Below are positions 1 through 53,785 of a DNA stretch of 53,785 nucleotides, in pieces. Under the pieces are notes generated by a model. That model ran no database searches. It was not told the origin of the DNA and was given only the letters and a program-made list of their open reading frames with translations. The DNA lies in IMG/VR virus record IMGVR_UViG_3300025646_005002, positions 1-53,785 of that record; one strand, 5' to 3'. Made by a program: the position numbers and the translations under genes. This stretch comes from a virus (taxonomy: Duplodnaviria; Caudoviricetes). Every line of letters begins with the position of its first letter. Positions within the stretch are counted from its first letter, which is position 1.

Positions 1-11
1 CAGCGTAATTT

Positions 12-260
12 ATGAAATATATATTTTTATTATTAATAGTTGCCTCTTGTGCGACAAAAGAACCGGTAGTAAATAAATCAGAACCGTCGGTTTCTGTGTT
101 TAATGGAGCGATATCAAATATGCTAGTCTGTATCTTTGCTCCACAAGAATGTAAGCAATTAAAACAAAAACAAATTGATGAAAAACCACATCAAACACAA
201 AAAGAATATGAGCAAGAAATTACTAAAGAATTAGAAGAACTTGACAAACAAGCAAAATAA
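12..260 (+). CDS. Small predicted lipoprotein
   Basis: Signal peptide with lipobox-like IVASC; the ORF is at the window edge. Confidence 0.6.
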   Translation: MKYIFLLLIVASCATKEPVVNKSEPSVSVFNGAISNMLVCIFAPQECKQLKQKQIDEKPHQTQKEYEQEITKELEELDKQAK

Positions 261-269
261 ATATATATT
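241..269 (+). promoter_or_regulatory. Sigma70-type promoter for tRNA-Ala/sufS
   Basis: TTGACA(241-246)-N17-TATATT(264-269). Confidence 0.7.
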
Positions 270-280
270 ACTTAAGAACT

Positions 281-356
281 GGGGGATTAGCTCAGCTGGG
301 AGAGCGCCTGATTTGCATTCAGGAGGTCAGCGGTTCGATCCCGCTATCCTCCACCA
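281..356 (+). tRNA. tRNA-Ala(UGC)
   Basis: Full cloverleaf: acceptor GGGGGAT/ATCCTCC with the G3-U70 Ala determinant, anticodon arm CCTGA-TTTGCAT-TCAGG, T-loop TTCGATC, encoded CCA. Confidence 0.97.
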
Positions 357-367
357 GAAAGAATTAT

Positions 368-1576
368 ATGGAACACATTAGATCACAATTTCCAATACTA
401 AACAGAAAGTTGCCTAGTGGCAACACTTTAGTATATTTAGACAGTGCTAATTCTTGTCAAAAGCCACAACGTGTTATAGATAGAATGAATAAATTTTTAA
501 CTGAAGAGTATTCCAGTGTAGGTAGAAGTATTCATGAACTATCAAATCATGCAACATCTCTTGTGGAAAACAGTAGACAAGCAGTTGCAAATTTTATTAA
601 TGCACAAGACAGAGAAGAAATTGTTTTTACTAAATCAGCCACAGAAGCCATCAATATGGTGTCAACAGCATTTGGTAGAACAATGCAACCAGGCGATGAG
701 ATTATTACTACAGAAGTTGAGCATCATTCGAATTATATACCATGGCATCTACAACGTAAGTTTAATGGTGCAGTGATAAAATTTTTAAAAGTAAATGAAC
801 AACATCAAATCAACATAGATGAGTTAGAATCATTAATTACAGATAGAACAAAAATAGTTGCTATTACTCATGTATCAAATACTACAGGACAAACAATTGA
901 TGTTAAACGTGTTTGCGAAATAGCACACAAACATGGTATTGCAGTAGCAGTAGATGGTACACAAGGTGCACCACATATAAAAGTAGATGTGCGTGACATA
1001 GACTGTGACTTCTATGCAATGAGCGGACACAAGATGTACGGACCAAGTGGAATTGGTGTGATGTATGCAAAACGCAAATGGATTGATGAATTAGATCCAG
1101 CATTGGGTGGAGGCGGAATGATAACAACTGTATCACATGATGATGTTGCTTTTGCTGAAGGTTCTAAGAAGTGGGAAGCAGGTACTTTGGCAATTACAGA
1201 AATTGTAGGGTTACATGAAGCATTAAATTTTTATGCAGACATAGGATTTGATAATATGATAGAGCATGAAGAACAAGTAATTGATTATGCATATCAAAAA
1301 ATGTCTGAGTTACTAGGTATGAAGTTTATAGGCACAGACAAACGCAGTGCAGTTATATCGTTTAATCTTGGTAATATACACCATCAAGATTTGGCTTCGT
1401 TTTTAGACACATATGGTATAGCAACCAGACCAGGACATCATTGCACACAGATGCTCCACAGACAAATAGGGTGGTCAGGCAGTTGTAGAATATCTACAGG
1501 TGTATACAGCACAAAACAAGAAATTGATTACTTTATAGACAGTTTAAAAGAAATATACAACAAGTTTAATTTGTAA
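368..1576 (+). CDS. sufS: SufS-type cysteine desulfurase
   Basis: YLDSANSCQKP, EHHSN, PLP lysine motif SGHKMYGPSGIG, catalytic RPGHHC. Confidence 0.93.
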   Translation: MEHIRSQFPILNRKLPSGNTLVYLDSANSCQKPQRVIDRMNKFLTEEYSSVGRSIHELSNHATSLVENSRQAVANFINAQDREEIVFTKSATEAINMVSTAFGRTMQPGDEIITTEVEHHSNYIPWHLQRKFNGAVIKFLKVNEQHQINIDELESLITDRTKIVAITHVSNTTGQTIDVKRVCEIAHKHGIAVAVDGTQGAPHIKVDVRDIDCDFYAMSGHKMYGPSGIGVMYAKRKWIDELDPALGGGGMITTVSHDDVAFAEGSKKWEAGTLAITEIVGLHEALNFYADIGFDNMIEHEEQVIDYAYQKMSELLGMKFIGTDKRSAVISFNLGNIHHQDLASFLDTYGIATRPGHHCTQMLHRQIGWSGSCRISTGVYSTKQEIDYFIDSLKEIYNKFNL

Positions 1577-1672
1577 AATTTCACATCTTTAATATTAAAA
1601 ACTTATATAACTTCTCTATTTTTATTTTAAATACTAATATAATTTAGTTTAACTAAAGAAGAGCAGGATCTA

Positions 1673-2128
1673 ATGATAAAAACGTTTTTATATACTATAA
1701 TTGTGACCATAGGTGTGAGCAGTTTTGCTACATCTAGTGAACTAACACAAGAGTTTTCAAACCCATCTTTTTCAGGTATTGGGCAGTCCAACCACTATCT
1801 CGCAACTGAGCAACTACAGTACACAAGAAAAAAAGAACTTGAAGATGATATTGCAAAAGCCATCAAAGATGCGGCTCGTGATGAAGAAAATCAAGTTATC
1901 AACAAATTCATTGCCAATGTGGAATCTAGAATCTACGCCAATCTATCCAAACAGTTGGTAGACAACATGTTCTCATCTGGAGGACAAACCACAGGCACTG
2001 CTGAAATTGAAGGTGCCACAATCTATTGGGAAAAAGATGTAGACCTAGGTGAAATATCAATTAGAATCACAGAAGCTGATGGTACTATAACAACACTTAC
2101 TGTGCCAATTGGAGATTTTGGATTCTAA
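1673..2128 (+). CDS. csgF: Curli assembly protein CsgF-like
   Basis: Signal peptide, then SELTQEFSNPSFSG resembling the CsgF N-terminal FxNPxFGG motif; directly upstream of csgG. Confidence 0.75.
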   Translation: MIKTFLYTIIVTIGVSSFATSSELTQEFSNPSFSGIGQSNHYLATEQLQYTRKKELEDDIAKAIKDAARDEENQVINKFIANVESRIYANLSKQLVDNMFSSGGQTTGTAEIEGATIYWEKDVDLGEISIRITEADGTITTLTVPIGDFGF

Positions 2129-2955
2129 TGATAAAAAATTTATTTTCACTTTTGTTATTGGTAATACTGGCAGGTTGTGCCTCACATGCTGGCATATCAG
2201 GTTACAAAGCACCTGTAAATTCACCTGCTCCCCTGCAACAACAGTTCAAAGCAATACCAGAACTTGATGGTCCAAAGATAACAATAGCAGTTTACAATTT
2301 CAGTGACAAAACAGGACAGCGTAAACCAAGTGAAAAATTCAGCCAACTTTCAAGTGCAGTTACACAAGGTGCAGAAGTTTGGGTAATTCAAGCACTGTCA
2401 GAAGTGGGCAACAGCACATGGTTTACAGTTGTTGAAAGAGGCGGACTAGACAATCTAGTCAAAGAACGACAATTGATTCGTTCAACCAGAGAACAGTATG
2501 AAGATGAAAAAGATAAAAAATTAAAACCTTTACTCTTTGCTGGTTTAATTGTAGAAGGTGCCGTGGTAGGCTATGATTCAAATGTGGTCACAGGCGGAAC
2601 AGGTGCACGATACCTAGGTATTGGTGCCAAAACTCAATATCGTGTTGACACAGTAACAGTGTCCATGCGTATTGTTTCAGTAAGCACAGGAGAAGTACTT
2701 CTTTCTGTTGCTACACAAAAAGACATTGCCAGTTATTCTACTGGTGCTGATGTGTTTAAGTTTTTAGACCTAGGCACTAAACTGATTGAAGTAGAAGCAG
2801 GAACGGCAGTTAATGAACCAGTAAATTATGCAGTAAGAGCCGCAATAGAGCAGGCGGTCTGCGATATAGTTGAACTTGGCAACACAAACGGACTTTGGAG
2901 ATATAAAGCACACGTTGTTGATCCACAACTCAACTACAGAGAGGGAAGTAAATGA
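2128..2955 (+). CDS. csgG: Curli secretion channel lipoprotein CsgG
   Basis: Lipobox LAGC; AVYNFSDKTGQRK, SAVTQGA, WFTVVERGGLDNLVKERQLIR, GGTGARYLGIG, NEPVNYAVRAAIE are typical CsgG motifs. Confidence 0.93.
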   Translation: MIKNLFSLLLLVILAGCASHAGISGYKAPVNSPAPLQQQFKAIPELDGPKITIAVYNFSDKTGQRKPSEKFSQLSSAVTQGAEVWVIQALSEVGNSTWFTVVERGGLDNLVKERQLIRSTREQYEDEKDKKLKPLLFAGLIVEGAVVGYDSNVVTGGTGARYLGIGAKTQYRVDTVTVSMRIVSVSTGEVLLSVATQKDIASYSTGADVFKFLDLGTKLIEVEAGTAVNEPVNYAVRAAIEQAVCDIVELGNTNGLWRYKAHVVDPQLNYREGSK

Positions 2956-3659
2956 AAAGATTAATTTTGATATTATTATTAATGTCTGGATTACCATTAA
3001 TGGCAAATGATATTTACATTGATCAAATAGGTGACAGTTTAGATTTAGATATCACACAGGATGGCCAGGATAACCAAATTGGTAATTCTACAACTGATGC
3101 TACACTAAATGGTGACAACATGACATTTTCAATCACACAAACAGGTAGTACAAACACAATTGAAGCCATTATCAAAGGTGACACATATACAGGTACATGG
3201 ACATTCACAGGCAGTTCAAACACTGTGGATTTAGACTGTTCCAGTGCCGCCGCAGGCAATTGTGACACAGTAACACTTAATATTACCAATACAGGTGATT
3301 CAAATGACTACACATTTGCTATTGGTGAAACATCAGATGCTACAAGTTCAACAGTGGCATTTACAGTCACAGGTGACAACAGTATTATTAATACTACTGT
3401 AGATGGACAAAGTGCCGCACTAACAGTTGACATCAACAACAGTACATCACTAGCAACCACAAGTGCAAATTCAGATGAAGGTGTTGCATTAACAACTTCA
3501 CAGAGTGGTGATGGCGACAGTGCTGGACACACTGTTACACTAGATGTAGATGGTGGCGGTGGAACAATTGACATCACACAGAGTGGTATCTACGACAACA
3601 CAGTTGACCTAACAGTAAATGGCGATAGTTTTGATGTAGATATAACACAAAGTGACTAG
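2952..3659 (+). CDS. Curlin-like (CsgA/CsgB-type) repeat protein
   Basis: Signal peptide; acidic T/S/D/N/G-rich repeats of the form IxQxGxxN (IDQIGDS, ITQDGQDN, ITQTGSTN, ITQSGIYDN). Confidence 0.72.
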   Translation: MKRLILILLLMSGLPLMANDIYIDQIGDSLDLDITQDGQDNQIGNSTTDATLNGDNMTFSITQTGSTNTIEAIIKGDTYTGTWTFTGSSNTVDLDCSSAAAGNCDTVTLNITNTGDSNDYTFAIGETSDATSSTVAFTVTGDNSIINTTVDGQSAALTVDINNSTSLATTSANSDEGVALTTSQSGDGDSAGHTVTLDVDGGGGTIDITQSGIYDNTVDLTVNGDSFDVDITQSD

Positions 3660-3661
3660 TT

Positions 3662-4756
3662 GTGAGATTTATTCTATTAATAATTTTACTTTTAATTTCA
3701 TGGTCAGCACAGGCCAATATTGGTGCAGTTAGTGAACTACAAGGTCAAGGTCAGATCAAACGTACCAATGGTGACAAAGTTGATCTTGAACAAAGCCTTG
3801 ATGTTTTTTCCTATGATGAAGTAATGACAGGACAAGGCAGAACTGCCATTAATTTTATTGACGACACCAGAGTAGAAGTCACAGAACATTCTAAATTAAT
3901 TATAGACGAATTTGTGTATGATCCTGCCAACAATCAAGGTGGACTAACACTCACAGCCGCATTGGGCACAGTAAGATACGCATCAGGACAAATAGCCAAA
4001 GACTACAAAGACAATGTCAAAATCAAAACACCCACAGCAACAATTGGTGTGCGTGGCACAGACTTTGCCATGATTGTGGACGAGTTGGGCGGATCAACAA
4101 TTATTTTATTGCCTTCATGTAATTCAAATGGCAACTGTGTGGTAGGTGAAATCACAGTAGATTCAGACATGGGACAGGTCATACTAAATCAAGCATTTCA
4201 AGCCACTAGAGTTGAAGTAGCAGAACGCAGACCCACTCCCACAGTGTTGCTAGAAATGGACGAATCATTTATTGGTAATTTACTCATAATATCACCACCA
4301 AGAGAAATTGACGAAGCAGAAGATCAACAATCTGTTCAAGTTATGGCAGACATATTGGGTTTGGATTTTTTAGAAATTGATGTGCTGGACCAAGACCTAC
4401 TAGCACAAGATGAACAGCAGTGGCAAACAGAACTAGACATTGATTTTTTAGCAGGTGACTTTTTAGGTGATGTACTAGCACAATTAAACAAAATATTAGC
4501 GGCAGAATTTTTAAGTGAACTAACTGATGTGTTTGTAAAGAAAGAACAAAAGATAGGACAGTTGGAAGGAAATATAATACTGTTGGATCAAGGTGCTAGT
4601 TGGTTTTTTAGACGTGAAGGATCATCTAGTGTGGTACAGTTAAAACTAAACAAAAATTATGGATACACACTTGATCTACAACAAGATGATTTTACCACAA
4701 GAGATTTTATTATAGGAGAAGGTGCTGGTAACAATATCAACATCATACAGAAATAA
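3662..4756 (+). CDS. Secreted FecR-domain protein
   Basis: GTG start, signal peptide, FecR-like core (D.V.TG.GR..I.F.DDT.V.V.E.S.L.I and IKTPTATIGVRGTDF), acidic C-terminal half. Confidence 0.8.
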   Translation: MRFILLIILLLISWSAQANIGAVSELQGQGQIKRTNGDKVDLEQSLDVFSYDEVMTGQGRTAINFIDDTRVEVTEHSKLIIDEFVYDPANNQGGLTLTAALGTVRYASGQIAKDYKDNVKIKTPTATIGVRGTDFAMIVDELGGSTIILLPSCNSNGNCVVGEITVDSDMGQVILNQAFQATRVEVAERRPTPTVLLEMDESFIGNLLIISPPREIDEAEDQQSVQVMADILGLDFLEIDVLDQDLLAQDEQQWQTELDIDFLAGDFLGDVLAQLNKILAAEFLSELTDVFVKKEQKIGQLEGNIILLDQGASWFFRREGSSSVVQLKLNKNYGYTLDLQQDDFTTRDFIIGEGAGNNINIIQK

Positions 4757-5571
4757 TGTTTGAAAAACTAATCACAAGAATTTGTATAGCACTGTATATT
4801 TTTATGGTGTTAATATATATATTTGTACCAGAAGCAAGAGCTAACTCAATCTACATTGATCAAGTGGGCACAGGCAACAACGATACTGCGATAAACATCA
4901 ATCAAGAAGGTGAAGATAATACTGTAAATTATTCAGAAGGCGGCACAGGCAACACAATCACAATTGATCAAAAAGGCGATGACGCTTATGTTGGATATAC
5001 CACACAATGGGGTAGTGGTGCAGTATGGGGTGGCGATTTAGATGGCAATGATAATAATATAAACATCAAACAGTACTGTAATCAAACATTTTGTGGTGGT
5101 GATAGATTTGAATTTCATATTCAAGGGGATAGAAACGACATTGACTTTTATCAAGGTTATAGAGTGTACAGTGATGGATCACTTGACACAGTTGATGACT
5201 ATGAGTATGGCGGCCATTCTGTGATATTAGATATTCATGGATCAGATAACAAGTTCTTAGGGAGTCAAAGATCAAATAACTCAGGACACGAACACTCAAA
5301 CACAACCTACATATATGGCAATGACAATGATGTATTTGCTGTACAATGGGGGGATCAAGACAAGACAATAAACCTAACAATTTATAATAATAACAATGAT
5401 GTAGATATTATACAAAGAGATTCGTCAAGTCATAGTGCTACAATAACACTTAATGGTTCGTATGGTACAGATTTAGATTTAACACAAAAAGGCTCAACAG
5501 CACAATCATACAGTTTATCTCAAAACTGTCAAACTGCGGGTGGTTGTAGTGTGTCAGTAACCCAAGAATAA
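4756..5571 (+). CDS. Second curlin-like repeat protein
   Basis: Hydrophobic N-terminus; repeats IDQVGTGNN, INQEGEDN, IDQKGDD, LTQKGST; C-terminal CxxxxxC. Confidence 0.7.
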   Translation: MFEKLITRICIALYIFMVLIYIFVPEARANSIYIDQVGTGNNDTAININQEGEDNTVNYSEGGTGNTITIDQKGDDAYVGYTTQWGSGAVWGGDLDGNDNNINIKQYCNQTFCGGDRFEFHIQGDRNDIDFYQGYRVYSDGSLDTVDDYEYGGHSVILDIHGSDNKFLGSQRSNNSGHEHSNTTYIYGNDNDVFAVQWGDQDKTINLTIYNNNNDVDIIQRDSSSHSATITLNGSYGTDLDLTQKGSTAQSYSLSQNCQTAGGCSVSVTQE

Positions 5572-5578
5572 AACACCA

Positions 5579-5586
5579 TATAAATA
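5579..5586 (+). promoter_or_regulatory. T4-late-like promoter
   Basis: TATAAATA 5 nt before the ATG at 5592. Confidence 0.65.
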
Positions 5587-5591
5587 TCATT

Positions 5592-7634
5592 ATGAAATGG
5601 TTAACACATTGGACTGTAGCATTTTTAACACTTGCAGTTTTGATGCTGTGGGGATTTAGTGATCCTTTTGTAAAGCAGACTGCTAGGTTAAAAACATTTG
5701 ATCTAATTCAAAAATATGACACACCAACTGTCAGCAATGATATTGTGATAGTTGAATTAGATGAAAAATCAATTGAACAATACGGACAATGGCCTTGGAA
5801 GCGAACAGTATTAGCAGATATCATATGGAAGTTGCGTGAAGCAGGTGCAGGCATAATTGTATTGCCAGTTTTATTTTCAGAACAAGATAGACTAAATGGT
5901 GATATGGATCTAGCACAGGCGTTGGTTGAAAATGGTGTTGTGATAGCACAGGTAGGTACAACACAAACAAACAAAAATGCAGTGCCACGTGGTGTTGCCA
6001 AAATAGGTGATCCACTGTCTTGGTTGTTTGAATGGCCAGGCATGTTAGGACCTATAGAACTGTTTGGATTAAATGCAGACGGTGTAGGTGTAATCAATAC
6101 AGCACCAGAAATTGATGGTGTGGTAAGACGTGTGCCTTTGATTGTTACAGTTGAAGGAGAAACATATCCTGCCATAGCCATTGAAACAATACGTGTGGCC
6201 ACAGGTGCACCAAGTTATCAAGTCAAAGCAGGTCCAGGTGGTGTACAAGCAGTTCGTGTTCCTGGGTATCCTGTGATTAACACAGATGCTAACGGACAGA
6301 TATGGTTGCGTTGGAACAAACAGTTTGAAACAATAAGTGTCACAGACAGTTTTGAATCTGTGCAAGGCAAAACAGTTATTCTTGGTATCACAGCAGAAGG
6401 TATAGGATCAATCATAGCAACACCTAATGGTGAAGCATATAGTCATATACCAATAGCAGTGAGTTTACAAACAATTATCAATGGTGATTCTATAGTGCGA
6501 ACAGACTATGCAACTTTTTTAGAGTATGCAGTAACAGGAGCAGTTGCAGTGCTATTAATTTTGTTGGCGGCATTTGCACCATATTGGTTAACAGGTGCGG
6601 CAATGATTTTATTATGGTCAGGTTCAAGTTATGCTTCGTACTTTGTGTTTACAAGACATCTACAGTTATGGGATGTGAGTTGGTTAATAACTGTGTCAAC
6701 ATTGGTTTCATTCCATGCAGTGTTTAATAGATTTACCAAAGAATATTTTGAAAAACAAAAAATTAAAAAACAGTTTGCAGGTTACTGTTCTCCAACAGTT
6801 GTACGTATGCTACAAGAGAATCCAAGTTTAATTAAAGATGGTATGAAGAAAGAAGTTTCAATTTGTTTCTCAGACCTAAGAGGATTTACACCATTAGGAG
6901 AATCGTTTGGCGACGATGTTAAAGGCTTAACAAAATTAATGAATGGGTACATGGATGCCATTACACAACCTATACTTGATGCTGACGGTATGGTTATTAA
7001 GTATATCGGTGATGCAAGTATGCATATACATAATGCTCCTATAGATGACCCGCATCATCCAAGAACAGCAGTAGAAACAGGACTCAATATGTTACGTGCA
7101 GTAGAACAGTTTAATGAAAAGATTACATCAGAAGGAAGGCCACCAATTGGCATGGGTGCTGGTATCAACACAGGATTGGGTTATCTTGGTGAAATGGGAA
7201 GTACAAGCCGTCATTCCTATGACGTCCTTGGCGACGCTGTTTCGACTGCCGCCCGAATAGAAAGCAAGTGTAAAGAGTACGGTTGTTTATTGCTTGTGGG
7301 CGAGAACACCTACGATGCTACTAAAGACAACTTCTTTTACTTAAAAATAGACGAACTTGCTGTTAAAGGTAAGAGTGTTGGTATTAGAATTTACACAGTA
7401 TTAGATAATATTAAGAAAGTTGATCATAAGAGCAAAAAGGTACATGACCAAATGCATGAAGCATATAAGTCACAAAAGTTTGATGAAGCCATTTATCACT
7501 GTGAAAGATTAAAATCACACTTTGGTGGTAAGATGAAAGGCTATTATGATATGTGGATTGAACGCTGTGAGTATATGCAAACACAACAGTTACCTAAAGA
7601 TTGGAACGGTGTGTTTATTGCAACCACAAAATAA
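5592..7634 (+). CDS. CHASE2-domain class III adenylate cyclase
   Basis: CHASE2 motifs (IVIVELDEKS...GQWPWKR, DGVVRRVPL), three TM helices, cyclase motifs FSDLRGFT, IKYIGDA, YDVLGDAVSTAARIES, and VKGK. Confidence 0.92.
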   Translation: MKWLTHWTVAFLTLAVLMLWGFSDPFVKQTARLKTFDLIQKYDTPTVSNDIVIVELDEKSIEQYGQWPWKRTVLADIIWKLREAGAGIIVLPVLFSEQDRLNGDMDLAQALVENGVVIAQVGTTQTNKNAVPRGVAKIGDPLSWLFEWPGMLGPIELFGLNADGVGVINTAPEIDGVVRRVPLIVTVEGETYPAIAIETIRVATGAPSYQVKAGPGGVQAVRVPGYPVINTDANGQIWLRWNKQFETISVTDSFESVQGKTVILGITAEGIGSIIATPNGEAYSHIPIAVSLQTIINGDSIVRTDYATFLEYAVTGAVAVLLILLAAFAPYWLTGAAMILLWSGSSYASYFVFTRHLQLWDVSWLITVSTLVSFHAVFNRFTKEYFEKQKIKKQFAGYCSPTVVRMLQENPSLIKDGMKKEVSICFSDLRGFTPLGESFGDDVKGLTKLMNGYMDAITQPILDADGMVIKYIGDASMHIHNAPIDDPHHPRTAVETGLNMLRAVEQFNEKITSEGRPPIGMGAGINTGLGYLGEMGSTSRHSYDVLGDAVSTAARIESKCKEYGCLLLVGENTYDATKDNFFYLKIDELAVKGKSVGIRIYTVLDNIKKVDHKSKKVHDQMHEAYKSQKFDEAIYHCERLKSHFGGKMKGYYDMWIERCEYMQTQQLPKDWNGVFIATTK

Positions 7635-7654
7635 TTCACATAAATAGTTATATC

Positions 7655-7933
7655 ATGGACATATGGACAATTATTGCTGATTTAGGTCTGCCAATAGCCG
7701 CCGCTGTGGCATGTGGAGTTTTTATAATGATAGTTATAAACTATATTCTAAGCAGTATTGTATCGTCAATTAGTTTTATAGAAACAGTCACTGAACAGTT
7801 AGATAATAGAATAAAAACTATGAACAACGATATACTTAAAATTGACAGTGAAGTTTCTGAACAACTTGGATTACCAGTTGACACAGATAGAATAGCCAGA
7901 GCAGACGGAAAAGAAGACGCAAGGAAAGACTAA
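7655..7933 (+). CDS. Small membrane protein (TM plus coiled coil)
   Basis: ATG at 7655 follows CATAAATA; one TM helix (GLPIAAAVACGVFIMIVINYIL); paralog of the next ORF. Confidence 0.75.
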   Translation: MDIWTIIADLGLPIAAAVACGVFIMIVINYILSSIVSSISFIETVTEQLDNRIKTMNNDILKIDSEVSEQLGLPVDTDRIARADGKEDARKD

Positions 7934-8172
7934 TGAATATTGTAGAATTAATCAACTATTATGGCTTTCCAATTGTGGCGGTATTCTTTTTAGCATATTT
8001 TATATACTATCTATACAAGTATATTGTAGAACAAATTAAACCAAAACTAGGATCTGCATCAGGTACACTAATAAAGTTAATTGACAGAGTACGTATGCTT
8101 GATAATGATTTAATTAGATTAAAAACCAAAGTAAAAACACTAAAAGACATTAAAAATAAAACAAAAAATTAA
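7933..8172 (+). CDS. Small membrane protein (TM plus coiled coil)
   Basis: TAATG overlap; TM helix GFPIVAVFFLAYFIYYLY; LIDRVRMLDNDLIRL resembles LDNRIKTMNNDILKI of the previous ORF. Confidence 0.75.
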   Translation: MNIVELINYYGFPIVAVFFLAYFIYYLYKYIVEQIKPKLGSASGTLIKLIDRVRMLDNDLIRLKTKVKTLKDIKNKTKN

Positions 8173-8182
8173 CATAATTGTA

Positions 8183-8211
8183 TTGACAAAACAAATGAAG
8201 TTAAATATAAT
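8183..8211 (+). promoter_or_regulatory. Consensus sigma70 promoter for tRNA-Gly
   Basis: TTGACA(8183-8188)-N17-TATAAT(8206-8211). Confidence 0.85.
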
Positions 8212-8222
8212 AGTAACAATAG

Positions 8223-8297
8223 GCGGGCGTAGCTCAGTGGTAGAGCGATTCGTTGCCAACGAATAGGTCGTCGGTTCGACCCCGATCGCCCGCTCCA
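8223..8297 (+). tRNA. tRNA-Gly(GCC)
   Basis: Acceptor GCGGGCG/CGCCCGC, anticodon arm ATTCG-TTGCCAA-CGAAT, T-loop TTCGACC, U73 discriminator, encoded CCA. Confidence 0.97.
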
Positions 8298-8323
8298 AAC
8301 AATAAAATGGAAAACAAAATAAA

Positions 8324-9052
8324 ATGGAAACACAAGAAAAATTAAAAAGAATAGAAAACTTTTTAACTAAGGTATCTCAAGAAGTATACTCTGAACCAGA
8401 TACACCAATGCACACTAGAATGATAGATCAAATAGTTCCTGATCTAGTAAAAAACCAATTAGGAGATAACAAAGAACAAGCAATACTAGATATTGGTTGT
8501 GGTCAAGGTTATGCTATGGAAAAATTCAAAGAAGCTGGGTTTGAAAACATCAAAGGCATTACTATGAGTGATCAAGATGTAAAAGCAACACAAGACAGAG
8601 GCTTTGAATGTGAAAACATGGATCAAACATTTATGACCTATCCAGATGAAACATTTGATTTTCTTTTTGTTAGACATTGCTTAGAACATTCACCGTTTCC
8701 ATATATGACATTAGGTGAGTTTCGCAGAGTTTTAAAAACAGGTGGTAAAATATATATTGAAATGCCGGCACCTGATAATTATAGACCTTTAGAATATATT
8801 CCAAATCATTATTCTATCATGGGACCAAAACAATGGGCGGCACTTATGCTAAGACATAAATTTCAGATACTTGTAGCAACAGACTTTAAAATTGAATTGT
8901 TTGATAACAAACAACCAGATAAAAAGTTTGATGAAAAGAATTTGGTATTTGTTCTTAAAAAAGTTTCCTTAGAAGATTTTGAAAAACTGCAAAAAGCAGA
9001 ATTACAAAAAACAGAAATAACAACTCAAAAACAGCCAACAGAACAGAAATAA
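8324..9052 (+). CDS. Class I SAM-dependent methyltransferase
   Basis: ILDIGCGQG, FDFLFVRHCLEH, RVLKTGG. Confidence 0.88.
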   Translation: METQEKLKRIENFLTKVSQEVYSEPDTPMHTRMIDQIVPDLVKNQLGDNKEQAILDIGCGQGYAMEKFKEAGFENIKGITMSDQDVKATQDRGFECENMDQTFMTYPDETFDFLFVRHCLEHSPFPYMTLGEFRRVLKTGGKIYIEMPAPDNYRPLEYIPNHYSIMGPKQWAALMLRHKFQILVATDFKIELFDNKQPDKKFDEKNLVFVLKKVSLEDFEKLQKAELQKTEITTQKQPTEQK

Positions 9053-9065
9053 TTGGAGAATATAA

Positions 9066-10094
9066 ATGATCAAAATTGATCCAGTAGAGTTTGATAACTT
9101 TACAATGTCGCATCTAAGTGACGACGAAAACGGATTTAGTGGTGTAATAGCAATTTCAAATAAACAAACAATGTATCTTCCTTTAGTTGAAATTAAGTTT
9201 GAGTCATATAATTCATCAAATCAACAGATAGATGTAACTAAAAAATATGCACAAACAATTTTAACAAAGTATGCATACAACGATATAAAAAACAAAGCAG
9301 GAATCATCACTATAAATGTAGATAATGATACTAGTTTTGTTAAAGTTGCTCAAATTTTAAGTAATTATTTAAACACACAATACAAAGATCAAATTCTAGT
9401 TTATACAACAAACGTAGATAAAGATTTTTATTACCATTTTGAAAGTGTTTGTTCTCAATTGGTAAAAGTTGATCAAGATGCATACATAAAAGCCCAGGCA
9501 AAAGGTGCTTTTTATTCTGCAAGGGCAGTTCAACAGTATATGAACAGTAATAAATCTTTCCAACACAAGCACGTTATTGTAAAAGGTCTTAACAATCAAG
9601 GAAAAGAAATTGCAAAAATATTTGATAAAAATAATGCTAATCTAACTGTGTGTGATACAAATAAAGATAATATAAATGATTTGTATGCAGATGCATGGTT
9701 TGGAACTTGTTCTATAGATGAAGCAACAACTATTATGAGCGACTTGCTTGTGATCTGTGATGGTAGAGAAACATTAGATAAAAATTCAACAATGAATATA
9801 AATGCACTTGCAGTAATAGGAGTTGCTGATTGTCAATTGGCAAGTAATAAAGCAGGATATAACATGCATGGTAAACGAGTATTATACGTTCCTGATTATG
9901 TTGCTAGTGCTGGCGGAGTTATTATGATTGCTAAACAATTAGAAGATAGTAAAAAGTCTTTAGAAAAAGAACTTGATAAAATTTTTACTAGAACATTGTC
10001 TTTGTTGAATCATAGTAACAAATTAAGAAAGCCACCATTTGTGGTTGCTGAGCAACAATTACAAGAAAAACAAAAAACTAAACAAACAGCATAA
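9066..10094 (+). CDS. Degenerate Glu/Leu/Phe/Val dehydrogenase family protein
   Basis: Collinear with leucine dehydrogenase (DDENGFSGVIAI; YVPDYVASAGGVI), but catalytic and NAD-binding motifs are altered. Confidence 0.75.
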   Translation: MIKIDPVEFDNFTMSHLSDDENGFSGVIAISNKQTMYLPLVEIKFESYNSSNQQIDVTKKYAQTILTKYAYNDIKNKAGIITINVDNDTSFVKVAQILSNYLNTQYKDQILVYTTNVDKDFYYHFESVCSQLVKVDQDAYIKAQAKGAFYSARAVQQYMNSNKSFQHKHVIVKGLNNQGKEIAKIFDKNNANLTVCDTNKDNINDLYADAWFGTCSIDEATTIMSDLLVICDGRETLDKNSTMNINALAVIGVADCQLASNKAGYNMHGKRVLYVPDYVASAGGVIMIAKQLEDSKKSLEKELDKIFTRTLSLLNHSNKLRKPPFVVAEQQLQEKQKTKQTA

Positions 10095-10771
10095 TGAATC
10101 TAAAAATATTAAACACCTTAGAAAAAATATTAAAAACATCTCCTCAAGTTTTACGCGATGAATTAAAGTTGCGTAATGTAATTAGAGCAACTTTTAATGT
10201 TGATGTAGATAACGTTAGTTTTAATTCAATTGGTGATTTAGTAGACAAAATAGATGATGCAGTTTTAAGAAGATATTTTGGTGAAGTATGGCAACCAAGA
10301 ACAAAAAAATTTAAGTATAGTGGTTTAAAACTAATTGATGAAATTAACAGTCTTAAACCAAACTCAGTTTTAGATCTTGGTTGTGGTTACAATGAATTTA
10401 AAGAAAAAATAGATAATTTAATAGGAGTAGACCCTTATAATTCAAATGCAGATATACAGCAAGGAATATTAGATTATAAACCTAACAAAAAGTTTGATGT
10501 AATTATTGTATTGGGTTCTATTAATTTTGGTTCAACAGATAAAATATTTGCTGAATTAGAACATGCTGTAGATTTATGTGCTTCAAAAGGAACTATGTTT
10601 TTTAGAGTTAATCCTGGTTTACCACATGAAGCGCCAGAATCAGAATGGATTGAATTCTATCCATGGGATGCAAATTTTATTCAAAATTGTGCAGATCACT
10701 TTGGTGTAACAGTTTTAGAATTAAGAAATGATTCTCAAAATAGAATGTATTTTGTATGGCGTAAGCCATAA
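10094..10771 (+). CDS. Class I SAM-dependent methyltransferase
   Basis: VLDLGCGYN, IGVDPY, FDVIIVLGSINF. Confidence 0.8.
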   Translation: MNLKILNTLEKILKTSPQVLRDELKLRNVIRATFNVDVDNVSFNSIGDLVDKIDDAVLRRYFGEVWQPRTKKFKYSGLKLIDEINSLKPNSVLDLGCGYNEFKEKIDNLIGVDPYNSNADIQQGILDYKPNKKFDVIIVLGSINFGSTDKIFAELEHAVDLCASKGTMFFRVNPGLPHEAPESEWIEFYPWDANFIQNCADHFGVTVLELRNDSQNRMYFVWRKP

Positions 10772-10773
10772 TT

Positions 10774-10848
10774 GATAAATACTTTTGTTAATAACGCCTG
10801 TCGTCCAGAGTTCATTAACAATCCAATAAAACTAAAAAGGAGGATTGT
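10774..10848 (+). promoter_or_regulatory. Late-like promoter plus structured leader of tctA (riboswitch-like)
   Basis: GATAAATA(10774-10781); stem TTGTTAAT/ATTAACAA competes with ACAATCC/GGATTGT, which covers the RBS. Confidence 0.5.
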
Positions 10849-12288
10849 ATGAACGAAATCATATCATTATTAAGTGGAACACTATACGGACTAATCATAG
10901 GATTAATACCCAGTGCAGGAGCAACAACAGGTTTAGTTGCCCTGTTTGGGTTTATCAGTTATTTTGGGTTTGATCCTTATCTAGGTGTAATATTTTGTAT
11001 GGCAGTTGTAGCCGCTAGTACTACAGGCGATACATATTCTGGAATATTACTAGGCATACCTGGTGCTAACAGTGCCGCGGCAACAATGGTAGATGGATAC
11101 CCACTAGCCAAACAAGGCAAAGCCACATACGCATTAACTTCAGCAATTACTACATCAACTGTTAATGGATTACTTTGGGGAACATTAACATTTGCATTGT
11201 TGCCATGGTATGTAAAACTTATTATGTATTTTGGTATTCCAGAACTTTGGGCATTTATAATGTTAAGTTTAGCCTGCGTAGGTTTTGTTAGTAACAAGTA
11301 TTGGGTTAGAAGTTTAGTTGCTATTGCTATTGGACTTATAATTGGACTTATTGGTGTTGATCCTGCAACTAATGTTGACAGATATACTTTAGGTTGGAAA
11401 TATTTGGCTGACGGTGTACAACTTATGCCATTTGTTGCTGGGTTATTTGCATTTCCTGAAATATTAGATGGGTGGGTAAAAGGAAAGTCAGTTGCAGTAA
11501 TTGGTAAAGAGAATCATGCTAAACAAACTTGGGACGGTATAAAAGAAGTTTGGCGTTGTAAGTGGGACGCATTAAGAGGCGGTGCCATTGGAGCATTTGT
11601 AGGATTTTTACCTGGTATTGGCGGTGCCATGGGAGACTGGATGGCATATGGATCAACAATAGCGACGCACCCTAATGAAGAATTTGGAAAAGGAAATATT
11701 AGAGGAGTAATTGGCCCAGAAGGTGCCAATAATGCCCAAAAGGCTACATCGATGATTCCTACAGTATTGTTTGGAATACCTGGTGCTAGTTTTGCCGCAG
11801 TATTAATGGCTTTGTTTATGTATTTAGGTTTTGAATTAGGCACTCCTGATTTAGCATATGATACACGTTTTTTTGATAGTTTAACTTTTGGCTTTATGTG
11901 GGCAACAGTTATTGTAGGATTAATATGTGTAGCATTTAATAAGTATGTTGCAAAAATAACTTATGTACCTTACATATATTATTTTCCATTATTAGTAATT
12001 TTTATTGTTTGGGCCTGTGTTCAATATACAGGCGGAATTGAAGATTATATAATTTTAATACTATGTACTATTTTAGGTGTACTTGCTAAAAAATTTAAGT
12101 TTAGTAGACCGGCGATGTTAATGGCTTTTATTTTAGCAGATAAAGTTGAAGCATTAACTATACAAATAACATCTTTATACACTATAGAAACTTTATTACA
12201 AAGACCTTTGTTTATAGGATTAATAGTTGCTATTATTTGTTTATTTAGTTATGGACTTTTTAGAAAGAATAAATTGGAGTATGCGTAA
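10849..12288 (+). CDS. tctA: Tripartite tricarboxylate transporter large permease TctA
   Basis: Polytopic membrane protein; ILLGIPG...ATMVDGYPLAKQG, GFLPGIGG, GPEGANNA, IPTVLFGIPG. Confidence 0.88.
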   Translation: MNEIISLLSGTLYGLIIGLIPSAGATTGLVALFGFISYFGFDPYLGVIFCMAVVAASTTGDTYSGILLGIPGANSAAATMVDGYPLAKQGKATYALTSAITTSTVNGLLWGTLTFALLPWYVKLIMYFGIPELWAFIMLSLACVGFVSNKYWVRSLVAIAIGLIIGLIGVDPATNVDRYTLGWKYLADGVQLMPFVAGLFAFPEILDGWVKGKSVAVIGKENHAKQTWDGIKEVWRCKWDALRGGAIGAFVGFLPGIGGAMGDWMAYGSTIATHPNEEFGKGNIRGVIGPEGANNAQKATSMIPTVLFGIPGASFAAVLMALFMYLGFELGTPDLAYDTRFFDSLTFGFMWATVIVGLICVAFNKYVAKITYVPYIYYFPLLVIFIVWACVQYTGGIEDYIILILCTILGVLAKKFKFSRPAMLMAFILADKVEALTIQITSLYTIETLLQRPLFIGLIVAIICLFSYGLFRKNKLEYA

Positions 12289-12992
12289 TGAATGAGGAAT
12301 ATTGGGGCAAAAGTCGTTGGGAATTTACTAAAAAACAAAGTAAGTGGCATTTTAATCCAGCAAAAGAAACGGTGGATTACAAACAAGTTTGTACATTTCA
12401 AGGTGACTGGGTAAATGAGATACAAGAGTGTTTAGGTAAAACAAAGCCTAATACTTGGGCAAACAGAAATATAGATTTAAAAGAAAAAGTCTACACTTCT
12501 ACATTAGAAGAAAATGACTTAATTAATGCAGGAGCAAATCCTGAAATGGAGATTTTTAGTCGTGTAAACGCAAAAGATATTCCAGTGTTTAAACGTATTG
12601 GAGAGTATTTTGGCATGAAAGAAACAAGTATTAAGTTTCATAACCAAACTACTGGACAAATGTTAAACTGGCATATTGATAATTTTGCAGGACGAAAAGA
12701 ACGCGGTAATACATTTACTGAAATTGAAGCAGATAAAAATCCTAATCTTATGAGAAGGTTTGCTATTATGTTAGATGATTGGAAACATGGACAAGTGTTT
12801 CAATTAGGTAATAGTAATTGGCATCAATGGAAAAAAGGACAATGTATTACTTGGGAATGGCGAGATATTCCCCACGGTACTTGTAATATGGGTTGGGAAG
12901 ATAGACCAATGTTACAGGTTACAGGTTGGACAACTGATGAAACTAAACAAGTTGTTGAACTTGGTGATTTTAATAAAACGATTAACGTATAG
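12288..12992 (+). CDS. Putative Fe(II)/2-oxoglutarate oxygenase (cupin fold)
   Basis: HxD motif (WHIDNF), distal His (IPHGTCN), and a terminal R-x-x-L-Q-V-T-G strand. Confidence 0.6.
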   Translation: MNEEYWGKSRWEFTKKQSKWHFNPAKETVDYKQVCTFQGDWVNEIQECLGKTKPNTWANRNIDLKEKVYTSTLEENDLINAGANPEMEIFSRVNAKDIPVFKRIGEYFGMKETSIKFHNQTTGQMLNWHIDNFAGRKERGNTFTEIEADKNPNLMRRFAIMLDDWKHGQVFQLGNSNWHQWKKGQCITWEWRDIPHGTCNMGWEDRPMLQVTGWTTDETKQVVELGDFNKTINV

Positions 12993-13005
12993 AGGAGAAA
13001 CATAA

Positions 13006-14061
13006 ATGAAAAAACTAATCGGAAAACTTTTAGCGACTATGATTCTTACGTTTGGTATAACTACTTCAGCAATGGCAGATTACACTTTTGTAATTCCACA
13101 AAAGCCAGGCGGTGGTACTAGCGTATGGGCAGAAATTGTTGCAAAACAACTAGAACCTTTTTTAGGTGAAAAAATTAAATTACAACATTACCCAGGAGCA
13201 AGAGATATTCCTGGTTTTAATAAATGGCACAATGAGTTACGCAGTGATGACAAAGTAGTTATGGTATCACATGGTGGTAATGGTGTGTCATTCTTACAAG
13301 AAGAAGTTGATTACAATTATGCTGATTATGACTCAATTGGTGCAATGAATTTAAACATCATTGCAGGTAAACTAAAAGGTGCAGACATGAACAAGCCAAG
13401 TTTTGCGGCAGGATCAGGTATGGTACCAGAAGCCTTTGCAATGACAATGTTAATATGCGGACCAGACAAAAGTGTAGATGAATATATTGGTTGTTTTAAA
13501 GAAAATGTAACTTGGGTCAACGGTATGAGTGGCGGTGAAAGACGTTTAGCATTTAAGCGAGGCGAACTTAACGGTACAAGAGAAAATCCAGCGGCTTATA
13601 AGAAACACGTTGAATCAAATCCAGATGCAGAACTTTGGTTCCATCATGGTATTTTACAAGCAGACGGAAGTCATGCTGATGATCCAAACTATCCAGGTTA
13701 TCAGTTTGAAATTTTATTTGAGCAACGTTGGGGTGTAGCACCAAGCGGTGATTTTTATAATTCATATAAACTTGTAAAATCATTTAGAGATGGTTTACAA
13801 AAAGCATTGTGGGTAAACAAAGGTAACCCTAACACTGATAAATTAATCAAAGCCCTTACTGAAATGAGTCAAGATGCTAAAGCAATGAGTATTATTCATA
13901 AAGAAGTAGGTAACTATGATTGGATAATTGGTGATAACGGTAATGCACATAGAGATAATCTAATGACATTTATTACCAGTGATGCATTACAAAATCTAGT
14001 TAAATTTAATACAGAAGCACTAGGTTTAAGCAGTGTATATAAAAGTAAGTTAGTAAAATAA
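13006..14061 (+). CDS. TctC/Bug-type periplasmic substrate-binding protein
   Basis: Signal peptide; TFVIPQKPGGGTS...AKQLEPFLGE...HYPGA matches the TctC N-terminal motif; close to tctA. Confidence 0.75.
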   Translation: MKKLIGKLLATMILTFGITTSAMADYTFVIPQKPGGGTSVWAEIVAKQLEPFLGEKIKLQHYPGARDIPGFNKWHNELRSDDKVVMVSHGGNGVSFLQEEVDYNYADYDSIGAMNLNIIAGKLKGADMNKPSFAAGSGMVPEAFAMTMLICGPDKSVDEYIGCFKENVTWVNGMSGGERRLAFKRGELNGTRENPAAYKKHVESNPDAELWFHHGILQADGSHADDPNYPGYQFEILFEQRWGVAPSGDFYNSYKLVKSFRDGLQKALWVNKGNPNTDKLIKALTEMSQDAKAMSIIHKEVGNYDWIIGDNGNAHRDNLMTFITSDALQNLVKFNTEALGLSSVYKSKLVK

Positions 14062-14672
14062 TGATAGAGTATACTTTTTTAGTTGGTGCACCTGGTAGTA
14101 GATGGAGCGGAATTGGACAAACAATTGCCGATAACTTCAACTACAATACCAGTGATGAAAATCAAACAAGAGTCTATACACATGGAGATTTTAGCGGGCA
14201 TAAAGGTGCTTATTGGGGTCCAGGTATGGAATTAGGAAATGATTTTCATTGTGCATCAACTTTAGAAGTAAAAGACTTTTTAGATGAATGTGATCGTGCT
14301 TTTATAGATAATAAAAAACCAATGATGATAAAATGTCATCAGTTTGCTCATAGTCTAGATTGGCTACATCAAATACCAAATTCAAATATTCTTCTTGTGC
14401 GTAGAACCAATCAAAAGTGTTTCGAATGGTGGAAACAAGCAGGTGGCTGGAATATAACATATCCAAAATACGATTGGTATAAAGATGATGCTACTATGCA
14501 AAAGCAGATTGAATTGGAAAATACCAATGCTGATACGTTTGTAAAAAAACACAGCAAATGGTATGATTATAATGAAAGTTGGATTACAGAAAATTTTGGC
14601 CAACACAACATTACTATAGATTCTAAATTTGCAGATATACAAATTAGTCTAATAAACTCAAAAGGTTTTTAA
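14061..14672 (+). CDS. Sulfotransferase-like/P-loop-like protein
   Basis: N-terminal FLVGAPGSRWSG, later IKCH and ILLVRR strands, as in the sulfotransferase fold. Confidence 0.4.
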   Translation: MIEYTFLVGAPGSRWSGIGQTIADNFNYNTSDENQTRVYTHGDFSGHKGAYWGPGMELGNDFHCASTLEVKDFLDECDRAFIDNKKPMMIKCHQFAHSLDWLHQIPNSNILLVRRTNQKCFEWWKQAGGWNITYPKYDWYKDDATMQKQIELENTNADTFVKKHSKWYDYNESWITENFGQHNITIDSKFADIQISLINSKGF

Positions 14673-14695
14673 AGAAAAAAAGACTAATTTTTTAC

Positions 14696-14723
14696 TTGAC
14701 AAATTGTCAATTGGTGCTATATT
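14696..14723 (+). promoter_or_regulatory. Sigma70-type promoter with palindromic -35
   Basis: TTGACA-N16-TATATT with extended TG; TTGACAAATTGTCAA palindrome; ATG 6 nt after the -10. Confidence 0.7.
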
Positions 14724-14729
14724 AATACT

Positions 14730-15122
14730 ATGACTATGCATCTTGTAGGACCAGCTCTTAGTATGAATTCCACTAAGAAACGCAAAACCAAAGGATTAAC
14801 TGCTAGAGACAGACAAGCTCAAGCAGATTATGACAAGTATCTTAAATCACTGGGTGTAGAACCTAAAAAACGAAACATCAAAGAGAATTTTCGTGCATTT
14901 GCAGATACTAGTACTTTTAATAATCCAAGGACGCCTTCTAGATCTTGGAAAAAAGTCAAAACCAAAGTTCCATATATGGGCAATGGTAAGCAGATTAGTT
15001 GGAAAGAAAAACAAGAACGTCTTGCAGTGAGTAGTCAATATTCAATTGCACCAGCATACAACAAAGGTCCTTACATGGTGGTAGCAAGAGAAGATCTAAA
15101 GACAGCAGGTAAAAAAGTATGA
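14730..15122 (+). CDS. Basic hypothetical phage protein
   Basis: ORF behind its own promoter; ends IAPAYNKGPYMVV. Confidence 0.7.
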   Translation: MTMHLVGPALSMNSTKKRKTKGLTARDRQAQADYDKYLKSLGVEPKKRNIKENFRAFADTSTFNNPRTPSRSWKKVKTKVPYMGNGKQISWKEKQERLAVSSQYSIAPAYNKGPYMVVAREDLKTAGKKV

Positions 15123-15469
15123 TACATCCACGAGCAGTAATGTTTATAATGTTGTTGTGGATATCTGCACTACTACTATTGGGTGGTTGTGCGGCCCCTG
15201 GTTTTTTAGCAGGCAGTAGTGCAACAGCCACAGCAACCACGGCTTCAACTACCTATCAAACTTTTAAAACTGTTACAATTATAAAAGCAGGAGTTGATAC
15301 AGCACTGGCAATTGAAGGAAAGAAAACCACAACTGATCATGTTGTTTCGTCACTCACAGGCAAAGACTGTAAAGCCATGAGAATCATTGAAGAAGAAACT
15401 CTTGAACTGTATTGTGTAGAAACAAGACCAGACTTTTTAACAGACATGAAACAACCAAAAGGAGAATAA
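15119..15469 (+). CDS. Predicted lipoprotein
   Basis: Hydrophobic N-terminus with lipobox LGGC; ATGA overlap. Confidence 0.7.
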   Translation: MIHPRAVMFIMLLWISALLLLGGCAAPGFLAGSSATATATTASTTYQTFKTVTIIKAGVDTALAIEGKKTTTDHVVSSLTGKDCKAMRIIEEETLELYCVETRPDFLTDMKQPKGE

Positions 15470-15808
15470 ATGCCTAGAACTAAGAAAAACAAAAGCAATC
15501 CATTAGGATTATATACATCAAACGAAACAGGAATTTCTCAAGAGCTAAAGAATGAAACCACACTTGGATTAGATTTTCAATGGTGGTGGAACATGCGTAA
15601 GTATAAGAAAAAAGATATTCCTGCTAAACAATTTAGTGATGTAAAAATCCTAGATCGTAATGCAGGTAATCATGGATGGCCTGGACCTGAAAAAACTGTG
15701 AAGTATTGGGTTGAACTTGAAAATGGTTGGGCAGTTGGTATGCATGAAGTTAAAAAAGGCAAAGCAGAGTTTCCAATGTATGAAATGCCCAAGGAGAATA
15801 TTGCGTGA
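15470..15808 (+). CDS. Hypothetical protein
   Basis: AGGAG RBS; in operon. Confidence 0.7.
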   Translation: MPRTKKNKSNPLGLYTSNETGISQELKNETTLGLDFQWWWNMRKYKKKDIPAKQFSDVKILDRNAGNHGWPGPEKTVKYWVELENGWAVGMHEVKKGKAEFPMYEMPKENIA

Positions 15809-16032
15809 TTAATGTAGTAGAACAAATTGCAAGAATGAATCAAGTTGAACGAATTATGTTTATTCGTGATCTTGTAACCAAATGGCCGCATCTTGCCAAC
15901 GAAATTAAAGATGCAATACAGATAGAAATATTTGAACAACGAGAACAAAAAGAAAAACAAGAACTAGAAGAATACTCAAAAATGCACAGTGATGAGCCAT
16001 TAGTTCTTACCAAAGACATGGAGGTCAAATGA
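15805..16032 (+). CDS. Hypothetical protein
   Basis: GTGA overlap, AAGGAG RBS. Confidence 0.65.
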   Translation: MINVVEQIARMNQVERIMFIRDLVTKWPHLANEIKDAIQIEIFEQREQKEKQELEEYSKMHSDEPLVLTKDMEVK

Positions 16033-17525
16033 TAAACATAGATTTTTTAAATGACATAGAATCTAGTGGCGAAAGTACTTGCGAAGTACATTTAATTTAT
16101 AAAACAGGTGATGATATTGCACTATCACAATCAGCATCTATACTAGATGAAGGTACAGATGGATTGTTAAGTGAAACGTTTGAAAGAAACAGATTCAAAG
16201 GTAAATTTTTAGATAGTTTTTTTATTACATCTAATAACTTACCTTGTCACGATGCACTTTTTATATGTGTAGGAGATCCTGCTAAACTAACAGATGTAAA
16301 ACTAGAAAAAGTAGGTGGTGCAGTTTACAGTAAATTAACTGAACGAGGCACACAAGGTCGTGTGTTGTTATTTGTTGACAAAGAAATAAAATCTTCACCA
16401 ACTAATATTGCATTTGGTATGAGATTGAAAGATTACAAGTTTGATAGATACTTTACCAAAAAGGACAAAGAAGAAACATTATTTAATGTTGACATCTGTC
16501 AAGAAGATGCAGATCTAACAGTGGTAGAAGCAGATTACAAACAAAAAAATGCCATGGTAGAAGGTATTGAATTTGCTAAAAATTTAATTTCAGAACCATC
16601 TAATGTATTGTATCCTGAGTCATATGCTAATCGTGTTAAGATGCTGGAAGCCATAGGCCTTACAGTGAAAATATATGGTGAAAAAGAACTAGAAAAAATG
16701 GGTGCTGGAGCACTGTTGGCAGTGGGTCAAGGTAGTGCTAGAGAATCTAAAATGGTTGTAATGGAGTGGATGAAAGGCAAAAAGAAAGATGCACCAATGG
16801 CATTTGTTGGCAAAGGTGTATGTTTTGACACAGGCGGATATTCTATCAAACCATCTAAAGGTTTAAAAGACATGAAGTATGACATGGGCGGTTCAGCAGT
16901 GGTAGTTGGTACAATGATCAGTATTGCAAGACGTAATTTACCTGTAAATGCAGTTGGTGTTATTGGACTTGTAGAAAATATGGTGTCTAGTACAGCATAT
17001 AAACCTGGTGATGTAATCACTTCTATGAGTGGGCAAACCATTGAAATTGACAACACAGATGCTGAAGGTAGAGTTGTACTAGCAGACTGTTTATGGTACA
17101 CACAAAAAACCTATAAGCCAAAAACAATGATCAATCTAGCCACCCTAACAGGTGCAATTTCAATTGCACTTGGTGATCAACTGGCTGGTATATTTTCAAA
17201 TAACGATGCAATGAGCAAACAGTTGATTGAAGCAGGACACGAAGTAGATGAAAAAGTATGGCGTTTACCTTGCGATCCCATAGGTGAAAGATATGACACT
17301 TATGTGGATTCAACTATTGCTGACATGCACAATGTGGGCAAAGGTGGTGAAGCAAGTTCAACCACAGCGGCACAATTTTTACAGAGATTTGTAAATGATG
17401 TACCATGGACACACATTGACATAGCAGGTGTTACTTGGAACGACAAAGGTTCTATGACAGCAAAAGGCGGTGCTACCGGTTGGGGTGTTAAACTGTTAAA
17501 CAAATGGATTGATTTGAATGGCTGA
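16029..17525 (+). CDS. pepA: Leucyl aminopeptidase (M17)
   Basis: VGKGVCFDTGG, MKYDMGG, NTDAEGR, ATLTGA, HIDIAG. Confidence 0.95.
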   Translation: MINIDFLNDIESSGESTCEVHLIYKTGDDIALSQSASILDEGTDGLLSETFERNRFKGKFLDSFFITSNNLPCHDALFICVGDPAKLTDVKLEKVGGAVYSKLTERGTQGRVLLFVDKEIKSSPTNIAFGMRLKDYKFDRYFTKKDKEETLFNVDICQEDADLTVVEADYKQKNAMVEGIEFAKNLISEPSNVLYPESYANRVKMLEAIGLTVKIYGEKELEKMGAGALLAVGQGSARESKMVVMEWMKGKKKDAPMAFVGKGVCFDTGGYSIKPSKGLKDMKYDMGGSAVVVGTMISIARRNLPVNAVGVIGLVENMVSSTAYKPGDVITSMSGQTIEIDNTDAEGRVVLADCLWYTQKTYKPKTMINLATLTGAISIALGDQLAGIFSNNDAMSKQLIEAGHEVDEKVWRLPCDPIGERYDTYVDSTIADMHNVGKGGEASSTTAAQFLQRFVNDVPWTHIDIAGVTWNDKGSMTAKGGATGWGVKLLNKWIDLNG

Positions 17526-17772
17526 TGTGCCTAGTGATACAGAACCAAGTTCATACCATCATGATTTGCACCTTCAAACTATAAAGCAGGTGCATAGGCT
17601 TGAGCAAGAACTAGCATCTTTAAAACGTAAAATGTTCAAAGCAGAACAACGTGCTAAACACGAACAGTATATGCGTAGGAGATATCCAGCAGTTGAAGAG
17701 TCATACAAGCAGTATCTTATGATGATGAAATTGGTTAAAAACAACAAGGATAACAGCCAAAATAATAAATAA
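17518..17772 (+). CDS. Hypothetical coiled-coil protein
   Basis: ORF overlapping the pepA end. Confidence 0.6.
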   Translation: MADVPSDTEPSSYHHDLHLQTIKQVHRLEQELASLKRKMFKAEQRAKHEQYMRRRYPAVEESYKQYLMMMKLVKNNKDNSQNNK

Positions 17773-17805
17773 CTGGATAAATACATTTGAAGGTTATTAA
17801 TTATC

Positions 17806-18012
17806 ATGCATGAACAAGAAAATAAATTTATACAAAAATTGATTGACACAAAAGCCCAACTTACTATTTTTTTAATTAATGGTATTAAGTTAGGCGGTGT
17901 TATAACTGCAATGGATGAGAGCACATTGTATTTGCAACGTGAACAACACACGCAATTGGTATACAAAAATGCAATATCTACAATTATGCCAATTGATCCT
18001 ATTTCATTATAA
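17806..18012 (+). CDS. hfq: Hfq-like Sm protein (divergent)
   Basis: Sm1 TIFLINGIKLGGVI and Sm2 QLVYKNAISTIMP; GATAAATA upstream. Confidence 0.9.
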   Translation: MHEQENKFIQKLIDTKAQLTIFLINGIKLGGVITAMDESTLYLQREQHTQLVYKNAISTIMPIDPISL

Positions 18013-18022
18013 TAAGTTTTAA

Positions 18023-18194
18023 TATAAATATATATATCTATTTGTTAAATTTTAATAAAGGGTCTTTATTAATAACAAATATTTAGGTGTAACTTAACCT
18101 GCTGATAATATAATTATCAGAGATAAGATATAAACGGAACCCCTGTTTGAAGGGACAAATAAGTTGCTAATATTTGGCCAAAAGATCAGGGGTT
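18023..18194 (+). ncRNA. Candidate structured non-coding RNA
   Basis: TATAAATA followed by four consecutive inverted repeats in a 250-nt gap without an ORF. Confidence 0.45.
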
Positions 18195-18208
18195 TAGTGA
18201 AATTGTGC

Positions 18209-18237
18209 TTGACTTTAAAGTAAAAAAATAATAAAAT
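18209..18237 (+). promoter_or_regulatory. Sigma70-type promoter
   Basis: TTGACT-N17-TAAAAT. Confidence 0.65.
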
Positions 18238-18261
18238 AATGCTATTAAGGAGAACTTATAT

Positions 18262-18453
18262 ATGAGTACAACAAATCAACAACTATTAACATTGTTTGAA
18301 GAATACAAAGAAAACAGTGATAAGTTTGCTGAAAAAGGCAATAAGGCGGCTGGTACAAGAGCTAGAAAAGCCTTATCTGAAATCACTAAACTTGCTAAAG
18401 TAAGAAGAAAAGAAATACAAGAAGCGAAATCTACTGAAACTGCAAGTGCATAA
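18262..18453 (+). CDS. Histone H1-like (Hc1-type) basic protein
   Basis: EKGNKAAGTRARKAL...LAKVRRKE matches the Hc1 N-terminal motif; AAGGAG RBS. Confidence 0.75.
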   Translation: MSTTNQQLLTLFEEYKENSDKFAEKGNKAAGTRARKALSEITKLAKVRRKEIQEAKSTETASA

Positions 18454-18462
18454 GGATTTACT

Positions 18463-19002
18463 ATGGCGCGACCTGAAGAATATACAATTGAAAAAACTGT
18501 GTGGCGTTCAGGTCGCAAAAATTCTTATAATGATGAATTAGTAGTTGCTAAAGGAACGGTTAACAATCAACCTTGCTATGTAATGGCATGGGAAGTTGGC
18601 GCAGATAGACCAGAAACAGTATCATGGAACGGCAAAGTTTCGTATTTTCCTCGTATGCATTGGCTAGATGAAATACCAGCAGGTTATATTAAAATTTATA
18701 ATTACACAGAAGACAAAGAATTTTTTATAAAAAAAGACAAACACTATATACTACAAGATAATGATGTATATGTTAAGTTTAACAAAGATACAAATAATTT
18801 ATATCATCCTTCATTTACAAACATAACTTATAATCCTGCGGCAAAAACCAAAGCAATTAACTATGTGATGTGGTTTAATGAAAATGCTAAACAATTAGAC
18901 ATATATAAAAGATTATTAAGTACATCAAAACAAGCACGTAAACGTAGACGTAAAAGAGCAAAAAAAAGTTTAGAAAAACAGATAAATACTACAAATGATT
19001 AA
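18463..19002 (+). CDS. Hypothetical protein
   Basis: 179-aa ORF with RBS and a basic C-terminus. Confidence 0.7.
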   Translation: MARPEEYTIEKTVWRSGRKNSYNDELVVAKGTVNNQPCYVMAWEVGADRPETVSWNGKVSYFPRMHWLDEIPAGYIKIYNYTEDKEFFIKKDKHYILQDNDVYVKFNKDTNNLYHPSFTNITYNPAAKTKAINYVMWFNENAKQLDIYKRLLSTSKQARKRRRKRAKKSLEKQINTTND

Positions 19003-19315
19003 TATTACAGAAACAGCAAAAACATATTTGACAAACACAGCAGTTAAAAACAACAAACCCTATGTGGCTTTTAAAGTAAAAGGCGGCGGTTGTGCAGGCT
19101 TTCAATATGATTGGTCATTTGCTGATGAAATGTCTGACAAGTACTATGAATACGAATTAAATGAAAATAAAAAACTGCTAGTTGATAAAACAGCAGAGCT
19201 TTTTATACTTGGCAGTACCATAGACTATGTTGAAGAACTAGGTGGCAGTTATATTGCTATTAAAAATCCAAATTCAAAATCATCATGTGGTTGTGGAGAA
19301 AGTTTCAGTGCCTAA
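18995..19315 (+). CDS. iscA: A-type Fe-S carrier (IscA/SufA/HesB)
   Basis: VKGGGCAGFQY and NPNSKSSCGCGESF. Confidence 0.93.
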   Translation: MINITETAKTYLTNTAVKNNKPYVAFKVKGGGCAGFQYDWSFADEMSDKYYEYELNENKKLLVDKTAELFILGSTIDYVEELGGSYIAIKNPNSKSSCGCGESFSA

Positions 19316-19538
19316 CAACATATTTGAAAGACCAGATCTTGATGATGATCAATTAGTGAAATTAATCAATCAAATTCAAAATAAACTAAATCAAATTCAC
19401 AAACGTGGCGGCTATACAGAAGCACACAAACAAATGCAACGACAACTAGCATTTCTCACACAAGAATTACGTGATCGTCAAACCAAACAAGTAGACACAG
19501 AGAAGTTTGACGAAAACCCTTTTACAATTGGCGAATAA
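19308..19538 (+). CDS. Hypothetical protein
   Basis: Likely GTG start at 19308 after GGAG, overlapping the iscA stop. Confidence 0.55.
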   Translation: MPNNIFERPDLDDDQLVKLINQIQNKLNQIHKRGGYTEAHKQMQRQLAFLTQELRDRQTKQVDTEKFDENPFTIGE

Positions 19539-19550
19539 ATCCTCTTTTTA

Positions 19551-19558
19551 TATAAATA
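19551..19558 (+). promoter_or_regulatory. T4-late-like promoter
   Basis: TATAAATA 7 nt before the ATG at 19566. Confidence 0.65.
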
Positions 19559-19565
19559 ACTTTAT

Positions 19566-19943
19566 ATGGGAAAAAAAGGTAAAAAAGGATCTAGCGATAA
19601 AAAATACGTTTCTAAAGGCGGATTAGAAGGAAGACCTAGTCGTAAACTTCTTAATGCTATTAGAAGAGATAGACGTAATTTTGTAGTTGTTGACATGCAG
19701 ACAATAAGAAGCATGACTGCTAGAGAAGATTTCTATAGAGAATTAGCTAAAAGAAGAGATCAAAAATCCAAAGATCAATATGCTCAATATTTAGAAAAAC
19801 AAAAACTTGTTACTGAAGCAGAAAAACTATACAAAAAATATCAAAAAGCAGGCTGTACATATGGTGCCTGTGTTCAAGCAGTAAAAACAAATTGGGTAAG
19901 CAACCTAACCCAAAAGTGGAATCAAAGAATAGGCGAAGCCTAA
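19566..19943 (+). CDS. Basic hypothetical protein
   Basis: K/R-rich ORF behind its own promoter. Confidence 0.7.
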   Translation: MGKKGKKGSSDKKYVSKGGLEGRPSRKLLNAIRRDRRNFVVVDMQTIRSMTAREDFYRELAKRRDQKSKDQYAQYLEKQKLVTEAEKLYKKYQKAGCTYGACVQAVKTNWVSNLTQKWNQRIGEA

Positions 19944-19984
19944 TAGTTCTTGACAATCAAAACATTTTAATATAATATTGTAGT

Positions 19985-20524
19985 ATGTCAGATGTTGGTC
20001 GTATTACAAACACAAATCAGTATGGTGAACCTATTGTGAACTGTAGTGATCTAATTGAATTAGTGTATCAAGGATATGCAATTGACAAGCTCAAAGTCAA
20101 TGACAGCAGAGTTGAAAAATATAATTCTATTGTTAATGAACTGGCATTAGATTGGCCAAATATTCAAAAGTTAACCAAAATAGATATTCCTGTTCAAGAC
20201 TATGATCGTGCTTTGCAATCTGATTGGTACATGCCCAATGAATACAAAAGCATGGATGTTGTTGCACACATAAAAAGTCTTGCAATTACAGATGAAGAGA
20301 AAAAAAGAGTTGACACAGAACTAGAATTATATGTACAATATGATTTATTAAATGTATTAAAGTTTTTAATTTATCTAATAGATACTATGAGAAAAAATGA
20401 TATTGTTTGGGGAGTAGGCAGAGGATCATCGGTATCATCATATGTGCTGTATCTACTAGGAGTTCACAAAGTAAACAGTATAAAATATGGGTTAGATATC
20501 ACTGACTTTTTGAAAGATAAATAA
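19985..20524 (+). CDS. Stand-alone fragment of DNA polymerase III alpha (DnaE-like)
   Basis: RVDTELEL...WGVGRGSSVSSYVLYLLGVHKVNSIKYGL matches the DnaE GxGRGS region; only 179 aa; own promoter TTGACA(19950)-N17-TAATAT. Confidence 0.8.
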   Translation: MSDVGRITNTNQYGEPIVNCSDLIELVYQGYAIDKLKVNDSRVEKYNSIVNELALDWPNIQKLTKIDIPVQDYDRALQSDWYMPNEYKSMDVVAHIKSLAITDEEKKRVDTELELYVQYDLLNVLKFLIYLIDTMRKNDIVWGVGRGSSVSSYVLYLLGVHKVNSIKYGLDITDFLKDK

Positions 20525-20543
20525 TTATATAGGAGTATAACTT

Positions 20544-20909
20544 ATGAAAAAAACAAATAGAGGACAAGCAATAGATATGCAAGGTCTTACACTAGCAAAT
20601 GAAACATCTGTAGCAGTAGGAAATATGAAAGTTAATGCACGTGGTGATCAACTAGACAGTAAAGGTAATATTGTAAAAACAAAAACACAACAAGCTCAAG
20701 CATACTATCAAAACAATCCTAAAGCGGCCGTAAAAACAGTAAGTATCAAAGACGCAGTTGACGTTTCAGCAACCAAGGCAATGGAACAAACACCAGTCCA
20801 AGAAAAATCAAAGCCAAAAGCGTCAAAGCCAAAACAATCTCAACCAAAAATGAAAGAAGTTGAGTTACCAAATGGTGATATTGAACTAGTTGAAGACACA
20901 GAAGAGTAA
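20544..20909 (+). CDS. Hypothetical protein
   Basis: GATAAATA promoter and AGGAG RBS; AVGNMKVNARGD motif. Confidence 0.7.
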   Translation: MKKTNRGQAIDMQGLTLANETSVAVGNMKVNARGDQLDSKGNIVKTKTQQAQAYYQNNPKAAVKTVSIKDAVDVSATKAMEQTPVQEKSKPKASKPKQSQPKMKEVELPNGDIELVEDTEE

Positions 20910-20914
20910 AACAA

Positions 20915-21268
20915 ATGCACACAGTAAAAGGCAAAATTCGTCCTTTAAGAAATAAAATTTTGGTTAAAAATATTGACCAGGGTATGCGTAAGTCTAAAGG
21001 TGGAATACTTTTACCATCGTCGGATCGTTTAGATGATGGTGGTGCTGGGGTTAGAGCCAGATGGGCAGAAGTTTATGCAGTAGGATCAGAAATTGATTAT
21101 CTTAAACCAGGAGACTTTGTGTTAATGGAACATGGACGTTGGACAAGAGGAGTTCAGGTTGAAGATGATGGCCAAGAATTTGATCTTAGAGTTGCAGACC
21201 CAAATGGAATACTTGGAACTTCTGACACTAGACCAGAAGATTTATTAGACGGTGCTCCAACATATTAA
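20915..21268 (+). CDS. groES: GroES-like co-chaperonin
   Basis: IRPLRNKILV, mobile loop KSKGGILLP, VYAVGS, LKPGDFVL. Confidence 0.85.
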   Translation: MHTVKGKIRPLRNKILVKNIDQGMRKSKGGILLPSSDRLDDGGAGVRARWAEVYAVGSEIDYLKPGDFVLMEHGRWTRGVQVEDDGQEFDLRVADPNGILGTSDTRPEDLLDGAPTY

Positions 21269-21311
21269 TTCACTTGACAATTTATACAATTTATAATATA
21301 CTGAGAGTAAG

Positions 21312-22238
21312 ATGAAACAACTTTGGGTAGAACAATATAGACCTAAGAAGGTCAAAGAATATGTGTTTAGAGATGAACAACAAGAACGTCAAGTTCAAAG
21401 TTGGATAGACTCTAAGGCAATTCCACATTTGCTTTTTAGTGGTGATCCTGGTACAGGTAAAACAACACTGGCAAAATTATTGTTGCATGAACTTGAAGTT
21501 GACAAAGGCGACATACTAGAAATAAATGCATCTAATGAAAACTCAGTAGATGTTATGCGTGAAAAAATCACAAACTTTGCTCAAACAATGCCGTTTGGTG
21601 ATTTTAAATATGTGTTGTTAGACGAAGCAGATTATATCACACAAAACGGTCAAGCAATTTTACGTGGACTAATGGAGCAGTATGCTTCAACTTGTAGATT
21701 TTTATTAACTTGTAATTATGAACGTAGAGTTATTCCTGCAATACATTCTAGATGTCAAGGCTTTCATATCAAAACTCTAGATCAAACTATGTTTGCAGTG
21801 AGAGTTGGTGAAATACTTGCAAATGAAAAAGTTGACTTTGACATGGACACACTTGATGTTTATGTTAAGGCAAATTATCCAGACCTAAGAAAATGTATTA
21901 ATACTTGTCAAATGAATTCACAAACTGGCAAGTTAGAAAAACCACAAGAAGGTGATCTCACAGAAGGCAACATGGAAATTACCTATGTGGCTATGTTCCA
22001 AAATGGTGACATTGAAAAAGCAAGAAAATACATTGTAGAAAATGCAGATTCAAATTCATATGAAAAAATCTATCGTAAAATGTATGAAAACCTTGAATGG
22101 TTTGGTAGTACAGAAGAAAAACAAAATAGAGCATTGTTGTGTATTCGTGATGGTATTGTAAATCATGCAGTGGTTGTTGATCCAGAAATCAATCTAGCGG
22201 CTACTATGGTTGAACTAGAAATGATTCGTGGTAAATAA
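21312..22238 (+). CDS. Clamp loader AAA+ subunit (RFC/gp44-like)
   Basis: LWVEQYRP, GDPGTGKT, EINASNE, LDEADY, SRC, PDLRKCIN; promoter TTGACA(21274)-N17-TATACT. Confidence 0.92.
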   Translation: MKQLWVEQYRPKKVKEYVFRDEQQERQVQSWIDSKAIPHLLFSGDPGTGKTTLAKLLLHELEVDKGDILEINASNENSVDVMREKITNFAQTMPFGDFKYVLLDEADYITQNGQAILRGLMEQYASTCRFLLTCNYERRVIPAIHSRCQGFHIKTLDQTMFAVRVGEILANEKVDFDMDTLDVYVKANYPDLRKCINTCQMNSQTGKLEKPQEGDLTEGNMEITYVAMFQNGDIEKARKYIVENADSNSYEKIYRKMYENLEWFGSTEEKQNRALLCIRDGIVNHAVVVDPEINLAATMVELEMIRGK

Positions 22239-22242
22239 CTAT

Positions 22243-22569
22243 ATGAGCAAGAATAAAGGTCACTTTATAGTTTTCCAGCACGTTTATCAACCAGCCCCAG
22301 GTGCTAAAACAGAAATGAAAAATTTTGGCACAGAAGGACAATGGCGTATTCAAGAAATGGTTTATTTTGTTGATAGATTAAAATCAAGACATTGGGATTC
22401 TTCTACAGTTATTGTCGACTATGACAATTGGCAAATACTGAAAAACAGCACAGGCGGAGATGAAGTAACAGTGCAAGGAATGTTAGATCATGTCAACAAA
22501 CACTATCCACAACAATATCAACAATTTATGGAAGTAGTAAAAGATGTCAAACCTAATAAAAGCAGTTAA
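22243..22569 (+). CDS. Hypothetical protein
   Basis: ATG at 22243 follows GGTAAATA. Confidence 0.65.
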   Translation: MSKNKGHFIVFQHVYQPAPGAKTEMKNFGTEGQWRIQEMVYFVDRLKSRHWDSSTVIVDYDNWQILKNSTGGDEVTVQGMLDHVNKHYPQQYQQFMEVVKDVKPNKSS

Positions 22570-23164
22570 ATCTGCAGAAAGATGCCAACGCAATTGGGAT
22601 CATTCTAAACAAATTTTAGAAGAAGATATAAAAACAATTGTTGAAGTAGCAACAACAATGCCAACAAAAAACAACAGAAGTTACTACGAACTGATAGTAA
22701 GCACAAACAAAGACTTCAATAGGATGTGTTATGAATATGCAACTGATACTCATAATCCACATTTTACAGATAGAAAAGTTCATAGAAATACACAAGTGAA
22801 TGCTCCTTTACTACTAATTTGGAGACCAACAGACCTAGACGGAATTGATAATCCTTTTGACGATGATTATCAAGAAAGTTTTTCAGTTAGTATTGGTATA
22901 TCATCAGGCGCGGCAGTACTAACAGCAAATCAATTAGGATACACAACAGGATATTGTGGTTGTTTTAGAACAAAAGAATTGTATGAAGAAATGAAAAACA
23001 AGTATGATATTCCAATAACCAATACTAAATTTAAAAAAATATTAGCAGTTGGCTTTGGAAATCCAAACACTAATTTTAGTAGAGTTGATTGTGTTTTAGA
23101 TGGTGAACATGGTTTTACAGCAGAATCAGTTGATAAAACCATTAATGTAAAATATATAAAATAA
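22544..23164 (+). CDS. Nitroreductase-like protein
   Basis: RCQRNWD, MPTKNN, GISSGAAVLTANQLGYTTGYCGCF fit the nitroreductase fold. Confidence 0.65.
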   Translation: MSNLIKAVKSAERCQRNWDHSKQILEEDIKTIVEVATTMPTKNNRSYYELIVSTNKDFNRMCYEYATDTHNPHFTDRKVHRNTQVNAPLLLIWRPTDLDGIDNPFDDDYQESFSVSIGISSGAAVLTANQLGYTTGYCGCFRTKELYEEMKNKYDIPITNTKFKKILAVGFGNPNTNFSRVDCVLDGEHGFTAESVDKTINVKYIK

Positions 23165-23203
23165 TTGTTTGACTTTTGTAGAAAATAGTAATATAATAAT
23201 AAT

Positions 23204-24307
23204 ATGAAAGTTTGGTTAATAGATTTAGAATCAGTAGAAACAAGATATACTTGTCAGTGGAAAACACATGTTCCAGAGCTACTACAATCACACAACATAG
23301 AAGTTGAAGTAATAGAAGGTGCAGATGATATTCCACCTGCTACAACACCTGGTGCATTTTTAAACTTTGGTGGTACTAATATCTATAAGTCAACACAGAT
23401 AGAAAAAATTTCAAGAGCATTTACAGAAGGTAGAGTATCACAGGGTGATCACATATTGTTTACTGATGCTTGGCATCCTGGTATTATCAACATCAAATAC
23501 ATGAGTGAACTACTTGGTATTAAAGTTATCACACATGGATTATGGCATGCGGGTTCATATGATCCAGCAGATTTCTTAGGTAGATTAATTGGTAAAGCAC
23601 CATGGGTAAGACATGCAGAAAGATCAATGTTTGAATCATTTGATCACAATTATTTTGCATCAGATTTTCATATTAGATTATTTGGTAGATCACACAAGGT
23701 TGGTCCAGTAGGTAATAAAATTGTAAGAACAGGTTGGCCTATGGAATACATGAAAGATACTCTTAAAAAATATTCAGGTATTGGAAAAAGAAACCTAATA
23801 CTATTTCCACATAGAATTGCTCCAGAAAAGCAACCAGAGATATTTAGAGATCTAGCACAGAGTTTACCAGAATATCAATTTGTTGTTTGTCAAGACAAAC
23901 AGTTAAACAAAGATGAATATCATTCACTGCTTGGTCAAGCAAAAATGGTATTTTCAGCAAACACACAAGAAACACTAGGTATATCACCTTATGAAGGAGT
24001 ACTAGTTGGTGCAATGCCTTTGGTACCAGATAGATTAAGTTATACAGAAATGTATGATGATGTATGGAAATATGATTCAGCATGGACCAGTTCATACTCA
24101 AATTATCAATTAAACAAACATAAACTTATCCAAATAATAAAAAATGATATGGAGAACTACGCAAATAAATTGCCAAAACTACAACAATTAGAGCAAAAAT
24201 TAACTGACATGTATTTCTCTGCAAACAATCTGTTAAATACTATTAGTAGTTATGGCAAAAAAGAAACCAATCAAAAAGAAATTAAACAGACAACGATATC
24301 AGTTTGA
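23204..24307 (+). CDS. GT-B glycosyltransferase
   Basis: FPHRIAPEKQPE and QETLGISPYEG...VPDRLSYTEM (GT4-like EX7E); promoter TTGACT(23169)-N17-TATAAT. Confidence 0.8.
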   Translation: MKVWLIDLESVETRYTCQWKTHVPELLQSHNIEVEVIEGADDIPPATTPGAFLNFGGTNIYKSTQIEKISRAFTEGRVSQGDHILFTDAWHPGIINIKYMSELLGIKVITHGLWHAGSYDPADFLGRLIGKAPWVRHAERSMFESFDHNYFASDFHIRLFGRSHKVGPVGNKIVRTGWPMEYMKDTLKKYSGIGKRNLILFPHRIAPEKQPEIFRDLAQSLPEYQFVVCQDKQLNKDEYHSLLGQAKMVFSANTQETLGISPYEGVLVGAMPLVPDRLSYTEMYDDVWKYDSAWTSSYSNYQLNKHKLIQIIKNDMENYANKLPKLQQLEQKLTDMYFSANNLLNTISSYGKKETNQKEIKQTTISV

Positions 24308-24581
24308 CATTCAATCTGGAATGAAGTTACCTGACGTTATAAATTGGCAAGAACAAGAAGTAATAGACACTCTTTCAGCATACTTTAATAGAAAAATGGA
24401 CGAAGGTGTAAAATATGTTACCATGGCAGAAATATTAAGATTGTTTGGCCATACACCAGATCCAAAACATAAACATCAAATATTTGAACTAGCAGATATC
24501 AACGACGAACCAAACAACAAACACACTGGATTTGTACATCAAGGGATATATTATCCTATGGCAAGTAATTTATATCATTAA
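24252..24581 (+). CDS. Hypothetical protein
   Basis: 109-aa ORF overlapping the glycosyltransferase end. Confidence 0.55.
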   Translation: MAKKKPIKKKLNRQRYQFDIQSGMKLPDVINWQEQEVIDTLSAYFNRKMDEGVKYVTMAEILRLFGHTPDPKHKHQIFELADINDEPNNKHTGFVHQGIYYPMASNLYH

Positions 24582-24589
24582 AAAAACAC

Positions 24590-24662
24590 TTGCAATTTTC
24601 AAATATAATTGTTATAATAATCTAATAAACAGCAATCCTCTGCTTTAACATCGGAGAAACAA
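24590..24662 (+). promoter_or_regulatory. folE promoter and compact structured leader
   Basis: TTGCAA-N17-TATAAT; hairpin AGCA-ATCCTC-TGCT whose loop can pair with the GGA of the RBS. Confidence 0.5.
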
Positions 24663-25337
24663 ATGAGTAAAAGTGAAGAAATAAAACAAAGATTAAAAGA
24701 TGCTGGTGTGCGTTTTCATTCTAATGACAACATCAGTGAATACATCAAAGAAGGTGAACTAGCTCAACTTCAAGATGAAATACAAGAAAAAATGCAAGGC
24801 GTATTAGATAGCCTTGTAATTGATACAGAAAATGATCACAACACACGTGAAACAGCAAAACGTGTAGCCAAGATGTACGTGAATGAAATTTTTGGTGGTA
24901 GATTTAAAGCACCTCCAAGAGTTACTAGTTTTCCAAACATGGGATACAAAAGCATGTACACCAGTGGACCAATTTCAATAAGATCAACCTGTGCTCATCA
25001 CTTTCAAAATATCGTAGGACAATGTTGGATAGGTATTATTCCTAATGGCGAAGTTATTGGACTATCTAAGTTTAATAGAATAGTTCATCACATTGTAGAA
25101 CGTCCTCAGATACAAGAAGAAATGACATCACAAATTGCAACTGAACTAAAAAAATATGCAAAAACAGAACACATTGCAGTTGTTGTGAAAGCAGAACATC
25201 ATTGTATGACACACAGAGGTGTGCGTGAACATGAAAGTGATATGACCACAGCAATCATGAATGGAGCATTCAGCGATGATCCTGCAACTAGAGATGAATT
25301 TTATAAGATTTGCATGAGCATGAAAGGTCATGGTTAA
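24663..25337 (+). CDS. folE: GTP cyclohydrolase I
   Basis: ETAKRVAKMY, STCAHHF, IGLSKFNR, RPQIQEEMT, AEHHCMTHRGV. Confidence 0.95.
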   Translation: MSKSEEIKQRLKDAGVRFHSNDNISEYIKEGELAQLQDEIQEKMQGVLDSLVIDTENDHNTRETAKRVAKMYVNEIFGGRFKAPPRVTSFPNMGYKSMYTSGPISIRSTCAHHFQNIVGQCWIGIIPNGEVIGLSKFNRIVHHIVERPQIQEEMTSQIATELKKYAKTEHIAVVVKAEHHCMTHRGVREHESDMTTAIMNGAFSDDPATRDEFYKICMSMKGHG

Positions 25338-25602
25338 TACTGTTAAAAAAATATACGAAAGTGAACATACACTTTTTACTTTTGTGCCAGTTGATAACAT
25401 AGATTATGAACTATGGGAAGACGAACACATAAGCAAAAAAATAACTAACTACACTGATTGGTTTAAGAACAATAAGGTTCCTGCTAAAAAATATACGTTT
25501 AAAAAATATGTTAATCCAGGTGTAGATGGAATAACAGGATATGTAACAGTGAAAATTTTTGACAGAAAAATTGATGCACTGTTTAGGTTAACTTGGTTAT
25601 GA
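25330..25602 (+). CDS. Hypothetical protein
   Basis: Overlapping in-operon ORF ending ALFRLTW. Confidence 0.6.
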   Translation: MVNTVKKIYESEHTLFTFVPVDNIDYELWEDEHISKKITNYTDWFKNNKVPAKKYTFKKYVNPGVDGITGYVTVKIFDRKIDALFRLTWL

Positions 25603-25877
25603 ATAAAATATTAAAATTTTGGAAAGAATCGTATACATCTAATCCCACAGCATTTTGGATTGAGATGTTTTCTGCTATCTGTGTGATGACAGGATCTGCT
25701 ATACTAACTTATACAGTACTAGCACCTAGACCAGATATATTTGTGCCATTCTACTTTTTAGGTAGTGTCACAAGTTTGGTTGCGGCAGTGATGAGAAAAG
25801 CGGCTTGGATTGCTGTACTAACAACTTGGTTTTCAACAATGAACATTATTGCACTGTATCAACTTTTTATTATGTAA
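25599..25877 (+). CDS. Small membrane protein (about 3 TM)
   Basis: Three hydrophobic segments; ATGA overlap. Confidence 0.7.
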   Translation: MNKILKFWKESYTSNPTAFWIEMFSAICVMTGSAILTYTVLAPRPDIFVPFYFLGSVTSLVAAVMRKAAWIAVLTTWFSTMNIIALYQLFIM

Positions 25878-25880
25878 CAT

Positions 25881-26297
25881 ATGAAAACAGGAATAACATT
25901 TTCAACATTTGATTTATTACACGCAGGTCATATTGCTATGTTGCGTGAAGCAAAAAGTCAATGTGATTATTTAATATGTGGATTACAAAGTGATCCTACA
26001 ATTGATAGACCAGACACTAAAAATAAACCAATTCAAACAATGTTTGAAAGATATCTGCAATTAAAAGCAGTTGAATATGTAGACGAAGTAGTTCCTTATC
26101 AAACAGAAGAAGATGTGGTTGATATACTAACAACTCTAATACCAGATGTAAGAATACTAGGTGAAGAATACAAAGACAAAATGTTTACTGGAAAATCTGA
26201 GTGTGAAAAACTTGGAATAGAATTGTATTTTAATTCAAGAACACATAGGTTTAGCACAACAGATCTACGCAAAAGGATAGCAATAAATGACAAATAA
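25881..26297 (+). CDS. Cytidylyltransferase (TagD/glycerol-3-phosphate type)
   Basis: FDLLHAGH (HxGH), VDEVVPY, RTHRFSTT. Confidence 0.88.
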   Translation: MKTGITFSTFDLLHAGHIAMLREAKSQCDYLICGLQSDPTIDRPDTKNKPIQTMFERYLQLKAVEYVDEVVPYQTEEDVVDILTTLIPDVRILGEEYKDKMFTGKSECEKLGIELYFNSRTHRFSTTDLRKRIAINDK

Positions 26298-26772
26298 AGT
26301 ATACTACAGTTGGCAGGACATAGAAGATATGACCGCTGACATTATACAACAAATTGTTGTAGATAAAAATAACTTTAAACCAGATTATGTGGTAGGGCTA
26401 ACACGTGGAGGATTAATTCCATCAACAATGATTAGTCATTATTTTGAAGTTCCTATGCACACATTAGAAATTAAATTGCGTGATCATGCAACAGTGCCTG
26501 AATCAAACAAATGGATGGCTCGTGATGCTGTACAAGGTAAAAACATTTTGATTGTGGATGATATCAACGACACAGGAGAAACACTTTCTTGGATCAAACA
26601 AGATTGGGAAAAGTCAGGCAAAATAAATTGGGAATCTAATGTACGATTTGCAGTGCTAATAGAAAATGAACCAAGTCATTTTGGTAAAGTTAACTATGTT
26701 TCTAAATCAATTAACAAAGATGAAAATCCCCAATGGATAGTTTATCCATGGGAAGAATGGTGGGCAATATGA
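26287..26772 (+). CDS. Type I purine phosphoribosyltransferase (Gpt-like)
   Basis: VGLTRGGLIP, PRPP motif ILIVDDINDTGET, WIVYPWE. Confidence 0.88.
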   Translation: MTNKVYYSWQDIEDMTADIIQQIVVDKNNFKPDYVVGLTRGGLIPSTMISHYFEVPMHTLEIKLRDHATVPESNKWMARDAVQGKNILIVDDINDTGETLSWIKQDWEKSGKINWESNVRFAVLIENEPSHFGKVNYVSKSINKDENPQWIVYPWEEWWAI

Positions 26773-27230
26773 GTGAACGAGAATATCCGTGGGTAAAAGA
26801 AGATAAAGAACTTATGGAATCAGATCCAAATCCTCAAACTTTTAAAGATAGTATTTGGGCAAAAAATGATAAACCAATCAAAGATGAGCCAAACCTAGCA
26901 GTGTTTAATGACAAATATCCTTGCAAGGAAGGTCATAGATTATATATTACTAAACTGCCAAAAGATGCACCAGGTGGTATAGGGTATGCTTTTCAAGAAG
27001 CATTTAGAGATGGTATGGAAATGATAAAACAGGGTAAAATTGATGGGTTTAATCTTGGTATGAATATTGGTGCATCAGCAGGTCAAAGTGTATTTTGGCC
27101 ACATGTGCATTTTATTCCAAGACATGAAGGAGATCAAGAAGGCCATGGTTTTCCAAGAGGAGTAAGACAAGCATATCCACCAGATCCTTACAATCCAAGT
27201 AACAAAGTAATTGACAAAAAATCTAAATAG
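26769..27230 (+). CDS. HIT family nucleotide hydrolase
   Basis: DKYPCKEGH, GFNLGMNIGASAGQSVFWPHVHFIPR; the first triad His is replaced by Trp. Confidence 0.85.
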   Translation: MSEREYPWVKEDKELMESDPNPQTFKDSIWAKNDKPIKDEPNLAVFNDKYPCKEGHRLYITKLPKDAPGGIGYAFQEAFRDGMEMIKQGKIDGFNLGMNIGASAGQSVFWPHVHFIPRHEGDQEGHGFPRGVRQAYPPDPYNPSNKVIDKKSK

Positions 27231-27245
27231 TGTATAGTATATATT

Positions 27246-28142
27246 ATGGAAGAAAAGAAATATTATTATTCAGAGATATTCCACAGTATTCAAGGTGAAG
27301 GACACTACACAGGTGTGCCCACTGCTTGGATACGTTTCTTCTTGTGCAATTTGCAGTGTAATGGATTTGGACAAATAGATCCAACTAATCCAGAAACATA
27401 TGAATTGCCATTTGAAGATTTTGACGTATCATCAGTTTCAAGAGTAGAGGATTTGCCTGTGTGGGACAAGGGTTGCGACTCTTCCTACACCTGGGCAAAG
27501 AAATTTAAAAGTTTAATGGGTTATGAAACACCCACAACACTTGCAAATAAAATAGTTGATGCTATTAAAACAGATTCAAATCCACAAGGACTATTTTTAC
27601 ATCCTGGATCAAAACAGCATCAACATCTGTGTTTCACAGGCGGTGAACCTTTGATGGCACAGGCACAGGTTGCAGTTGTAGGCATCTACAATGAACTGCA
27701 AAAGCAAAACAATTTACCTGGATCAATGACATTTGAAACCAACGGCACACAAAGTCTAAGACCACAGTTTGTAGAATGGGCAAAGTCAATTGACACAGAA
27801 ATATTCTTTAGTTGTAGTCCTAAACTGTTTACAGTGTCAGGTGAAAAAACAGAAAAAGCAATTCGTCCTGATGTAGTACAAGAGTACTATCAACTTTCCA
27901 ACAAAGGTCAACTTAAATTTGTGGTTGGTGAAGCAGATAGAGAATGGGATGAAATGGAACAGGCAGTAGAAAAGTTTAGATCAGCAGGTGTTGATTGGCC
28001 TGTGTGGATTATGCCTGTGGGTGCTAGAGAAGAAGAACAATCAGCAGGTGCTGGCAAAGTAGCACAAAAGGCATTTAAGAAAGGATATAATGTTGCGGCA
28101 AGAGTTCATGTATATTTGTTTGGCAACGCAATAGGAACATGA
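27246..28142 (+). CDS. queE: 7-carboxy-7-deazaguanine synthase (radical SAM)
   Basis: SEIFHSIQGEG, CNLQC...CDS with an insertion, FTGGEP, ETNGT, SPKL, RVHVYL; promoter TTGACA(27211)-N16-TATAGT. Confidence 0.88.
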   Translation: MEEKKYYYSEIFHSIQGEGHYTGVPTAWIRFFLCNLQCNGFGQIDPTNPETYELPFEDFDVSSVSRVEDLPVWDKGCDSSYTWAKKFKSLMGYETPTTLANKIVDAIKTDSNPQGLFLHPGSKQHQHLCFTGGEPLMAQAQVAVVGIYNELQKQNNLPGSMTFETNGTQSLRPQFVEWAKSIDTEIFFSCSPKLFTVSGEKTEKAIRPDVVQEYYQLSNKGQLKFVVGEADREWDEMEQAVEKFRSAGVDWPVWIMPVGAREEEQSAGAGKVAQKAFKKGYNVAARVHVYLFGNAIGT

Positions 28143-28143
28143 T

Positions 28144-28455
28144 ATGAAAGAAAAAATAAAAGATCTTTGGTTTCAAGCAGAAGAAAAAACTTTAAGTTTA
28201 AAGAAACACATTATTTTTACAACCATAGTAAAACTATTCGAAACACTATTGTTGTTGTTAGTGTGTGTTTTGGTGTTTATTGCAATTGGAGTAACATTGT
28301 TATATGTAATTTTAAGTGATCAAATACGTACAAAACTTAGAAAGAAAAAAGAAGAACCACAAACAATTGCACCAGATCATCCTATAACCTATGAAGAACT
28401 AGATGGTGAACTATTATCAGATGATCCTGTAGAAAGAATGAGAAAATGGATGTAA
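28144..28455 (+). CDS. Single-TM hypothetical protein
   Basis: Long hydrophobic segment. Confidence 0.65.
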   Translation: MKEKIKDLWFQAEEKTLSLKKHIIFTTIVKLFETLLLLLVCVLVFIAIGVTLLYVILSDQIRTKLRKKKEEPQTIAPDHPITYEELDGELLSDDPVERMRKWM

Positions 28456-28895
28456 TCAAAGATTTTTTTCGTGGTAGAAAAAGAATTATCTACAATAGAG
28501 ATAACACACGAGAATATCTTGTGAGATATTATTTGATGTTAAAAGATAGAAAAGATTTTCCGTTTAATATTACACTGCATAAAATTATGATGAGTGACGA
28601 ACCAATACTACATAGTCATCCTTGGAATTGGGGTGCAGTTATACTTAAAGGTGGATATTGGGAACATACACCTGAAGGTAAACATTGGAGAGGTCCTGGA
28701 CACATAAGATTTAGAAAAGCAGAAGATCTACACTACTTGGAACTAGCCAAAGATGCAGATGGTAAAGAAATACCATGCTGGAGCGTATTTTACATGGGCA
28801 AAAAATCAGATACATGGGGATTTTTAGTTGACGGTAAAATCATAGAGCATGAAGAATTTCTCAATAACAGAAGCAAATATCCAACAAATGGATAA
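28446..28895 (+). CDS. Cupin-fold protein
   Basis: LHKI...LHSHPW...ILKGGYWEH...DLHYLEL fits the cupin HxH...E...H pattern. Confidence 0.6.
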   Translation: MDVIKDFFRGRKRIIYNRDNTREYLVRYYLMLKDRKDFPFNITLHKIMMSDEPILHSHPWNWGAVILKGGYWEHTPEGKHWRGPGHIRFRKAEDLHYLELAKDADGKEIPCWSVFYMGKKSDTWGFLVDGKIIEHEEFLNNRSKYPTNG

Positions 28896-29241
28896 GCAAA
28901 AATTAAAATTCATTCAACAAAATATAAGTCGTGCTAAAAATAGAGGAAAAAAATCTTGGCCAAATGAAATTACTAAATTTGATGTTTACAGTATAGGAGA
29001 AAACCAAAATTGGAAGTGTGCTATAACTGGAGATGAATTAGAATTTATAAGAGGTGGTACAACATGGCAAAACAAATGGTGTAATCCACAATCATGTACA
29101 ATAGATAGGATAGATCCAACCAAAGGATACACAGTGGATAATATTCAACTCTTGACACACAAAGCCAATACTTGGAAAAGCTCATTTACACACGAAGAAT
29201 TGCAAGATTTAAGTGAAAAATTCCTTCAAAAGATCACTTGA
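28888..29241 (+). CDS. HNH-like endonuclease
   Basis: KCAITG...TIDRIDPTKGYTVDNIQLLTHKANTWK (beta-beta-alpha-metal pattern). Confidence 0.65.
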   Translation: MDKQKLKFIQQNISRAKNRGKKSWPNEITKFDVYSIGENQNWKCAITGDELEFIRGGTTWQNKWCNPQSCTIDRIDPTKGYTVDNIQLLTHKANTWKSSFTHEELQDLSEKFLQKIT

Positions 29242-29265
29242 CAATACCGCTAAATATGTTATAAT
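29238..29265 (+). promoter_or_regulatory. Sigma70-type promoter
   Basis: TTGACA-N16-TATAAT with extended TG. Confidence 0.75.
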
Positions 29266-29354
29266 GAAGTATATAGAATATTTAAAATGGAGAATAAGTT
29301 TGTTAAAATTTAAGAATATCATACTATTCCCTATAGAAAAAACGATAAAAGAAA

Positions 29355-29780
29355 ATGACAAAAAAGAAAATTAATATACCGTTTGGTTTAAATCCAAAGA
29401 GTTGGTTTTTAAAAGGCAAAGACAAAGAACGTGCAAAAGCCAAGTATGAATTATCTGGTATTGCACTAGATAAAAAACTAGCAGACATTGACGATAAGCC
29501 TTATGTAACGGTATTAGAGACTCACTTTGACCCAGACAATCCAAAGAAAGGTTATTTTGAATTGGACTGGAATCAATCATTTATTGATATGTTATCTAAA
29601 GCAGGTTACACTGGTGTAACAGATGACGAAATTGTTAACAAATGGTTTGATGATCTTTGCAAAGGCATTGTTTTAGAAACCATGGATACAGATGTGTTTG
29701 AAGAATTAAAAGCACAGCAAGAAAACAGAGATAAGATTTCCAAAACAGAACTCAAAGATGGCAAAGTAGAATACTCGTGA
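29355..29780 (+). CDS. Hypothetical phage protein
   Basis: GYFELDWN motif; coupled to the RNase H gene. Confidence 0.7.
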   Translation: MTKKKINIPFGLNPKSWFLKGKDKERAKAKYELSGIALDKKLADIDDKPYVTVLETHFDPDNPKKGYFELDWNQSFIDMLSKAGYTGVTDDEIVNKWFDDLCKGIVLETMDTDVFEELKAQQENRDKISKTELKDGKVEYS

Positions 29781-30769
29781 CATATATATTAGTAGACACA
29801 GCAAATACATTTTTTAGAGCTAGACATGTTTCCAGCAGAGGCACTGATTTGGATACAAAGATCAGTCTAGCATTTCATATTCTTTTTAATTCACTTAAAA
29901 AAGCCAACACAATGTTTTCTGGTAAACATGTGGTGTTCTGTTTAGAAGGTCGTAGTTGGCGTAAAGATTTTTATGAACCATACAAAAAGAATCGTGCAGT
30001 TGTGCTAGACAAAAGAACTGAACGTGAAAAAGAAGAAGATGACTTTTGGTGGGAAGCATTTGATCAGTTTTGCACATTTGTAAAAGAAAATACCAACTGT
30101 TCTGTATTGCGTGAACCAACATCAGAAGCAGATGATTGTATAGCACTTTGGATACAAGCACACCCAAATGACAAGCATGTGATTATTTCTTCTGACTCAG
30201 ATTTTTATCAATTGATTAATCCTAATGTAACACTATACAATGGTGTTGCTAATCAAATTGTAACTGCTAATGGCTTTTATGATGAAAAAGATCGTCCTAT
30301 TGTAGATAAAAAAACAGGTGAAACAAAATTACCACCTAATCCAGAGTGGATGTTATTTGAAAAATGTATGAGAGGTGACAGTGCTGACAATGTATTTTCA
30401 GCATACCCAAAAGTGCGTAAGAACAAACTTGAAGAAGCATTTGCAGATAGAACAAATCAAGGTTTTGTATGGAATAATCTAATGCTACAACGTTGGACAG
30501 ATCATAATGGTGTAGAACACAGAGTCAAAGAGTGTTATGAAAGAAATAGAAAATTAATTGATCTTACTCAGCAACCAGAAGAAATTAGAACCAAAGTGTT
30601 TGCAGAAATACTACAAGCACAAAATCCAAAAAGAGTTGACCAAGTGGGCATACGTTTTATGAAATTCTGTGCCAAATATGGACTAAACAAATTATCTGAG
30701 CAACCAACTGATCATGCTCAATATCTAAATGCAGGATACCCTCGTGTTGAAAGCCAAGCAAATAGTTAA
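29777..30769 (+). CDS. rnh: T4 RNase H-like 5'-3' exonuclease (FEN family)
   Basis: ILVDTAN, SWRKDFYEPYKKNR, EADD, ISSDSDFYQL, GDSADNV. Confidence 0.9.
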   Translation: MTYILVDTANTFFRARHVSSRGTDLDTKISLAFHILFNSLKKANTMFSGKHVVFCLEGRSWRKDFYEPYKKNRAVVLDKRTEREKEEDDFWWEAFDQFCTFVKENTNCSVLREPTSEADDCIALWIQAHPNDKHVIISSDSDFYQLINPNVTLYNGVANQIVTANGFYDEKDRPIVDKKTGETKLPPNPEWMLFEKCMRGDSADNVFSAYPKVRKNKLEEAFADRTNQGFVWNNLMLQRWTDHNGVEHRVKECYERNRKLIDLTQQPEEIRTKVFAEILQAQNPKRVDQVGIRFMKFCAKYGLNKLSEQPTDHAQYLNAGYPRVESQANS

Positions 30770-31253
30770 AGATTCATTTTGGATACTGGAATCAAACGAA
30801 CAAAAGATTGGCACCATGCGACATGCTAACAATACTTGGCAAGTCCTACTAGAAAAAGACAAACAAGAATTTTCATCATACAATAATGTAATAGAATTTT
30901 TAGGAGAGGATCCTTTAAAACCAGACACAAAATCATCAGCAGAACAACCAGTGCAGGGTGACTTTGATGTTCAAGGATATCCTACTCCTGTGCAACCTTA
31001 CAATGTAGAACAGTATGAGTCACTGCCTACATATACAAAAACGCCTAAATCCACAGTAAAATACAGTGCAGGCTACTACGGTATTGAATTTACCAAAGGT
31101 TGGGTACCGTCTTTTAACCCTAAATTAAACACTTTGCTAGAAGGTGCTGTCTCTTATGTTGGACCTTTCCATTCAGAAATGGAAATGAATATCAACATAA
31201 ATAATAAGAAGCGAGAGAGAAAGCACACACATGGCACAGTACAACAACATTAA
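30729..31253 (+). CDS. Hypothetical protein
   Basis: 174-aa ORF; the start may be the GTG at 30744. Confidence 0.65.
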   Translation: MQDTLVLKAKQIVKDSFWILESNEQKIGTMRHANNTWQVLLEKDKQEFSSYNNVIEFLGEDPLKPDTKSSAEQPVQGDFDVQGYPTPVQPYNVEQYESLPTYTKTPKSTVKYSAGYYGIEFTKGWVPSFNPKLNTLLEGAVSYVGPFHSEMEMNININNKKRERKHTHGTVQQH

Positions 31254-31437
31254 AAATTTTTGTAATAGAGTAATTCATCTAGAAAAGTCAGGTAGTAAAG
31301 AAATACGTTTGACTAAATCAGAAGCAGTTATTTTGATGTCTGAGCTTAACCAATTGCTTTTAGACAAAAAATCAACTGTTCAAGCACCAGCGATTCAGAT
31401 AAATTCTAGTTCATCATTTGATGCGGGGACTTTTTAG
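31231..31437 (+). CDS. Hypothetical protein
   Basis: Follows CATAAATA(31196-31203). Confidence 0.6.
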   Translation: MAQYNNIKNFCNRVIHLEKSGSKEIRLTKSEAVILMSELNQLLLDKKSTVQAPAIQINSSSSFDAGTF

Positions 31438-31445
31438 GAGATATA

Positions 31446-32591
31446 ATGAACAAAGTATTGCACTCTATTCCTGCTATATTAGCCTTGGTATTGTTTTTAT
31501 TAGTAGGCAATGAAAATAATGCTCAAGCATCACACAATGATAACAATCCAAATACTTTTAAACTTGTTGAAACAAGTTATAAAACTACGCCAGACCTAGT
31601 TGAAGATGTTATACCAACTGTGGTGTATATTTTTATGGAAAAAAATCCACAAACTGGCACTGATGAGTTTGGTGGACTACTACCAGATCAAACTACACCG
31701 TCAATAGGTGTTGGCACAGGGTTTTTTATAAATGATCAAGGATATATTGTTACCAACACACACGTGGTTCAAGACACTAAAAAGTTAGTGATATACTATT
31801 GGGATTCTCCACTAGAATATAACGAAGCACAAATAGTGGGCATGGATGAAGTGGCTGACATTGCTGTGATTAAAATTATTCCAGAAGCACCAACAGAATA
31901 TGTTGAATGGGGCAACAGTGAAGAAATTAAACTAGGTGAAGATGTTGTGGCAATTGGACATGGTCTAAGTATGCCTTGGGCAGTAACCAAAGGTATTATA
32001 AGCATGACCTATCGTCAACCAGACATGACCAAACCAATGATACTATACAACCAATCAGATACAGTTATTAATCAAGGTAACTCTGGTGGTCCGCTTTTTA
32101 ATATGCATGGCGAAGTTGTTGGAGTTAATACACTACTGTTTTCAAGAACTGGATCGTTTTCAGGAGTAGGATTTTCAGTACCATCAAACCTAGCCAAAAG
32201 ATCAGTAGAGCAAATAATGGAAACTGCTGTGATTGATGATCAAGGTAATGTAGTAGAACAAGGCTATGTAACATATCCAGCAATTGGTATTAAATTCAGC
32301 ACAGTTGAAACCCTAGAAGAAAGAAACAAACTAAAAGATCTAGGAATAGCATCTGTGATTAAAGTAAAAGAAACACCAGAAGAGGGTGCGGCCTACGAAG
32401 CAGGTTTGTTACCAGAAGATGTATTGATATCTATAGATGATGAAGAAATAGTTTCATCTATTGACTTAGTAAAGCATTTATGGTATAATAAGATAGGTGA
32501 TACAGTAAAAGTGATGGTGTATAGAAACAATGAATACATTTCACTAGATGTAACACTTAAAGAATTCAAATTTACACCAAAAGGAAAATAA
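31446..32591 (+). CDS. HtrA/DegP-like serine protease with PDZ domain
   Basis: Signal or TM segment; GTGFFI, VTNTHVV, DIAVIK, NQGNSGGPL; C-terminal PDZ. Confidence 0.92.
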   Translation: MNKVLHSIPAILALVLFLLVGNENNAQASHNDNNPNTFKLVETSYKTTPDLVEDVIPTVVYIFMEKNPQTGTDEFGGLLPDQTTPSIGVGTGFFINDQGYIVTNTHVVQDTKKLVIYYWDSPLEYNEAQIVGMDEVADIAVIKIIPEAPTEYVEWGNSEEIKLGEDVVAIGHGLSMPWAVTKGIISMTYRQPDMTKPMILYNQSDTVINQGNSGGPLFNMHGEVVGVNTLLFSRTGSFSGVGFSVPSNLAKRSVEQIMETAVIDDQGNVVEQGYVTYPAIGIKFSTVETLEERNKLKDLGIASVIKVKETPEEGAAYEAGLLPEDVLISIDDEEIVSSIDLVKHLWYNKIGDTVKVMVYRNNEYISLDVTLKEFKFTPKGK

Positions 32592-32593
32592 TA

Positions 32594-32827
32594 ATGAAAC
32601 ACGTAAAAGTTTACACAAAAAACGGTTGTGGCTACTGTACGATGGCTAAAACCTGGTTAAACACTAAAAATATACAGTTTGAAGAAGTTAATATAGAATC
32701 TGTGCCAAAAGCACGTGATTTTGTAATTAATGAAGGGCATAGAACCATGCCACAGATATACATAGAAGGTAAAAGTATAGGTGGATACACTGAGCTAGCC
32801 AAACTAGACGAATCTGCGTTTAATTAG
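32594..32827 (+). CDS. Glutaredoxin
   Basis: CGYC, RTMPQIY, IGGY. Confidence 0.92.
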   Translation: MKHVKVYTKNGCGYCTMAKTWLNTKNIQFEEVNIESVPKARDFVINEGHRTMPQIYIEGKSIGGYTELAKLDESAFN

Positions 32828-32843
32828 CATAAATACAAGTACA

Positions 32844-33329
32844 ATGGATACACAAGAAATATTAGATAATCATTATGCAGTTCACAAGAATGCTAGTCTG
32901 CTTGACATACTGGTAGAGTTTGAAAAATCTATGGATGAAATGGGTATATATACCTATGCAAACTGGATGGAAGGTGAAGTTGTAGCAGGCCCTAAGGTTG
33001 GTAGATATTGGGTTGAAGTTACACTCATGTATCCAAGAGAACAGATGCCAGATCCAGCAGGCGGTCAGCGTTTGTTAGGCTATGATTGCAAAGTGTATTA
33101 TAAAAAAGATTATTATCTAGCACCACGTAGAGTACAAACACCAGGTGACTTTAAACCTGGCTCAAAAAAACCTCAAGTTGATGAAGTACCAGTGTGGTTG
33201 GTAACTATTAAAATGCCAAAAAGATTATTAGACAATTTTGATTTAGAAACAGATGCTGATGTTGAAGCAAAAGACAAAGCAAAAGATGAAGGGATAACAG
33301 ATGAAACTACAGTCGCTGGTAACCAGTAA
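32844..33329 (+). CDS. Hypothetical phage protein
   Basis: Follows CATAAATA(32828-32835). Confidence 0.75.
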   Translation: MDTQEILDNHYAVHKNASLLDILVEFEKSMDEMGIYTYANWMEGEVVAGPKVGRYWVEVTLMYPREQMPDPAGGQRLLGYDCKVYYKKDYYLAPRRVQTPGDFKPGSKKPQVDEVPVWLVTIKMPKRLLDNFDLETDADVEAKDKAKDEGITDETTVAGNQ

Positions 33330-33726
33330 ACGTCTTGAAGAAGGTTTGAGACCAGGTGATTTAGAACACCTTATCCTAAACAAAGTCAGCATTGATCAAT
33401 TTGAACCAAAAACAGGTAGTGATAAAGAAGTATTGGTTATGGGCCTGTATTCAAAAGATGAAGAACCAGCTCAAGACCTAGCAAGATTTATTGAACGTGG
33501 ATATATTGGAGTTATGGATACAGAAGTATCACCAGGTCCAGATGAAGATGGCAACTACATGGTATTTGTAGAAGTTAAAAAAGATCAAGACACAATGAAA
33601 CGTATAGTTGAAATTCTTCATGATATAAAAAGTATAACCACTGTTCGTGAATGGCAGTTAAACTTTCATGGTGGCAGAACTCATATGCTATCAGAGGATA
33701 TGATTAAAAAAGCACTAAGAAGTTAA
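33301..33726 (+). CDS. Hypothetical phage protein
   Basis: 141-aa in-operon ORF. Confidence 0.7.
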
Positions 33727-33944
33727 TGCCTAAAGACGATATTGTAAAGATAAGCGGAACAGTTGCTGACGTATTGCCAGCAGGAATGTTTCGTGTAACA
33801 TTAGAAAATGGACATGAAGTGATAGGACATTTGAGCGGTAAAATGAGAAAGAATCATATTCGTATACTAGAAAATGATCGCGTTGATGTTGAAATGTCAC
33901 CTTATGATCTAACTAAGGGAAGAATAGTTTATAGGTACAAATAA
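33726..33944 (+). CDS. infA: Translation initiation factor IF-1
   Basis: 72 aa; [39 protein letters not shown]. Confidence 0.97.
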
Positions 33945-33946
33945 TT

Positions 33947-34240
33947 ATGTGGGAATATATTACTTCAATGATCAGTGCAATGTTCACAGACAGACTGTGG
34001 ATATGGACAGCACTTGCGGGTGCAACATTTGGTGCATTGTTTATTGCTTATATGCGTAACACAAGAATTGCTGTATGGGTTTATGGCAAGTGGGACGCAA
34101 CAATTGATTTCTTTAGAGATAGATACGGCTGGACTTGGCTTAATCAAGACTTAGGTGCTTGGAGAAAAGTACATCCGCAACTAACAAAAGAAATAGAGGA
34201 TATCAAGAGTAGGCTTGATAAACTTGAAGGTAAAAAGTAA
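33947..34240 (+). CDS. Small membrane protein
   Basis: TM segment LWIWTALAGATFGALFIAY plus C-terminal coiled coil. Confidence 0.7.
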   Translation: MWEYITSMISAMFTDRLWIWTALAGATFGALFIAYMRNTRIAVWVYGKWDATIDFFRDRYGWTWLNQDLGAWRKVHPQLTKEIEDIKSRLDKLEGKK

Positions 34241-34251
34241 GGAGCAAAACA

Positions 34252-34461
34252 ATGATTAAAAATTTTAAAGATATAGTGATACTGTTGATAACAGGTGGTG
34301 TGTTAACACTGCTTGGTGTTATCATTATAGGTGACTATGTTGTAGCACTGGAAGAAAACAGACCAGTTGATGAAAGTGTTATCACACTGATGAAGATGTC
34401 AGTCACAGGATTGATTGGAGTCATTGGTGGATACATAGGCGGCAGCGGAAACAGAAATTAA
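34252..34461 (+). CDS. Small 2-TM protein (holin candidate)
   Basis: Two hydrophobic helices; AAGGAG RBS. Confidence 0.65.
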   Translation: MIKNFKDIVILLITGGVLTLLGVIIIGDYVVALEENRPVDESVITLMKMSVTGLIGVIGGYIGGSGNRN

Positions 34462-34481
34462 ACATATACAAGGAGATGAAC

Positions 34482-34640
34482 ATGAGTTGGTTAAAAGATA
34501 GACTTAAAGAAAAAGCATCACATGGTGGACTAGGTTTAGTAGCAGTTGGCTTGATTATTTTATTTTTAGGTAGTTGGGTTAACATTGCGGCCTATGCCGC
34601 AATTGCCTTTGGTGCATGGCAATTTTTCACAAGAGGTTAA
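34482..34640 (+). CDS. 52-aa 2-TM protein (holin candidate), absent from the ORF track
   Basis: AAGGAG RBS; translates as MSWLKDRLKEKASHGGLGLVAVGLIILFLGSWVNIAAYAAIAFGAWQFFTRG. Confidence 0.75.
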   Translation: MSWLKDRLKEKASHGGLGLVAVGLIILFLGSWVNIAAYAAIAFGAWQFFTRG

Positions 34641-34642
34641 TT

Positions 34643-35134
34643 ATGAGATTTAGAGAACTAGTTCAGAGAATACAAGAGAGCATGAGCTTTATGGCTGGCG
34701 CTAAAGATAAAGAAAAAGGTTATTGGAGAGCTATGATTGACTCAGGTGATAGATATCATCCTGATGTATACAAAGCAGACTATCCATATGACGCAGATCC
34801 AAAACCAAATCCAGACTACAAACCTGAACTAGATCTCACTCTTGCAAACGCAAATATGAGAGAAGTATTTGCTGAACTAGGATATGGCACAGATCTAGAA
34901 GACATGCCTAATATACCTATTGATGAATTTATAGCAAGAACAACACAATGGTTACAAAAAGCAATTGGCAAACTATCCCCACAGCAAGATCCAGAAGTTG
35001 ATGCAACACCAGGTGGTGCAACAATGATTAGAGGTGGTAAACCAGAAGGTTATTTTAATCAAGTTATTAAACAAATGAATTACATTGCTAGAGCAGGCAA
35101 AGAAAAAGGAGCAACACATGTCTGGGCCTCGTAA
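34643..35134 (+). CDS. Hypothetical protein
   Basis: ATG at 34643 after GAGG; begins MRFREL. Confidence 0.7.
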   Translation: MRFRELVQRIQESMSFMAGAKDKEKGYWRAMIDSGDRYHPDVYKADYPYDADPKPNPDYKPELDLTLANANMREVFAELGYGTDLEDMPNIPIDEFIARTTQWLQKAIGKLSPQQDPEVDATPGGATMIRGGKPEGYFNQVIKQMNYIARAGKEKGATHVWAS

Positions 35135-35915
35135 GTTTATAGTAGATGAGTTTGATAAAGACTCAGCATTATTCTTTGCTAAATTAAGTGGTGCGGCATA
35201 TTACACACCGAAAGCGTTTATACATTTTTTAAGAAAAGAAAATATTGTTGATAGTTATCATTATCAATTTATAGACAAAAACAGCAGTCAAGCATACGTA
35301 CTTTGGGATGATGAAAATTTTATCATTGCATTTAGAGGTACACAGCCAAGTGAAATGAAAGATGTATTTGCAGACATGAAATTTTGGAAAAAACCAGCAT
35401 GGGAAGGCGGTAAAGTACACACAGGTTTTGCTACCTATGTTGATGAAATTTGGGATGACATCAAACAGTTGTTTTTTAAACACGGTGTAAGACCAAACGG
35501 TAAAACCAAAAGAGTTTACACCACAGGACACTCACTAGGAGCCGCGGCGGCAACCATAGCGGCATCACGTTTAGGCACATTTGCTAGAGGCTGTTTTACA
35601 TATGGATCACCAAGAGCAGGCAACAAAAAATTTACACAAACAATTAAATGTCCAGTGTGGAGATTTAGAAATCAAAGAGATTTAGTCACACGAGTACCAC
35701 TAGCACTCATGGGATTTAAACATGTGGGCAAATTTTGTTATATTGATGGTGATCATAATCTAAGAATTGGTGCAGTTAAATTTGTTAGACTGTTCAAAGA
35801 TGCTGTTGCAAGTGTTTTTAATAAAGTAGTAGCAGATGGATTTGTAGATCATAGTATGAGTGACTATATTAAATACATTAATGAATGTGACACAGTTCAC
35901 AAAAAGGAAAAATAA
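35118..35915 (+). CDS. Class 3 lipase (alpha/beta hydrolase)
   Basis: IAFRGT, VHTGF, TGHSLGAA, TYGSPRAG, DLVTRVP, DHSM. Confidence 0.9.
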   Translation: MSGPRKFIVDEFDKDSALFFAKLSGAAYYTPKAFIHFLRKENIVDSYHYQFIDKNSSQAYVLWDDENFIIAFRGTQPSEMKDVFADMKFWKKPAWEGGKVHTGFATYVDEIWDDIKQLFFKHGVRPNGKTKRVYTTGHSLGAAAATIAASRLGTFARGCFTYGSPRAGNKKFTQTIKCPVWRFRNQRDLVTRVPLALMGFKHVGKFCYIDGDHNLRIGAVKFVRLFKDAVASVFNKVVADGFVDHSMSDYIKYINECDTVHKKEK

Positions 35916-36388
35916 TGTTTGGCACAGTTAAGATTATTTTTGTAGCATTAATTATATCATCACTTGCAGGTGCAGGATTATATGTGATGAAGTTACGTTC
36001 TGACAATGCTATACTAAAAGCCAATCAAATAGAATTAGAACGCAGTGTAGAATCACAAAAAGAATTACTACAAAAGCAAAAAGAAGATTTTGAAGATATA
36101 CTAGAATCAAACAAACAGTTAAACAAATTAATCAGCACACTGCAAAAAGATCTAGATGAACTAGACAAAAGATTCAACAAAGGCAAAAGAGACATAGGCA
36201 AACTTGCAATTGAAAAAACAGCACCAGTTGAAAGAGTTATCAACAAAGGTGCAGAAAATGCCACACGTTGTATTGAATTAGCCAGTGGTGCACCACACAC
36301 AGAAGAGGAGTTGAAGGCAACTAAGAATTCAGAAATTAATCCTGAATGTCCAGCATTGGCAAATCCTTCATATGTACCATATGAATAA
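35915..36388 (+). CDS. Putative inner-membrane spanin (Rz-like)
   Basis: N-terminal TM, long coiled coil, two C-terminal Cys; overlaps the following lipoprotein gene. Confidence 0.65.
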   Translation: MFGTVKIIFVALIISSLAGAGLYVMKLRSDNAILKANQIELERSVESQKELLQKQKEDFEDILESNKQLNKLISTLQKDLDELDKRFNKGKRDIGKLAIEKTAPVERVINKGAENATRCIELASGAPHTEEELKATKNSEINPECPALANPSYVPYE

Positions 36389-36764
36389 AATTATTTTATT
36401 ATTGTTAACAGCAACACTATTAGTTGGGTGTTCAGCAGGTGAAAGAAAAATAAAAATATTTTCAATTGAAGAACCAAGACAGCAGTTAGACTATCCAATG
36501 CCTACACCACTAGAGCTAGAGCAGGTAAAATGGATTATTATCAACAGTGAAAACGCAGACGAAGTATTTGCCAAAATGGAAGCAGAAGGATTAGATCCTG
36601 TGCTGTTTGGCCTATCTGACAAAGATTTTGAATTGTTGGCTAAAAATTTTGCACAGATTAGAAACAAACTCAAAGAAACCAACACCCTGTTAGAAGAATA
36701 CAAAAAGTACTATGAAGATTATGAAGCCCAATCTTCAGAAAAATCCACTAACGAACCTAAATAA
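36381..36764 (+). CDS. Putative outer-membrane spanin (Rz1-like lipoprotein)
   Basis: Lipobox LVGC, Pro-rich segment, then a helix ending YKKYYE. Confidence 0.65.
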   Translation: MNKIILLLLTATLLVGCSAGERKIKIFSIEEPRQQLDYPMPTPLELEQVKWIIINSENADEVFAKMEAEGLDPVLFGLSDKDFELLAKNFAQIRNKLKETNTLLEEYKKYYEDYEAQSSEKSTNEPK

Positions 36765-36767
36765 CAG

Positions 36768-36795
36768 TTGACATTTTGTCAATCTAATATATACT
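36768..36795 (+). promoter_or_regulatory. Sigma70-type promoter with palindromic -35
   Basis: TTGACA-N16-TATACT; TTGACATTTTGTCAA palindrome; ATG 6 nt after the -10. Confidence 0.7.
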
Positions 36796-36801
36796 AAAGC
36801 A

Positions 36802-37683
36802 ATGAGTCAGGATCATTACAAAATACTTGGAGTATCAGAAAACGCATCGCAAGATGAAATCAAAAGAGCCTATAAAAAGTTAGCCAAGCAACACCATCCT
36901 GATATGAACGGTGGCGATGATACAGAATTTAAAAAAGTCAACGAAGCACACGATACTCTAAAAGATCAAAAGAAACGTCAGCAATATGATATGGAAAGAC
37001 AGTTTGGAGCTCAAGGAGGGCAAGGTCCTTTTAACTTTGGCCATGGTGGATTTGATGATATTATAGTTGATATGCCTGGTGGTGATTTTGGTTCTATGTT
37101 TGAACAGTTCTTTGGCGGGCCAGGAATGAGACAAACATTTAGGCAAAGAAGAGCTAAACCTTTGCGTAATCAAGATGTAAGAATTAGTTTAACAGTTTCT
37201 TTAGAAGATGTTTATTTTGGTAATACCAAAGAAGTAGTTATAAAGACACCAGATGGAAATAATCAAAATGTAAAAATTGATATACCCAAAGCCTGCGATA
37301 GTGGAACACAAATTAAATTTTCTGGTTTAGGATCAAAACAACATACTGATCTAAGACCAGGTGATTTATATGTTGTTTTGACTATTGCTGGTCATAAAAA
37401 TTTTACCAAACGTGGTAATGACCTGCTTACAAATTTAGATGTAGATATATTTGATGCATTACTAGGTACTAAAATAGAAGTAAAACATTTTAACAATACA
37501 CTAACAGTTACTATTCCACCATTAACACAATCTGATGATGTTATTAGAATTAAAGGCAAAGGAATGGTGTTAAATAATGGTACACATGGAGATTTGTATA
37601 TTAAGTTAAATTATAAAATGCCAAAAGAATTAACAGAAGAACAAAGAGAATTAATTAAAAAGATCAAAGGAGTCAACCAATGA
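36802..37683 (+). CDS. Class II J-domain protein (DnaJ/CbpA-like)
   Basis: J domain with HPD, G/F-rich region, C-terminal domain, no zinc finger. Confidence 0.92.
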   Translation: MSQDHYKILGVSENASQDEIKRAYKKLAKQHHPDMNGGDDTEFKKVNEAHDTLKDQKKRQQYDMERQFGAQGGQGPFNFGHGGFDDIIVDMPGGDFGSMFEQFFGGPGMRQTFRQRRAKPLRNQDVRISLTVSLEDVYFGNTKEVVIKTPDGNNQNVKIDIPKACDSGTQIKFSGLGSKQHTDLRPGDLYVVLTIAGHKNFTKRGNDLLTNLDVDIFDALLGTKIEVKHFNNTLTVTIPPLTQSDDVIRIKGKGMVLNNGTHGDLYIKLNYKMPKELTEEQRELIKKIKGVNQ

Positions 37684-38159
37684 AACTAGTATATGCACCA
37701 GCAGATATACTAAAGAAACCTACAATAAGTGTTGACGAAGACATGGATAATGTAGTAAAATTAGCAGAACAAATGCACACAATCATGTCACAACATAACG
37801 GTATTGGTCTTGCGGCTCCGCAGGTAGGTATTGATAAAAGTTTCTTTATTGTTGGTGATAAAACACGTTATAAACTAGCAGTTAATCCTAAAATCATTGA
37901 ATACAGTGAAGAAAAAGGTCTTATAACAGAAGGCTGTTTGAGTTTTCCTGGATTGTTCTTAAAAGTTTTACGTCCACTTAATTGTGTTGTAGAATATGTA
38001 AATAATAAAGGAGAAACAGTTAATGAAAAACTTGAAGGAATGATGAGCAGGGTTTTTCAACACGAAACTGATCATTTAAATGGTGTTACATTTGATACAT
38101 TGGTTTCTAAACTGAAACTTGATATGGCAATAAAAAAGAGAGATAAGAGGTTAAAATAA
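37680..38159 (+). CDS. def: Peptide deformylase
   Basis: GIGLAAPQVG, EGCLS, QHETDHLNG. Confidence 0.96.
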   Translation: MKLVYAPADILKKPTISVDEDMDNVVKLAEQMHTIMSQHNGIGLAAPQVGIDKSFFIVGDKTRYKLAVNPKIIEYSEEKGLITEGCLSFPGLFLKVLRPLNCVVEYVNNKGETVNEKLEGMMSRVFQHETDHLNGVTFDTLVSKLKLDMAIKKRDKRLK

Positions 38160-40388
38160 ATGGCTGAAGAATACGATCCAATAGAATCCGTACTAGATAA
38201 AGCAATGGAGTATGCTTCAGAACGCAATCACGAGTATGTGGTACTTGAGCATTTACTACTAGCACTATCTAATGAAAAAGAAATACAATCATTAATATCT
38301 GATGTAGATGGCGATATTGAACAAATTATGGCTGATTGTATGGAATATTTAGATAACAATTTAAAAGACATTGTTGTTGAATCAAGTGAGGCTCCAAGAA
38401 AAACATCAGCACTAGAAAGAGTTTTTAACAGAGCAGTTACACAGGTTATATTTTCAGGTAGAAAAAAATTAACAATCAAAGACATATTTGTTAGTTTATT
38501 AAGTGAAAAGAATAGTTATGCATTATACTTCTTAAAGAAAAATAACATTACAAGACAGTCAGTTATTGAGCAACTTACAAAAGAACGTTATGGCGAAGAT
38601 GTAGGTTTACAAGAAAGACAGCAAGGTGGAGAGCCAGGTGGCGGAATACGTTTTGAAGATTATTGTACTGATCTAAACAAAGAAGCTAAAGAAGGTAGAA
38701 TTGATACATTAATTGGTAGAGAACCAGAACTTGATGACATTGTGCATATTCTTGCAAGACGTAAAAAGAACAATTGTATTGTTGTAGGTGAACCAGGTGT
38801 TGGTAAAACAGCAATTGCAGAAGGTATTGCTAAAAAGATTGTAGACAAACAAGTTCCAGATGCAATCAAAGACAAAACGGTTTATTCATTAGATGTTGCT
38901 TCGCTAGTAGCAGGTACAAAATTTAGAGGTGATTTTGAAGAACGTGCAAAAATAGTTTTAGAAAAATTACAAAAACAAAAAGATGTTATATTGTTCATTG
39001 ACGAAGTGCATATGATTATGGGTGCAGGCAGTGCCGGCCAATCAAATATGGACTTTGGTACACTATTAAAACCAATACTTGCAAAAGGTAAACTATTGTG
39101 TATTGGTACAACAACAATTGAAGAATACAGAGAAAACTTTGAAAAAGATCGTGCATTAATGAGACGTTTCCAAAGATTAGATTTAGGTGAGCCAAGCAAA
39201 ACAGATGCTAAACTGATCTTAAATGGTATTCTTACATACTATGAAAAATTCCACCAAACCAAATATGATGAGGGGTGTGTTGATCTAGCAGTTGATCTAG
39301 CAGATAGATTTATACACAACAAGTTTTTACCTGACAAAGCAATTGATGTTATTGATGCCGCAGGTGCGAAAGCAAAATTGGCACAAGCACCGTCAGTTAC
39401 TAAACATATGATTCAACAACAGGTAAGTAAAATTTCAAATGTACCTATGGATGTTATTGATGAAAAACAAACTGACAACTATGCTGGTCTAGAAGGCAAA
39501 GTAAAAACCAAAGTGTACGGTCAAAACGAAGCAATTGAAAAACTAGTTGATTCTATTATGATTGCAAAAGCAGGACTAAGACCAGATAATAAACCAATTG
39601 GTTCTTATTTGTTTGTAGGTCCAACAGGTGTTGGTAAAACAGAAGTTTGTAGACAACTAGCAGAAGCATTAGGTATTAAATTATTAAAATATGACATGTC
39701 AGAATATCAAGAAAGACATTCAGTATCAAAATTAATTGGTGCGCCTCCTGGTTATGTAGGTTACGCAGAAGGATCAATTGGATCAGGACAACTAATCAAC
39801 GATGTAGAAGACAATCCAAACTGTGTGCTACTACTTGATGAAGTTGAAAAGGCCGCACCAGAAGTATTACAAGTATTGCTACAAGTAATGGATGATGGTA
39901 AACTAACATCATCAACAGGTAAAACTGTGATGTTTAACAAGGTTATTTTGTGTTTAACTTCTAACTTAGGTGCACAGGCAAGTGAAAAACCCCCGATGGG
40001 TATTGGGGTTCCTGACTCAGTAAACAAAACGGATGATTTTGTAAAAGACTTCTTTGCACCTGAGTTTAGAAATAGACTTGATGCAACAATACAGTTTAAT
40101 AAACTATCAAAAGACAATATTTTAAAAATTGTTCATAAAGTTAAAGATGAAACAAACGAAATGCTCAAAAACAAAAATGTTATTGTGGTGCTTGATGATA
40201 CCGCGGCGAGTTGGATTGCAGACAAAGGATTTGATCCGGCAATGGGTGCAAGACCAATGCAGAGAATATTTGATCAAAATATTAAACGCCCACTGTCAAA
40301 AGAAATTTTATTTGGTAAACTGATTAATGGCGGAACAGTGATTATTAAAGCAGTAAATGATAAACTTGAAATAGAATATAAACAGTAA
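38160..40388 (+). CDS. clpA: ATP-dependent Clp protease ATPase ClpA
   Basis: Clp N domain, two AAA+ modules (GEPGVGKT, GPTGVGKT), GAPPGYVG, MGI ClpP-docking-like loop, no ClpB middle domain. Confidence 0.93.
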   Translation: MAEEYDPIESVLDKAMEYASERNHEYVVLEHLLLALSNEKEIQSLISDVDGDIEQIMADCMEYLDNNLKDIVVESSEAPRKTSALERVFNRAVTQVIFSGRKKLTIKDIFVSLLSEKNSYALYFLKKNNITRQSVIEQLTKERYGEDVGLQERQQGGEPGGGIRFEDYCTDLNKEAKEGRIDTLIGREPELDDIVHILARRKKNNCIVVGEPGVGKTAIAEGIAKKIVDKQVPDAIKDKTVYSLDVASLVAGTKFRGDFEERAKIVLEKLQKQKDVILFIDEVHMIMGAGSAGQSNMDFGTLLKPILAKGKLLCIGTTTIEEYRENFEKDRALMRRFQRLDLGEPSKTDAKLILNGILTYYEKFHQTKYDEGCVDLAVDLADRFIHNKFLPDKAIDVIDAAGAKAKLAQAPSVTKHMIQQQVSKISNVPMDVIDEKQTDNYAGLEGKVKTKVYGQNEAIEKLVDSIMIAKAGLRPDNKPIGSYLFVGPTGVGKTEVCRQLAEALGIKLLKYDMSEYQERHSVSKLIGAPPGYVGYAEGSIGSGQLINDVEDNPNCVLLLDEVEKAAPEVLQVLLQVMDDGKLTSSTGKTVMFNKVILCLTSNLGAQASEKPPMGIGVPDSVNKTDDFVKDFFAPEFRNRLDATIQFNKLSKDNILKIVHKVKDETNEMLKNKNVIVVLDDTAASWIADKGFDPAMGARPMQRIFDQNIKRPLSKEILFGKLINGGTVIIKAVNDKLEIEYKQ

Positions 40389-40999
40389 TGCAATTTGAAA
40401 CAACAACAAGATTATTTTATGGTAAGTTTCCTTACAAAGCAGTAATGACACATGAGTCATTTGATGTAGATGAATATTATAAAAATATGAAGTCAATGCT
40501 TGAATTGTTGAGAACATTGCCAAAAAGTCAATATCAAATGCGTCATGATAAAACAATACAATTATTTTTTAAAAAGAGAAAAGACTTAGAAAATATAGTT
40601 AATAAATTTGGTAAATGGGTAAAGCAAATATTTGAACCATTAAACAAAAAGCATTATGAATACCTAATGCAGAACAAAGATATTATAACAAGAAATAGAT
40701 TGTTTTGGAATAGATATCCTTATAAAATTACATTTGGATGTCATACAGACATAGACAAAGCAGTTACTTGGTTTGAAAACTTTTTTACAGATAAAGATCC
40801 ACAGAGATTTAGATTTGGATCATCTCTACATCAATTGATCAAAGAAAAAGAAAGGTGGAGATCATATTGGTGTAATCCTGTGTTATACTTAACAGACCAT
40901 GATGATGTAATGTTATGTAAACTTGCTCTAAGCGGGCATATTGTTAAAATTGAATCAGCAGTTACGTTTGATCAATTTAGAAAGGCAAACAATGGGTAA
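40388..40999 (+). CDS. Hypothetical protein with internal duplication
   Basis: RLFYGKFPYK and RLFWNRYPYK repeat. Confidence 0.7.
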   Translation: MQFETTTRLFYGKFPYKAVMTHESFDVDEYYKNMKSMLELLRTLPKSQYQMRHDKTIQLFFKKRKDLENIVNKFGKWVKQIFEPLNKKHYEYLMQNKDIITRNRLFWNRYPYKITFGCHTDIDKAVTWFENFFTDKDPQRFRFGSSLHQLIKEKERWRSYWCNPVLYLTDHDDVMLCKLALSGHIVKIESAVTFDQFRKANNG

Positions 41000-41144
41000 C
41001 TTTGTTATTTGGCACCTACTGGCTATTTGTACTGTGATAGCAGTGTCATTTTTAATTGGATACAGTACAGCAAAACAACAAGAAAAAAGAAAGCGAGAAA
41101 TATGGATCAAGCAATTGGAAAAGAACTGGTCAAAAGAAAAATAA
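40992..41144 (+). CDS. Small single-TM protein
   Basis: MGNFVIWHLLAICTVIAVSFLIGY. Confidence 0.5.
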   Translation: MGNFVIWHLLAICTVIAVSFLIGYSTAKQQEKRKREIWIKQLEKNWSKEK

Positions 41145-41413
41145 TTAAAGAAGATACCGAGCTTAAAGCATGGTATTCAGCAGTGGCATTTGGTGGAGTA
41201 GGAACAGTTGATAATATTGGAGACTTCACTATTAATAGTGTTGATACAAATAATAAAGGAGTTCCATTCTTTCATGCAAGATCAAATGTTGATGGTAAAT
41301 GGGAAGATATTACATTTGATAAAATAGTATTAGTTGACGGTATGGAACCTAATAAACTTGCTGAAGCATATGGTATTAAAAACAAAACAAAAAAGGTTAA
41401 AAAGAAAAAATAG
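41102..41413 (+). CDS. Hypothetical protein
   Basis: Likely start MDQAIG; VDGMEP motif. Confidence 0.65.
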   Translation: MDQAIGKELVKRKIIKEDTELKAWYSAVAFGGVGTVDNIGDFTINSVDTNNKGVPFFHARSNVDGKWEDITFDKIVLVDGMEPNKLAEAYGIKNKTKKVKKKK

Positions 41414-41416
41414 TTT

Positions 41417-42445
41417 ATGAAAAATAGAATAGCAGTTATAGGTAATGGTAAAATAGGTAAAGTAATTGCCAGTCTGTTAAGATCAGAATATTATAATGTT
41501 GTAATAGGTGATGCAGTACAAGAAAATGGAGTAGTATCACTAGATGCTACAAATGAAACACAACTAGAACATTTTTTAAAAGACAAGCATGTTGTTTGTT
41601 CAGCGGCTCCTTATTATCTAAATAAAAAAATTGCAAATGTAGCCGCACGTAATGGTGTAGCCTATTTTGATTTAACAGAAGATGTTGAAGTAACTGACTA
41701 TATTAAAAATTTAAACACAAAAACTTTTATGATGCCACAGTGTGGATTGGCACCTGGAGCAGTAAACATTATTGGTAGTAATTTAATTAAAGAGTTTGAC
41801 GAAGCATATGATGTTCAAATGAGAGTAGGTGCATTGCCAAGGTACCCGTCTAATGAAATGAGTTACTATTTAACTTGGTCAACAAACGGATTAATAAATG
41901 AATACTGTAATTTATGTGATGTAATTGTTGATGGAGAAAAGTTAAAGATACCACCATTAGATGGAGTTGAAACAATATACATTGATGGTAGAAGATATGA
42001 AGCATTTAATACATCAGGTGGTGTAGCAACAATGTGTGAAACATTTAAAGATAAAGTAAGGTCTTTGAGTTATAAAACAATTAGATATCCAGGGCATAGA
42101 GATAAAATAAATTTTTTATTTCAAGATCTAAACTTAAAAAATAACAAAGATAAAATAGGAGACTTGTTTGATCAAACAGTTCCATATACTACAGAAGATG
42201 TAGTAGTAATGTTAATCAAAGTTATTGGTAAGAAAAATGGAAAACTATTAGAAAAATCTTATCAAAAAAATATCTTTGGAAAAGATGGAATGAGTGCAAT
42301 TCAGAGGTCGACAGCATCTGGAGTTTGTGCTAATATAGTATCATACTGTAGAGATGAACTTACAGGTGAAGGTTTTGTCAAACAAGAAGATGTTGATTGG
42401 CAAACTTTTATTAGCAACAAATTTGGCCAGGTGTATGTTGAATGA
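41417..42445 (+). CDS. Saccharopine dehydrogenase-like NAD(P) oxidoreductase
   Basis: IGNGKIG, YFDLTED, CGLAPG, TWSTNGLINEY, EAFNTSGG, YKTIRYPGH. Confidence 0.85.
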   Translation: MKNRIAVIGNGKIGKVIASLLRSEYYNVVIGDAVQENGVVSLDATNETQLEHFLKDKHVVCSAAPYYLNKKIANVAARNGVAYFDLTEDVEVTDYIKNLNTKTFMMPQCGLAPGAVNIIGSNLIKEFDEAYDVQMRVGALPRYPSNEMSYYLTWSTNGLINEYCNLCDVIVDGEKLKIPPLDGVETIYIDGRRYEAFNTSGGVATMCETFKDKVRSLSYKTIRYPGHRDKINFLFQDLNLKNNKDKIGDLFDQTVPYTTEDVVVMLIKVIGKKNGKLLEKSYQKNIFGKDGMSAIQRSTASGVCANIVSYCRDELTGEGFVKQEDVDWQTFISNKFGQVYVE

Positions 42446-45156
42446 GTTACGTAGACGCATATTTAAATAGAGATAGAGATCAAATAAACATTGTAGAACG
42501 TGTAGATGGTAAACGTGTCTACAAAACATTTCCAACTACATATAGATTTTATTATGAAGATAAAGATGGTGATTATACATCTATCTATGATAGACCTTTA
42601 AGTAAATTTGAAACTACTAACAGTAAATCTTTTCAAAAAGAAAAGAAACTGTATGAAGGGCAAAGACTATACGAAGCAGATCTTAATCCTGTGTTTAGAT
42701 GTTTAGAAGAAAACTATCTTGACAAAGAAGCCCCAGATTTACATATAGCACTGTTTGATATTGAAGTAGATTTTGATAAAAATCGCGGGTTTGCAAAGCC
42801 AGATGATCCACATCAACGTATTACTGCAATAACACTACATCTAAGTTGGCTTGACAGTTTGATTACACTGTGTCTTGCTCCAAAGGACATGCCATTTGAA
42901 ATGGCAGATTCAATTGCTAAAAAATTTGATAACACAGTATTGTGTGAAACAGAAGCACAACTGTTGAACACGTTTTTGCATTTGATTGAAGATGCTGACA
43001 TATTGAGTGGTTGGAACTCAGAAGGTTTTGATATTCCATATATTGTAAACAGAACTGAAATGGTGCTGAGCAAAGATGATGTTAGACGTTTTAGTTTGTG
43101 GGATCTATACCCACGTGAAAGAATGTTTACAAAGTTTGGTAACGAACAGCAAACATATGATTTTTTTGGTCGTGTGCATTTGGACTATTTAGAACTGTAT
43201 AGAAAATACACATATCATGAAATGCACTCATACAGACTTGATGCAATTGGTGAATATGAAATTGGTGAGAAAAAGATTCCGTATGAAGGCACACTTGACC
43301 AATTGTATAATGAAGATTTTGAGAAGTTTATTGCTTATAACAGACAAGACGTAGCACTGTTGGCAAAACTTGATGATAAACTAAAATTTATTGATCTAGC
43401 AAATGTGTTGGCACATGCAAACACTGTGCTACTACAAACCACAATGGGTGCAGTTGCAGTTACAGAGCAGGCAATTGTAAATGAAGCACACAAACGTGGA
43501 TTTATTATTCCAAATAGACCATATAGAGAACCACACTCATCAGGTGCGGCGGTTGGTGCTTATGTGGCAACGCCTAAAAAAGGATTGCATGATTGGATTG
43601 CATCAATTGACATTAACTCACTGTATCCTAGTGTAATCAGATGTTTGAACATGGGTCCTGAAACTATCGTTGGACAATTAAGACCAACACACACAGAAAA
43701 ATACATCAACAATAAAATTCACAAAGAAAAGAAATCAGCCGCAGATGCTTGGGAAGGAATGTTTGGTACTGTTGAATACACAGCAGTGATGGAACAGGAT
43801 CGTGGCACAGAAATTATTGTAGACTTTGAAGATGGCACTACAGAATCTATGAGTGGTGCAGAAGCATACGCAGTTATATTTCAACAAAATCAAGGTTGGT
43901 GTTTGAGTGCTAATGGTACTATATTTGATACAACTACAAAAGCAGTTATTCCTGGATTGCTAGAACGTTGGTTTGCTGAAAGAAAAGTACTGCAAGACAA
44001 AATGCGTGAAGCAATTGCAAGTGGAGACAAAGCACAGGTAGAGTTTTGGGATAAACGACAACTTGTTAAAAAGATTAATTTGAATAGTTTGTATGGTGCT
44101 ATCCTAAATCCTGGTTGTAGATTTTTTGATCAACGCATAGGACAAAGTGTTACACTAACAGGTAGAACAATTACCAAGCATATGGCATCAATAACAAATC
44201 AAATAATGACAGGTGAATATGATCATCAAGGTGAAGCAATTATATATGGTGACACTGACTCTGTTTATTTCTCAGCATATCCAATGGTCAAAGAAGATGT
44301 TAAAAGTGGAGCATTACCTTGGACTAAAGAAAGTGTAGTTGAGTTGTATGACAGTGTAGCAGAAGAAGTAAACAAGTCGTTTCCAAGTTTCATGCAGAAA
44401 GCAACCAATGTGCCACGTGCAAATGGTGAGATCATTAAAGGTGGCAGAGAAATGGTTGCATCCAAAGGATTGTTTATCACAAAGAAAAGATATGCGGCAT
44501 TGATATATGATCTAGAAGGCAATAGACAAGACATTGACAAGCCTGGTAAACTAAAAGCAATGGGTCTTGATTTAAAAAGATCAGATACTCCTGATTTTGT
44601 GCAAGACTTTTTATCAGAAATACTAATACAAATTTTAACAGGTGTGGACAAAAAAGAAATACTTGGAGCAATACAAGAATTCAAACGTAAATTTGCAGAC
44701 AGACCAGGTTGGGAAAAAGGCACTCCAAAACGTGTGAACAACTTGACCAAATATGTGCAGGATATTGAAAAATACAAGCGAGCAACATCACGTATGGCCA
44801 ATGGTGGTGCTAATGGCAAGATCAAAAAGCCAGTGATGCCTGGACACGTAAGAGCAAGTATCAATTGGAACACAATGCGTGATGCTTATAAGGATTTGTA
44901 TTCACTGCCTATTATGGATGGACAAAAAGTTATTGTGTGTAAACTAAAAGCAAATCCAATGAACTTTACATCTATTGCATATCCAATTGATGAATTGAAT
45001 ATTCCAAAATGGTTTAAACAATTACCATTTGATCATGATGGTATGGAACAAACAATTATTGATCAAAAGGTCAGTAACCTAATGAGTGAACTTGGTTGGG
45101 ATCTAGAATCAACAAAAACATCAACAGTATTTGAAAGTTTATTTGAAACAACATGA
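42442..45156 (+). CDS. Family B DNA polymerase
   Basis: Exo DIEVD, GWNSEGFDIPY, YNRQD; Pol DINSLYPS, KINLNSLYG, YGDTDS, KKRY. Confidence 0.97.
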   Translation: MSYVDAYLNRDRDQINIVERVDGKRVYKTFPTTYRFYYEDKDGDYTSIYDRPLSKFETTNSKSFQKEKKLYEGQRLYEADLNPVFRCLEENYLDKEAPDLHIALFDIEVDFDKNRGFAKPDDPHQRITAITLHLSWLDSLITLCLAPKDMPFEMADSIAKKFDNTVLCETEAQLLNTFLHLIEDADILSGWNSEGFDIPYIVNRTEMVLSKDDVRRFSLWDLYPRERMFTKFGNEQQTYDFFGRVHLDYLELYRKYTYHEMHSYRLDAIGEYEIGEKKIPYEGTLDQLYNEDFEKFIAYNRQDVALLAKLDDKLKFIDLANVLAHANTVLLQTTMGAVAVTEQAIVNEAHKRGFIIPNRPYREPHSSGAAVGAYVATPKKGLHDWIASIDINSLYPSVIRCLNMGPETIVGQLRPTHTEKYINNKIHKEKKSAADAWEGMFGTVEYTAVMEQDRGTEIIVDFEDGTTESMSGAEAYAVIFQQNQGWCLSANGTIFDTTTKAVIPGLLERWFAERKVLQDKMREAIASGDKAQVEFWDKRQLVKKINLNSLYGAILNPGCRFFDQRIGQSVTLTGRTITKHMASITNQIMTGEYDHQGEAIIYGDTDSVYFSAYPMVKEDVKSGALPWTKESVVELYDSVAEEVNKSFPSFMQKATNVPRANGEIIKGGREMVASKGLFITKKRYAALIYDLEGNRQDIDKPGKLKAMGLDLKRSDTPDFVQDFLSEILIQILTGVDKKEILGAIQEFKRKFADRPGWEKGTPKRVNNLTKYVQDIEKYKRATSRMANGGANGKIKKPVMPGHVRASINWNTMRDAYKDLYSLPIMDGQKVIVCKLKANPMNFTSIAYPIDELNIPKWFKQLPFDHDGMEQTIIDQKVSNLMSELGWDLESTKTSTVFESLFETT

Positions 45157-45920
45157 AAATAGTAGTAACAGGCAGTACAGGATTTATTGGAAGTCATCTA
45201 GTAAGAAGATTAATACCACGACATGAAGTAATTGAATGGGATAGAGCTCATGGCAAAGATATTGCAGACTTTTCTTCTAGCACAATTCCAAATGATGTAG
45301 ACTTTGTGGTACATTTGGCCGCAATAGCAGATGTAAGACGCAGTCTAAAAGAACCAGAACTGTATTGGCAAACCAATGTTGAATACAGTAAACGTATATT
45401 TGATCTATGCCATGCTAAAAATATTCCTGTGGTATATGCATCAAGTTCTTGTGTACATGCATGGTGGAAATCACCTTATGGTACAAGCAAAAAAGCCATG
45501 GAGGCATTAGCACACCCTGGCCAGGTTGGACTGAGATTTACAACTGTATTTGGTGACGGTGCTAGAGATACAATGTTAATGTCAAGAATAAAAAATGGCA
45601 CAGTTAAATTTGCTACAGAACATGTGAGAGATTTAATCTATATTGAAGATGTTATATCAGCAATTATGATATTCATAGAAACAGGAACCAAAGATAAAAA
45701 TCCTACCTATGAAGTAGGAACTGGCCAAGGCTATAAGGTTAGTGATATAGTAAAACACGCAGGATACAATGTTCCTACACAAGAAGGTCAAGATGCTGAA
45801 GCAGATGATAACACAGCAGACAACAAAGAATTAAAAAAATTAGGTTGGAAGCCAACACTAAAACCAACTGAATGGATAGACATACAACTAGCAGTAGATT
45901 ATACAAATTCTACTCTATAA
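45153..45920 (+). CDS. NAD-dependent epimerase/dehydratase (extended SDR)
   Basis: VTGSTGFIGS, HLAA, YASSS, YGTSK, RDLIY. Confidence 0.9.
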   Translation: MKIVVTGSTGFIGSHLVRRLIPRHEVIEWDRAHGKDIADFSSSTIPNDVDFVVHLAAIADVRRSLKEPELYWQTNVEYSKRIFDLCHAKNIPVVYASSSCVHAWWKSPYGTSKKAMEALAHPGQVGLRFTTVFGDGARDTMLMSRIKNGTVKFATEHVRDLIYIEDVISAIMIFIETGTKDKNPTYEVGTGQGYKVSDIVKHAGYNVPTQEGQDAEADDNTADNKELKKLGWKPTLKPTEWIDIQLAVDYTNSTL

Positions 45921-45923
45921 ATA
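45916..45923 (+). promoter_or_regulatory. T4-late-like promoter
   Basis: TATAAATA upstream of the ORF at 45941. Confidence 0.6.
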
Positions 45924-45940
45924 CATAAAAGGAATCAATA

Positions 45941-47947
45941 ATGTATAAAATTTTAAGAGTTGTTTGGGATAATTCTTCTCGCTATTCTAATATTAGTGAT
46001 GACCTAAGACATAAAATGCTAACAGCAACAAAAGTTTCTATTGGACAATTTTGTGACGAATGGGAAGTTGATAATATAAAAATTATTTCTGATCCAGAAT
46101 GGTTTTTTATTACAAGCGATTTAAATGATATCATTAAAAAATTTAACAAACTTGATTATACACATGTTATAGTTTTTTCAATTGGATTAGTTTTAGAAGA
46201 TACACGAAACTTTATTGAAGGTTTAAGAAAACCTCTAGAAGAAAATTCAAAAGTTGTAGGACATATATTACATCATGGAATTAAAAATAATACAAATTTT
46301 TTTACTTTACATGATCAAACTTTATTACTATCAAAAGAAGCAGTTAATAGTTTAGAAAAAGATAATTTTGTTTTTAATAATTCTATAAAATATCAAACAG
46401 ATAATTGGATAACTATTGCAAGAACAGAAGAAAATTTCCATGACAACTATACACCTTTACAAATATGGAAAGATGAATCTAATCAAATAATTCCAATAAA
46501 AAAGAACAGTGATGATGGATTTGGTGAAGACCTAATACAGTATTCTATAAAAAACAATTGGAAAGTTGAAAATTTTAATACTATGGTTCGAGGAGCCAAA
46601 AGATATTCTTATTATTATGAAAACCCTCAAGGCTTTGAATATTATTTAAACCAACCGTTAGATGTAGTAATCAAAGACAAACAAAAAATGTTGTTAAGTC
46701 ATTTTGAATTTTTGGCAGAAATGAAACGTTATCAAAAAATTGGAGATCATAGTAAATGGTATGCCTATAACAATGAAAAAATTTTTACTGGTATGCCTAA
46801 AAAAACATATGACACTTTTATAGGACCAGCATCAGGATTTTTACCATGGTTATATCTTGTACATTATAATTTCAAAGATAATAGTACAGTGTTGTTAACA
46901 GACATAAATGATATAGCATTAGATTTCCAACGTTGGTTTTTAGAAAATTATGATCCAACACAAAACGCTACTTGGCAAGACTGGATTGAAAGTTATGAAA
47001 AAGTTAATATAAAAATTGAAAAATCATGGAGCGAAAGATTTAAAAGTAAAAATAATGATATATGGAAAGAATTTAAACCTTTTATTGATAGTAAATGGAA
47101 TCAGATAAAAAAATATAATTTTACTTTTAAATGTACATCTATGATAAGTTATGAAACTGAAAATTTAATAGATGAATTTTTAAAAAAATCAAAAGACCCA
47201 ATGGTATGGTTAAGTAATATTTTTACATTTGACGGAGTTTATTTTAATAATAATAAACCATTTGAAGTTTTTTTAGCAGATATGTTTTCAAGTAATCCAC
47301 ATGTGATTTGGGCAGGATTTTCACCATATGGAGTATCTCGTCCAAGTCTTGGACCTAACTCACATAAAGAATCAAATGATTTATATTGCGAAGAAATAAT
47401 GTTACCAAAGTTTGATATTAATGAATTTTTAAAAGAAATAGAAAATTTAGAAAAACACGATTTATTTGTTAAGCATAGAAGTGATAAACATCCTGGATGG
47501 AGTAGTTTTGTATTACATGGTATTGATTGGGATAAAACCAACGACTACGGAGACTATGGTTATGCTAGTAATGAGGAAACACCATACAAATTTGTTGATT
47601 ATGCAAAGCAACATATTCCTACAATAGTTAAATATTTTCAAAATAATCAAATAAACAATTTTAAAAAATATCATAGAATAAGAATTATGAAATTAGCCCC
47701 AGGAGGATATATTTCTTTACATAATGATACTCCAGATGGCAAATATCATACAAATGGCTGGAATTTAAATATGGCAATTAATAATCCAGAAAATTGCGAA
47801 ATGCACTTTTGGAATGACAAATATCTTTATTTAGGCCAAGTTCCTTGGCAACCAGGAAAAGCATTTAAAATTAGGACAGGGTACAATCATTTAGTTAGAA
47901 ACCTAAGCAATGAAAATAGATATCATATTATTGTTCATGGTGAATAA
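45941..47947 (+). CDS. Large AT-rich protein with C-terminal Asp/Asn beta-hydroxylase-like 2OG-Fe(II) domain
   Basis: RIRIMKLAPGGYISLHND...HLVRNLSNENRYHIIVH; the N-terminal region is unassigned. Confidence 0.7.
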   Translation: MYKILRVVWDNSSRYSNISDDLRHKMLTATKVSIGQFCDEWEVDNIKIISDPEWFFITSDLNDIIKKFNKLDYTHVIVFSIGLVLEDTRNFIEGLRKPLEENSKVVGHILHHGIKNNTNFFTLHDQTLLLSKEAVNSLEKDNFVFNNSIKYQTDNWITIARTEENFHDNYTPLQIWKDESNQIIPIKKNSDDGFGEDLIQYSIKNNWKVENFNTMVRGAKRYSYYYENPQGFEYYLNQPLDVVIKDKQKMLLSHFEFLAEMKRYQKIGDHSKWYAYNNEKIFTGMPKKTYDTFIGPASGFLPWLYLVHYNFKDNSTVLLTDINDIALDFQRWFLENYDPTQNATWQDWIESYEKVNIKIEKSWSERFKSKNNDIWKEFKPFIDSKWNQIKKYNFTFKCTSMISYETENLIDEFLKKSKDPMVWLSNIFTFDGVYFNNNKPFEVFLADMFSSNPHVIWAGFSPYGVSRPSLGPNSHKESNDLYCEEIMLPKFDINEFLKEIENLEKHDLFVKHRSDKHPGWSSFVLHGIDWDKTNDYGDYGYASNEETPYKFVDYAKQHIPTIVKYFQNNQINNFKKYHRIRIMKLAPGGYISLHNDTPDGKYHTNGWNLNMAINNPENCEMHFWNDKYLYLGQVPWQPGKAFKIRTGYNHLVRNLSNENRYHIIVHGE

Positions 47948-47952
47948 AATAG

Positions 47953-47982
47953 TTGACAACTTGCCTAAATAAATGTTATATT
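47953..47982 (+). promoter_or_regulatory. Sigma70-type promoter
   Basis: TTGACA-N18-TATATT with extended TG; GGAGG RBS downstream. Confidence 0.6.
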
Positions 47983-48014
47983 AATAAAAATAATAAACGT
48001 CGGAGGTAACAAAA

Positions 48015-48758
48015 ATGTTAAGAGATGTATTACTAGACATTGTAAAACACACTCATTCACTGGGATTTATTCAAGCAGTAAAACTTGAAAGCACAGATGA
48101 TAGCACAGTTGTTGAAGCAATGGATGATGATAGAACAGTGGTTCTAAAAGGCAAACTAAAAAATAAACTAGACAACGTTCCAGGTTTAATTGGAATGGGT
48201 AGACTTGGTGTATTATCAGGGTATCTAAACTATGAAGCATATGGCAAAGATGGTGCAAACATTGAAGTTGTAACCAACACAAGAGATGGTGTTGAAACAG
48301 CAGAAGAATTAAAGTTTACATCACCAGGTGGTTATAGTGCAAACTATAGATTTATGGTTAGTTCTTTGATTGAAGAACAATTAAAAACAATCAAGTTCAA
48401 AGGTGTTGAATGGGATATCACAGTACAACCAACACAGCAAAATATCAAAGACTTGACTTACTTTAACGGTATTATGGGTGGCTTTGAGCCAACATTTGTT
48501 GCAAAAACAGATGGCGATACATTAAAGTTTTATATTGGCGATGGTGCAAATGACAGAGTTGAAATTCCATTTGCTCAAAACGTGCAAGGCAAACTAACCA
48601 AAGGTTGGGCATGGCCACTAGCACAGGTATTGAGTATTTTGAAATTAAGCGATACTTCACAAGCAAGTATGTCATTCAGTGATCAAGGTGCTATGCAGAT
48701 TTCAATTGATTCTGGTACAGCAACTTATGATTACATACTTCCTGCAAGGAGCCAGTAG
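48015..48758 (+). CDS. Probable DNA sliding clamp (gp45/PCNA-like)
   Basis: PCNA-like size (247 aa) and two-domain beta pattern ending GAMQISIDSG.ATYDYILPA; near polB, with the clamp loader in the window. Confidence 0.6.
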   Translation: MLRDVLLDIVKHTHSLGFIQAVKLESTDDSTVVEAMDDDRTVVLKGKLKNKLDNVPGLIGMGRLGVLSGYLNYEAYGKDGANIEVVTNTRDGVETAEELKFTSPGGYSANYRFMVSSLIEEQLKTIKFKGVEWDITVQPTQQNIKDLTYFNGIMGGFEPTFVAKTDGDTLKFYIGDGANDRVEIPFAQNVQGKLTKGWAWPLAQVLSILKLSDTSQASMSFSDQGAMQISIDSGTATYDYILPARSQ

Positions 48759-50284
48759 TGACTAAACCATACGGTGAAGATCTAACAGCCAGCCACAAAG
48801 ACTATGCAGTGTTTTTACCTGCGGTTAGTGGCTTTTATCAGACCTATGTAAGTAAGCAACAGCAGACTATTGGCACTGACAAACAGTTTGTGCCAGATGA
48901 TAGAATCCCAAAAGGATTTGAAAATGGCATTGAAGGATTAAACTACTTCAACAAAGACAAAGGCTACTTCAATTACAAATATGGATTATACTCGGCAGGT
49001 CATGCACACTTAGATGTTGAAAAGTCTATTGTGAATGAATCAATGTTTCACACAAGAGATAAAAAAGAAACAATTGTAGTGGGTGATAGTGGAGGATATC
49101 AAATTGGTAAAGGTGTGCTAAAGTTTGATTGGCAAAACTTCAAAGGACAATCTGCAAACAAAATGCGTGATAAGATTCTGCATTGGTTAGAACTTACAGC
49201 AGATTGGTCAATGGTGTTAGATATTCCTAGTTGGGCTTGTGATGCCACACATAGTCCTAAAACAGGATTAAAATCGTATGGTGATTGTATCGCAGGCACA
49301 GTACACAACAATGAATACTTTTTAAAAAATAGACTTGGACAAACAAAGTTTTTAAATGTGCTCCAAGGCTTTGATGCAGACACAGCCGATGTTTGGTATG
49401 ATGCAGTTAAGCATTTTCCATTTGAAGGTTGGGCTTTTGGCGGAAACAACATGTGTGATATGACTATGGCTCTCCGACGCTTGATCATATTACGTGATTC
49501 TAAATTACTTGATGGTAGGGATTGGATACACTTCCTAGGTACAAGTAAATTAGATTGGGCTTGTTTCTTAACGTCAATTCAAAGACAGGTACGAGAGCAT
49601 ATTAATCCAAACCTAACAATATCGTATGATAGTGCAAGTGCATTTGTGGCAACAGCACATGGTTTGGTATATACTTCACCGGTCCATACTAACAAGCGAT
49701 GGTCATATATTATGGACAAAGCAACTGATAACAAATCTTTGAAACTTTCCACTATACCGTTTCCATGGGAGTCGGAGATTGGTAGAAGAATGGTTATGGG
49801 TGATATTTGTTGGTATGGTCCTGGTGATTTAAACAAGGTTGGTAAAGAAGGTAAAACATCTTGGGATTCATTTGCGTATGCATTGATGATGGGGCATAAT
49901 GTTAATCAGCATATTAAGATTGTGCAAAAAGCCAATCAAATTATGGATATTGAATCAGCGATTCACAAACCAGATTATAGACATTGGCGTAAAGCAAGAC
50001 AAAAAGACACAGTAGCAGAATACAGTGAATGGTGTCCAAGAAACATACTTTACTTTAATACATTTATTGAAGACTTCTTTAAATCAGAAACACCAATGCA
50101 GATGTTAGTAGACAACCAAGCATTTTTAGATGATATTAAAGGTGTACGTTGGACTGGTAATTCTGGTAATGTGTTTAACAGTTTGTTTGATGTAGAAACT
50201 AAAAGTTCAATGGGTGATGAAAGTTTAGGCGATCCTAATGATGAAAAACTAGAACAACTAGAGAAAGTTTTAGAAACTGCATGA
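48758..50284 (+). CDS. dpdA: TGT-fold transglycosylase, DpdA-like
   Basis: GTG start; GDSGGYQ, MVLDIP, NVLQG, GWAFGG, IHFLG, SYDSAS follow the TGT/DpdA motif order; folE and queE are in the window. Confidence 0.75.
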   Translation: MTKPYGEDLTASHKDYAVFLPAVSGFYQTYVSKQQQTIGTDKQFVPDDRIPKGFENGIEGLNYFNKDKGYFNYKYGLYSAGHAHLDVEKSIVNESMFHTRDKKETIVVGDSGGYQIGKGVLKFDWQNFKGQSANKMRDKILHWLELTADWSMVLDIPSWACDATHSPKTGLKSYGDCIAGTVHNNEYFLKNRLGQTKFLNVLQGFDADTADVWYDAVKHFPFEGWAFGGNNMCDMTMALRRLIILRDSKLLDGRDWIHFLGTSKLDWACFLTSIQRQVREHINPNLTISYDSASAFVATAHGLVYTSPVHTNKRWSYIMDKATDNKSLKLSTIPFPWESEIGRRMVMGDICWYGPGDLNKVGKEGKTSWDSFAYALMMGHNVNQHIKIVQKANQIMDIESAIHKPDYRHWRKARQKDTVAEYSEWCPRNILYFNTFIEDFFKSETPMQMLVDNQAFLDDIKGVRWTGNSGNVFNSLFDVETKSSMGDESLGDPNDEKLEQLEKVLETA

Positions 50285-50502
50285 ACGAAGACCATATGGC
50301 GGCAAGATACACAGCAGAGTATATGGCAAATGAATACAGAAACGATGCCGCAAATCTAAAATACAAGTATAATCAATTAAAAAAAACAGTTAAAAAATTG
50401 ATTCAAGCAATTCCACAAGATAGGATTTTATGGCAACAGGATGTAAAAGATCTAGTTGACGAAGTAGAAAAACAAATGGAGAAACACGATGTCAGAGATT
50501 AA
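50281..50502 (+). CDS. Hypothetical protein
   Basis: ATGA overlap. Confidence 0.6.
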   Translation: MNEDHMAARYTAEYMANEYRNDAANLKYKYNQLKKTVKKLIQAIPQDRILWQQDVKDLVDEVEKQMEKHDVRD

Positions 50503-50890
50503 TTTAAAAGAGTATTCACAATTTGTAGATAAAGTTACCAGTAGTGAATCAAAAGATAAACAAGCATTTCAGCAGAGATTAGATTCTTTATCTGCTGATG
50601 ATGTTCCAAGATTACTAACAGCGGCACTTGGCCTATCTGCAGAATCTGGTGAATTTACAGAAATTGTTAAAAAATTAGTGTTTCAAGGAAAAGCTCTTAC
50701 AGATGAAACACGAACTCATATGGTTAAAGAACTAGGTGATGTAATTTGGTATTGGATTCAAGGGTGTATGGCATTAGGCATTGATCCTAATGAAGTGATT
50801 AATAAAAATAAAGAAAAACTATTGGCCAGATATCCAGATGGCGAATTTAATGTTGATCAAAGTGAAAACAGAAAAGAAGGCGATATATAG
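50489..50890 (+). CDS. mazG: MazG-like nucleotide pyrophosphohydrolase
   Basis: LGLSAESGEFTEIVKK, KELGDVIWY, NKEKLLARYP. Confidence 0.9.
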   Translation: MSEINLKEYSQFVDKVTSSESKDKQAFQQRLDSLSADDVPRLLTAALGLSAESGEFTEIVKKLVFQGKALTDETRTHMVKELGDVIWYWIQGCMALGIDPNEVINKNKEKLLARYPDGEFNVDQSENRKEGDI

Positions 50891-50925
50891 ATTGACAAAA
50901 TTTATATGTGTGTTACTATTAACTA

Positions 50926-51462
50926 ATGAAAAGAGAATACACTAATAATCTTGTAAAAGATGATATTACTGATTTTATTGGCAAAGAAGTAGAACGAACA
51001 CCTTGTTATGGAATGAAAACATACTTTGTTGTGGGTGTTCCTAAACAACATCCTGTTGAACTTATTAACTTTATGTTAAAGCATGATATAGAACAGGTTT
51101 ATTTTGGTGCTAATCATTCTTTTAAAAATTGGAAAGACAAATGGACTGATCCAATGGTTAATTGTATTAAAGAATGTTTGAATGCAAAATTTCACGTTAC
51201 AATTGATGTTGATCCTGTAACAGTTCCAGAACAAATAAAACAATTTTTATCAAATTCAAGATTTAGTATAACCTACGCAATTGTAATTCCAAACATTGAC
51301 AAAATCAAAGGCACAGTTAATATCAAATTAGATGATGAAGATTTTGAAGCAACTAATTCAGGTGTTTGGTCAACAACAATAGAAGCACTTAAAGTTCCAA
51401 ATAACTACACAGGATGGGACGCTTATAAACAGGATGAACCTGTGATTAACAAGGAGGCATAA
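50926..51462 (+). CDS. Hypothetical phage protein
   Basis: VYFGANHSF, KLDDEDFEATNSGVW; promoter TTGACA(50892)-N16-TACTAT. Confidence 0.75.
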   Translation: MKREYTNNLVKDDITDFIGKEVERTPCYGMKTYFVVGVPKQHPVELINFMLKHDIEQVYFGANHSFKNWKDKWTDPMVNCIKECLNAKFHVTIDVDPVTVPEQIKQFLSNSRFSITYAIVIPNIDKIKGTVNIKLDDEDFEATNSGVWSTTIEALKVPNNYTGWDAYKQDEPVINKEA

Positions 51463-52151
51463 TGGCTAAACCAACAATAGCACAGCAAAAGAAACTAATT
51501 AAAACACTTAAAACACCAGAACGTTATTTTACAGTTAACTTTGGTAGGTACGGTGGCGAAGTAGCCATGGGAGAAATTACCAAAGAACAATATGATTATT
51601 GGGAAGGCAAAGACGATGAATTTGCTAAACATTTACAAAATGCAGAGTGGGGTGAAGAAACAGATGATGGAACACCACCTGAAGCACGTTTTGATAAACC
51701 TTTTTATGAGTATGAAGATATTTGTCATTTGTCAGGTCCTGAGTTTGCAGACAGTCAGTATGTGTCAATTGAAGAAGTAGACAAGAACGGTAATGCACTT
51801 AAAGATGACCAAGGTAATTTTCTAGAAGAACAAACAGTAGAAATGCAAGACTTTGAAAGTCTTGGTGCTAAGATTACCTGTGAAGCAGAACACACACCAG
51901 ATTCAGAATCATGCAAGAACAAATACTACTTCTTTGGACAGTATTTCAACAAAGGTGGTTGGTACACAGATGAAATTATTAAAACAGGACCTGATGGTTT
52001 TGATTTTAAGAAATTAGAAATCAACTATCAAGACTGCGATGGATTTAAAGTTTTTAATGAATTTACCTATGATGGTAACAGTTATTACTTGCAAGAAGAC
52101 TCTACAGGTAAAAGTAGTTCTTTTTATGTAATGGAAGGTGACGAAGTTTAA
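51462..52151 (+). CDS. Acidic hypothetical protein
   Basis: TAATG overlap; AAGGAGG RBS. Confidence 0.75.
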   Translation: MAKPTIAQQKKLIKTLKTPERYFTVNFGRYGGEVAMGEITKEQYDYWEGKDDEFAKHLQNAEWGEETDDGTPPEARFDKPFYEYEDICHLSGPEFADSQYVSIEEVDKNGNALKDDQGNFLEEQTVEMQDFESLGAKITCEAEHTPDSESCKNKYYFFGQYFNKGGWYTDEIIKTGPDGFDFKKLEINYQDCDGFKVFNEFTYDGNSYYLQEDSTGKSSSFYVMEGDEV

Positions 52152-52164
52152 ACTAGGAGGAAAT

Positions 52165-52353
52165 ATGGTAACTGCTAATGAACTAAGACAGCAACACAAA
52201 CAACTAAAGAAAAAAGTAGACGAAGCAGAAAGCACAAGGCAACACGTAAGAGATTGGCGAACCAAAGAAGAATTAGTCAATTTAAAAAAGGAAAAATTGC
52301 TAATGAAAGACAAACTAAACCATACAAAAACCAAAGGGGAGTCAGAAGAATGA
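52165..52353 (+). CDS. DUF465/YdcH-like coiled-coil protein
   Basis: L...H..L...V......LKKEKLLMKDKL; AGGAGG RBS. Confidence 0.65.
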   Translation: MVTANELRQQHKQLKKKVDEAESTRQHVRDWRTKEELVNLKKEKLLMKDKLNHTKTKGESEE

Positions 52354-52793
52354 AAAAACTAATATGGGTAACATTTAGAAAAGAAGGAATTCACAAATAT
52401 CCTGCGGCGCTGGATGATCCAAATTTGGCAACGGGCGACGAGTATGATGTAAGTTTTTTAGGTTATCCACACAGACACATCTTTCATTTTAAAGTGGCAA
52501 TTGAAGTTTTTCATGATGACAGAGATATTGAATTTATACAGTTCAAACGTTGGTTAGAAAAATTATACAATGAAGGTACACTGCAACTTGATTACAAATC
52601 ATGTGAAATGATAGCAGATGACATGTACAAAGAAATCAAACAAAAATATCCAAAACGTGATGTAAGAATAGAAGTAAGTGAAGATGGTGAAAATGGTTGT
52701 GAAATCTATTATCCAAAAAGTGAAAGCACAAAAACTGATTACAAAACCTATGGTGAAATGGTAGAAGGTGAAGACAATCATGCAACTCACTGA
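52350..52793 (+). CDS. QueD-like T-fold enzyme (DpdL-like)
   Basis: EGIH, LGYPHRHIF, IEFIQFKRWL, SCEMIA, IEVSED parallel the QueD motifs, but with HRH instead of CxxxHGH. Confidence 0.7.
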   Translation: MKKLIWVTFRKEGIHKYPAALDDPNLATGDEYDVSFLGYPHRHIFHFKVAIEVFHDDRDIEFIQFKRWLEKLYNEGTLQLDYKSCEMIADDMYKEIKQKYPKRDVRIEVSEDGENGCEIYYPKSESTKTDYKTYGEMVEGEDNHATH

Positions 52794-53232
52794 AAATTTT
52801 ACACTTGCAGAACTTTGCAAAAGTCAAACTGCTCTAAGAAAAGGCATTGACAATTTGCCAAAAGATCCAGATACAGTTACCAAAATGCAGACACTTGCAG
52901 AAAAGGTACTACAACCTGTTAGAGATAAATTTGGACCTACAGTGATTAATTCAGGTTATAGATGTAAAAAACTAAACACTGCTATAGGCGGTTCTAAAAC
53001 TTCACAACACTGTTTTGGTGAAGCGGCAGATATTGAAATACCCACTGTTAGTAATAGAGATCTAGCAGAATGGATCAAAAACAATCTAGACTTTGATCAA
53101 CTCATTCTTGAGTTTTATAACGGTAAAGATCCAAACAGTGGTTGGGTGCATGTATCTTACAAATCACCAGAAGATAATCGCAAACAAGTGCTTACTATTA
53201 ATAAACAAGGTACTTTTCAAGGTTTAATTTAA
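52780..53232 (+). CDS. Peptidase M15A (D-Ala-D-Ala carboxypeptidase-like; endolysin candidate)
   Basis: NFTLAEL, INSGYRC, SQHCFGEAADI, WVHVSY. Confidence 0.9.
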   Translation: MQLTENFTLAELCKSQTALRKGIDNLPKDPDTVTKMQTLAEKVLQPVRDKFGPTVINSGYRCKKLNTAIGGSKTSQHCFGEAADIEIPTVSNRDLAEWIKNNLDFDQLILEFYNGKDPNSGWVHVSYKSPEDNRKQVLTINKQGTFQGLI

Positions 53233-53282
53233 CAAAATAATATAGAAATCTATATATAATCACTTAATATAGGCCTCTTTAG

Positions 53283-53290
53283 CATAAATA
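53283..53290 (+). promoter_or_regulatory. T4-late-like promoter
   Basis: CATAAATA followed by a 5' leader stem. Confidence 0.6.
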
Positions 53291-53367
53291 AAAGTGTAAT
53301 GATTACGATATGAACATATGGGTCATGTTGTAGTTTAATAAATTTTATTGTATAGGAGAAACATACA

Positions 53368-53625
53368 ATGGCAGGATTCGGTCCAACTTCAGGTAAAGGT
53401 ACAGCAGGTGCTGGTAACGGTTTAGGTCCAAAAACTTATATCTGTTCAATCGCAACTGGTACTATCACAGTAGAAGCGGCAATTACAGCCTTAACATCAG
53501 GCGATAACCACTTTACAATTGCGGCAGTTGAAGGTACAGGTAACGGCGATCATTTAGCAGTTCAAGGTACAGCAACATTCCCAACAATTGGTGGTGTAAC
53601 ATTAGTTGCAACTTTTAACGACTAA
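53368..53625 (+). CDS. Small G/T/A-rich late protein, possibly virion-associated
   Basis: Own late-like promoter, AGGAG RBS and terminator; composition typical of structural proteins. Confidence 0.7.
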   Translation: MAGFGPTSGKGTAGAGNGLGPKTYICSIATGTITVEAAITALTSGDNHFTIAAVEGTGNGDHLAVQGTATFPTIGGVTLVATFND

Positions 53626-53644
53626 TATTAATTTTTAAATATAC

Positions 53645-53674
53645 AAAAGGGCGGCTTTATGTCGCCCTTTTTTT
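53645..53674 (+). terminator. Rho-independent terminator
   Basis: AAAAGGGCGGC-TTTAT-GTCGCCC followed by a T7 run. Confidence 0.9.
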
Positions 53675-53701
53675 ATGGCTGATTTTTCTCAAAAAATAGT
53701 G

Positions 53702-53709
53702 TATAAATA
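53702..53709 (+). promoter_or_regulatory. T4-late-like promoter
   Basis: TATAAATA 5 nt before the riboswitch P1. Confidence 0.65.
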
Positions 53710-53714
53710 TTGTA

Positions 53715-53760
53715 CGTTCATCCTATCAAGGACGGAAGTAGCATAATGCGAAGGAACGCA
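53715..53760 (+). ncRNA. Glutamine riboswitch (glnA motif)
   Basis: P1 CGTTC/GAACG, P2 TCCT/AGGA, junction CGGAAGTA, P3 GCA/TGC, GAAG; a three-way junction with E-loop as in glnA RNAs. Confidence 0.82.
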
Positions 53761-53785
53761 CCTAACTTTAACCAAAGGAGGGTGA

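Follow-up and report, generated by a model that had tools for sequence, protein, structure and literature searches.

The window and its gene content

The stretch of DNA analysed here, at its full length of 53,785 nt (positions 1..53785; the window), makes up about one sixth (about 16%) of the genome of a T4-like jumbo phage that belongs to a large marine clade. It is purged of the word GCWGC along its whole length, and nearly all of its genes, including every one described below, lie on the + strand. A cassette at 1673..7634 encodes CsgF, CsgG, a curlin, a FecR-like protein, an unknown protein and a CHASE2 cyclase, and has its syntenic counterpart in gp014-gp019 of Pelagibacter phage HTVC008M (59% identity for CsgG, 46% for the cyclase). 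That the two phages have this curli-cyclase cassette in common is a clue to the host. From CsgF to the cyclase the window contains 0 GCWGC sites, as compared to 8 in the HTVC008M copy.

Several genes of the window are of the kind associated with 7-deazaguanines. GTP cyclohydrolase I (FolE; 24663..25337; PF01227, E 2.6e-47), the enzyme of the first step of 7-deazaguanine synthesis, is followed by a purine phosphoribosyltransferase-like protein recognised by a profile match (26287..26772) and by a QueE-like radical SAM protein (27246..28142; phrog_2076, E 4.9e-54) that is distant from bacterial QueE and matches the TIGR QueE models weakly, under their cut-offs. Immediately upstream of FolE is a highly conserved 367-aa protein (23204..24307), glycosyltransferase-like by automatic names only; its candidacy as a TGT/DpdA found no support in any search run. 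Near the deazaguanine genes, just one gene is nuclease-like; it encodes a small HNH/endonuclease VII-like protein (28849..29241) and has no link to GCWGC. A family B DNA polymerase (PolB; 42442..45156, profile match) served as the marker for gathering and placing relatives, among them a complete genome of 328 kb (G001). A QueD-like gene was found in G001, and the search for QueC gave just weak matches to an NAD-synthetase-like PP-loop protein. DpdA is described as the signature enzyme of 7-deazaguanine DNA (PMC10516641). No DpdA/TGT was named among 116 window ORFs or 384 G001 ORFs, and the Pfam TGT model was without a match in six frames of G000, G001, G003, G004 and G005, searches that very distant DpdA3/4-like forms could escape. 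Since no DpdA was found despite the presence of 7-deazaguanine genes, the chemistry of the DNA shield discussed below is unproven. Neither an m5C nor an N4/N6 DNA methyltransferase was found in G001, so methylation does not appear to be the protection of that phage.

Loss of GCWGC from the window

By exact count, the window contains GCAGC once and GCTGC not at all, as compared to 48.9 GCWGC sites expected under a maximal-order Markov model and 51.3 under synonymous-codon shuffling; across 300 codon shuffles the minimum was 28 for GCAGC and 5 for GCTGC. Under the codon-aware model, a comparison suggested in the preliminary description of this DNA, GCWGC had the strongest depletion (ratio 0.02, z -13.1) of the 501 strand-symmetric 5-mers tested. 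The related words GCGGC (41) and GCCGC (20) are tolerated, as had been proposed, and are in fact over-used (61 observed vs 41.9 expected). The sole GCWGC is the GCAGC at 34442..34446 (+ strand), which is off-frame (GGC AGC), is preceded by G (gGCAGC) and lies close to where a 69-aa ORF (34252-34461) ends.

The loss is most visible where two alanines adjoin. Alanine before any other residue is encoded mostly by GCA (640) or GCT (220) and less often by GCC (90) or GCG (30), while all 54 Ala-Ala pairs open with GCG (35) or GCC (19), as in the codon readings GCC GCC GCA (3246..3254, + strand) and GCC GCG GCG GCA (35541..35552, + strand). The pair itself is retained in the window proteins (54 observed vs 66.4 +/- 8.2 expected). 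Host-like accessory genes contain 0 GCWGC vs 25.6 expected, and the rest of the window genes 1 vs 25.6. The preliminary description, made by eye, had thus read the sequence correctly on near-absolute avoidance, on the use of alanine codons singly and in pairs, on the occurrence of the pattern in core and accessory genes alike, and at each of its example positions (3246, 11074, 35541, 34587 and 34442).

Spread of the trait among relatives

Avoidance of GCWGC extends well beyond the window. G001 has 0 sites vs 261 (Markov) or 286 (codon shuffle) expected, with 320 of its 320 Ala-Ala pairs recoded, and relatives L001-L009 likewise have 0 sites, down to 67% PolB identity. Such strictness exceeds that of most reported avoidance, and would also fit a phage-intrinsic factor. 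The comparison of related phages that had been called for earlier shows that most subclades avoid the word and that some groups do not: 24 dereplicated avoiding relatives together contain 28 GCWGC vs 357.7 expected, and the other 26 contain 463 vs 493.6. The word is kept in a 19-row sister clade, in two smaller groups and in cultured relatives, those that grow on Sinorhizobium and Vibrio having 104 and 93 sites where 117 and 84 are expected. At least four changes between the avoiding and non-avoiding states are required on the PolB tree. From these changes, from the cultured relatives and from the SAR11 podophages described below, we find that the trait tracks host range, and not just the ancestry of the phages.

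GCWGC is not the only missing word. The window is also purged of AGCT, GCGC and TCGA, and G001 of CASTG (24 observed vs 244 expected), RCATGY (0 vs 166), GCTAGC and GCGC; we take the other purged words to be AluI-, HhaI-, NspI- and TspRI-type palindromes. The set of purged palindromes differs between close relatives, as expected from varied host restriction-modification systems.

Flanking bases and a proposed guanine shield

For several of these words, survival depends on the neighbouring base. AGCT with neither G at -1 nor C at +1 occurs 5 times in the window vs 111.8 expected, and with such a flank 25 times vs 41.6; in G001 the corresponding numbers for GCGC are 0 vs 115.1 and 39 vs 52.2. 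(Flank statistics for purged words were also computed in a codon-shuffle version.) Survivors of CASTG in G001 have the form YCASTGR in 17 of 22 cases. From CASTGGT survivors, GGT-type contexts seem to be protective too. The GCWGC sites that survive in avoiding relatives carry a flank in 21 of 28 cases (12 of them GGCWGCC), as compared to 159 of 463 in non-avoiders (Fisher P 2.6e-5). A one-sided flank gives GCWGC no rescue (0 vs 49.1 expected in G001), and in the distant relative G003 the surviving GCWGC is mostly GCAGCT, against the flank rule.

The flank-dependent survival of AGCT and GCGC suggests a context-specific guanine shield on the phage DNA. Such a shield would be a second layer of defence: the phage's own DNA would carry a putative mark on guanines that precede a purine (GA, GG), which would safeguard any site with a GA or GG step inside it or next to it. 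All guanines of GCWGC, AGCT, GCGC and RCATGY precede C or T, so that these words would have no two-strand protection and would be purged. TCGA and GGATCC, depleted despite containing GA, are exceptions. There are precedents for marks of this type: phage CAjan is reported to carry preQ0 at GA and GGC, its GC and GT sites staying cuttable (PMC7544227), and phage iggy a 7-deazaguanine modification at GA (PMC10484667). The present phages resemble both in that purged words persist beside GA/GGC-type steps and in that FolE, QueD-like and QueE-like genes are present, with the likeness known here from sequence alone. They differ from both in that no DpdA was found, in that GGT contexts seem protective, and in the two exceptions just noted.

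Host restriction as the probable cause

The best explanation of these observations, and in our judgement a likely one, is classical avoidance of a host nuclease that cuts GCWGC or GCNGC, together with the guanine-mark layer. The data themselves show the depletion, its frame independence, its spread over the clade and the flank rule of the surviving sites; the nuclease, its host and both the existence and the chemistry of the shield are things that we infer. The clade has erased the palindrome GCWGC on both strands through synonymous changes, seen best in Ala-Ala pairs, each of which is spelled GCG/GCC-GCN. The agent would be a Type II-like nuclease that is widespread among the hosts, is specific for GCWGC (TseI/ApeKI/BbvI-like) or for GCNGC (Fnu4HI/Bsp6I-like), and kills any genome in which a site is left unprotected. 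A streamlined alphaproteobacterium of the sea is the probable host, SAR11 being the leading candidate: G001 encodes a permuted tmRNA of alphaproteobacterial type (RF01849, 131.6 bits), and 17 of its 25 best DNA matches are in genomes of at most 1.7 Mb, the top one also with a SAM-V riboswitch. An earlier proposal, that a host nuclease escapes blockage by the deazaguanine modification, thus stands in part. Its host nuclease is the best supported cause, given the footprint in SAR11 podophages and G/C-flanked survivors that fit the CAjan GA/GGC contexts; its modification is itself unproven, DpdA/TGT not having been found.

A search for GCWGC methylation in candidate hosts lent no backing. As far as three published SMRT studies describe them, SAR11 methylomes show only GANTC/GAWTC, and GCWGC methylation is given for Chloroflexi only (PMC8919816, PMC6329791, PMC9516812); m5C is poorly detected by SMRT. 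A GCWGC-specific enzyme was not found in any candidate host, and three low-GC small alphaproteobacterial genomes (60 kb each) show no depletion of the word (O/E 0.94-1.14).

The footprint has a convergent counterpart in small SAR11 phages that are unrelated to this clade, T7-like and 40 kb in length: two of four cultured SAR11 podophages avoid GCWGC and two keep it. HTVC019P has 13 GCWGC sites vs 49 expected and opens 46 of 58 Ala-Ala pairs with GCG or GCC. HTVC011P has 3 vs 41, is missing nearly all GCNGC, and contains 2 Ala-Ala pairs vs 55.2 expected. The latter phage fits a variant of the host explanation that we consider unlikely while giving it some weight, namely that the enzyme is a GCNGC cutter (Fnu4HI/Bsp6I type) rather than a GCWGC-specific one, and that GCSGC is spared only through the phage's guanine mark; GCSGC would be tolerated because it always has GGC on one strand, covered by the mark. 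Bsp6I is reported to recognise GCNGC (PMC2790894). Of 401 alphaproteobacterial genomes sampled, one (G147; 1.2 Mb, 31% GC) encodes a divergent m5C methyltransferase paired with a Bsp6I-family endonuclease, and its own DNA is jointly depleted of GCWGC (20 vs 63.5 expected) and GCSGC (17 vs 46). The candidate host group thus contains a system of the cognate type, which supports the main explanation as well as this variant, although the SAM-V marker is absent from G147, a genome that may lie outside SAR11. GGC contexts rescue GCGC by the flank rule, and CAjan modifies GGC (PMC7544227). HTVC019P argues the other way: it avoids GCWGC and shows the same Ala-Ala recoding yet keeps GCSGC (47 vs 38.6 expected), with no deazaguanine genes named in its record annotation. 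Moreover, a one-sided GGC flank fails to rescue GCWGC in G001, yet GCSGC would be covered only one-sidedly.

It is improbable, in our assessment, that the phage makes its own GCWGC-specific nuclease or toxic modifier for use against host or competitor DNA and for that reason keeps its own genome free of sites. In favour of this, avoidance in G001 is without exception (0 of 261-286) and is held across deep divergence, as a constraint felt at every infection predicts; genomes of the candidate host type are rich in sites (about 0.8-1.2 per kb), and about half of the G001 ORFs are without annotation. Against this, no restriction-enzyme-like gene was named in the 384 of 423 G001 ORFs scanned, the nuclease genes seen being only HNH, EndoVII-like, DenV, SbcCD and exonuclease, and the Bsp6I family (PF09504) was without a match in five phage records. 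The same footprint is borne by the T7-like HTVC011P and HTVC019P, and the remaining purged words vary among close relatives, which is more in keeping with changing host enzymes than with a toolkit of the phage. The earlier suggestion of a phage-encoded enzyme is accordingly unsupported: neither a restriction-enzyme-like nor a DNA methyltransferase gene was found in G001, with the limit that about half its genes lack annotation.

The depletion is also independent of reading frame. Both strand forms, GCAGC and GCTGC, are purged in the window although one strand carries nearly all of its genes. Off-frame GCWGC occurs there once vs about 6 to 6.6 expected (P about 0.02), which is weak by itself, and G001 has 0 off-frame sites vs 14.2 expected and 0 non-coding sites vs 7-10; that these are missing too indicates selection on DNA, not on codon pairs. 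Pooled off-frame counts are 7 vs 55.5 expected in the 24 avoiding relatives and 133 vs 120.1 in the 26 non-avoiding ones, so that an effect confined to in-frame Ala-Ala, the alternative raised in the preliminary description, fails, and the long and strong selection at the DNA level that it proposed is supported by the window, the relatives and G001. An origin in translation (codon-pair or tRNA effects at Ala-Ala) or in a sequencing or assembly artefact can draw on the ~87% of expected sites that fall in the Ala-Ala frame (window codon shuffle) and on the phage's own tRNA-Ala(UGC), but is refuted by the off-frame and non-coding losses, and has practically no chance of being right given that Ala-Ala recoding is equally present in minus-strand genes of G001, that sister clades from the same collection scan retain GCWGC and that contigs of many independent records are concordant.

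Comparison with known systems and implications

Avoidance of short palindromes by virulent dsDNA phages has been surveyed (Rusinov et al. 2018, PMC6286503), and GCWGC is given as the site of TseI/ApeKI (PMC3643589, PMC8557920). The present case is like restriction-site avoidance in the near-total, two-strand loss of an orthodox Type II-style palindrome by synonymous change, in the lytic T4-like gene set, and in the absence of several palindromes at once. A classical instance is staphylococcal phage K, which is without GATC. Here, unlike in classical avoidance, the loss is kept across a clade to 67% PolB identity and other words survive or not according to the base beside them. BbvI has GCAGC as its site. 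For TseI, ApeKI and BbvI the recognition word is the purged word, with GCSGC spared; unlike the marine setting of these phages, the enzymes are from thermophiles and Bacillus. A likeness to the Bsp6I/Fnu4HI type is seen in the enzyme pair of G147, with its GCNGC-depleted DNA, and in HTVC011P, nearly free of GCNGC; unlike the GCNGC target of those enzymes, the window tolerates and over-uses GCSGC (61 vs 41.9). We found no account in print of GCWGC avoidance, or of avoidance in a marine jumbo phage clade.

A more specific reading, which we hold tentatively, is that anti-restriction in this clade may work in two tiers: a DpdA-independent guanine mark at purine steps, combined with erasure of words that cannot be shielded on both strands, the core word answering to an m5C-type GCWGC/GCNGC system pervasive in SAR11-like bacteria and missed by published SMRT methylomes. 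If this is true, a modification motif can be deduced from sequence alone, through which words are missing and what flanks the surviving ones, and a host is named for a group of giant phages that is among the most abundant in the ocean.

Restriction-site avoidance is a textbook phenomenon. In the present case it extends without exception over a 328-kb genome and is conserved across a very abundant clade of uncultured marine jumbo phages, so that it preserves, like a fossil record, the defences that these phages meet. It predicts that a GCWGC- or GCNGC-cutting system, probably m5C-protected and unreported in SAR11, the leading candidate, is common in the hosts, and that the phage DNA bears a guanine mark at GA/GG steps. 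Phages could also be grouped by shared purged words, from which shared hosts would be inferable. The signature in the cultured pelagiphages HTVC011P and HTVC019P makes the prediction of host restriction testable in the laboratory.

Selection against GCWGC in the window and its relatives

Exact counting in the window (counts below are given as observed vs expected) found a single GCAGC, at 34442, and no GCTGC, together with 41 GCGGC and 20 GCCGC, whereas a maximal-order Markov model predicts 48.9 GCWGC sites (GCAGC plus GCTGC) and shuffling of synonymous codons among the 83 called genes predicts 51.3; across 300 such shuffles the minimum was 28 for GCAGC and 5 for GCTGC. The near-absolute avoidance reported in the preliminary description, which had been read from the sequence by eye, is thus borne out, and its example coordinates are all correct. 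A codon-aware ranking of 501 strand-symmetric 5-mers places GCWGC as the most depleted word in the window (ratio 0.02, z -13.1). Every Ala-Ala pair had been described as recoded, and the first codon is indeed GCG (35) or GCC (19) in 54 of 54 pairs, whereas Ala codons that precede a non-Ala residue are mostly GCA (640) or GCT (220), with 90 GCC and 30 GCG. The window's proteins are not short of Ala-Ala (54 vs 66.4 +/- 8.2), so that the recoding is purely synonymous and no protein-level purge of the pair is seen there. The pattern is also, as first described, equal in core and accessory genes, with 0 vs 25.6 sites in host-like accessory genes and 1 vs 25.6 in the remainder.

About 87% of the expected GCWGC sites fall in the Ala-Ala frame, and the window by itself therefore gives weak evidence on the question of DNA motif versus codon pair; off-frame sites number 1 vs about 6 to 6.6 (P about 0.02). 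The window is an entire IMG/VR record, and a scan of IMG/VR with its DNA polymerase yielded 540 confirmed relatives, and the analysis continued with the 80 best loci. One relative, G001, is a complete genome of 328,149 bp with terminal repeats and a family B polymerase 86% identical to that of the window. It contains no GCWGC at all, where 261 (Markov) or 286 (codon shuffle) are expected; its Ala-Ala pairs are recoded in 320 of 320 cases, minus-strand genes (72) included, and the word is missing both off-frame (0 vs 14.2) and from 21.8 kb of non-coding DNA (0 vs 7-10). After removal of duplicates and of loci where fewer than 8 sites are expected, the 80 left 24 loci that avoid GCWGC and 26 that do not, with off-frame counts of 7 vs 55.5 and 133 vs 120.1, and with 2 non-coding sites in 36.5 kb and 34 in 28.6 kb, respectively; some loci span homologous regions, so these pooled counts are not independent. 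Since the depletion extends to off-frame and non-coding DNA in the relatives, selection acts on double-stranded DNA, and the bias is not confined to in-frame Ala-Ala, as the preliminary description had allowed it might be. Codon-pair or other translation effects are excluded by the off-frame, non-coding and minus-strand data, as is an assembly or library artefact by the retention of sites in sister clades from the same collection scan.

Identity of the window and spread of the avoidance

All but one of the window's called genes lie on the plus strand. They include replication genes (family B polymerase, clamp loader, flap nuclease), Clp, DnaJ and peptide deformylase, as well as FolE, a QueE-like protein, a curli-cyclase cassette, TctA and two tRNAs, tRNA-Ala(UGC) at 281-356 and tRNA-Gly(GCC) at 8223-8297. 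Positions 279-347 (69 bases at the tRNA-Ala) are 88% identical to a human-faecal phage record, a match that is most likely the tRNA itself, and small adjacent ORFs at 7601-7933 and 7933-8172 are paralogues of phrog_18771, a PHROG family of unknown function. CheckV estimates the completeness of the record at 16%. The window's polymerase shares 52% identity with its counterpart in Sinorhizobium phage Phosso, 46% with that in Agrobacterium phage Atu_ph07 and about 43% with those in the Rak2/121Q group, and a search with part of the window found no near-identical cultured phages.

In a FastTree phylogeny of 66 distinct polymerases (local support values only, midpoint root), the 64 marine sequences group together. 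When the GCWGC count is repeated across these related phages, G001 among them, most subclades prove to be avoiders, and the nine closest relatives (67-93% identity) together hold 0 sites vs about 140. Non-avoidance is found only in one 19-row clade (38-40% G+C), locus L049 and the pair L025/L028, and the state changes at least four times on the tree. The cultured phages Phosso (104 vs 117) and Vibrio phage 2.275.O (93 vs 84) are non-avoiders.

Other purged words and a common flank rule

Further words are depleted in the window, namely AGCT (30 vs 106), GCGC (8 vs 31) and TCGA (10 vs 26). The set in G001 comprises CASTG (24 vs 244), RCATGY (0 vs 166), GCTAGC (1 vs 17.5) and GCGC (39 vs 128), while AGCT is kept. 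A shared core word accompanied by a changing set of palindromes is the pattern expected from varied host restriction systems, the avoidance of whose sites is the reading that we favor.

The surviving copies are distinguished by their flanks, a flank being defined as a G directly before or a C directly after the word. Without a flank, AGCT in the window stands at 5 vs 111.8, with each of the nine combinations of non-flank neighbours depleted, as compared to 25 vs 41.6 with a flank; the corresponding figures for GCGC in G001 are 0 vs 115.1 and 39 vs 52.2. CASTG survivors in G001 have the form YCASTGR at 17 of 22 coding sites. Among relatives, survivors carry a flank in 107/180 against 145/424 cases for AGCT (Fisher P 1e-8) and in 43/58 against 144/327 for GCGC (Fisher P 3e-5). 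The 28 GCWGC survivors in the 24 avoiders include 21 with a flank, 12 of them GGCWGCC, as compared to 159/463 in non-avoiders (P 2.6e-5), and the window's lone site reads gGCAGC. Three or four words, which different enzymes presumably target, thus share a single requirement, namely that the site or its immediate surroundings contain a G with a purine after it, and because this holds across words, a property of the phage DNA is a simpler account than flank preferences common to unrelated nucleases. The rule has its exceptions: TCGA and GGATCC are depleted despite containing GA, and a one-sided flank gives GCWGC no rescue in G001 (0 vs 49.1) or the window (1 vs 11.1), where two-sided flanked sites are expected only 2.7 and 1.1 times, respectively.

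A distant avoiding relative of 322 kb, G003, keeps 130 GCWGC vs 349, and about 111 of the 130 are GCAGCT/AGCTGC. Among the phage records searched, an N4/N6 methyltransferase (PF01555) is present in G003 alone and is possibly an AGCT-type methylase that covers the overlapping sites; no m5C methyltransferase (PF00145) was found in 10 phage records.

Gene content and a possible mark on guanine

Phage CAjan is reported to carry preQ0 at GA and GGC, and its DNA stays sensitive to enzymes with only GC, GT or GGT in their sites (PMC7544227). The resemblance to the window's clade, in which the surviving words sit beside a G followed by a purine, is such that the phage behaves as if it bore a shield of the CAjan preQ0 kind, to judge from word statistics. 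Genes of possible relevance are FolE, a purine phosphoribosyltransferase-like gene and the QueE-like gene in the window; G001 encodes a QueD-like protein as well as a PP-loop protein of NAD-synthetase-like type, and QueC gave weak matches only. DpdA has been called the signature of 7-deazaguanine-type DNA modification (PMC10516641). Unlike such systems, these phages gave no TGT/DpdA match in six-frame searches of five phage records, nor when 384 of the 423 G001 ORFs were compared with PHROGs, and the phage is therefore not classed with that modification system. The gene content is suggestive of such a shield yet incomplete.

Just upstream of FolE, at 23204-24307, lies a highly conserved core gene for a 367-aa protein with at least 8000 homologues at E<=1e-5 and 63-87% identity among the 120 matches listed. 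It matches no Pfam, NCBIfam or PHROG family, and neither sequence nor profile comparison gave a PDB relative; in some sources it is labelled a glycosyltransferase. G001 also has 18 radical-SAM PHROG ORFs (phrog_14086, 21308, 1802 and 13987), the QueE-like gene excluded, an unusually large paralogous set.

Clues to the host

G001 encodes a permuted tmRNA of alphaproteobacterial type (L085, 14937-15270; RF01849, 131.6 bits) for which ARAGORN predicts the tag ADENLALAA. Its 18 tRNA gene calls include tRNA-Ala(UGC) at both record ends, probably within the terminal repeat. BLAST with the tmRNA gave 25 matches in 401 sampled alphaproteobacterial genomes, 17 of them in genomes of at most 1.7 Mb, and the best match lies in a 1.3-Mb genome of 27.6% G+C; of five genomes tested, this alone has a SAM-V riboswitch, an element typical of Pelagibacter. 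The window's six-gene cassette at 1673-7634 (CsgF, CsgG, curlin, FecR-like, unknown, CHASE2 adenylate/guanylate cyclase) occurs in the same order in Pelagibacter phage HTVC008M (gp014-gp019; L101, 7562-13807), with 59% identity for CsgG and 46% for the cyclase; the 21 CsgG matches in the 401 genomes reach 50% at best, below the 59% to HTVC008M. HTVC008M is a myophage and, apart from this cassette, a T4-like phage of another kind. A host search with the cysteine-desulfurase-like protein gave no close donor, the best bacterial matches being at most 52% identical and mostly to Alphaproteobacteria.

Candidate agents of the selection

Two of the four original pelagiphages, HTVC008M (102 vs 101.6 in the first 100 kb) and HTVC010P (57 vs 66), keep GCWGC and show neither recoding nor purging of Ala-Ala. 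HTVC019P has 13 vs 49 and puts GCG or GCC first in 46 of 58 Ala-Ala pairs; the thirteen survivors in this podophage do not have the flank. HTVC011P, over its whole genome, has 3 vs 41 and no GCSGC, and its Ala-Ala pairs number 2 vs 55.2, a purge at the protein level. GCGC is depleted in all four.

A restriction pair that could fit such footprints, a Bsp6I-family endonuclease adjoining an m5C methyltransferase, was found in one of the 401 alphaproteobacterial genomes, G147 (1.2 Mb, 31% G+C), on contig 32 (L226) beside gyrB, and a 79-kb sample of G147 has 20 vs 63.5 GCWGC and 17 vs 46 GCSGC. G147 has no SAM-V match, which counts against the host reading, as does the lack of GCWGC depletion in three small low-G+C alphaproteobacterial genomes (O/E 0.94-1.14). 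Five m5C methyltransferase matches occur in G147, where GATC (67 vs 219) and GGCC (44 vs 89) are also scarce. The target of M.Bsp6I is reported as GCNGC (PMC2790894), and a GCNGC cutter combined with a shield at GGC is a live variant nested within the host-restriction reading, albeit a rather improbable one.

It is hard to detect m5C by SMRT sequencing. The preliminary description had looked to host methylomes for GCWGC methylation, and in published SMRT methylomes, supplementary motif tables aside, this is reported only in Chloroflexi, with only GANTC/GAWTC reported for SAR11 (PMC6329791, PMC8919816, PMC9516812). The same description had offered a GCWGC nuclease encoded by the phage itself, which would account for zero tolerance of the word; a comparison of 384 of the 423 G001 ORFs with PHROGs revealed none, RE_Bsp6I was absent from the five phage records searched, and the footprint recurs in podophages that are small and unrelated, so we regard this origin as very unlikely.

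Significance

Avoidance of restriction sites has long been known. Rusinov et al. (2018) reported complete or near-complete site elimination in about one tenth of viral genomes. Among the papers that our literature search listed, none described GCWGC avoidance in phages at large, in these marine jumbo phages or in pelagiphages. The purge of GCWGC offers a testable lead both to a host defence and to a DNA mark.

Follow-up and report, generated by a model that had tools for sequence, protein, structure and literature searches.

A Clade of Phage-Encoded Hfq Proteins With a Conserved Distal Face and Replaced Proximal and Rim Residues

The hfq Locus and Its Gene Neighborhood

The window, i.e. the whole stretch of 53,785 nucleotides that was analyzed, is an IMG/VR virus record (IMGVR_UViG_3300025646_005002) with an estimated completeness of 16% and a G+C content of 34%, in which all genes lie on one strand. 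It carries an hfq gene in the following setting:

16029..17525, + strand: leucyl aminopeptidase (PepA, M17; Pfam PF00883, E 1.2e-118), the conserved upstream neighbor
17518..17772, + strand: 84-aa ORF directly upstream of hfq, with no Pfam or PHROG match
17776..17783, + strand: GATAAATA, one mismatch from TATAAATA, 23 nt before the hfq start; candidate late promoter
17789..17793, + strand: GAAGG, resembling a ribosome-binding site, 12 nt upstream of the ATG; both subclades have AAGG or AGG here
17806..18012, + strand: hfq, 68 aa, Sm core only, without C-terminal tail
18023..18030, + strand: TATAAATA, 11 nt past the hfq stop; candidate late promoter for the downstream RNA
18036..18199, + strand: structured RNA region between hfq and Hc1 (MFE -44 kcal/mol, z -4.25)
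18132..18199, + strand: 68-nt two-stem hairpin at the 3' end of the structured RNA
18209..18237, + strand: sigma-70-like promoter TTGACT-17-TAAAAT before Hc1 (consensus scan 10/12), conserved in the intergenic alignment
18262..18453, + strand: Hc1 histone H1-like protein, 63 aa (Pfam PF07432, E 3.5e-19), the next gene after hfq

The order PepA, 84-aa ORF, hfq, a spacer of 249-320 nt, Hc1, a 179-aa ORF, IscA and two small ORFs is kept in every related locus that reaches far enough. By tblastn the 84-aa ORF is found in 34 of 40 related loci; five of the six loci without a match start less than 100 nt before hfq, while the sixth (L151) includes 254 nt upstream and still gives none. Hc1 lies next to hfq in 36 of the 40 loci, the remaining four ending less than 300 nt past hfq, and is preceded by a strong ribosome-binding site in the window. 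A deeper viral lineage (L003-L005, described below) keeps the order of hfq, spacer, Hc1, ORF and IscA. No match was obtained in PHROGs for seven proteins neighboring hfq.

The IscA-like gene of the block behind Hc1 (18995-19315, +) is one of two iron-sulfur cluster genes in the window, the other being a class-V aminotransferase of the cysteine desulfurase type (368-1576, +). A 179-aa ORF at 19985-20524 (+) matches only the start of the DNA polymerase III alpha NTPase domain (profile positions 18-95 of 260) and, since it is conserved in the deeper lineage (L003, 10020-10592), is a stand-alone fragment rather than the product of a recent break. Further genes encode curli secretion proteins CsgF and CsgG, a FecR-domain protein and a CHASE2-adenylate/guanylate cyclase (1673-2955, 3662-4756 and 5592-7634, +), which is unusual phage cargo, as well as a protein-quality-control set comprising a GroES-like protein, an HtrA-type protease with PDZ domain, DnaJ, peptide deformylase and a ClpA/ClpB-type double AAA+ ATPase (20915-21268, 31446-32591 and 36802-40388, +). 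At the very end of the window lies a glutamine riboswitch aptamer (53713-53762, +; Rfam RF01739, 56.5 bits versus a threshold of 35), directly preceded by an exact TATAAATA at 53702-53709; the gene that it controls is beyond the window.

A True Hfq Reduced to the Sm Core

The hfq product matches Pfam PF17209 with 67.5 bits (E 7.7e-19, cut-off 27) and lies just over the cut-off of TIGR02383 (64.2 bits versus 61.7), while the stricter equivalog NF001602 is not reached (66.6 bits versus 95). The scores also stay below the cut-offs of Pfam Phage_Hfq PF23874 (14 versus 24.2) and of the cyanobacterial Hfq-related families NF047718 (24.3 versus 52) and PF21979 (24.1 versus 27), and PHROGs gave no match below E 0.03. 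The window protein is thus a true PF17209 Hfq, placed outside the Phage_Hfq and cyanobacterial Hfq-related families. Its best solved relative by HMMER is the Hfq of Caulobacter crescentus (6gwk, E 1.5e-14). An AlphaFold2 model, built on an alignment of 72 sequences (pLDDT 95.2), consists of one helix (residues 3-14) and five strands, i.e. the Sm fold, and its top Foldseek match is again 6gwk (TM 0.95, rmsd 0.6 A, 45-47% identity). The fold matches include 8bvj, by its title a solved Hfq-Crc-mRNA repression complex. Since the protein stops right behind the Sm core, it has no C-terminal tail.

Residue Map of the RNA-Binding Surfaces

Residues were assigned from a HMMER alignment to an E. coli-type chain (u71484), whose letters match the E. 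coli residue names given in the available part of PMC5379935, and to Caulobacter Hfq 6gwk. The correspondence is as follows (phage = E. coli numbering):

Proximal residues: E5=Q8, N6=D9, S39=F42, K54=K56, N55=H57
Rim residues: I13=R16, D14=R17, K16=R19, M36=F39
Distal residues: F22=Y25, G26=G29, I27=I30, K28=K31, Q50=Q52, T59=T61
Other residue: Y53=Y55

All seven substitutions that a first-pass annotation had read from the window protein (Q8E, D9N, R16I, R17D, F39M, F42S and H57N) are present in this alignment, and the distal residues that it listed as retained (F at position 25, G29, I30, K31, Q52 and T61) are indeed kept. In the uridine pocket Q8/F42/K56/H57 is changed to E/S/K/N, leaving K56 as the sole survivor; in the available text of PMC5379935, F42 provides uracil stacking, Q8 base specificity and H57 the reading of the free terminal 3'-OH. 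As a consequence of the last change, the Sm2 motif YKHAI reads YKNAI, with N in 55 of the 56 clade members introduced below. The lateral pocket, which the same text describes as made of N13, R16, R17, S38 and F39 (PMC5379935), reads together with the arginine patch Q/I/D/A/M, so that none of the five residues is kept; the changes N13 to Q and S38 to A had gone unnamed in the first-pass annotation. A lysine is retained at the R19 position, as is R45, which aligns with R50 of Caulobacter Hfq. Overall, the Sm core has become acidic, with a median net charge of -1 and a pI of 5.6 in the clade versus +4 and a pI of 9.9 in alphaproteobacterial Hfq.

By contrast, the distal site (Y/F25, G29, I30, K31, L32, Q33, Q52, T61) retains seven of its eight residues, which are invariant or nearly so in the clade. 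Position 33 is G in the window protein and S in 52 of the 56 clade members, whereas it is Q in all 115 alphaproteobacterial loci compared. In the available part of PMC5379935, this position is credited with the specificity for adenine at the first of the distal A sites, and with S or G in its place the motif bound by the phage Hfq may differ from the classical A-R-N.

Conservation of the Pattern in the Phage Clade

A search of 5.8 billion proteins with the window protein returned 62 matches, 56 of which are 68-aa proteins of 65-100% identity; the other six were set aside, being 83-104-aa relatives (P0057-59), sequences that look frameshifted (P0060-61) or a distant match (P0062). The clade counts given here rest on the 56 cluster representatives. 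In a representative library of 1.84 billion proteins the clade forms one 50% cluster with 123.6 bits, the next single-domain Hfq scoring about 69 bits. Within the clade, the Q8 position is E in 54 members and the H57 position N in 55; the R16 position is I, L or V in all 56 and the R17 position D or E in 52. Position 42 is aromatic in none of the 56 (S in 28, N in 17, T in five, others in the rest), and the F39 position is variable, while F25, N28, G29, K31, L32, D40, Y55 and T61 are invariant. Proximal and rim positions are therefore either replaced and fixed (E5, N55, I13) or freely varying (6, 14, 16, 36, 38, 39), whereas amino-acid changes in the distal face and the beta4-beta5 strands are confined to position 33 and one I/V change. 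The one-faced pattern is a fixed trait of the clade rather than a quirk of a single sequence, and the description of the window protein as a one-faced Hfq, which the first-pass annotation had based on that sequence, is borne out by the replacement or drift of proximal and rim residues and the retention of the distal face across the clade.

Among viral sequences, the single-protein query gave no confirmed relative and an alignment query gave five. The deeper lineage L003-L005 (contigs of 38-124 kb) encodes an Hfq 53% identical to that of the window, with E8, M16, S42 and D57. Since this lineage shares both the one-faced state and the gene order, both hfq and this state are old in the phage group. 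Deposited phage genomes yielded no close relative, and the five records obtained are all at 33-40% identity; they include two Salmonella assemblies and two Acinetobacter records, and the fifth, 'Bacteriophage sp.' MT835489, encodes a canonical Hfq with Q8, R16, K17, F39, Y42 and H57. In the 128 nearest other single-domain representatives, Q8 is found in 110, F42 in 93 and H57 in 116. Some metagenome Hfqs and tandem Hfqs, which form a minority, are similarly degenerate, so that this type is not unique to the phage clade. Many of the top-scoring relatives (P0063-P0076 and others) are tandem two-domain Hfqs of 140-200 aa, in which one or both domains have degenerate proximal and rim residues.

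Selection on hfq Codons

Selection was examined on 41 hfq copies (39 clade metagenome loci, the window and L002), which comprise 34 distinct DNA sequences. The ORF is intact in all 41. Pairwise dN/dS (Nei-Gojobori) is 0.09 at the median and reaches at most 0.21, calculated from 425 usable of 561 pairs (133 were saturated and three too close). Parsimony on a FastTree tree assigns 319 synonymous and 135 nonsynonymous changes to hfq, and their distribution differs strongly between the surfaces: the twelve proximal and rim codons have 61 nonsynonymous versus 40 synonymous changes, and the nine distal codons 4 versus 49 (Fisher p 4e-11). Codons 48-62, covering beta4, the YKNAI loop and beta5, have accumulated 72 synonymous changes and not a single nonsynonymous one. 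At N55 five synonymous and no nonsynonymous changes are found, and E5 has a single change, whereas positions 6, 14, 16, 36, 38 and 39 show 6-9 nonsynonymous changes each. The hfq ORF is hence a real gene under selection and no chance ORF. Constraint is relaxed on its rim and aromatic platform, whereas the residues of the pore have become fixed in another state. Because E5 and N55 are fixed instead of drifting, the proximal face may be repurposed rather than just erased; their fixation agrees equally well with loss and with a new role for the pore region.

Cellular Hfqs, Origin of the Gene and Host Signals

The closest longer relative, P0057, leads to the Alphaproteobacteria. When an even sample of 401 alphaproteobacterial genomes was searched with the window protein, 351 matched (a tally that takes in G045 and G245, which are flagged unpublished and enter no other result) and 50 gave no Hfq match to this query; among the matches listed, none exceeds 58% identity to the window protein. 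Residues were counted in 115 alphaproteobacterial loci, consisting of the best 80 matches to P0057, the best 30 to the window protein and five second fetches of the same gene, which makes them the nearest relatives of the phage Hfq and no random sample. These loci have Q8 and F39 in 115, H57 in 113, R16 in 107 and F42 in 101. The first-pass annotation had considered that the substitutions might simply be typical of the Hfq of the host lineage; judged by these closest cellular Hfqs, this does not apply to Q8E or to the loss of F39 (0/115 each), nor to H57, which is absent in 2/115 and replaced by N in no cellular locus examined, and it applies in part to F42 (lost in 14/115) and R16 (lost in 8/115). 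The full substitution pattern is thus atypical of the nearest cellular Hfqs.

Five Hfqs from small alphaproteobacterial genomes of 1.2-1.7 Mb (L097, L108, L106, L110 and L093) are without F42 and the rim arginines while having Q8, F39 and H57, and are similar to the phage Hfq around the lost residues. Such proteins could be natural intermediates, perhaps also of the donor type, and the F42 and rim losses may, judging from these sequences, pre-date the transfer to the phage. In a tree that places the phage clade with other degenerate Hfqs (SH-like support 0.85), these small-genome Hfqs adjoin the group holding the clade; no donor is drawn from this tree, since it has 68 columns only and may reflect long-branch attraction. 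In our best reading, the phage lineage acquired an alphaproteobacterial-type hfq a single time and has retained it ever since.

Clade members come from marine metagenomes, on contigs of up to 328 kb, and the carrier lineage would be marine jumbo phages of about 330 kb and 34% G+C. The B-family polymerase is nearest to those of jumbo phages of Rhizobiales (Sinorhizobium phage Phosso, 52%; Agrobacterium phage Atu_ph07, 46%), which makes a host with an alpha-type Hfq possible. One clade relative is binned in a Crocinitomicaceae MAG (TMED45), and a host search with the cysteine desulfurase named this same MAG, itself a holder of the clade Hfq, as the sole organism. A comparison of PepA with ten alphaproteobacterial genomes gave 42-50% identity in seven, 27-29% over short stretches in two and no match in one, so that no lineage stands out.

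Promoter-Like Motifs and the Structured RNA

The sequence TATAAATA, which we take to be a T4-type late promoter, occurs in five exact copies in the window, all on the + strand, and the copy behind hfq is conserved in an intergenic alignment of 33 distinct sequences. Its variant GATAAATA is found in 30/30 distinct upstream sequences that reach that far, from both subclades. ATAAATA is present 15 times on the + strand and never on the - strand, compared with 31.5 +/- 5.4 expected on both strands, i.e. it is depleted overall, and its copies lie mostly just before genes or RNAs, including the tRNA-Ala at 257. ATAAATA looks like the late-promoter core of this phage, and from the T4-type consensus together with the motif statistics we infer late expression of hfq. 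The sigma-70-like promoter before Hc1 is absent in L003 of the deeper lineage.

Of 200 shuffles of the RNA at 18036..18199 none folds as well, and no Rfam family matches this region. The 68-nt hairpin at its 3' end aligns in 29 distinct copies without indels and comprises 19 pairs, ten of which show a compensatory change, with 97.1% of the cells paired; its covariation score of 0.438 compares with 0.202 in shuffles, where 0/500 reach 0.438, and with at most 0.153 when the structure is slid. The window and L002 each have only one copy of the hairpin, and the bases of its UUUAGUG tail are paired, for which reasons a generic repeated terminator was rejected. Searching L003-L005 with the hairpin model gave no match; in L003 a similar outer stem is visible by eye, and a similar hairpin runs directly into the Hc1 leader. 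The A-rich linker before the hairpin was considered as a conserved distal-face site and dropped as inconsistent, being A-richer than the rest of the spacer in only 24 of 35 sequences. Runs of (ARN)4AR number 51 in the window, 47 of them on the coding strand, against an expectation of 29.8 +/- 6.7, an excess that is weak evidence and may only reflect Lys/Asn-rich codons, since the runs lie mostly inside coding sequence.

A Proposed Ring Binding A-Rich RNA and Its Alternatives

Mapped onto the known surfaces, the phage Hfq retains the Sm fold, the subunit-joining strands and nearly all of the distal face, and has lost the F42 aromatic platform, the specificity residue Q8, the 3'-OH reader H57, the whole lateral pocket and arginine patch, and the C-terminal tail. 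Such a protein would form a ring, for which the lack of nonsynonymous changes in codons 48-62 is indirect evidence. The ring would be unable to grip the U-tails of sRNAs or to catalyze annealing, and its distal face would take up single-stranded A-rich RNA with no need for small RNAs; it would repress the translation of selected mRNAs or protect them, most likely at a late stage of infection. Phage transcripts are candidate targets, among them the downstream structured RNA and the Hc1 leader. Among the Hfqs of cells, conservation is highest at the uridine pore, whereas the distal face varies (PMC6561178, available text), and the phage Hfq inverts this pattern, which argues for a ring that neither holds sRNA tails nor anneals. 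Furthermore, annealing activity tracks the number of rim arginines, and Hfqs without them may serve other roles (PMC6561178, same text). The strict conservation of the distal face suggests that selection maintains RNA binding itself, and binding of A-rich RNA can reasonably be inferred from the residues kept; the available parts of four papers offer precedent for sRNA-independent action via the distal face (PMC5580658, PMC5006887, PMC6348989, PMC7987339). We give roughly even credence to the phage Hfq being a functional ring that binds A-rich RNA independently of sRNAs, unable to hold sRNA U-tails or to anneal, and it probably works differently from any Hfq studied so far.

Alternatively, homomeric phage rings could act as a competitive sponge that sequesters the A-rich sites of host mRNAs and class II sRNAs, for which no mixed rings are needed. 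The conservation of the distal face is consistent with this, as are the rim and proximal losses, which would make bound RNA a dead end for annealing (PMC6561178, available text), and the toxicity of an overexpressed plasmid-borne Hfq, exerted via distal-face residues (PMC5348863, available text). However, nothing ties the phage Hfq to host rather than phage RNA, late expression would leave little time to affect host regulation, and the changed position 33 may shift the motif away from that of the host, and we consider such a sponge unlikely.

A minor share of probability likewise goes to an adaptor ring whose distal face holds RNA while fixed E5, K54 and N55 and the acidic surface of the proximal and rim face bind a protein or another ligand. 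The fixation of E5 (E in 54/56 members) and N55 (five synonymous, no nonsynonymous changes), the always aliphatic residue 13 and the switch of core charge from +4 to -1 point in this direction, and so do the position of hfq, always between the same small ORF and Hc1, and the presence of the Hfq-Crc-mRNA complex 8bvj, identified by its title, among the fold matches. On the other hand, the free variation of positions 6, 14, 16, 36, 38 and 39, with 6-9 nonsynonymous changes each, is unusual for a protein-docking surface, and no candidate partner was identified.

There is a slim chance that hfq, the covarying RNA and Hc1 constitute one regulatory module older than the 68-aa clade, in which binding of the one-faced Hfq to the leader would set when Hc1 is translated, so that phage DNA is condensed only late; a partner from phage or host might attach to the altered, acidic proximal face. 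In Chlamydia, hctA is under sRNA control, and an Hfq-Hc1 module would be the protein-based counterpart.

The first-pass annotation had also raised the possibility that phage subunits enter host Hfq hexamers as a dominant-negative poison and shut down host sRNA regulation; each mixed ring would then have broken uridine pockets and rim patches. The strands that link the subunits hardly differ from their alphaproteobacterial counterparts, codons 48-62 being clade-invariant and differing from the alphaproteobacterial consensus essentially only at H57N, and the Rhizobiales-jumbo-like polymerase allows for a host with an alpha-type Hfq; beyond this compatible interface nothing speaks for mixed hexamers. 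A pure poison subunit would do with the interface alone; of all surfaces, however, it is the distal one that is conserved most strictly (4 nonsynonymous versus 49 synonymous changes). In addition, the promoter-like motif is of late type, whereas host shut-off would be expected early, one relative is binned with a Crocinitomicaceae MAG, and 50/401 alphaproteobacterial genomes gave no Hfq match with this query. Taken with these points, poisoning of host hexamers appears very unlikely. Finally, a decaying passenger gene without function, which the degraded look of three functional surfaces might suggest, is refuted by the selection data (dN/dS 0.09, fifteen consecutive codons with 72 synonymous and no nonsynonymous changes, 41/41 ORFs intact) and by synteny kept across lineages whose Hfqs are only 53% identical, and its probability is close to nil.

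Implications and Comparison With Known Hfq Systems

Hfq is a central hub of bacterial post-transcriptional control, and to our knowledge only laboratory mutants had separated its three RNA surfaces until now. With the phage Hfq, such a separation of function would exist in nature, in a stable form and under strong selection, among ocean phages that are abundant and uncultured. If A-rich RNA is its sole ligand, these phages use an RNA chaperone scaffold for sRNA-independent control, and the protein is a ready tool to isolate distal-face function; if host Hfq is disturbed instead, the protein would be a phage takeover factor of a new type. A literature search that had most subscription journals outside its reach found no published phage-encoded Hfq of this type.

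Sm-fold relatives of Hfq are also found in the cyanobacterial Hfq-related proteins (NF047718, PF21979) and in Phage_Hfq (PF23874), and the former have non-canonical RNA sites. Gram-positive-type Hfqs with few rim arginines keep the uridine pocket, unlike the phage clade, which is without both the uridine pocket and the arginine patch. The likeness to these Hfqs is the missing patch, which predicts little annealing (PMC6561178, available text). Hfq3 of plasmid pXO1 is likewise an Hfq of a mobile element with a cell effect via distal-face residues, but it is of Gram-positive type and plasmid-borne, the available text does not report its proximal pocket as lost, and its kinship to the phage Hfq is at the family level only (PMC5348863).

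The Hfq of Caulobacter crescentus (6gwk; PMC6561178, available text) is the best match in sequence and structure, sharing F at position 25, the beta4-beta5 strands and R50 (R45 in the phage). It keeps Q8, F39, F42 and H57, however, which the phage Hfq does not, and its basic rim residues R18, K19, K21 and R49 correspond to I, D, K and Q in the phage protein. In addition, the acidic C-terminal tip of Caulobacter Hfq gates the rim, according to the same text, whereas the phage Hfq has no tail and its core itself is acidic. In terms of mechanism, the phage Hfq most likely works, by analogy, like the sRNA-independent repression seen for E. coli mutS, IS10 transposase and hfq autoregulation, and for Pseudomonas Hfq-Crc, where, as far as the available parts of the sources describe it, the distal face binds A-rich sites near ribosome-binding sites without an sRNA (PMC5580658, PMC5006887, PMC6348989, 8bvj). 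Elsewhere such distal-face repression is a side activity of a three-faced Hfq, whereas in the phage Hfq it would be the sole activity left.
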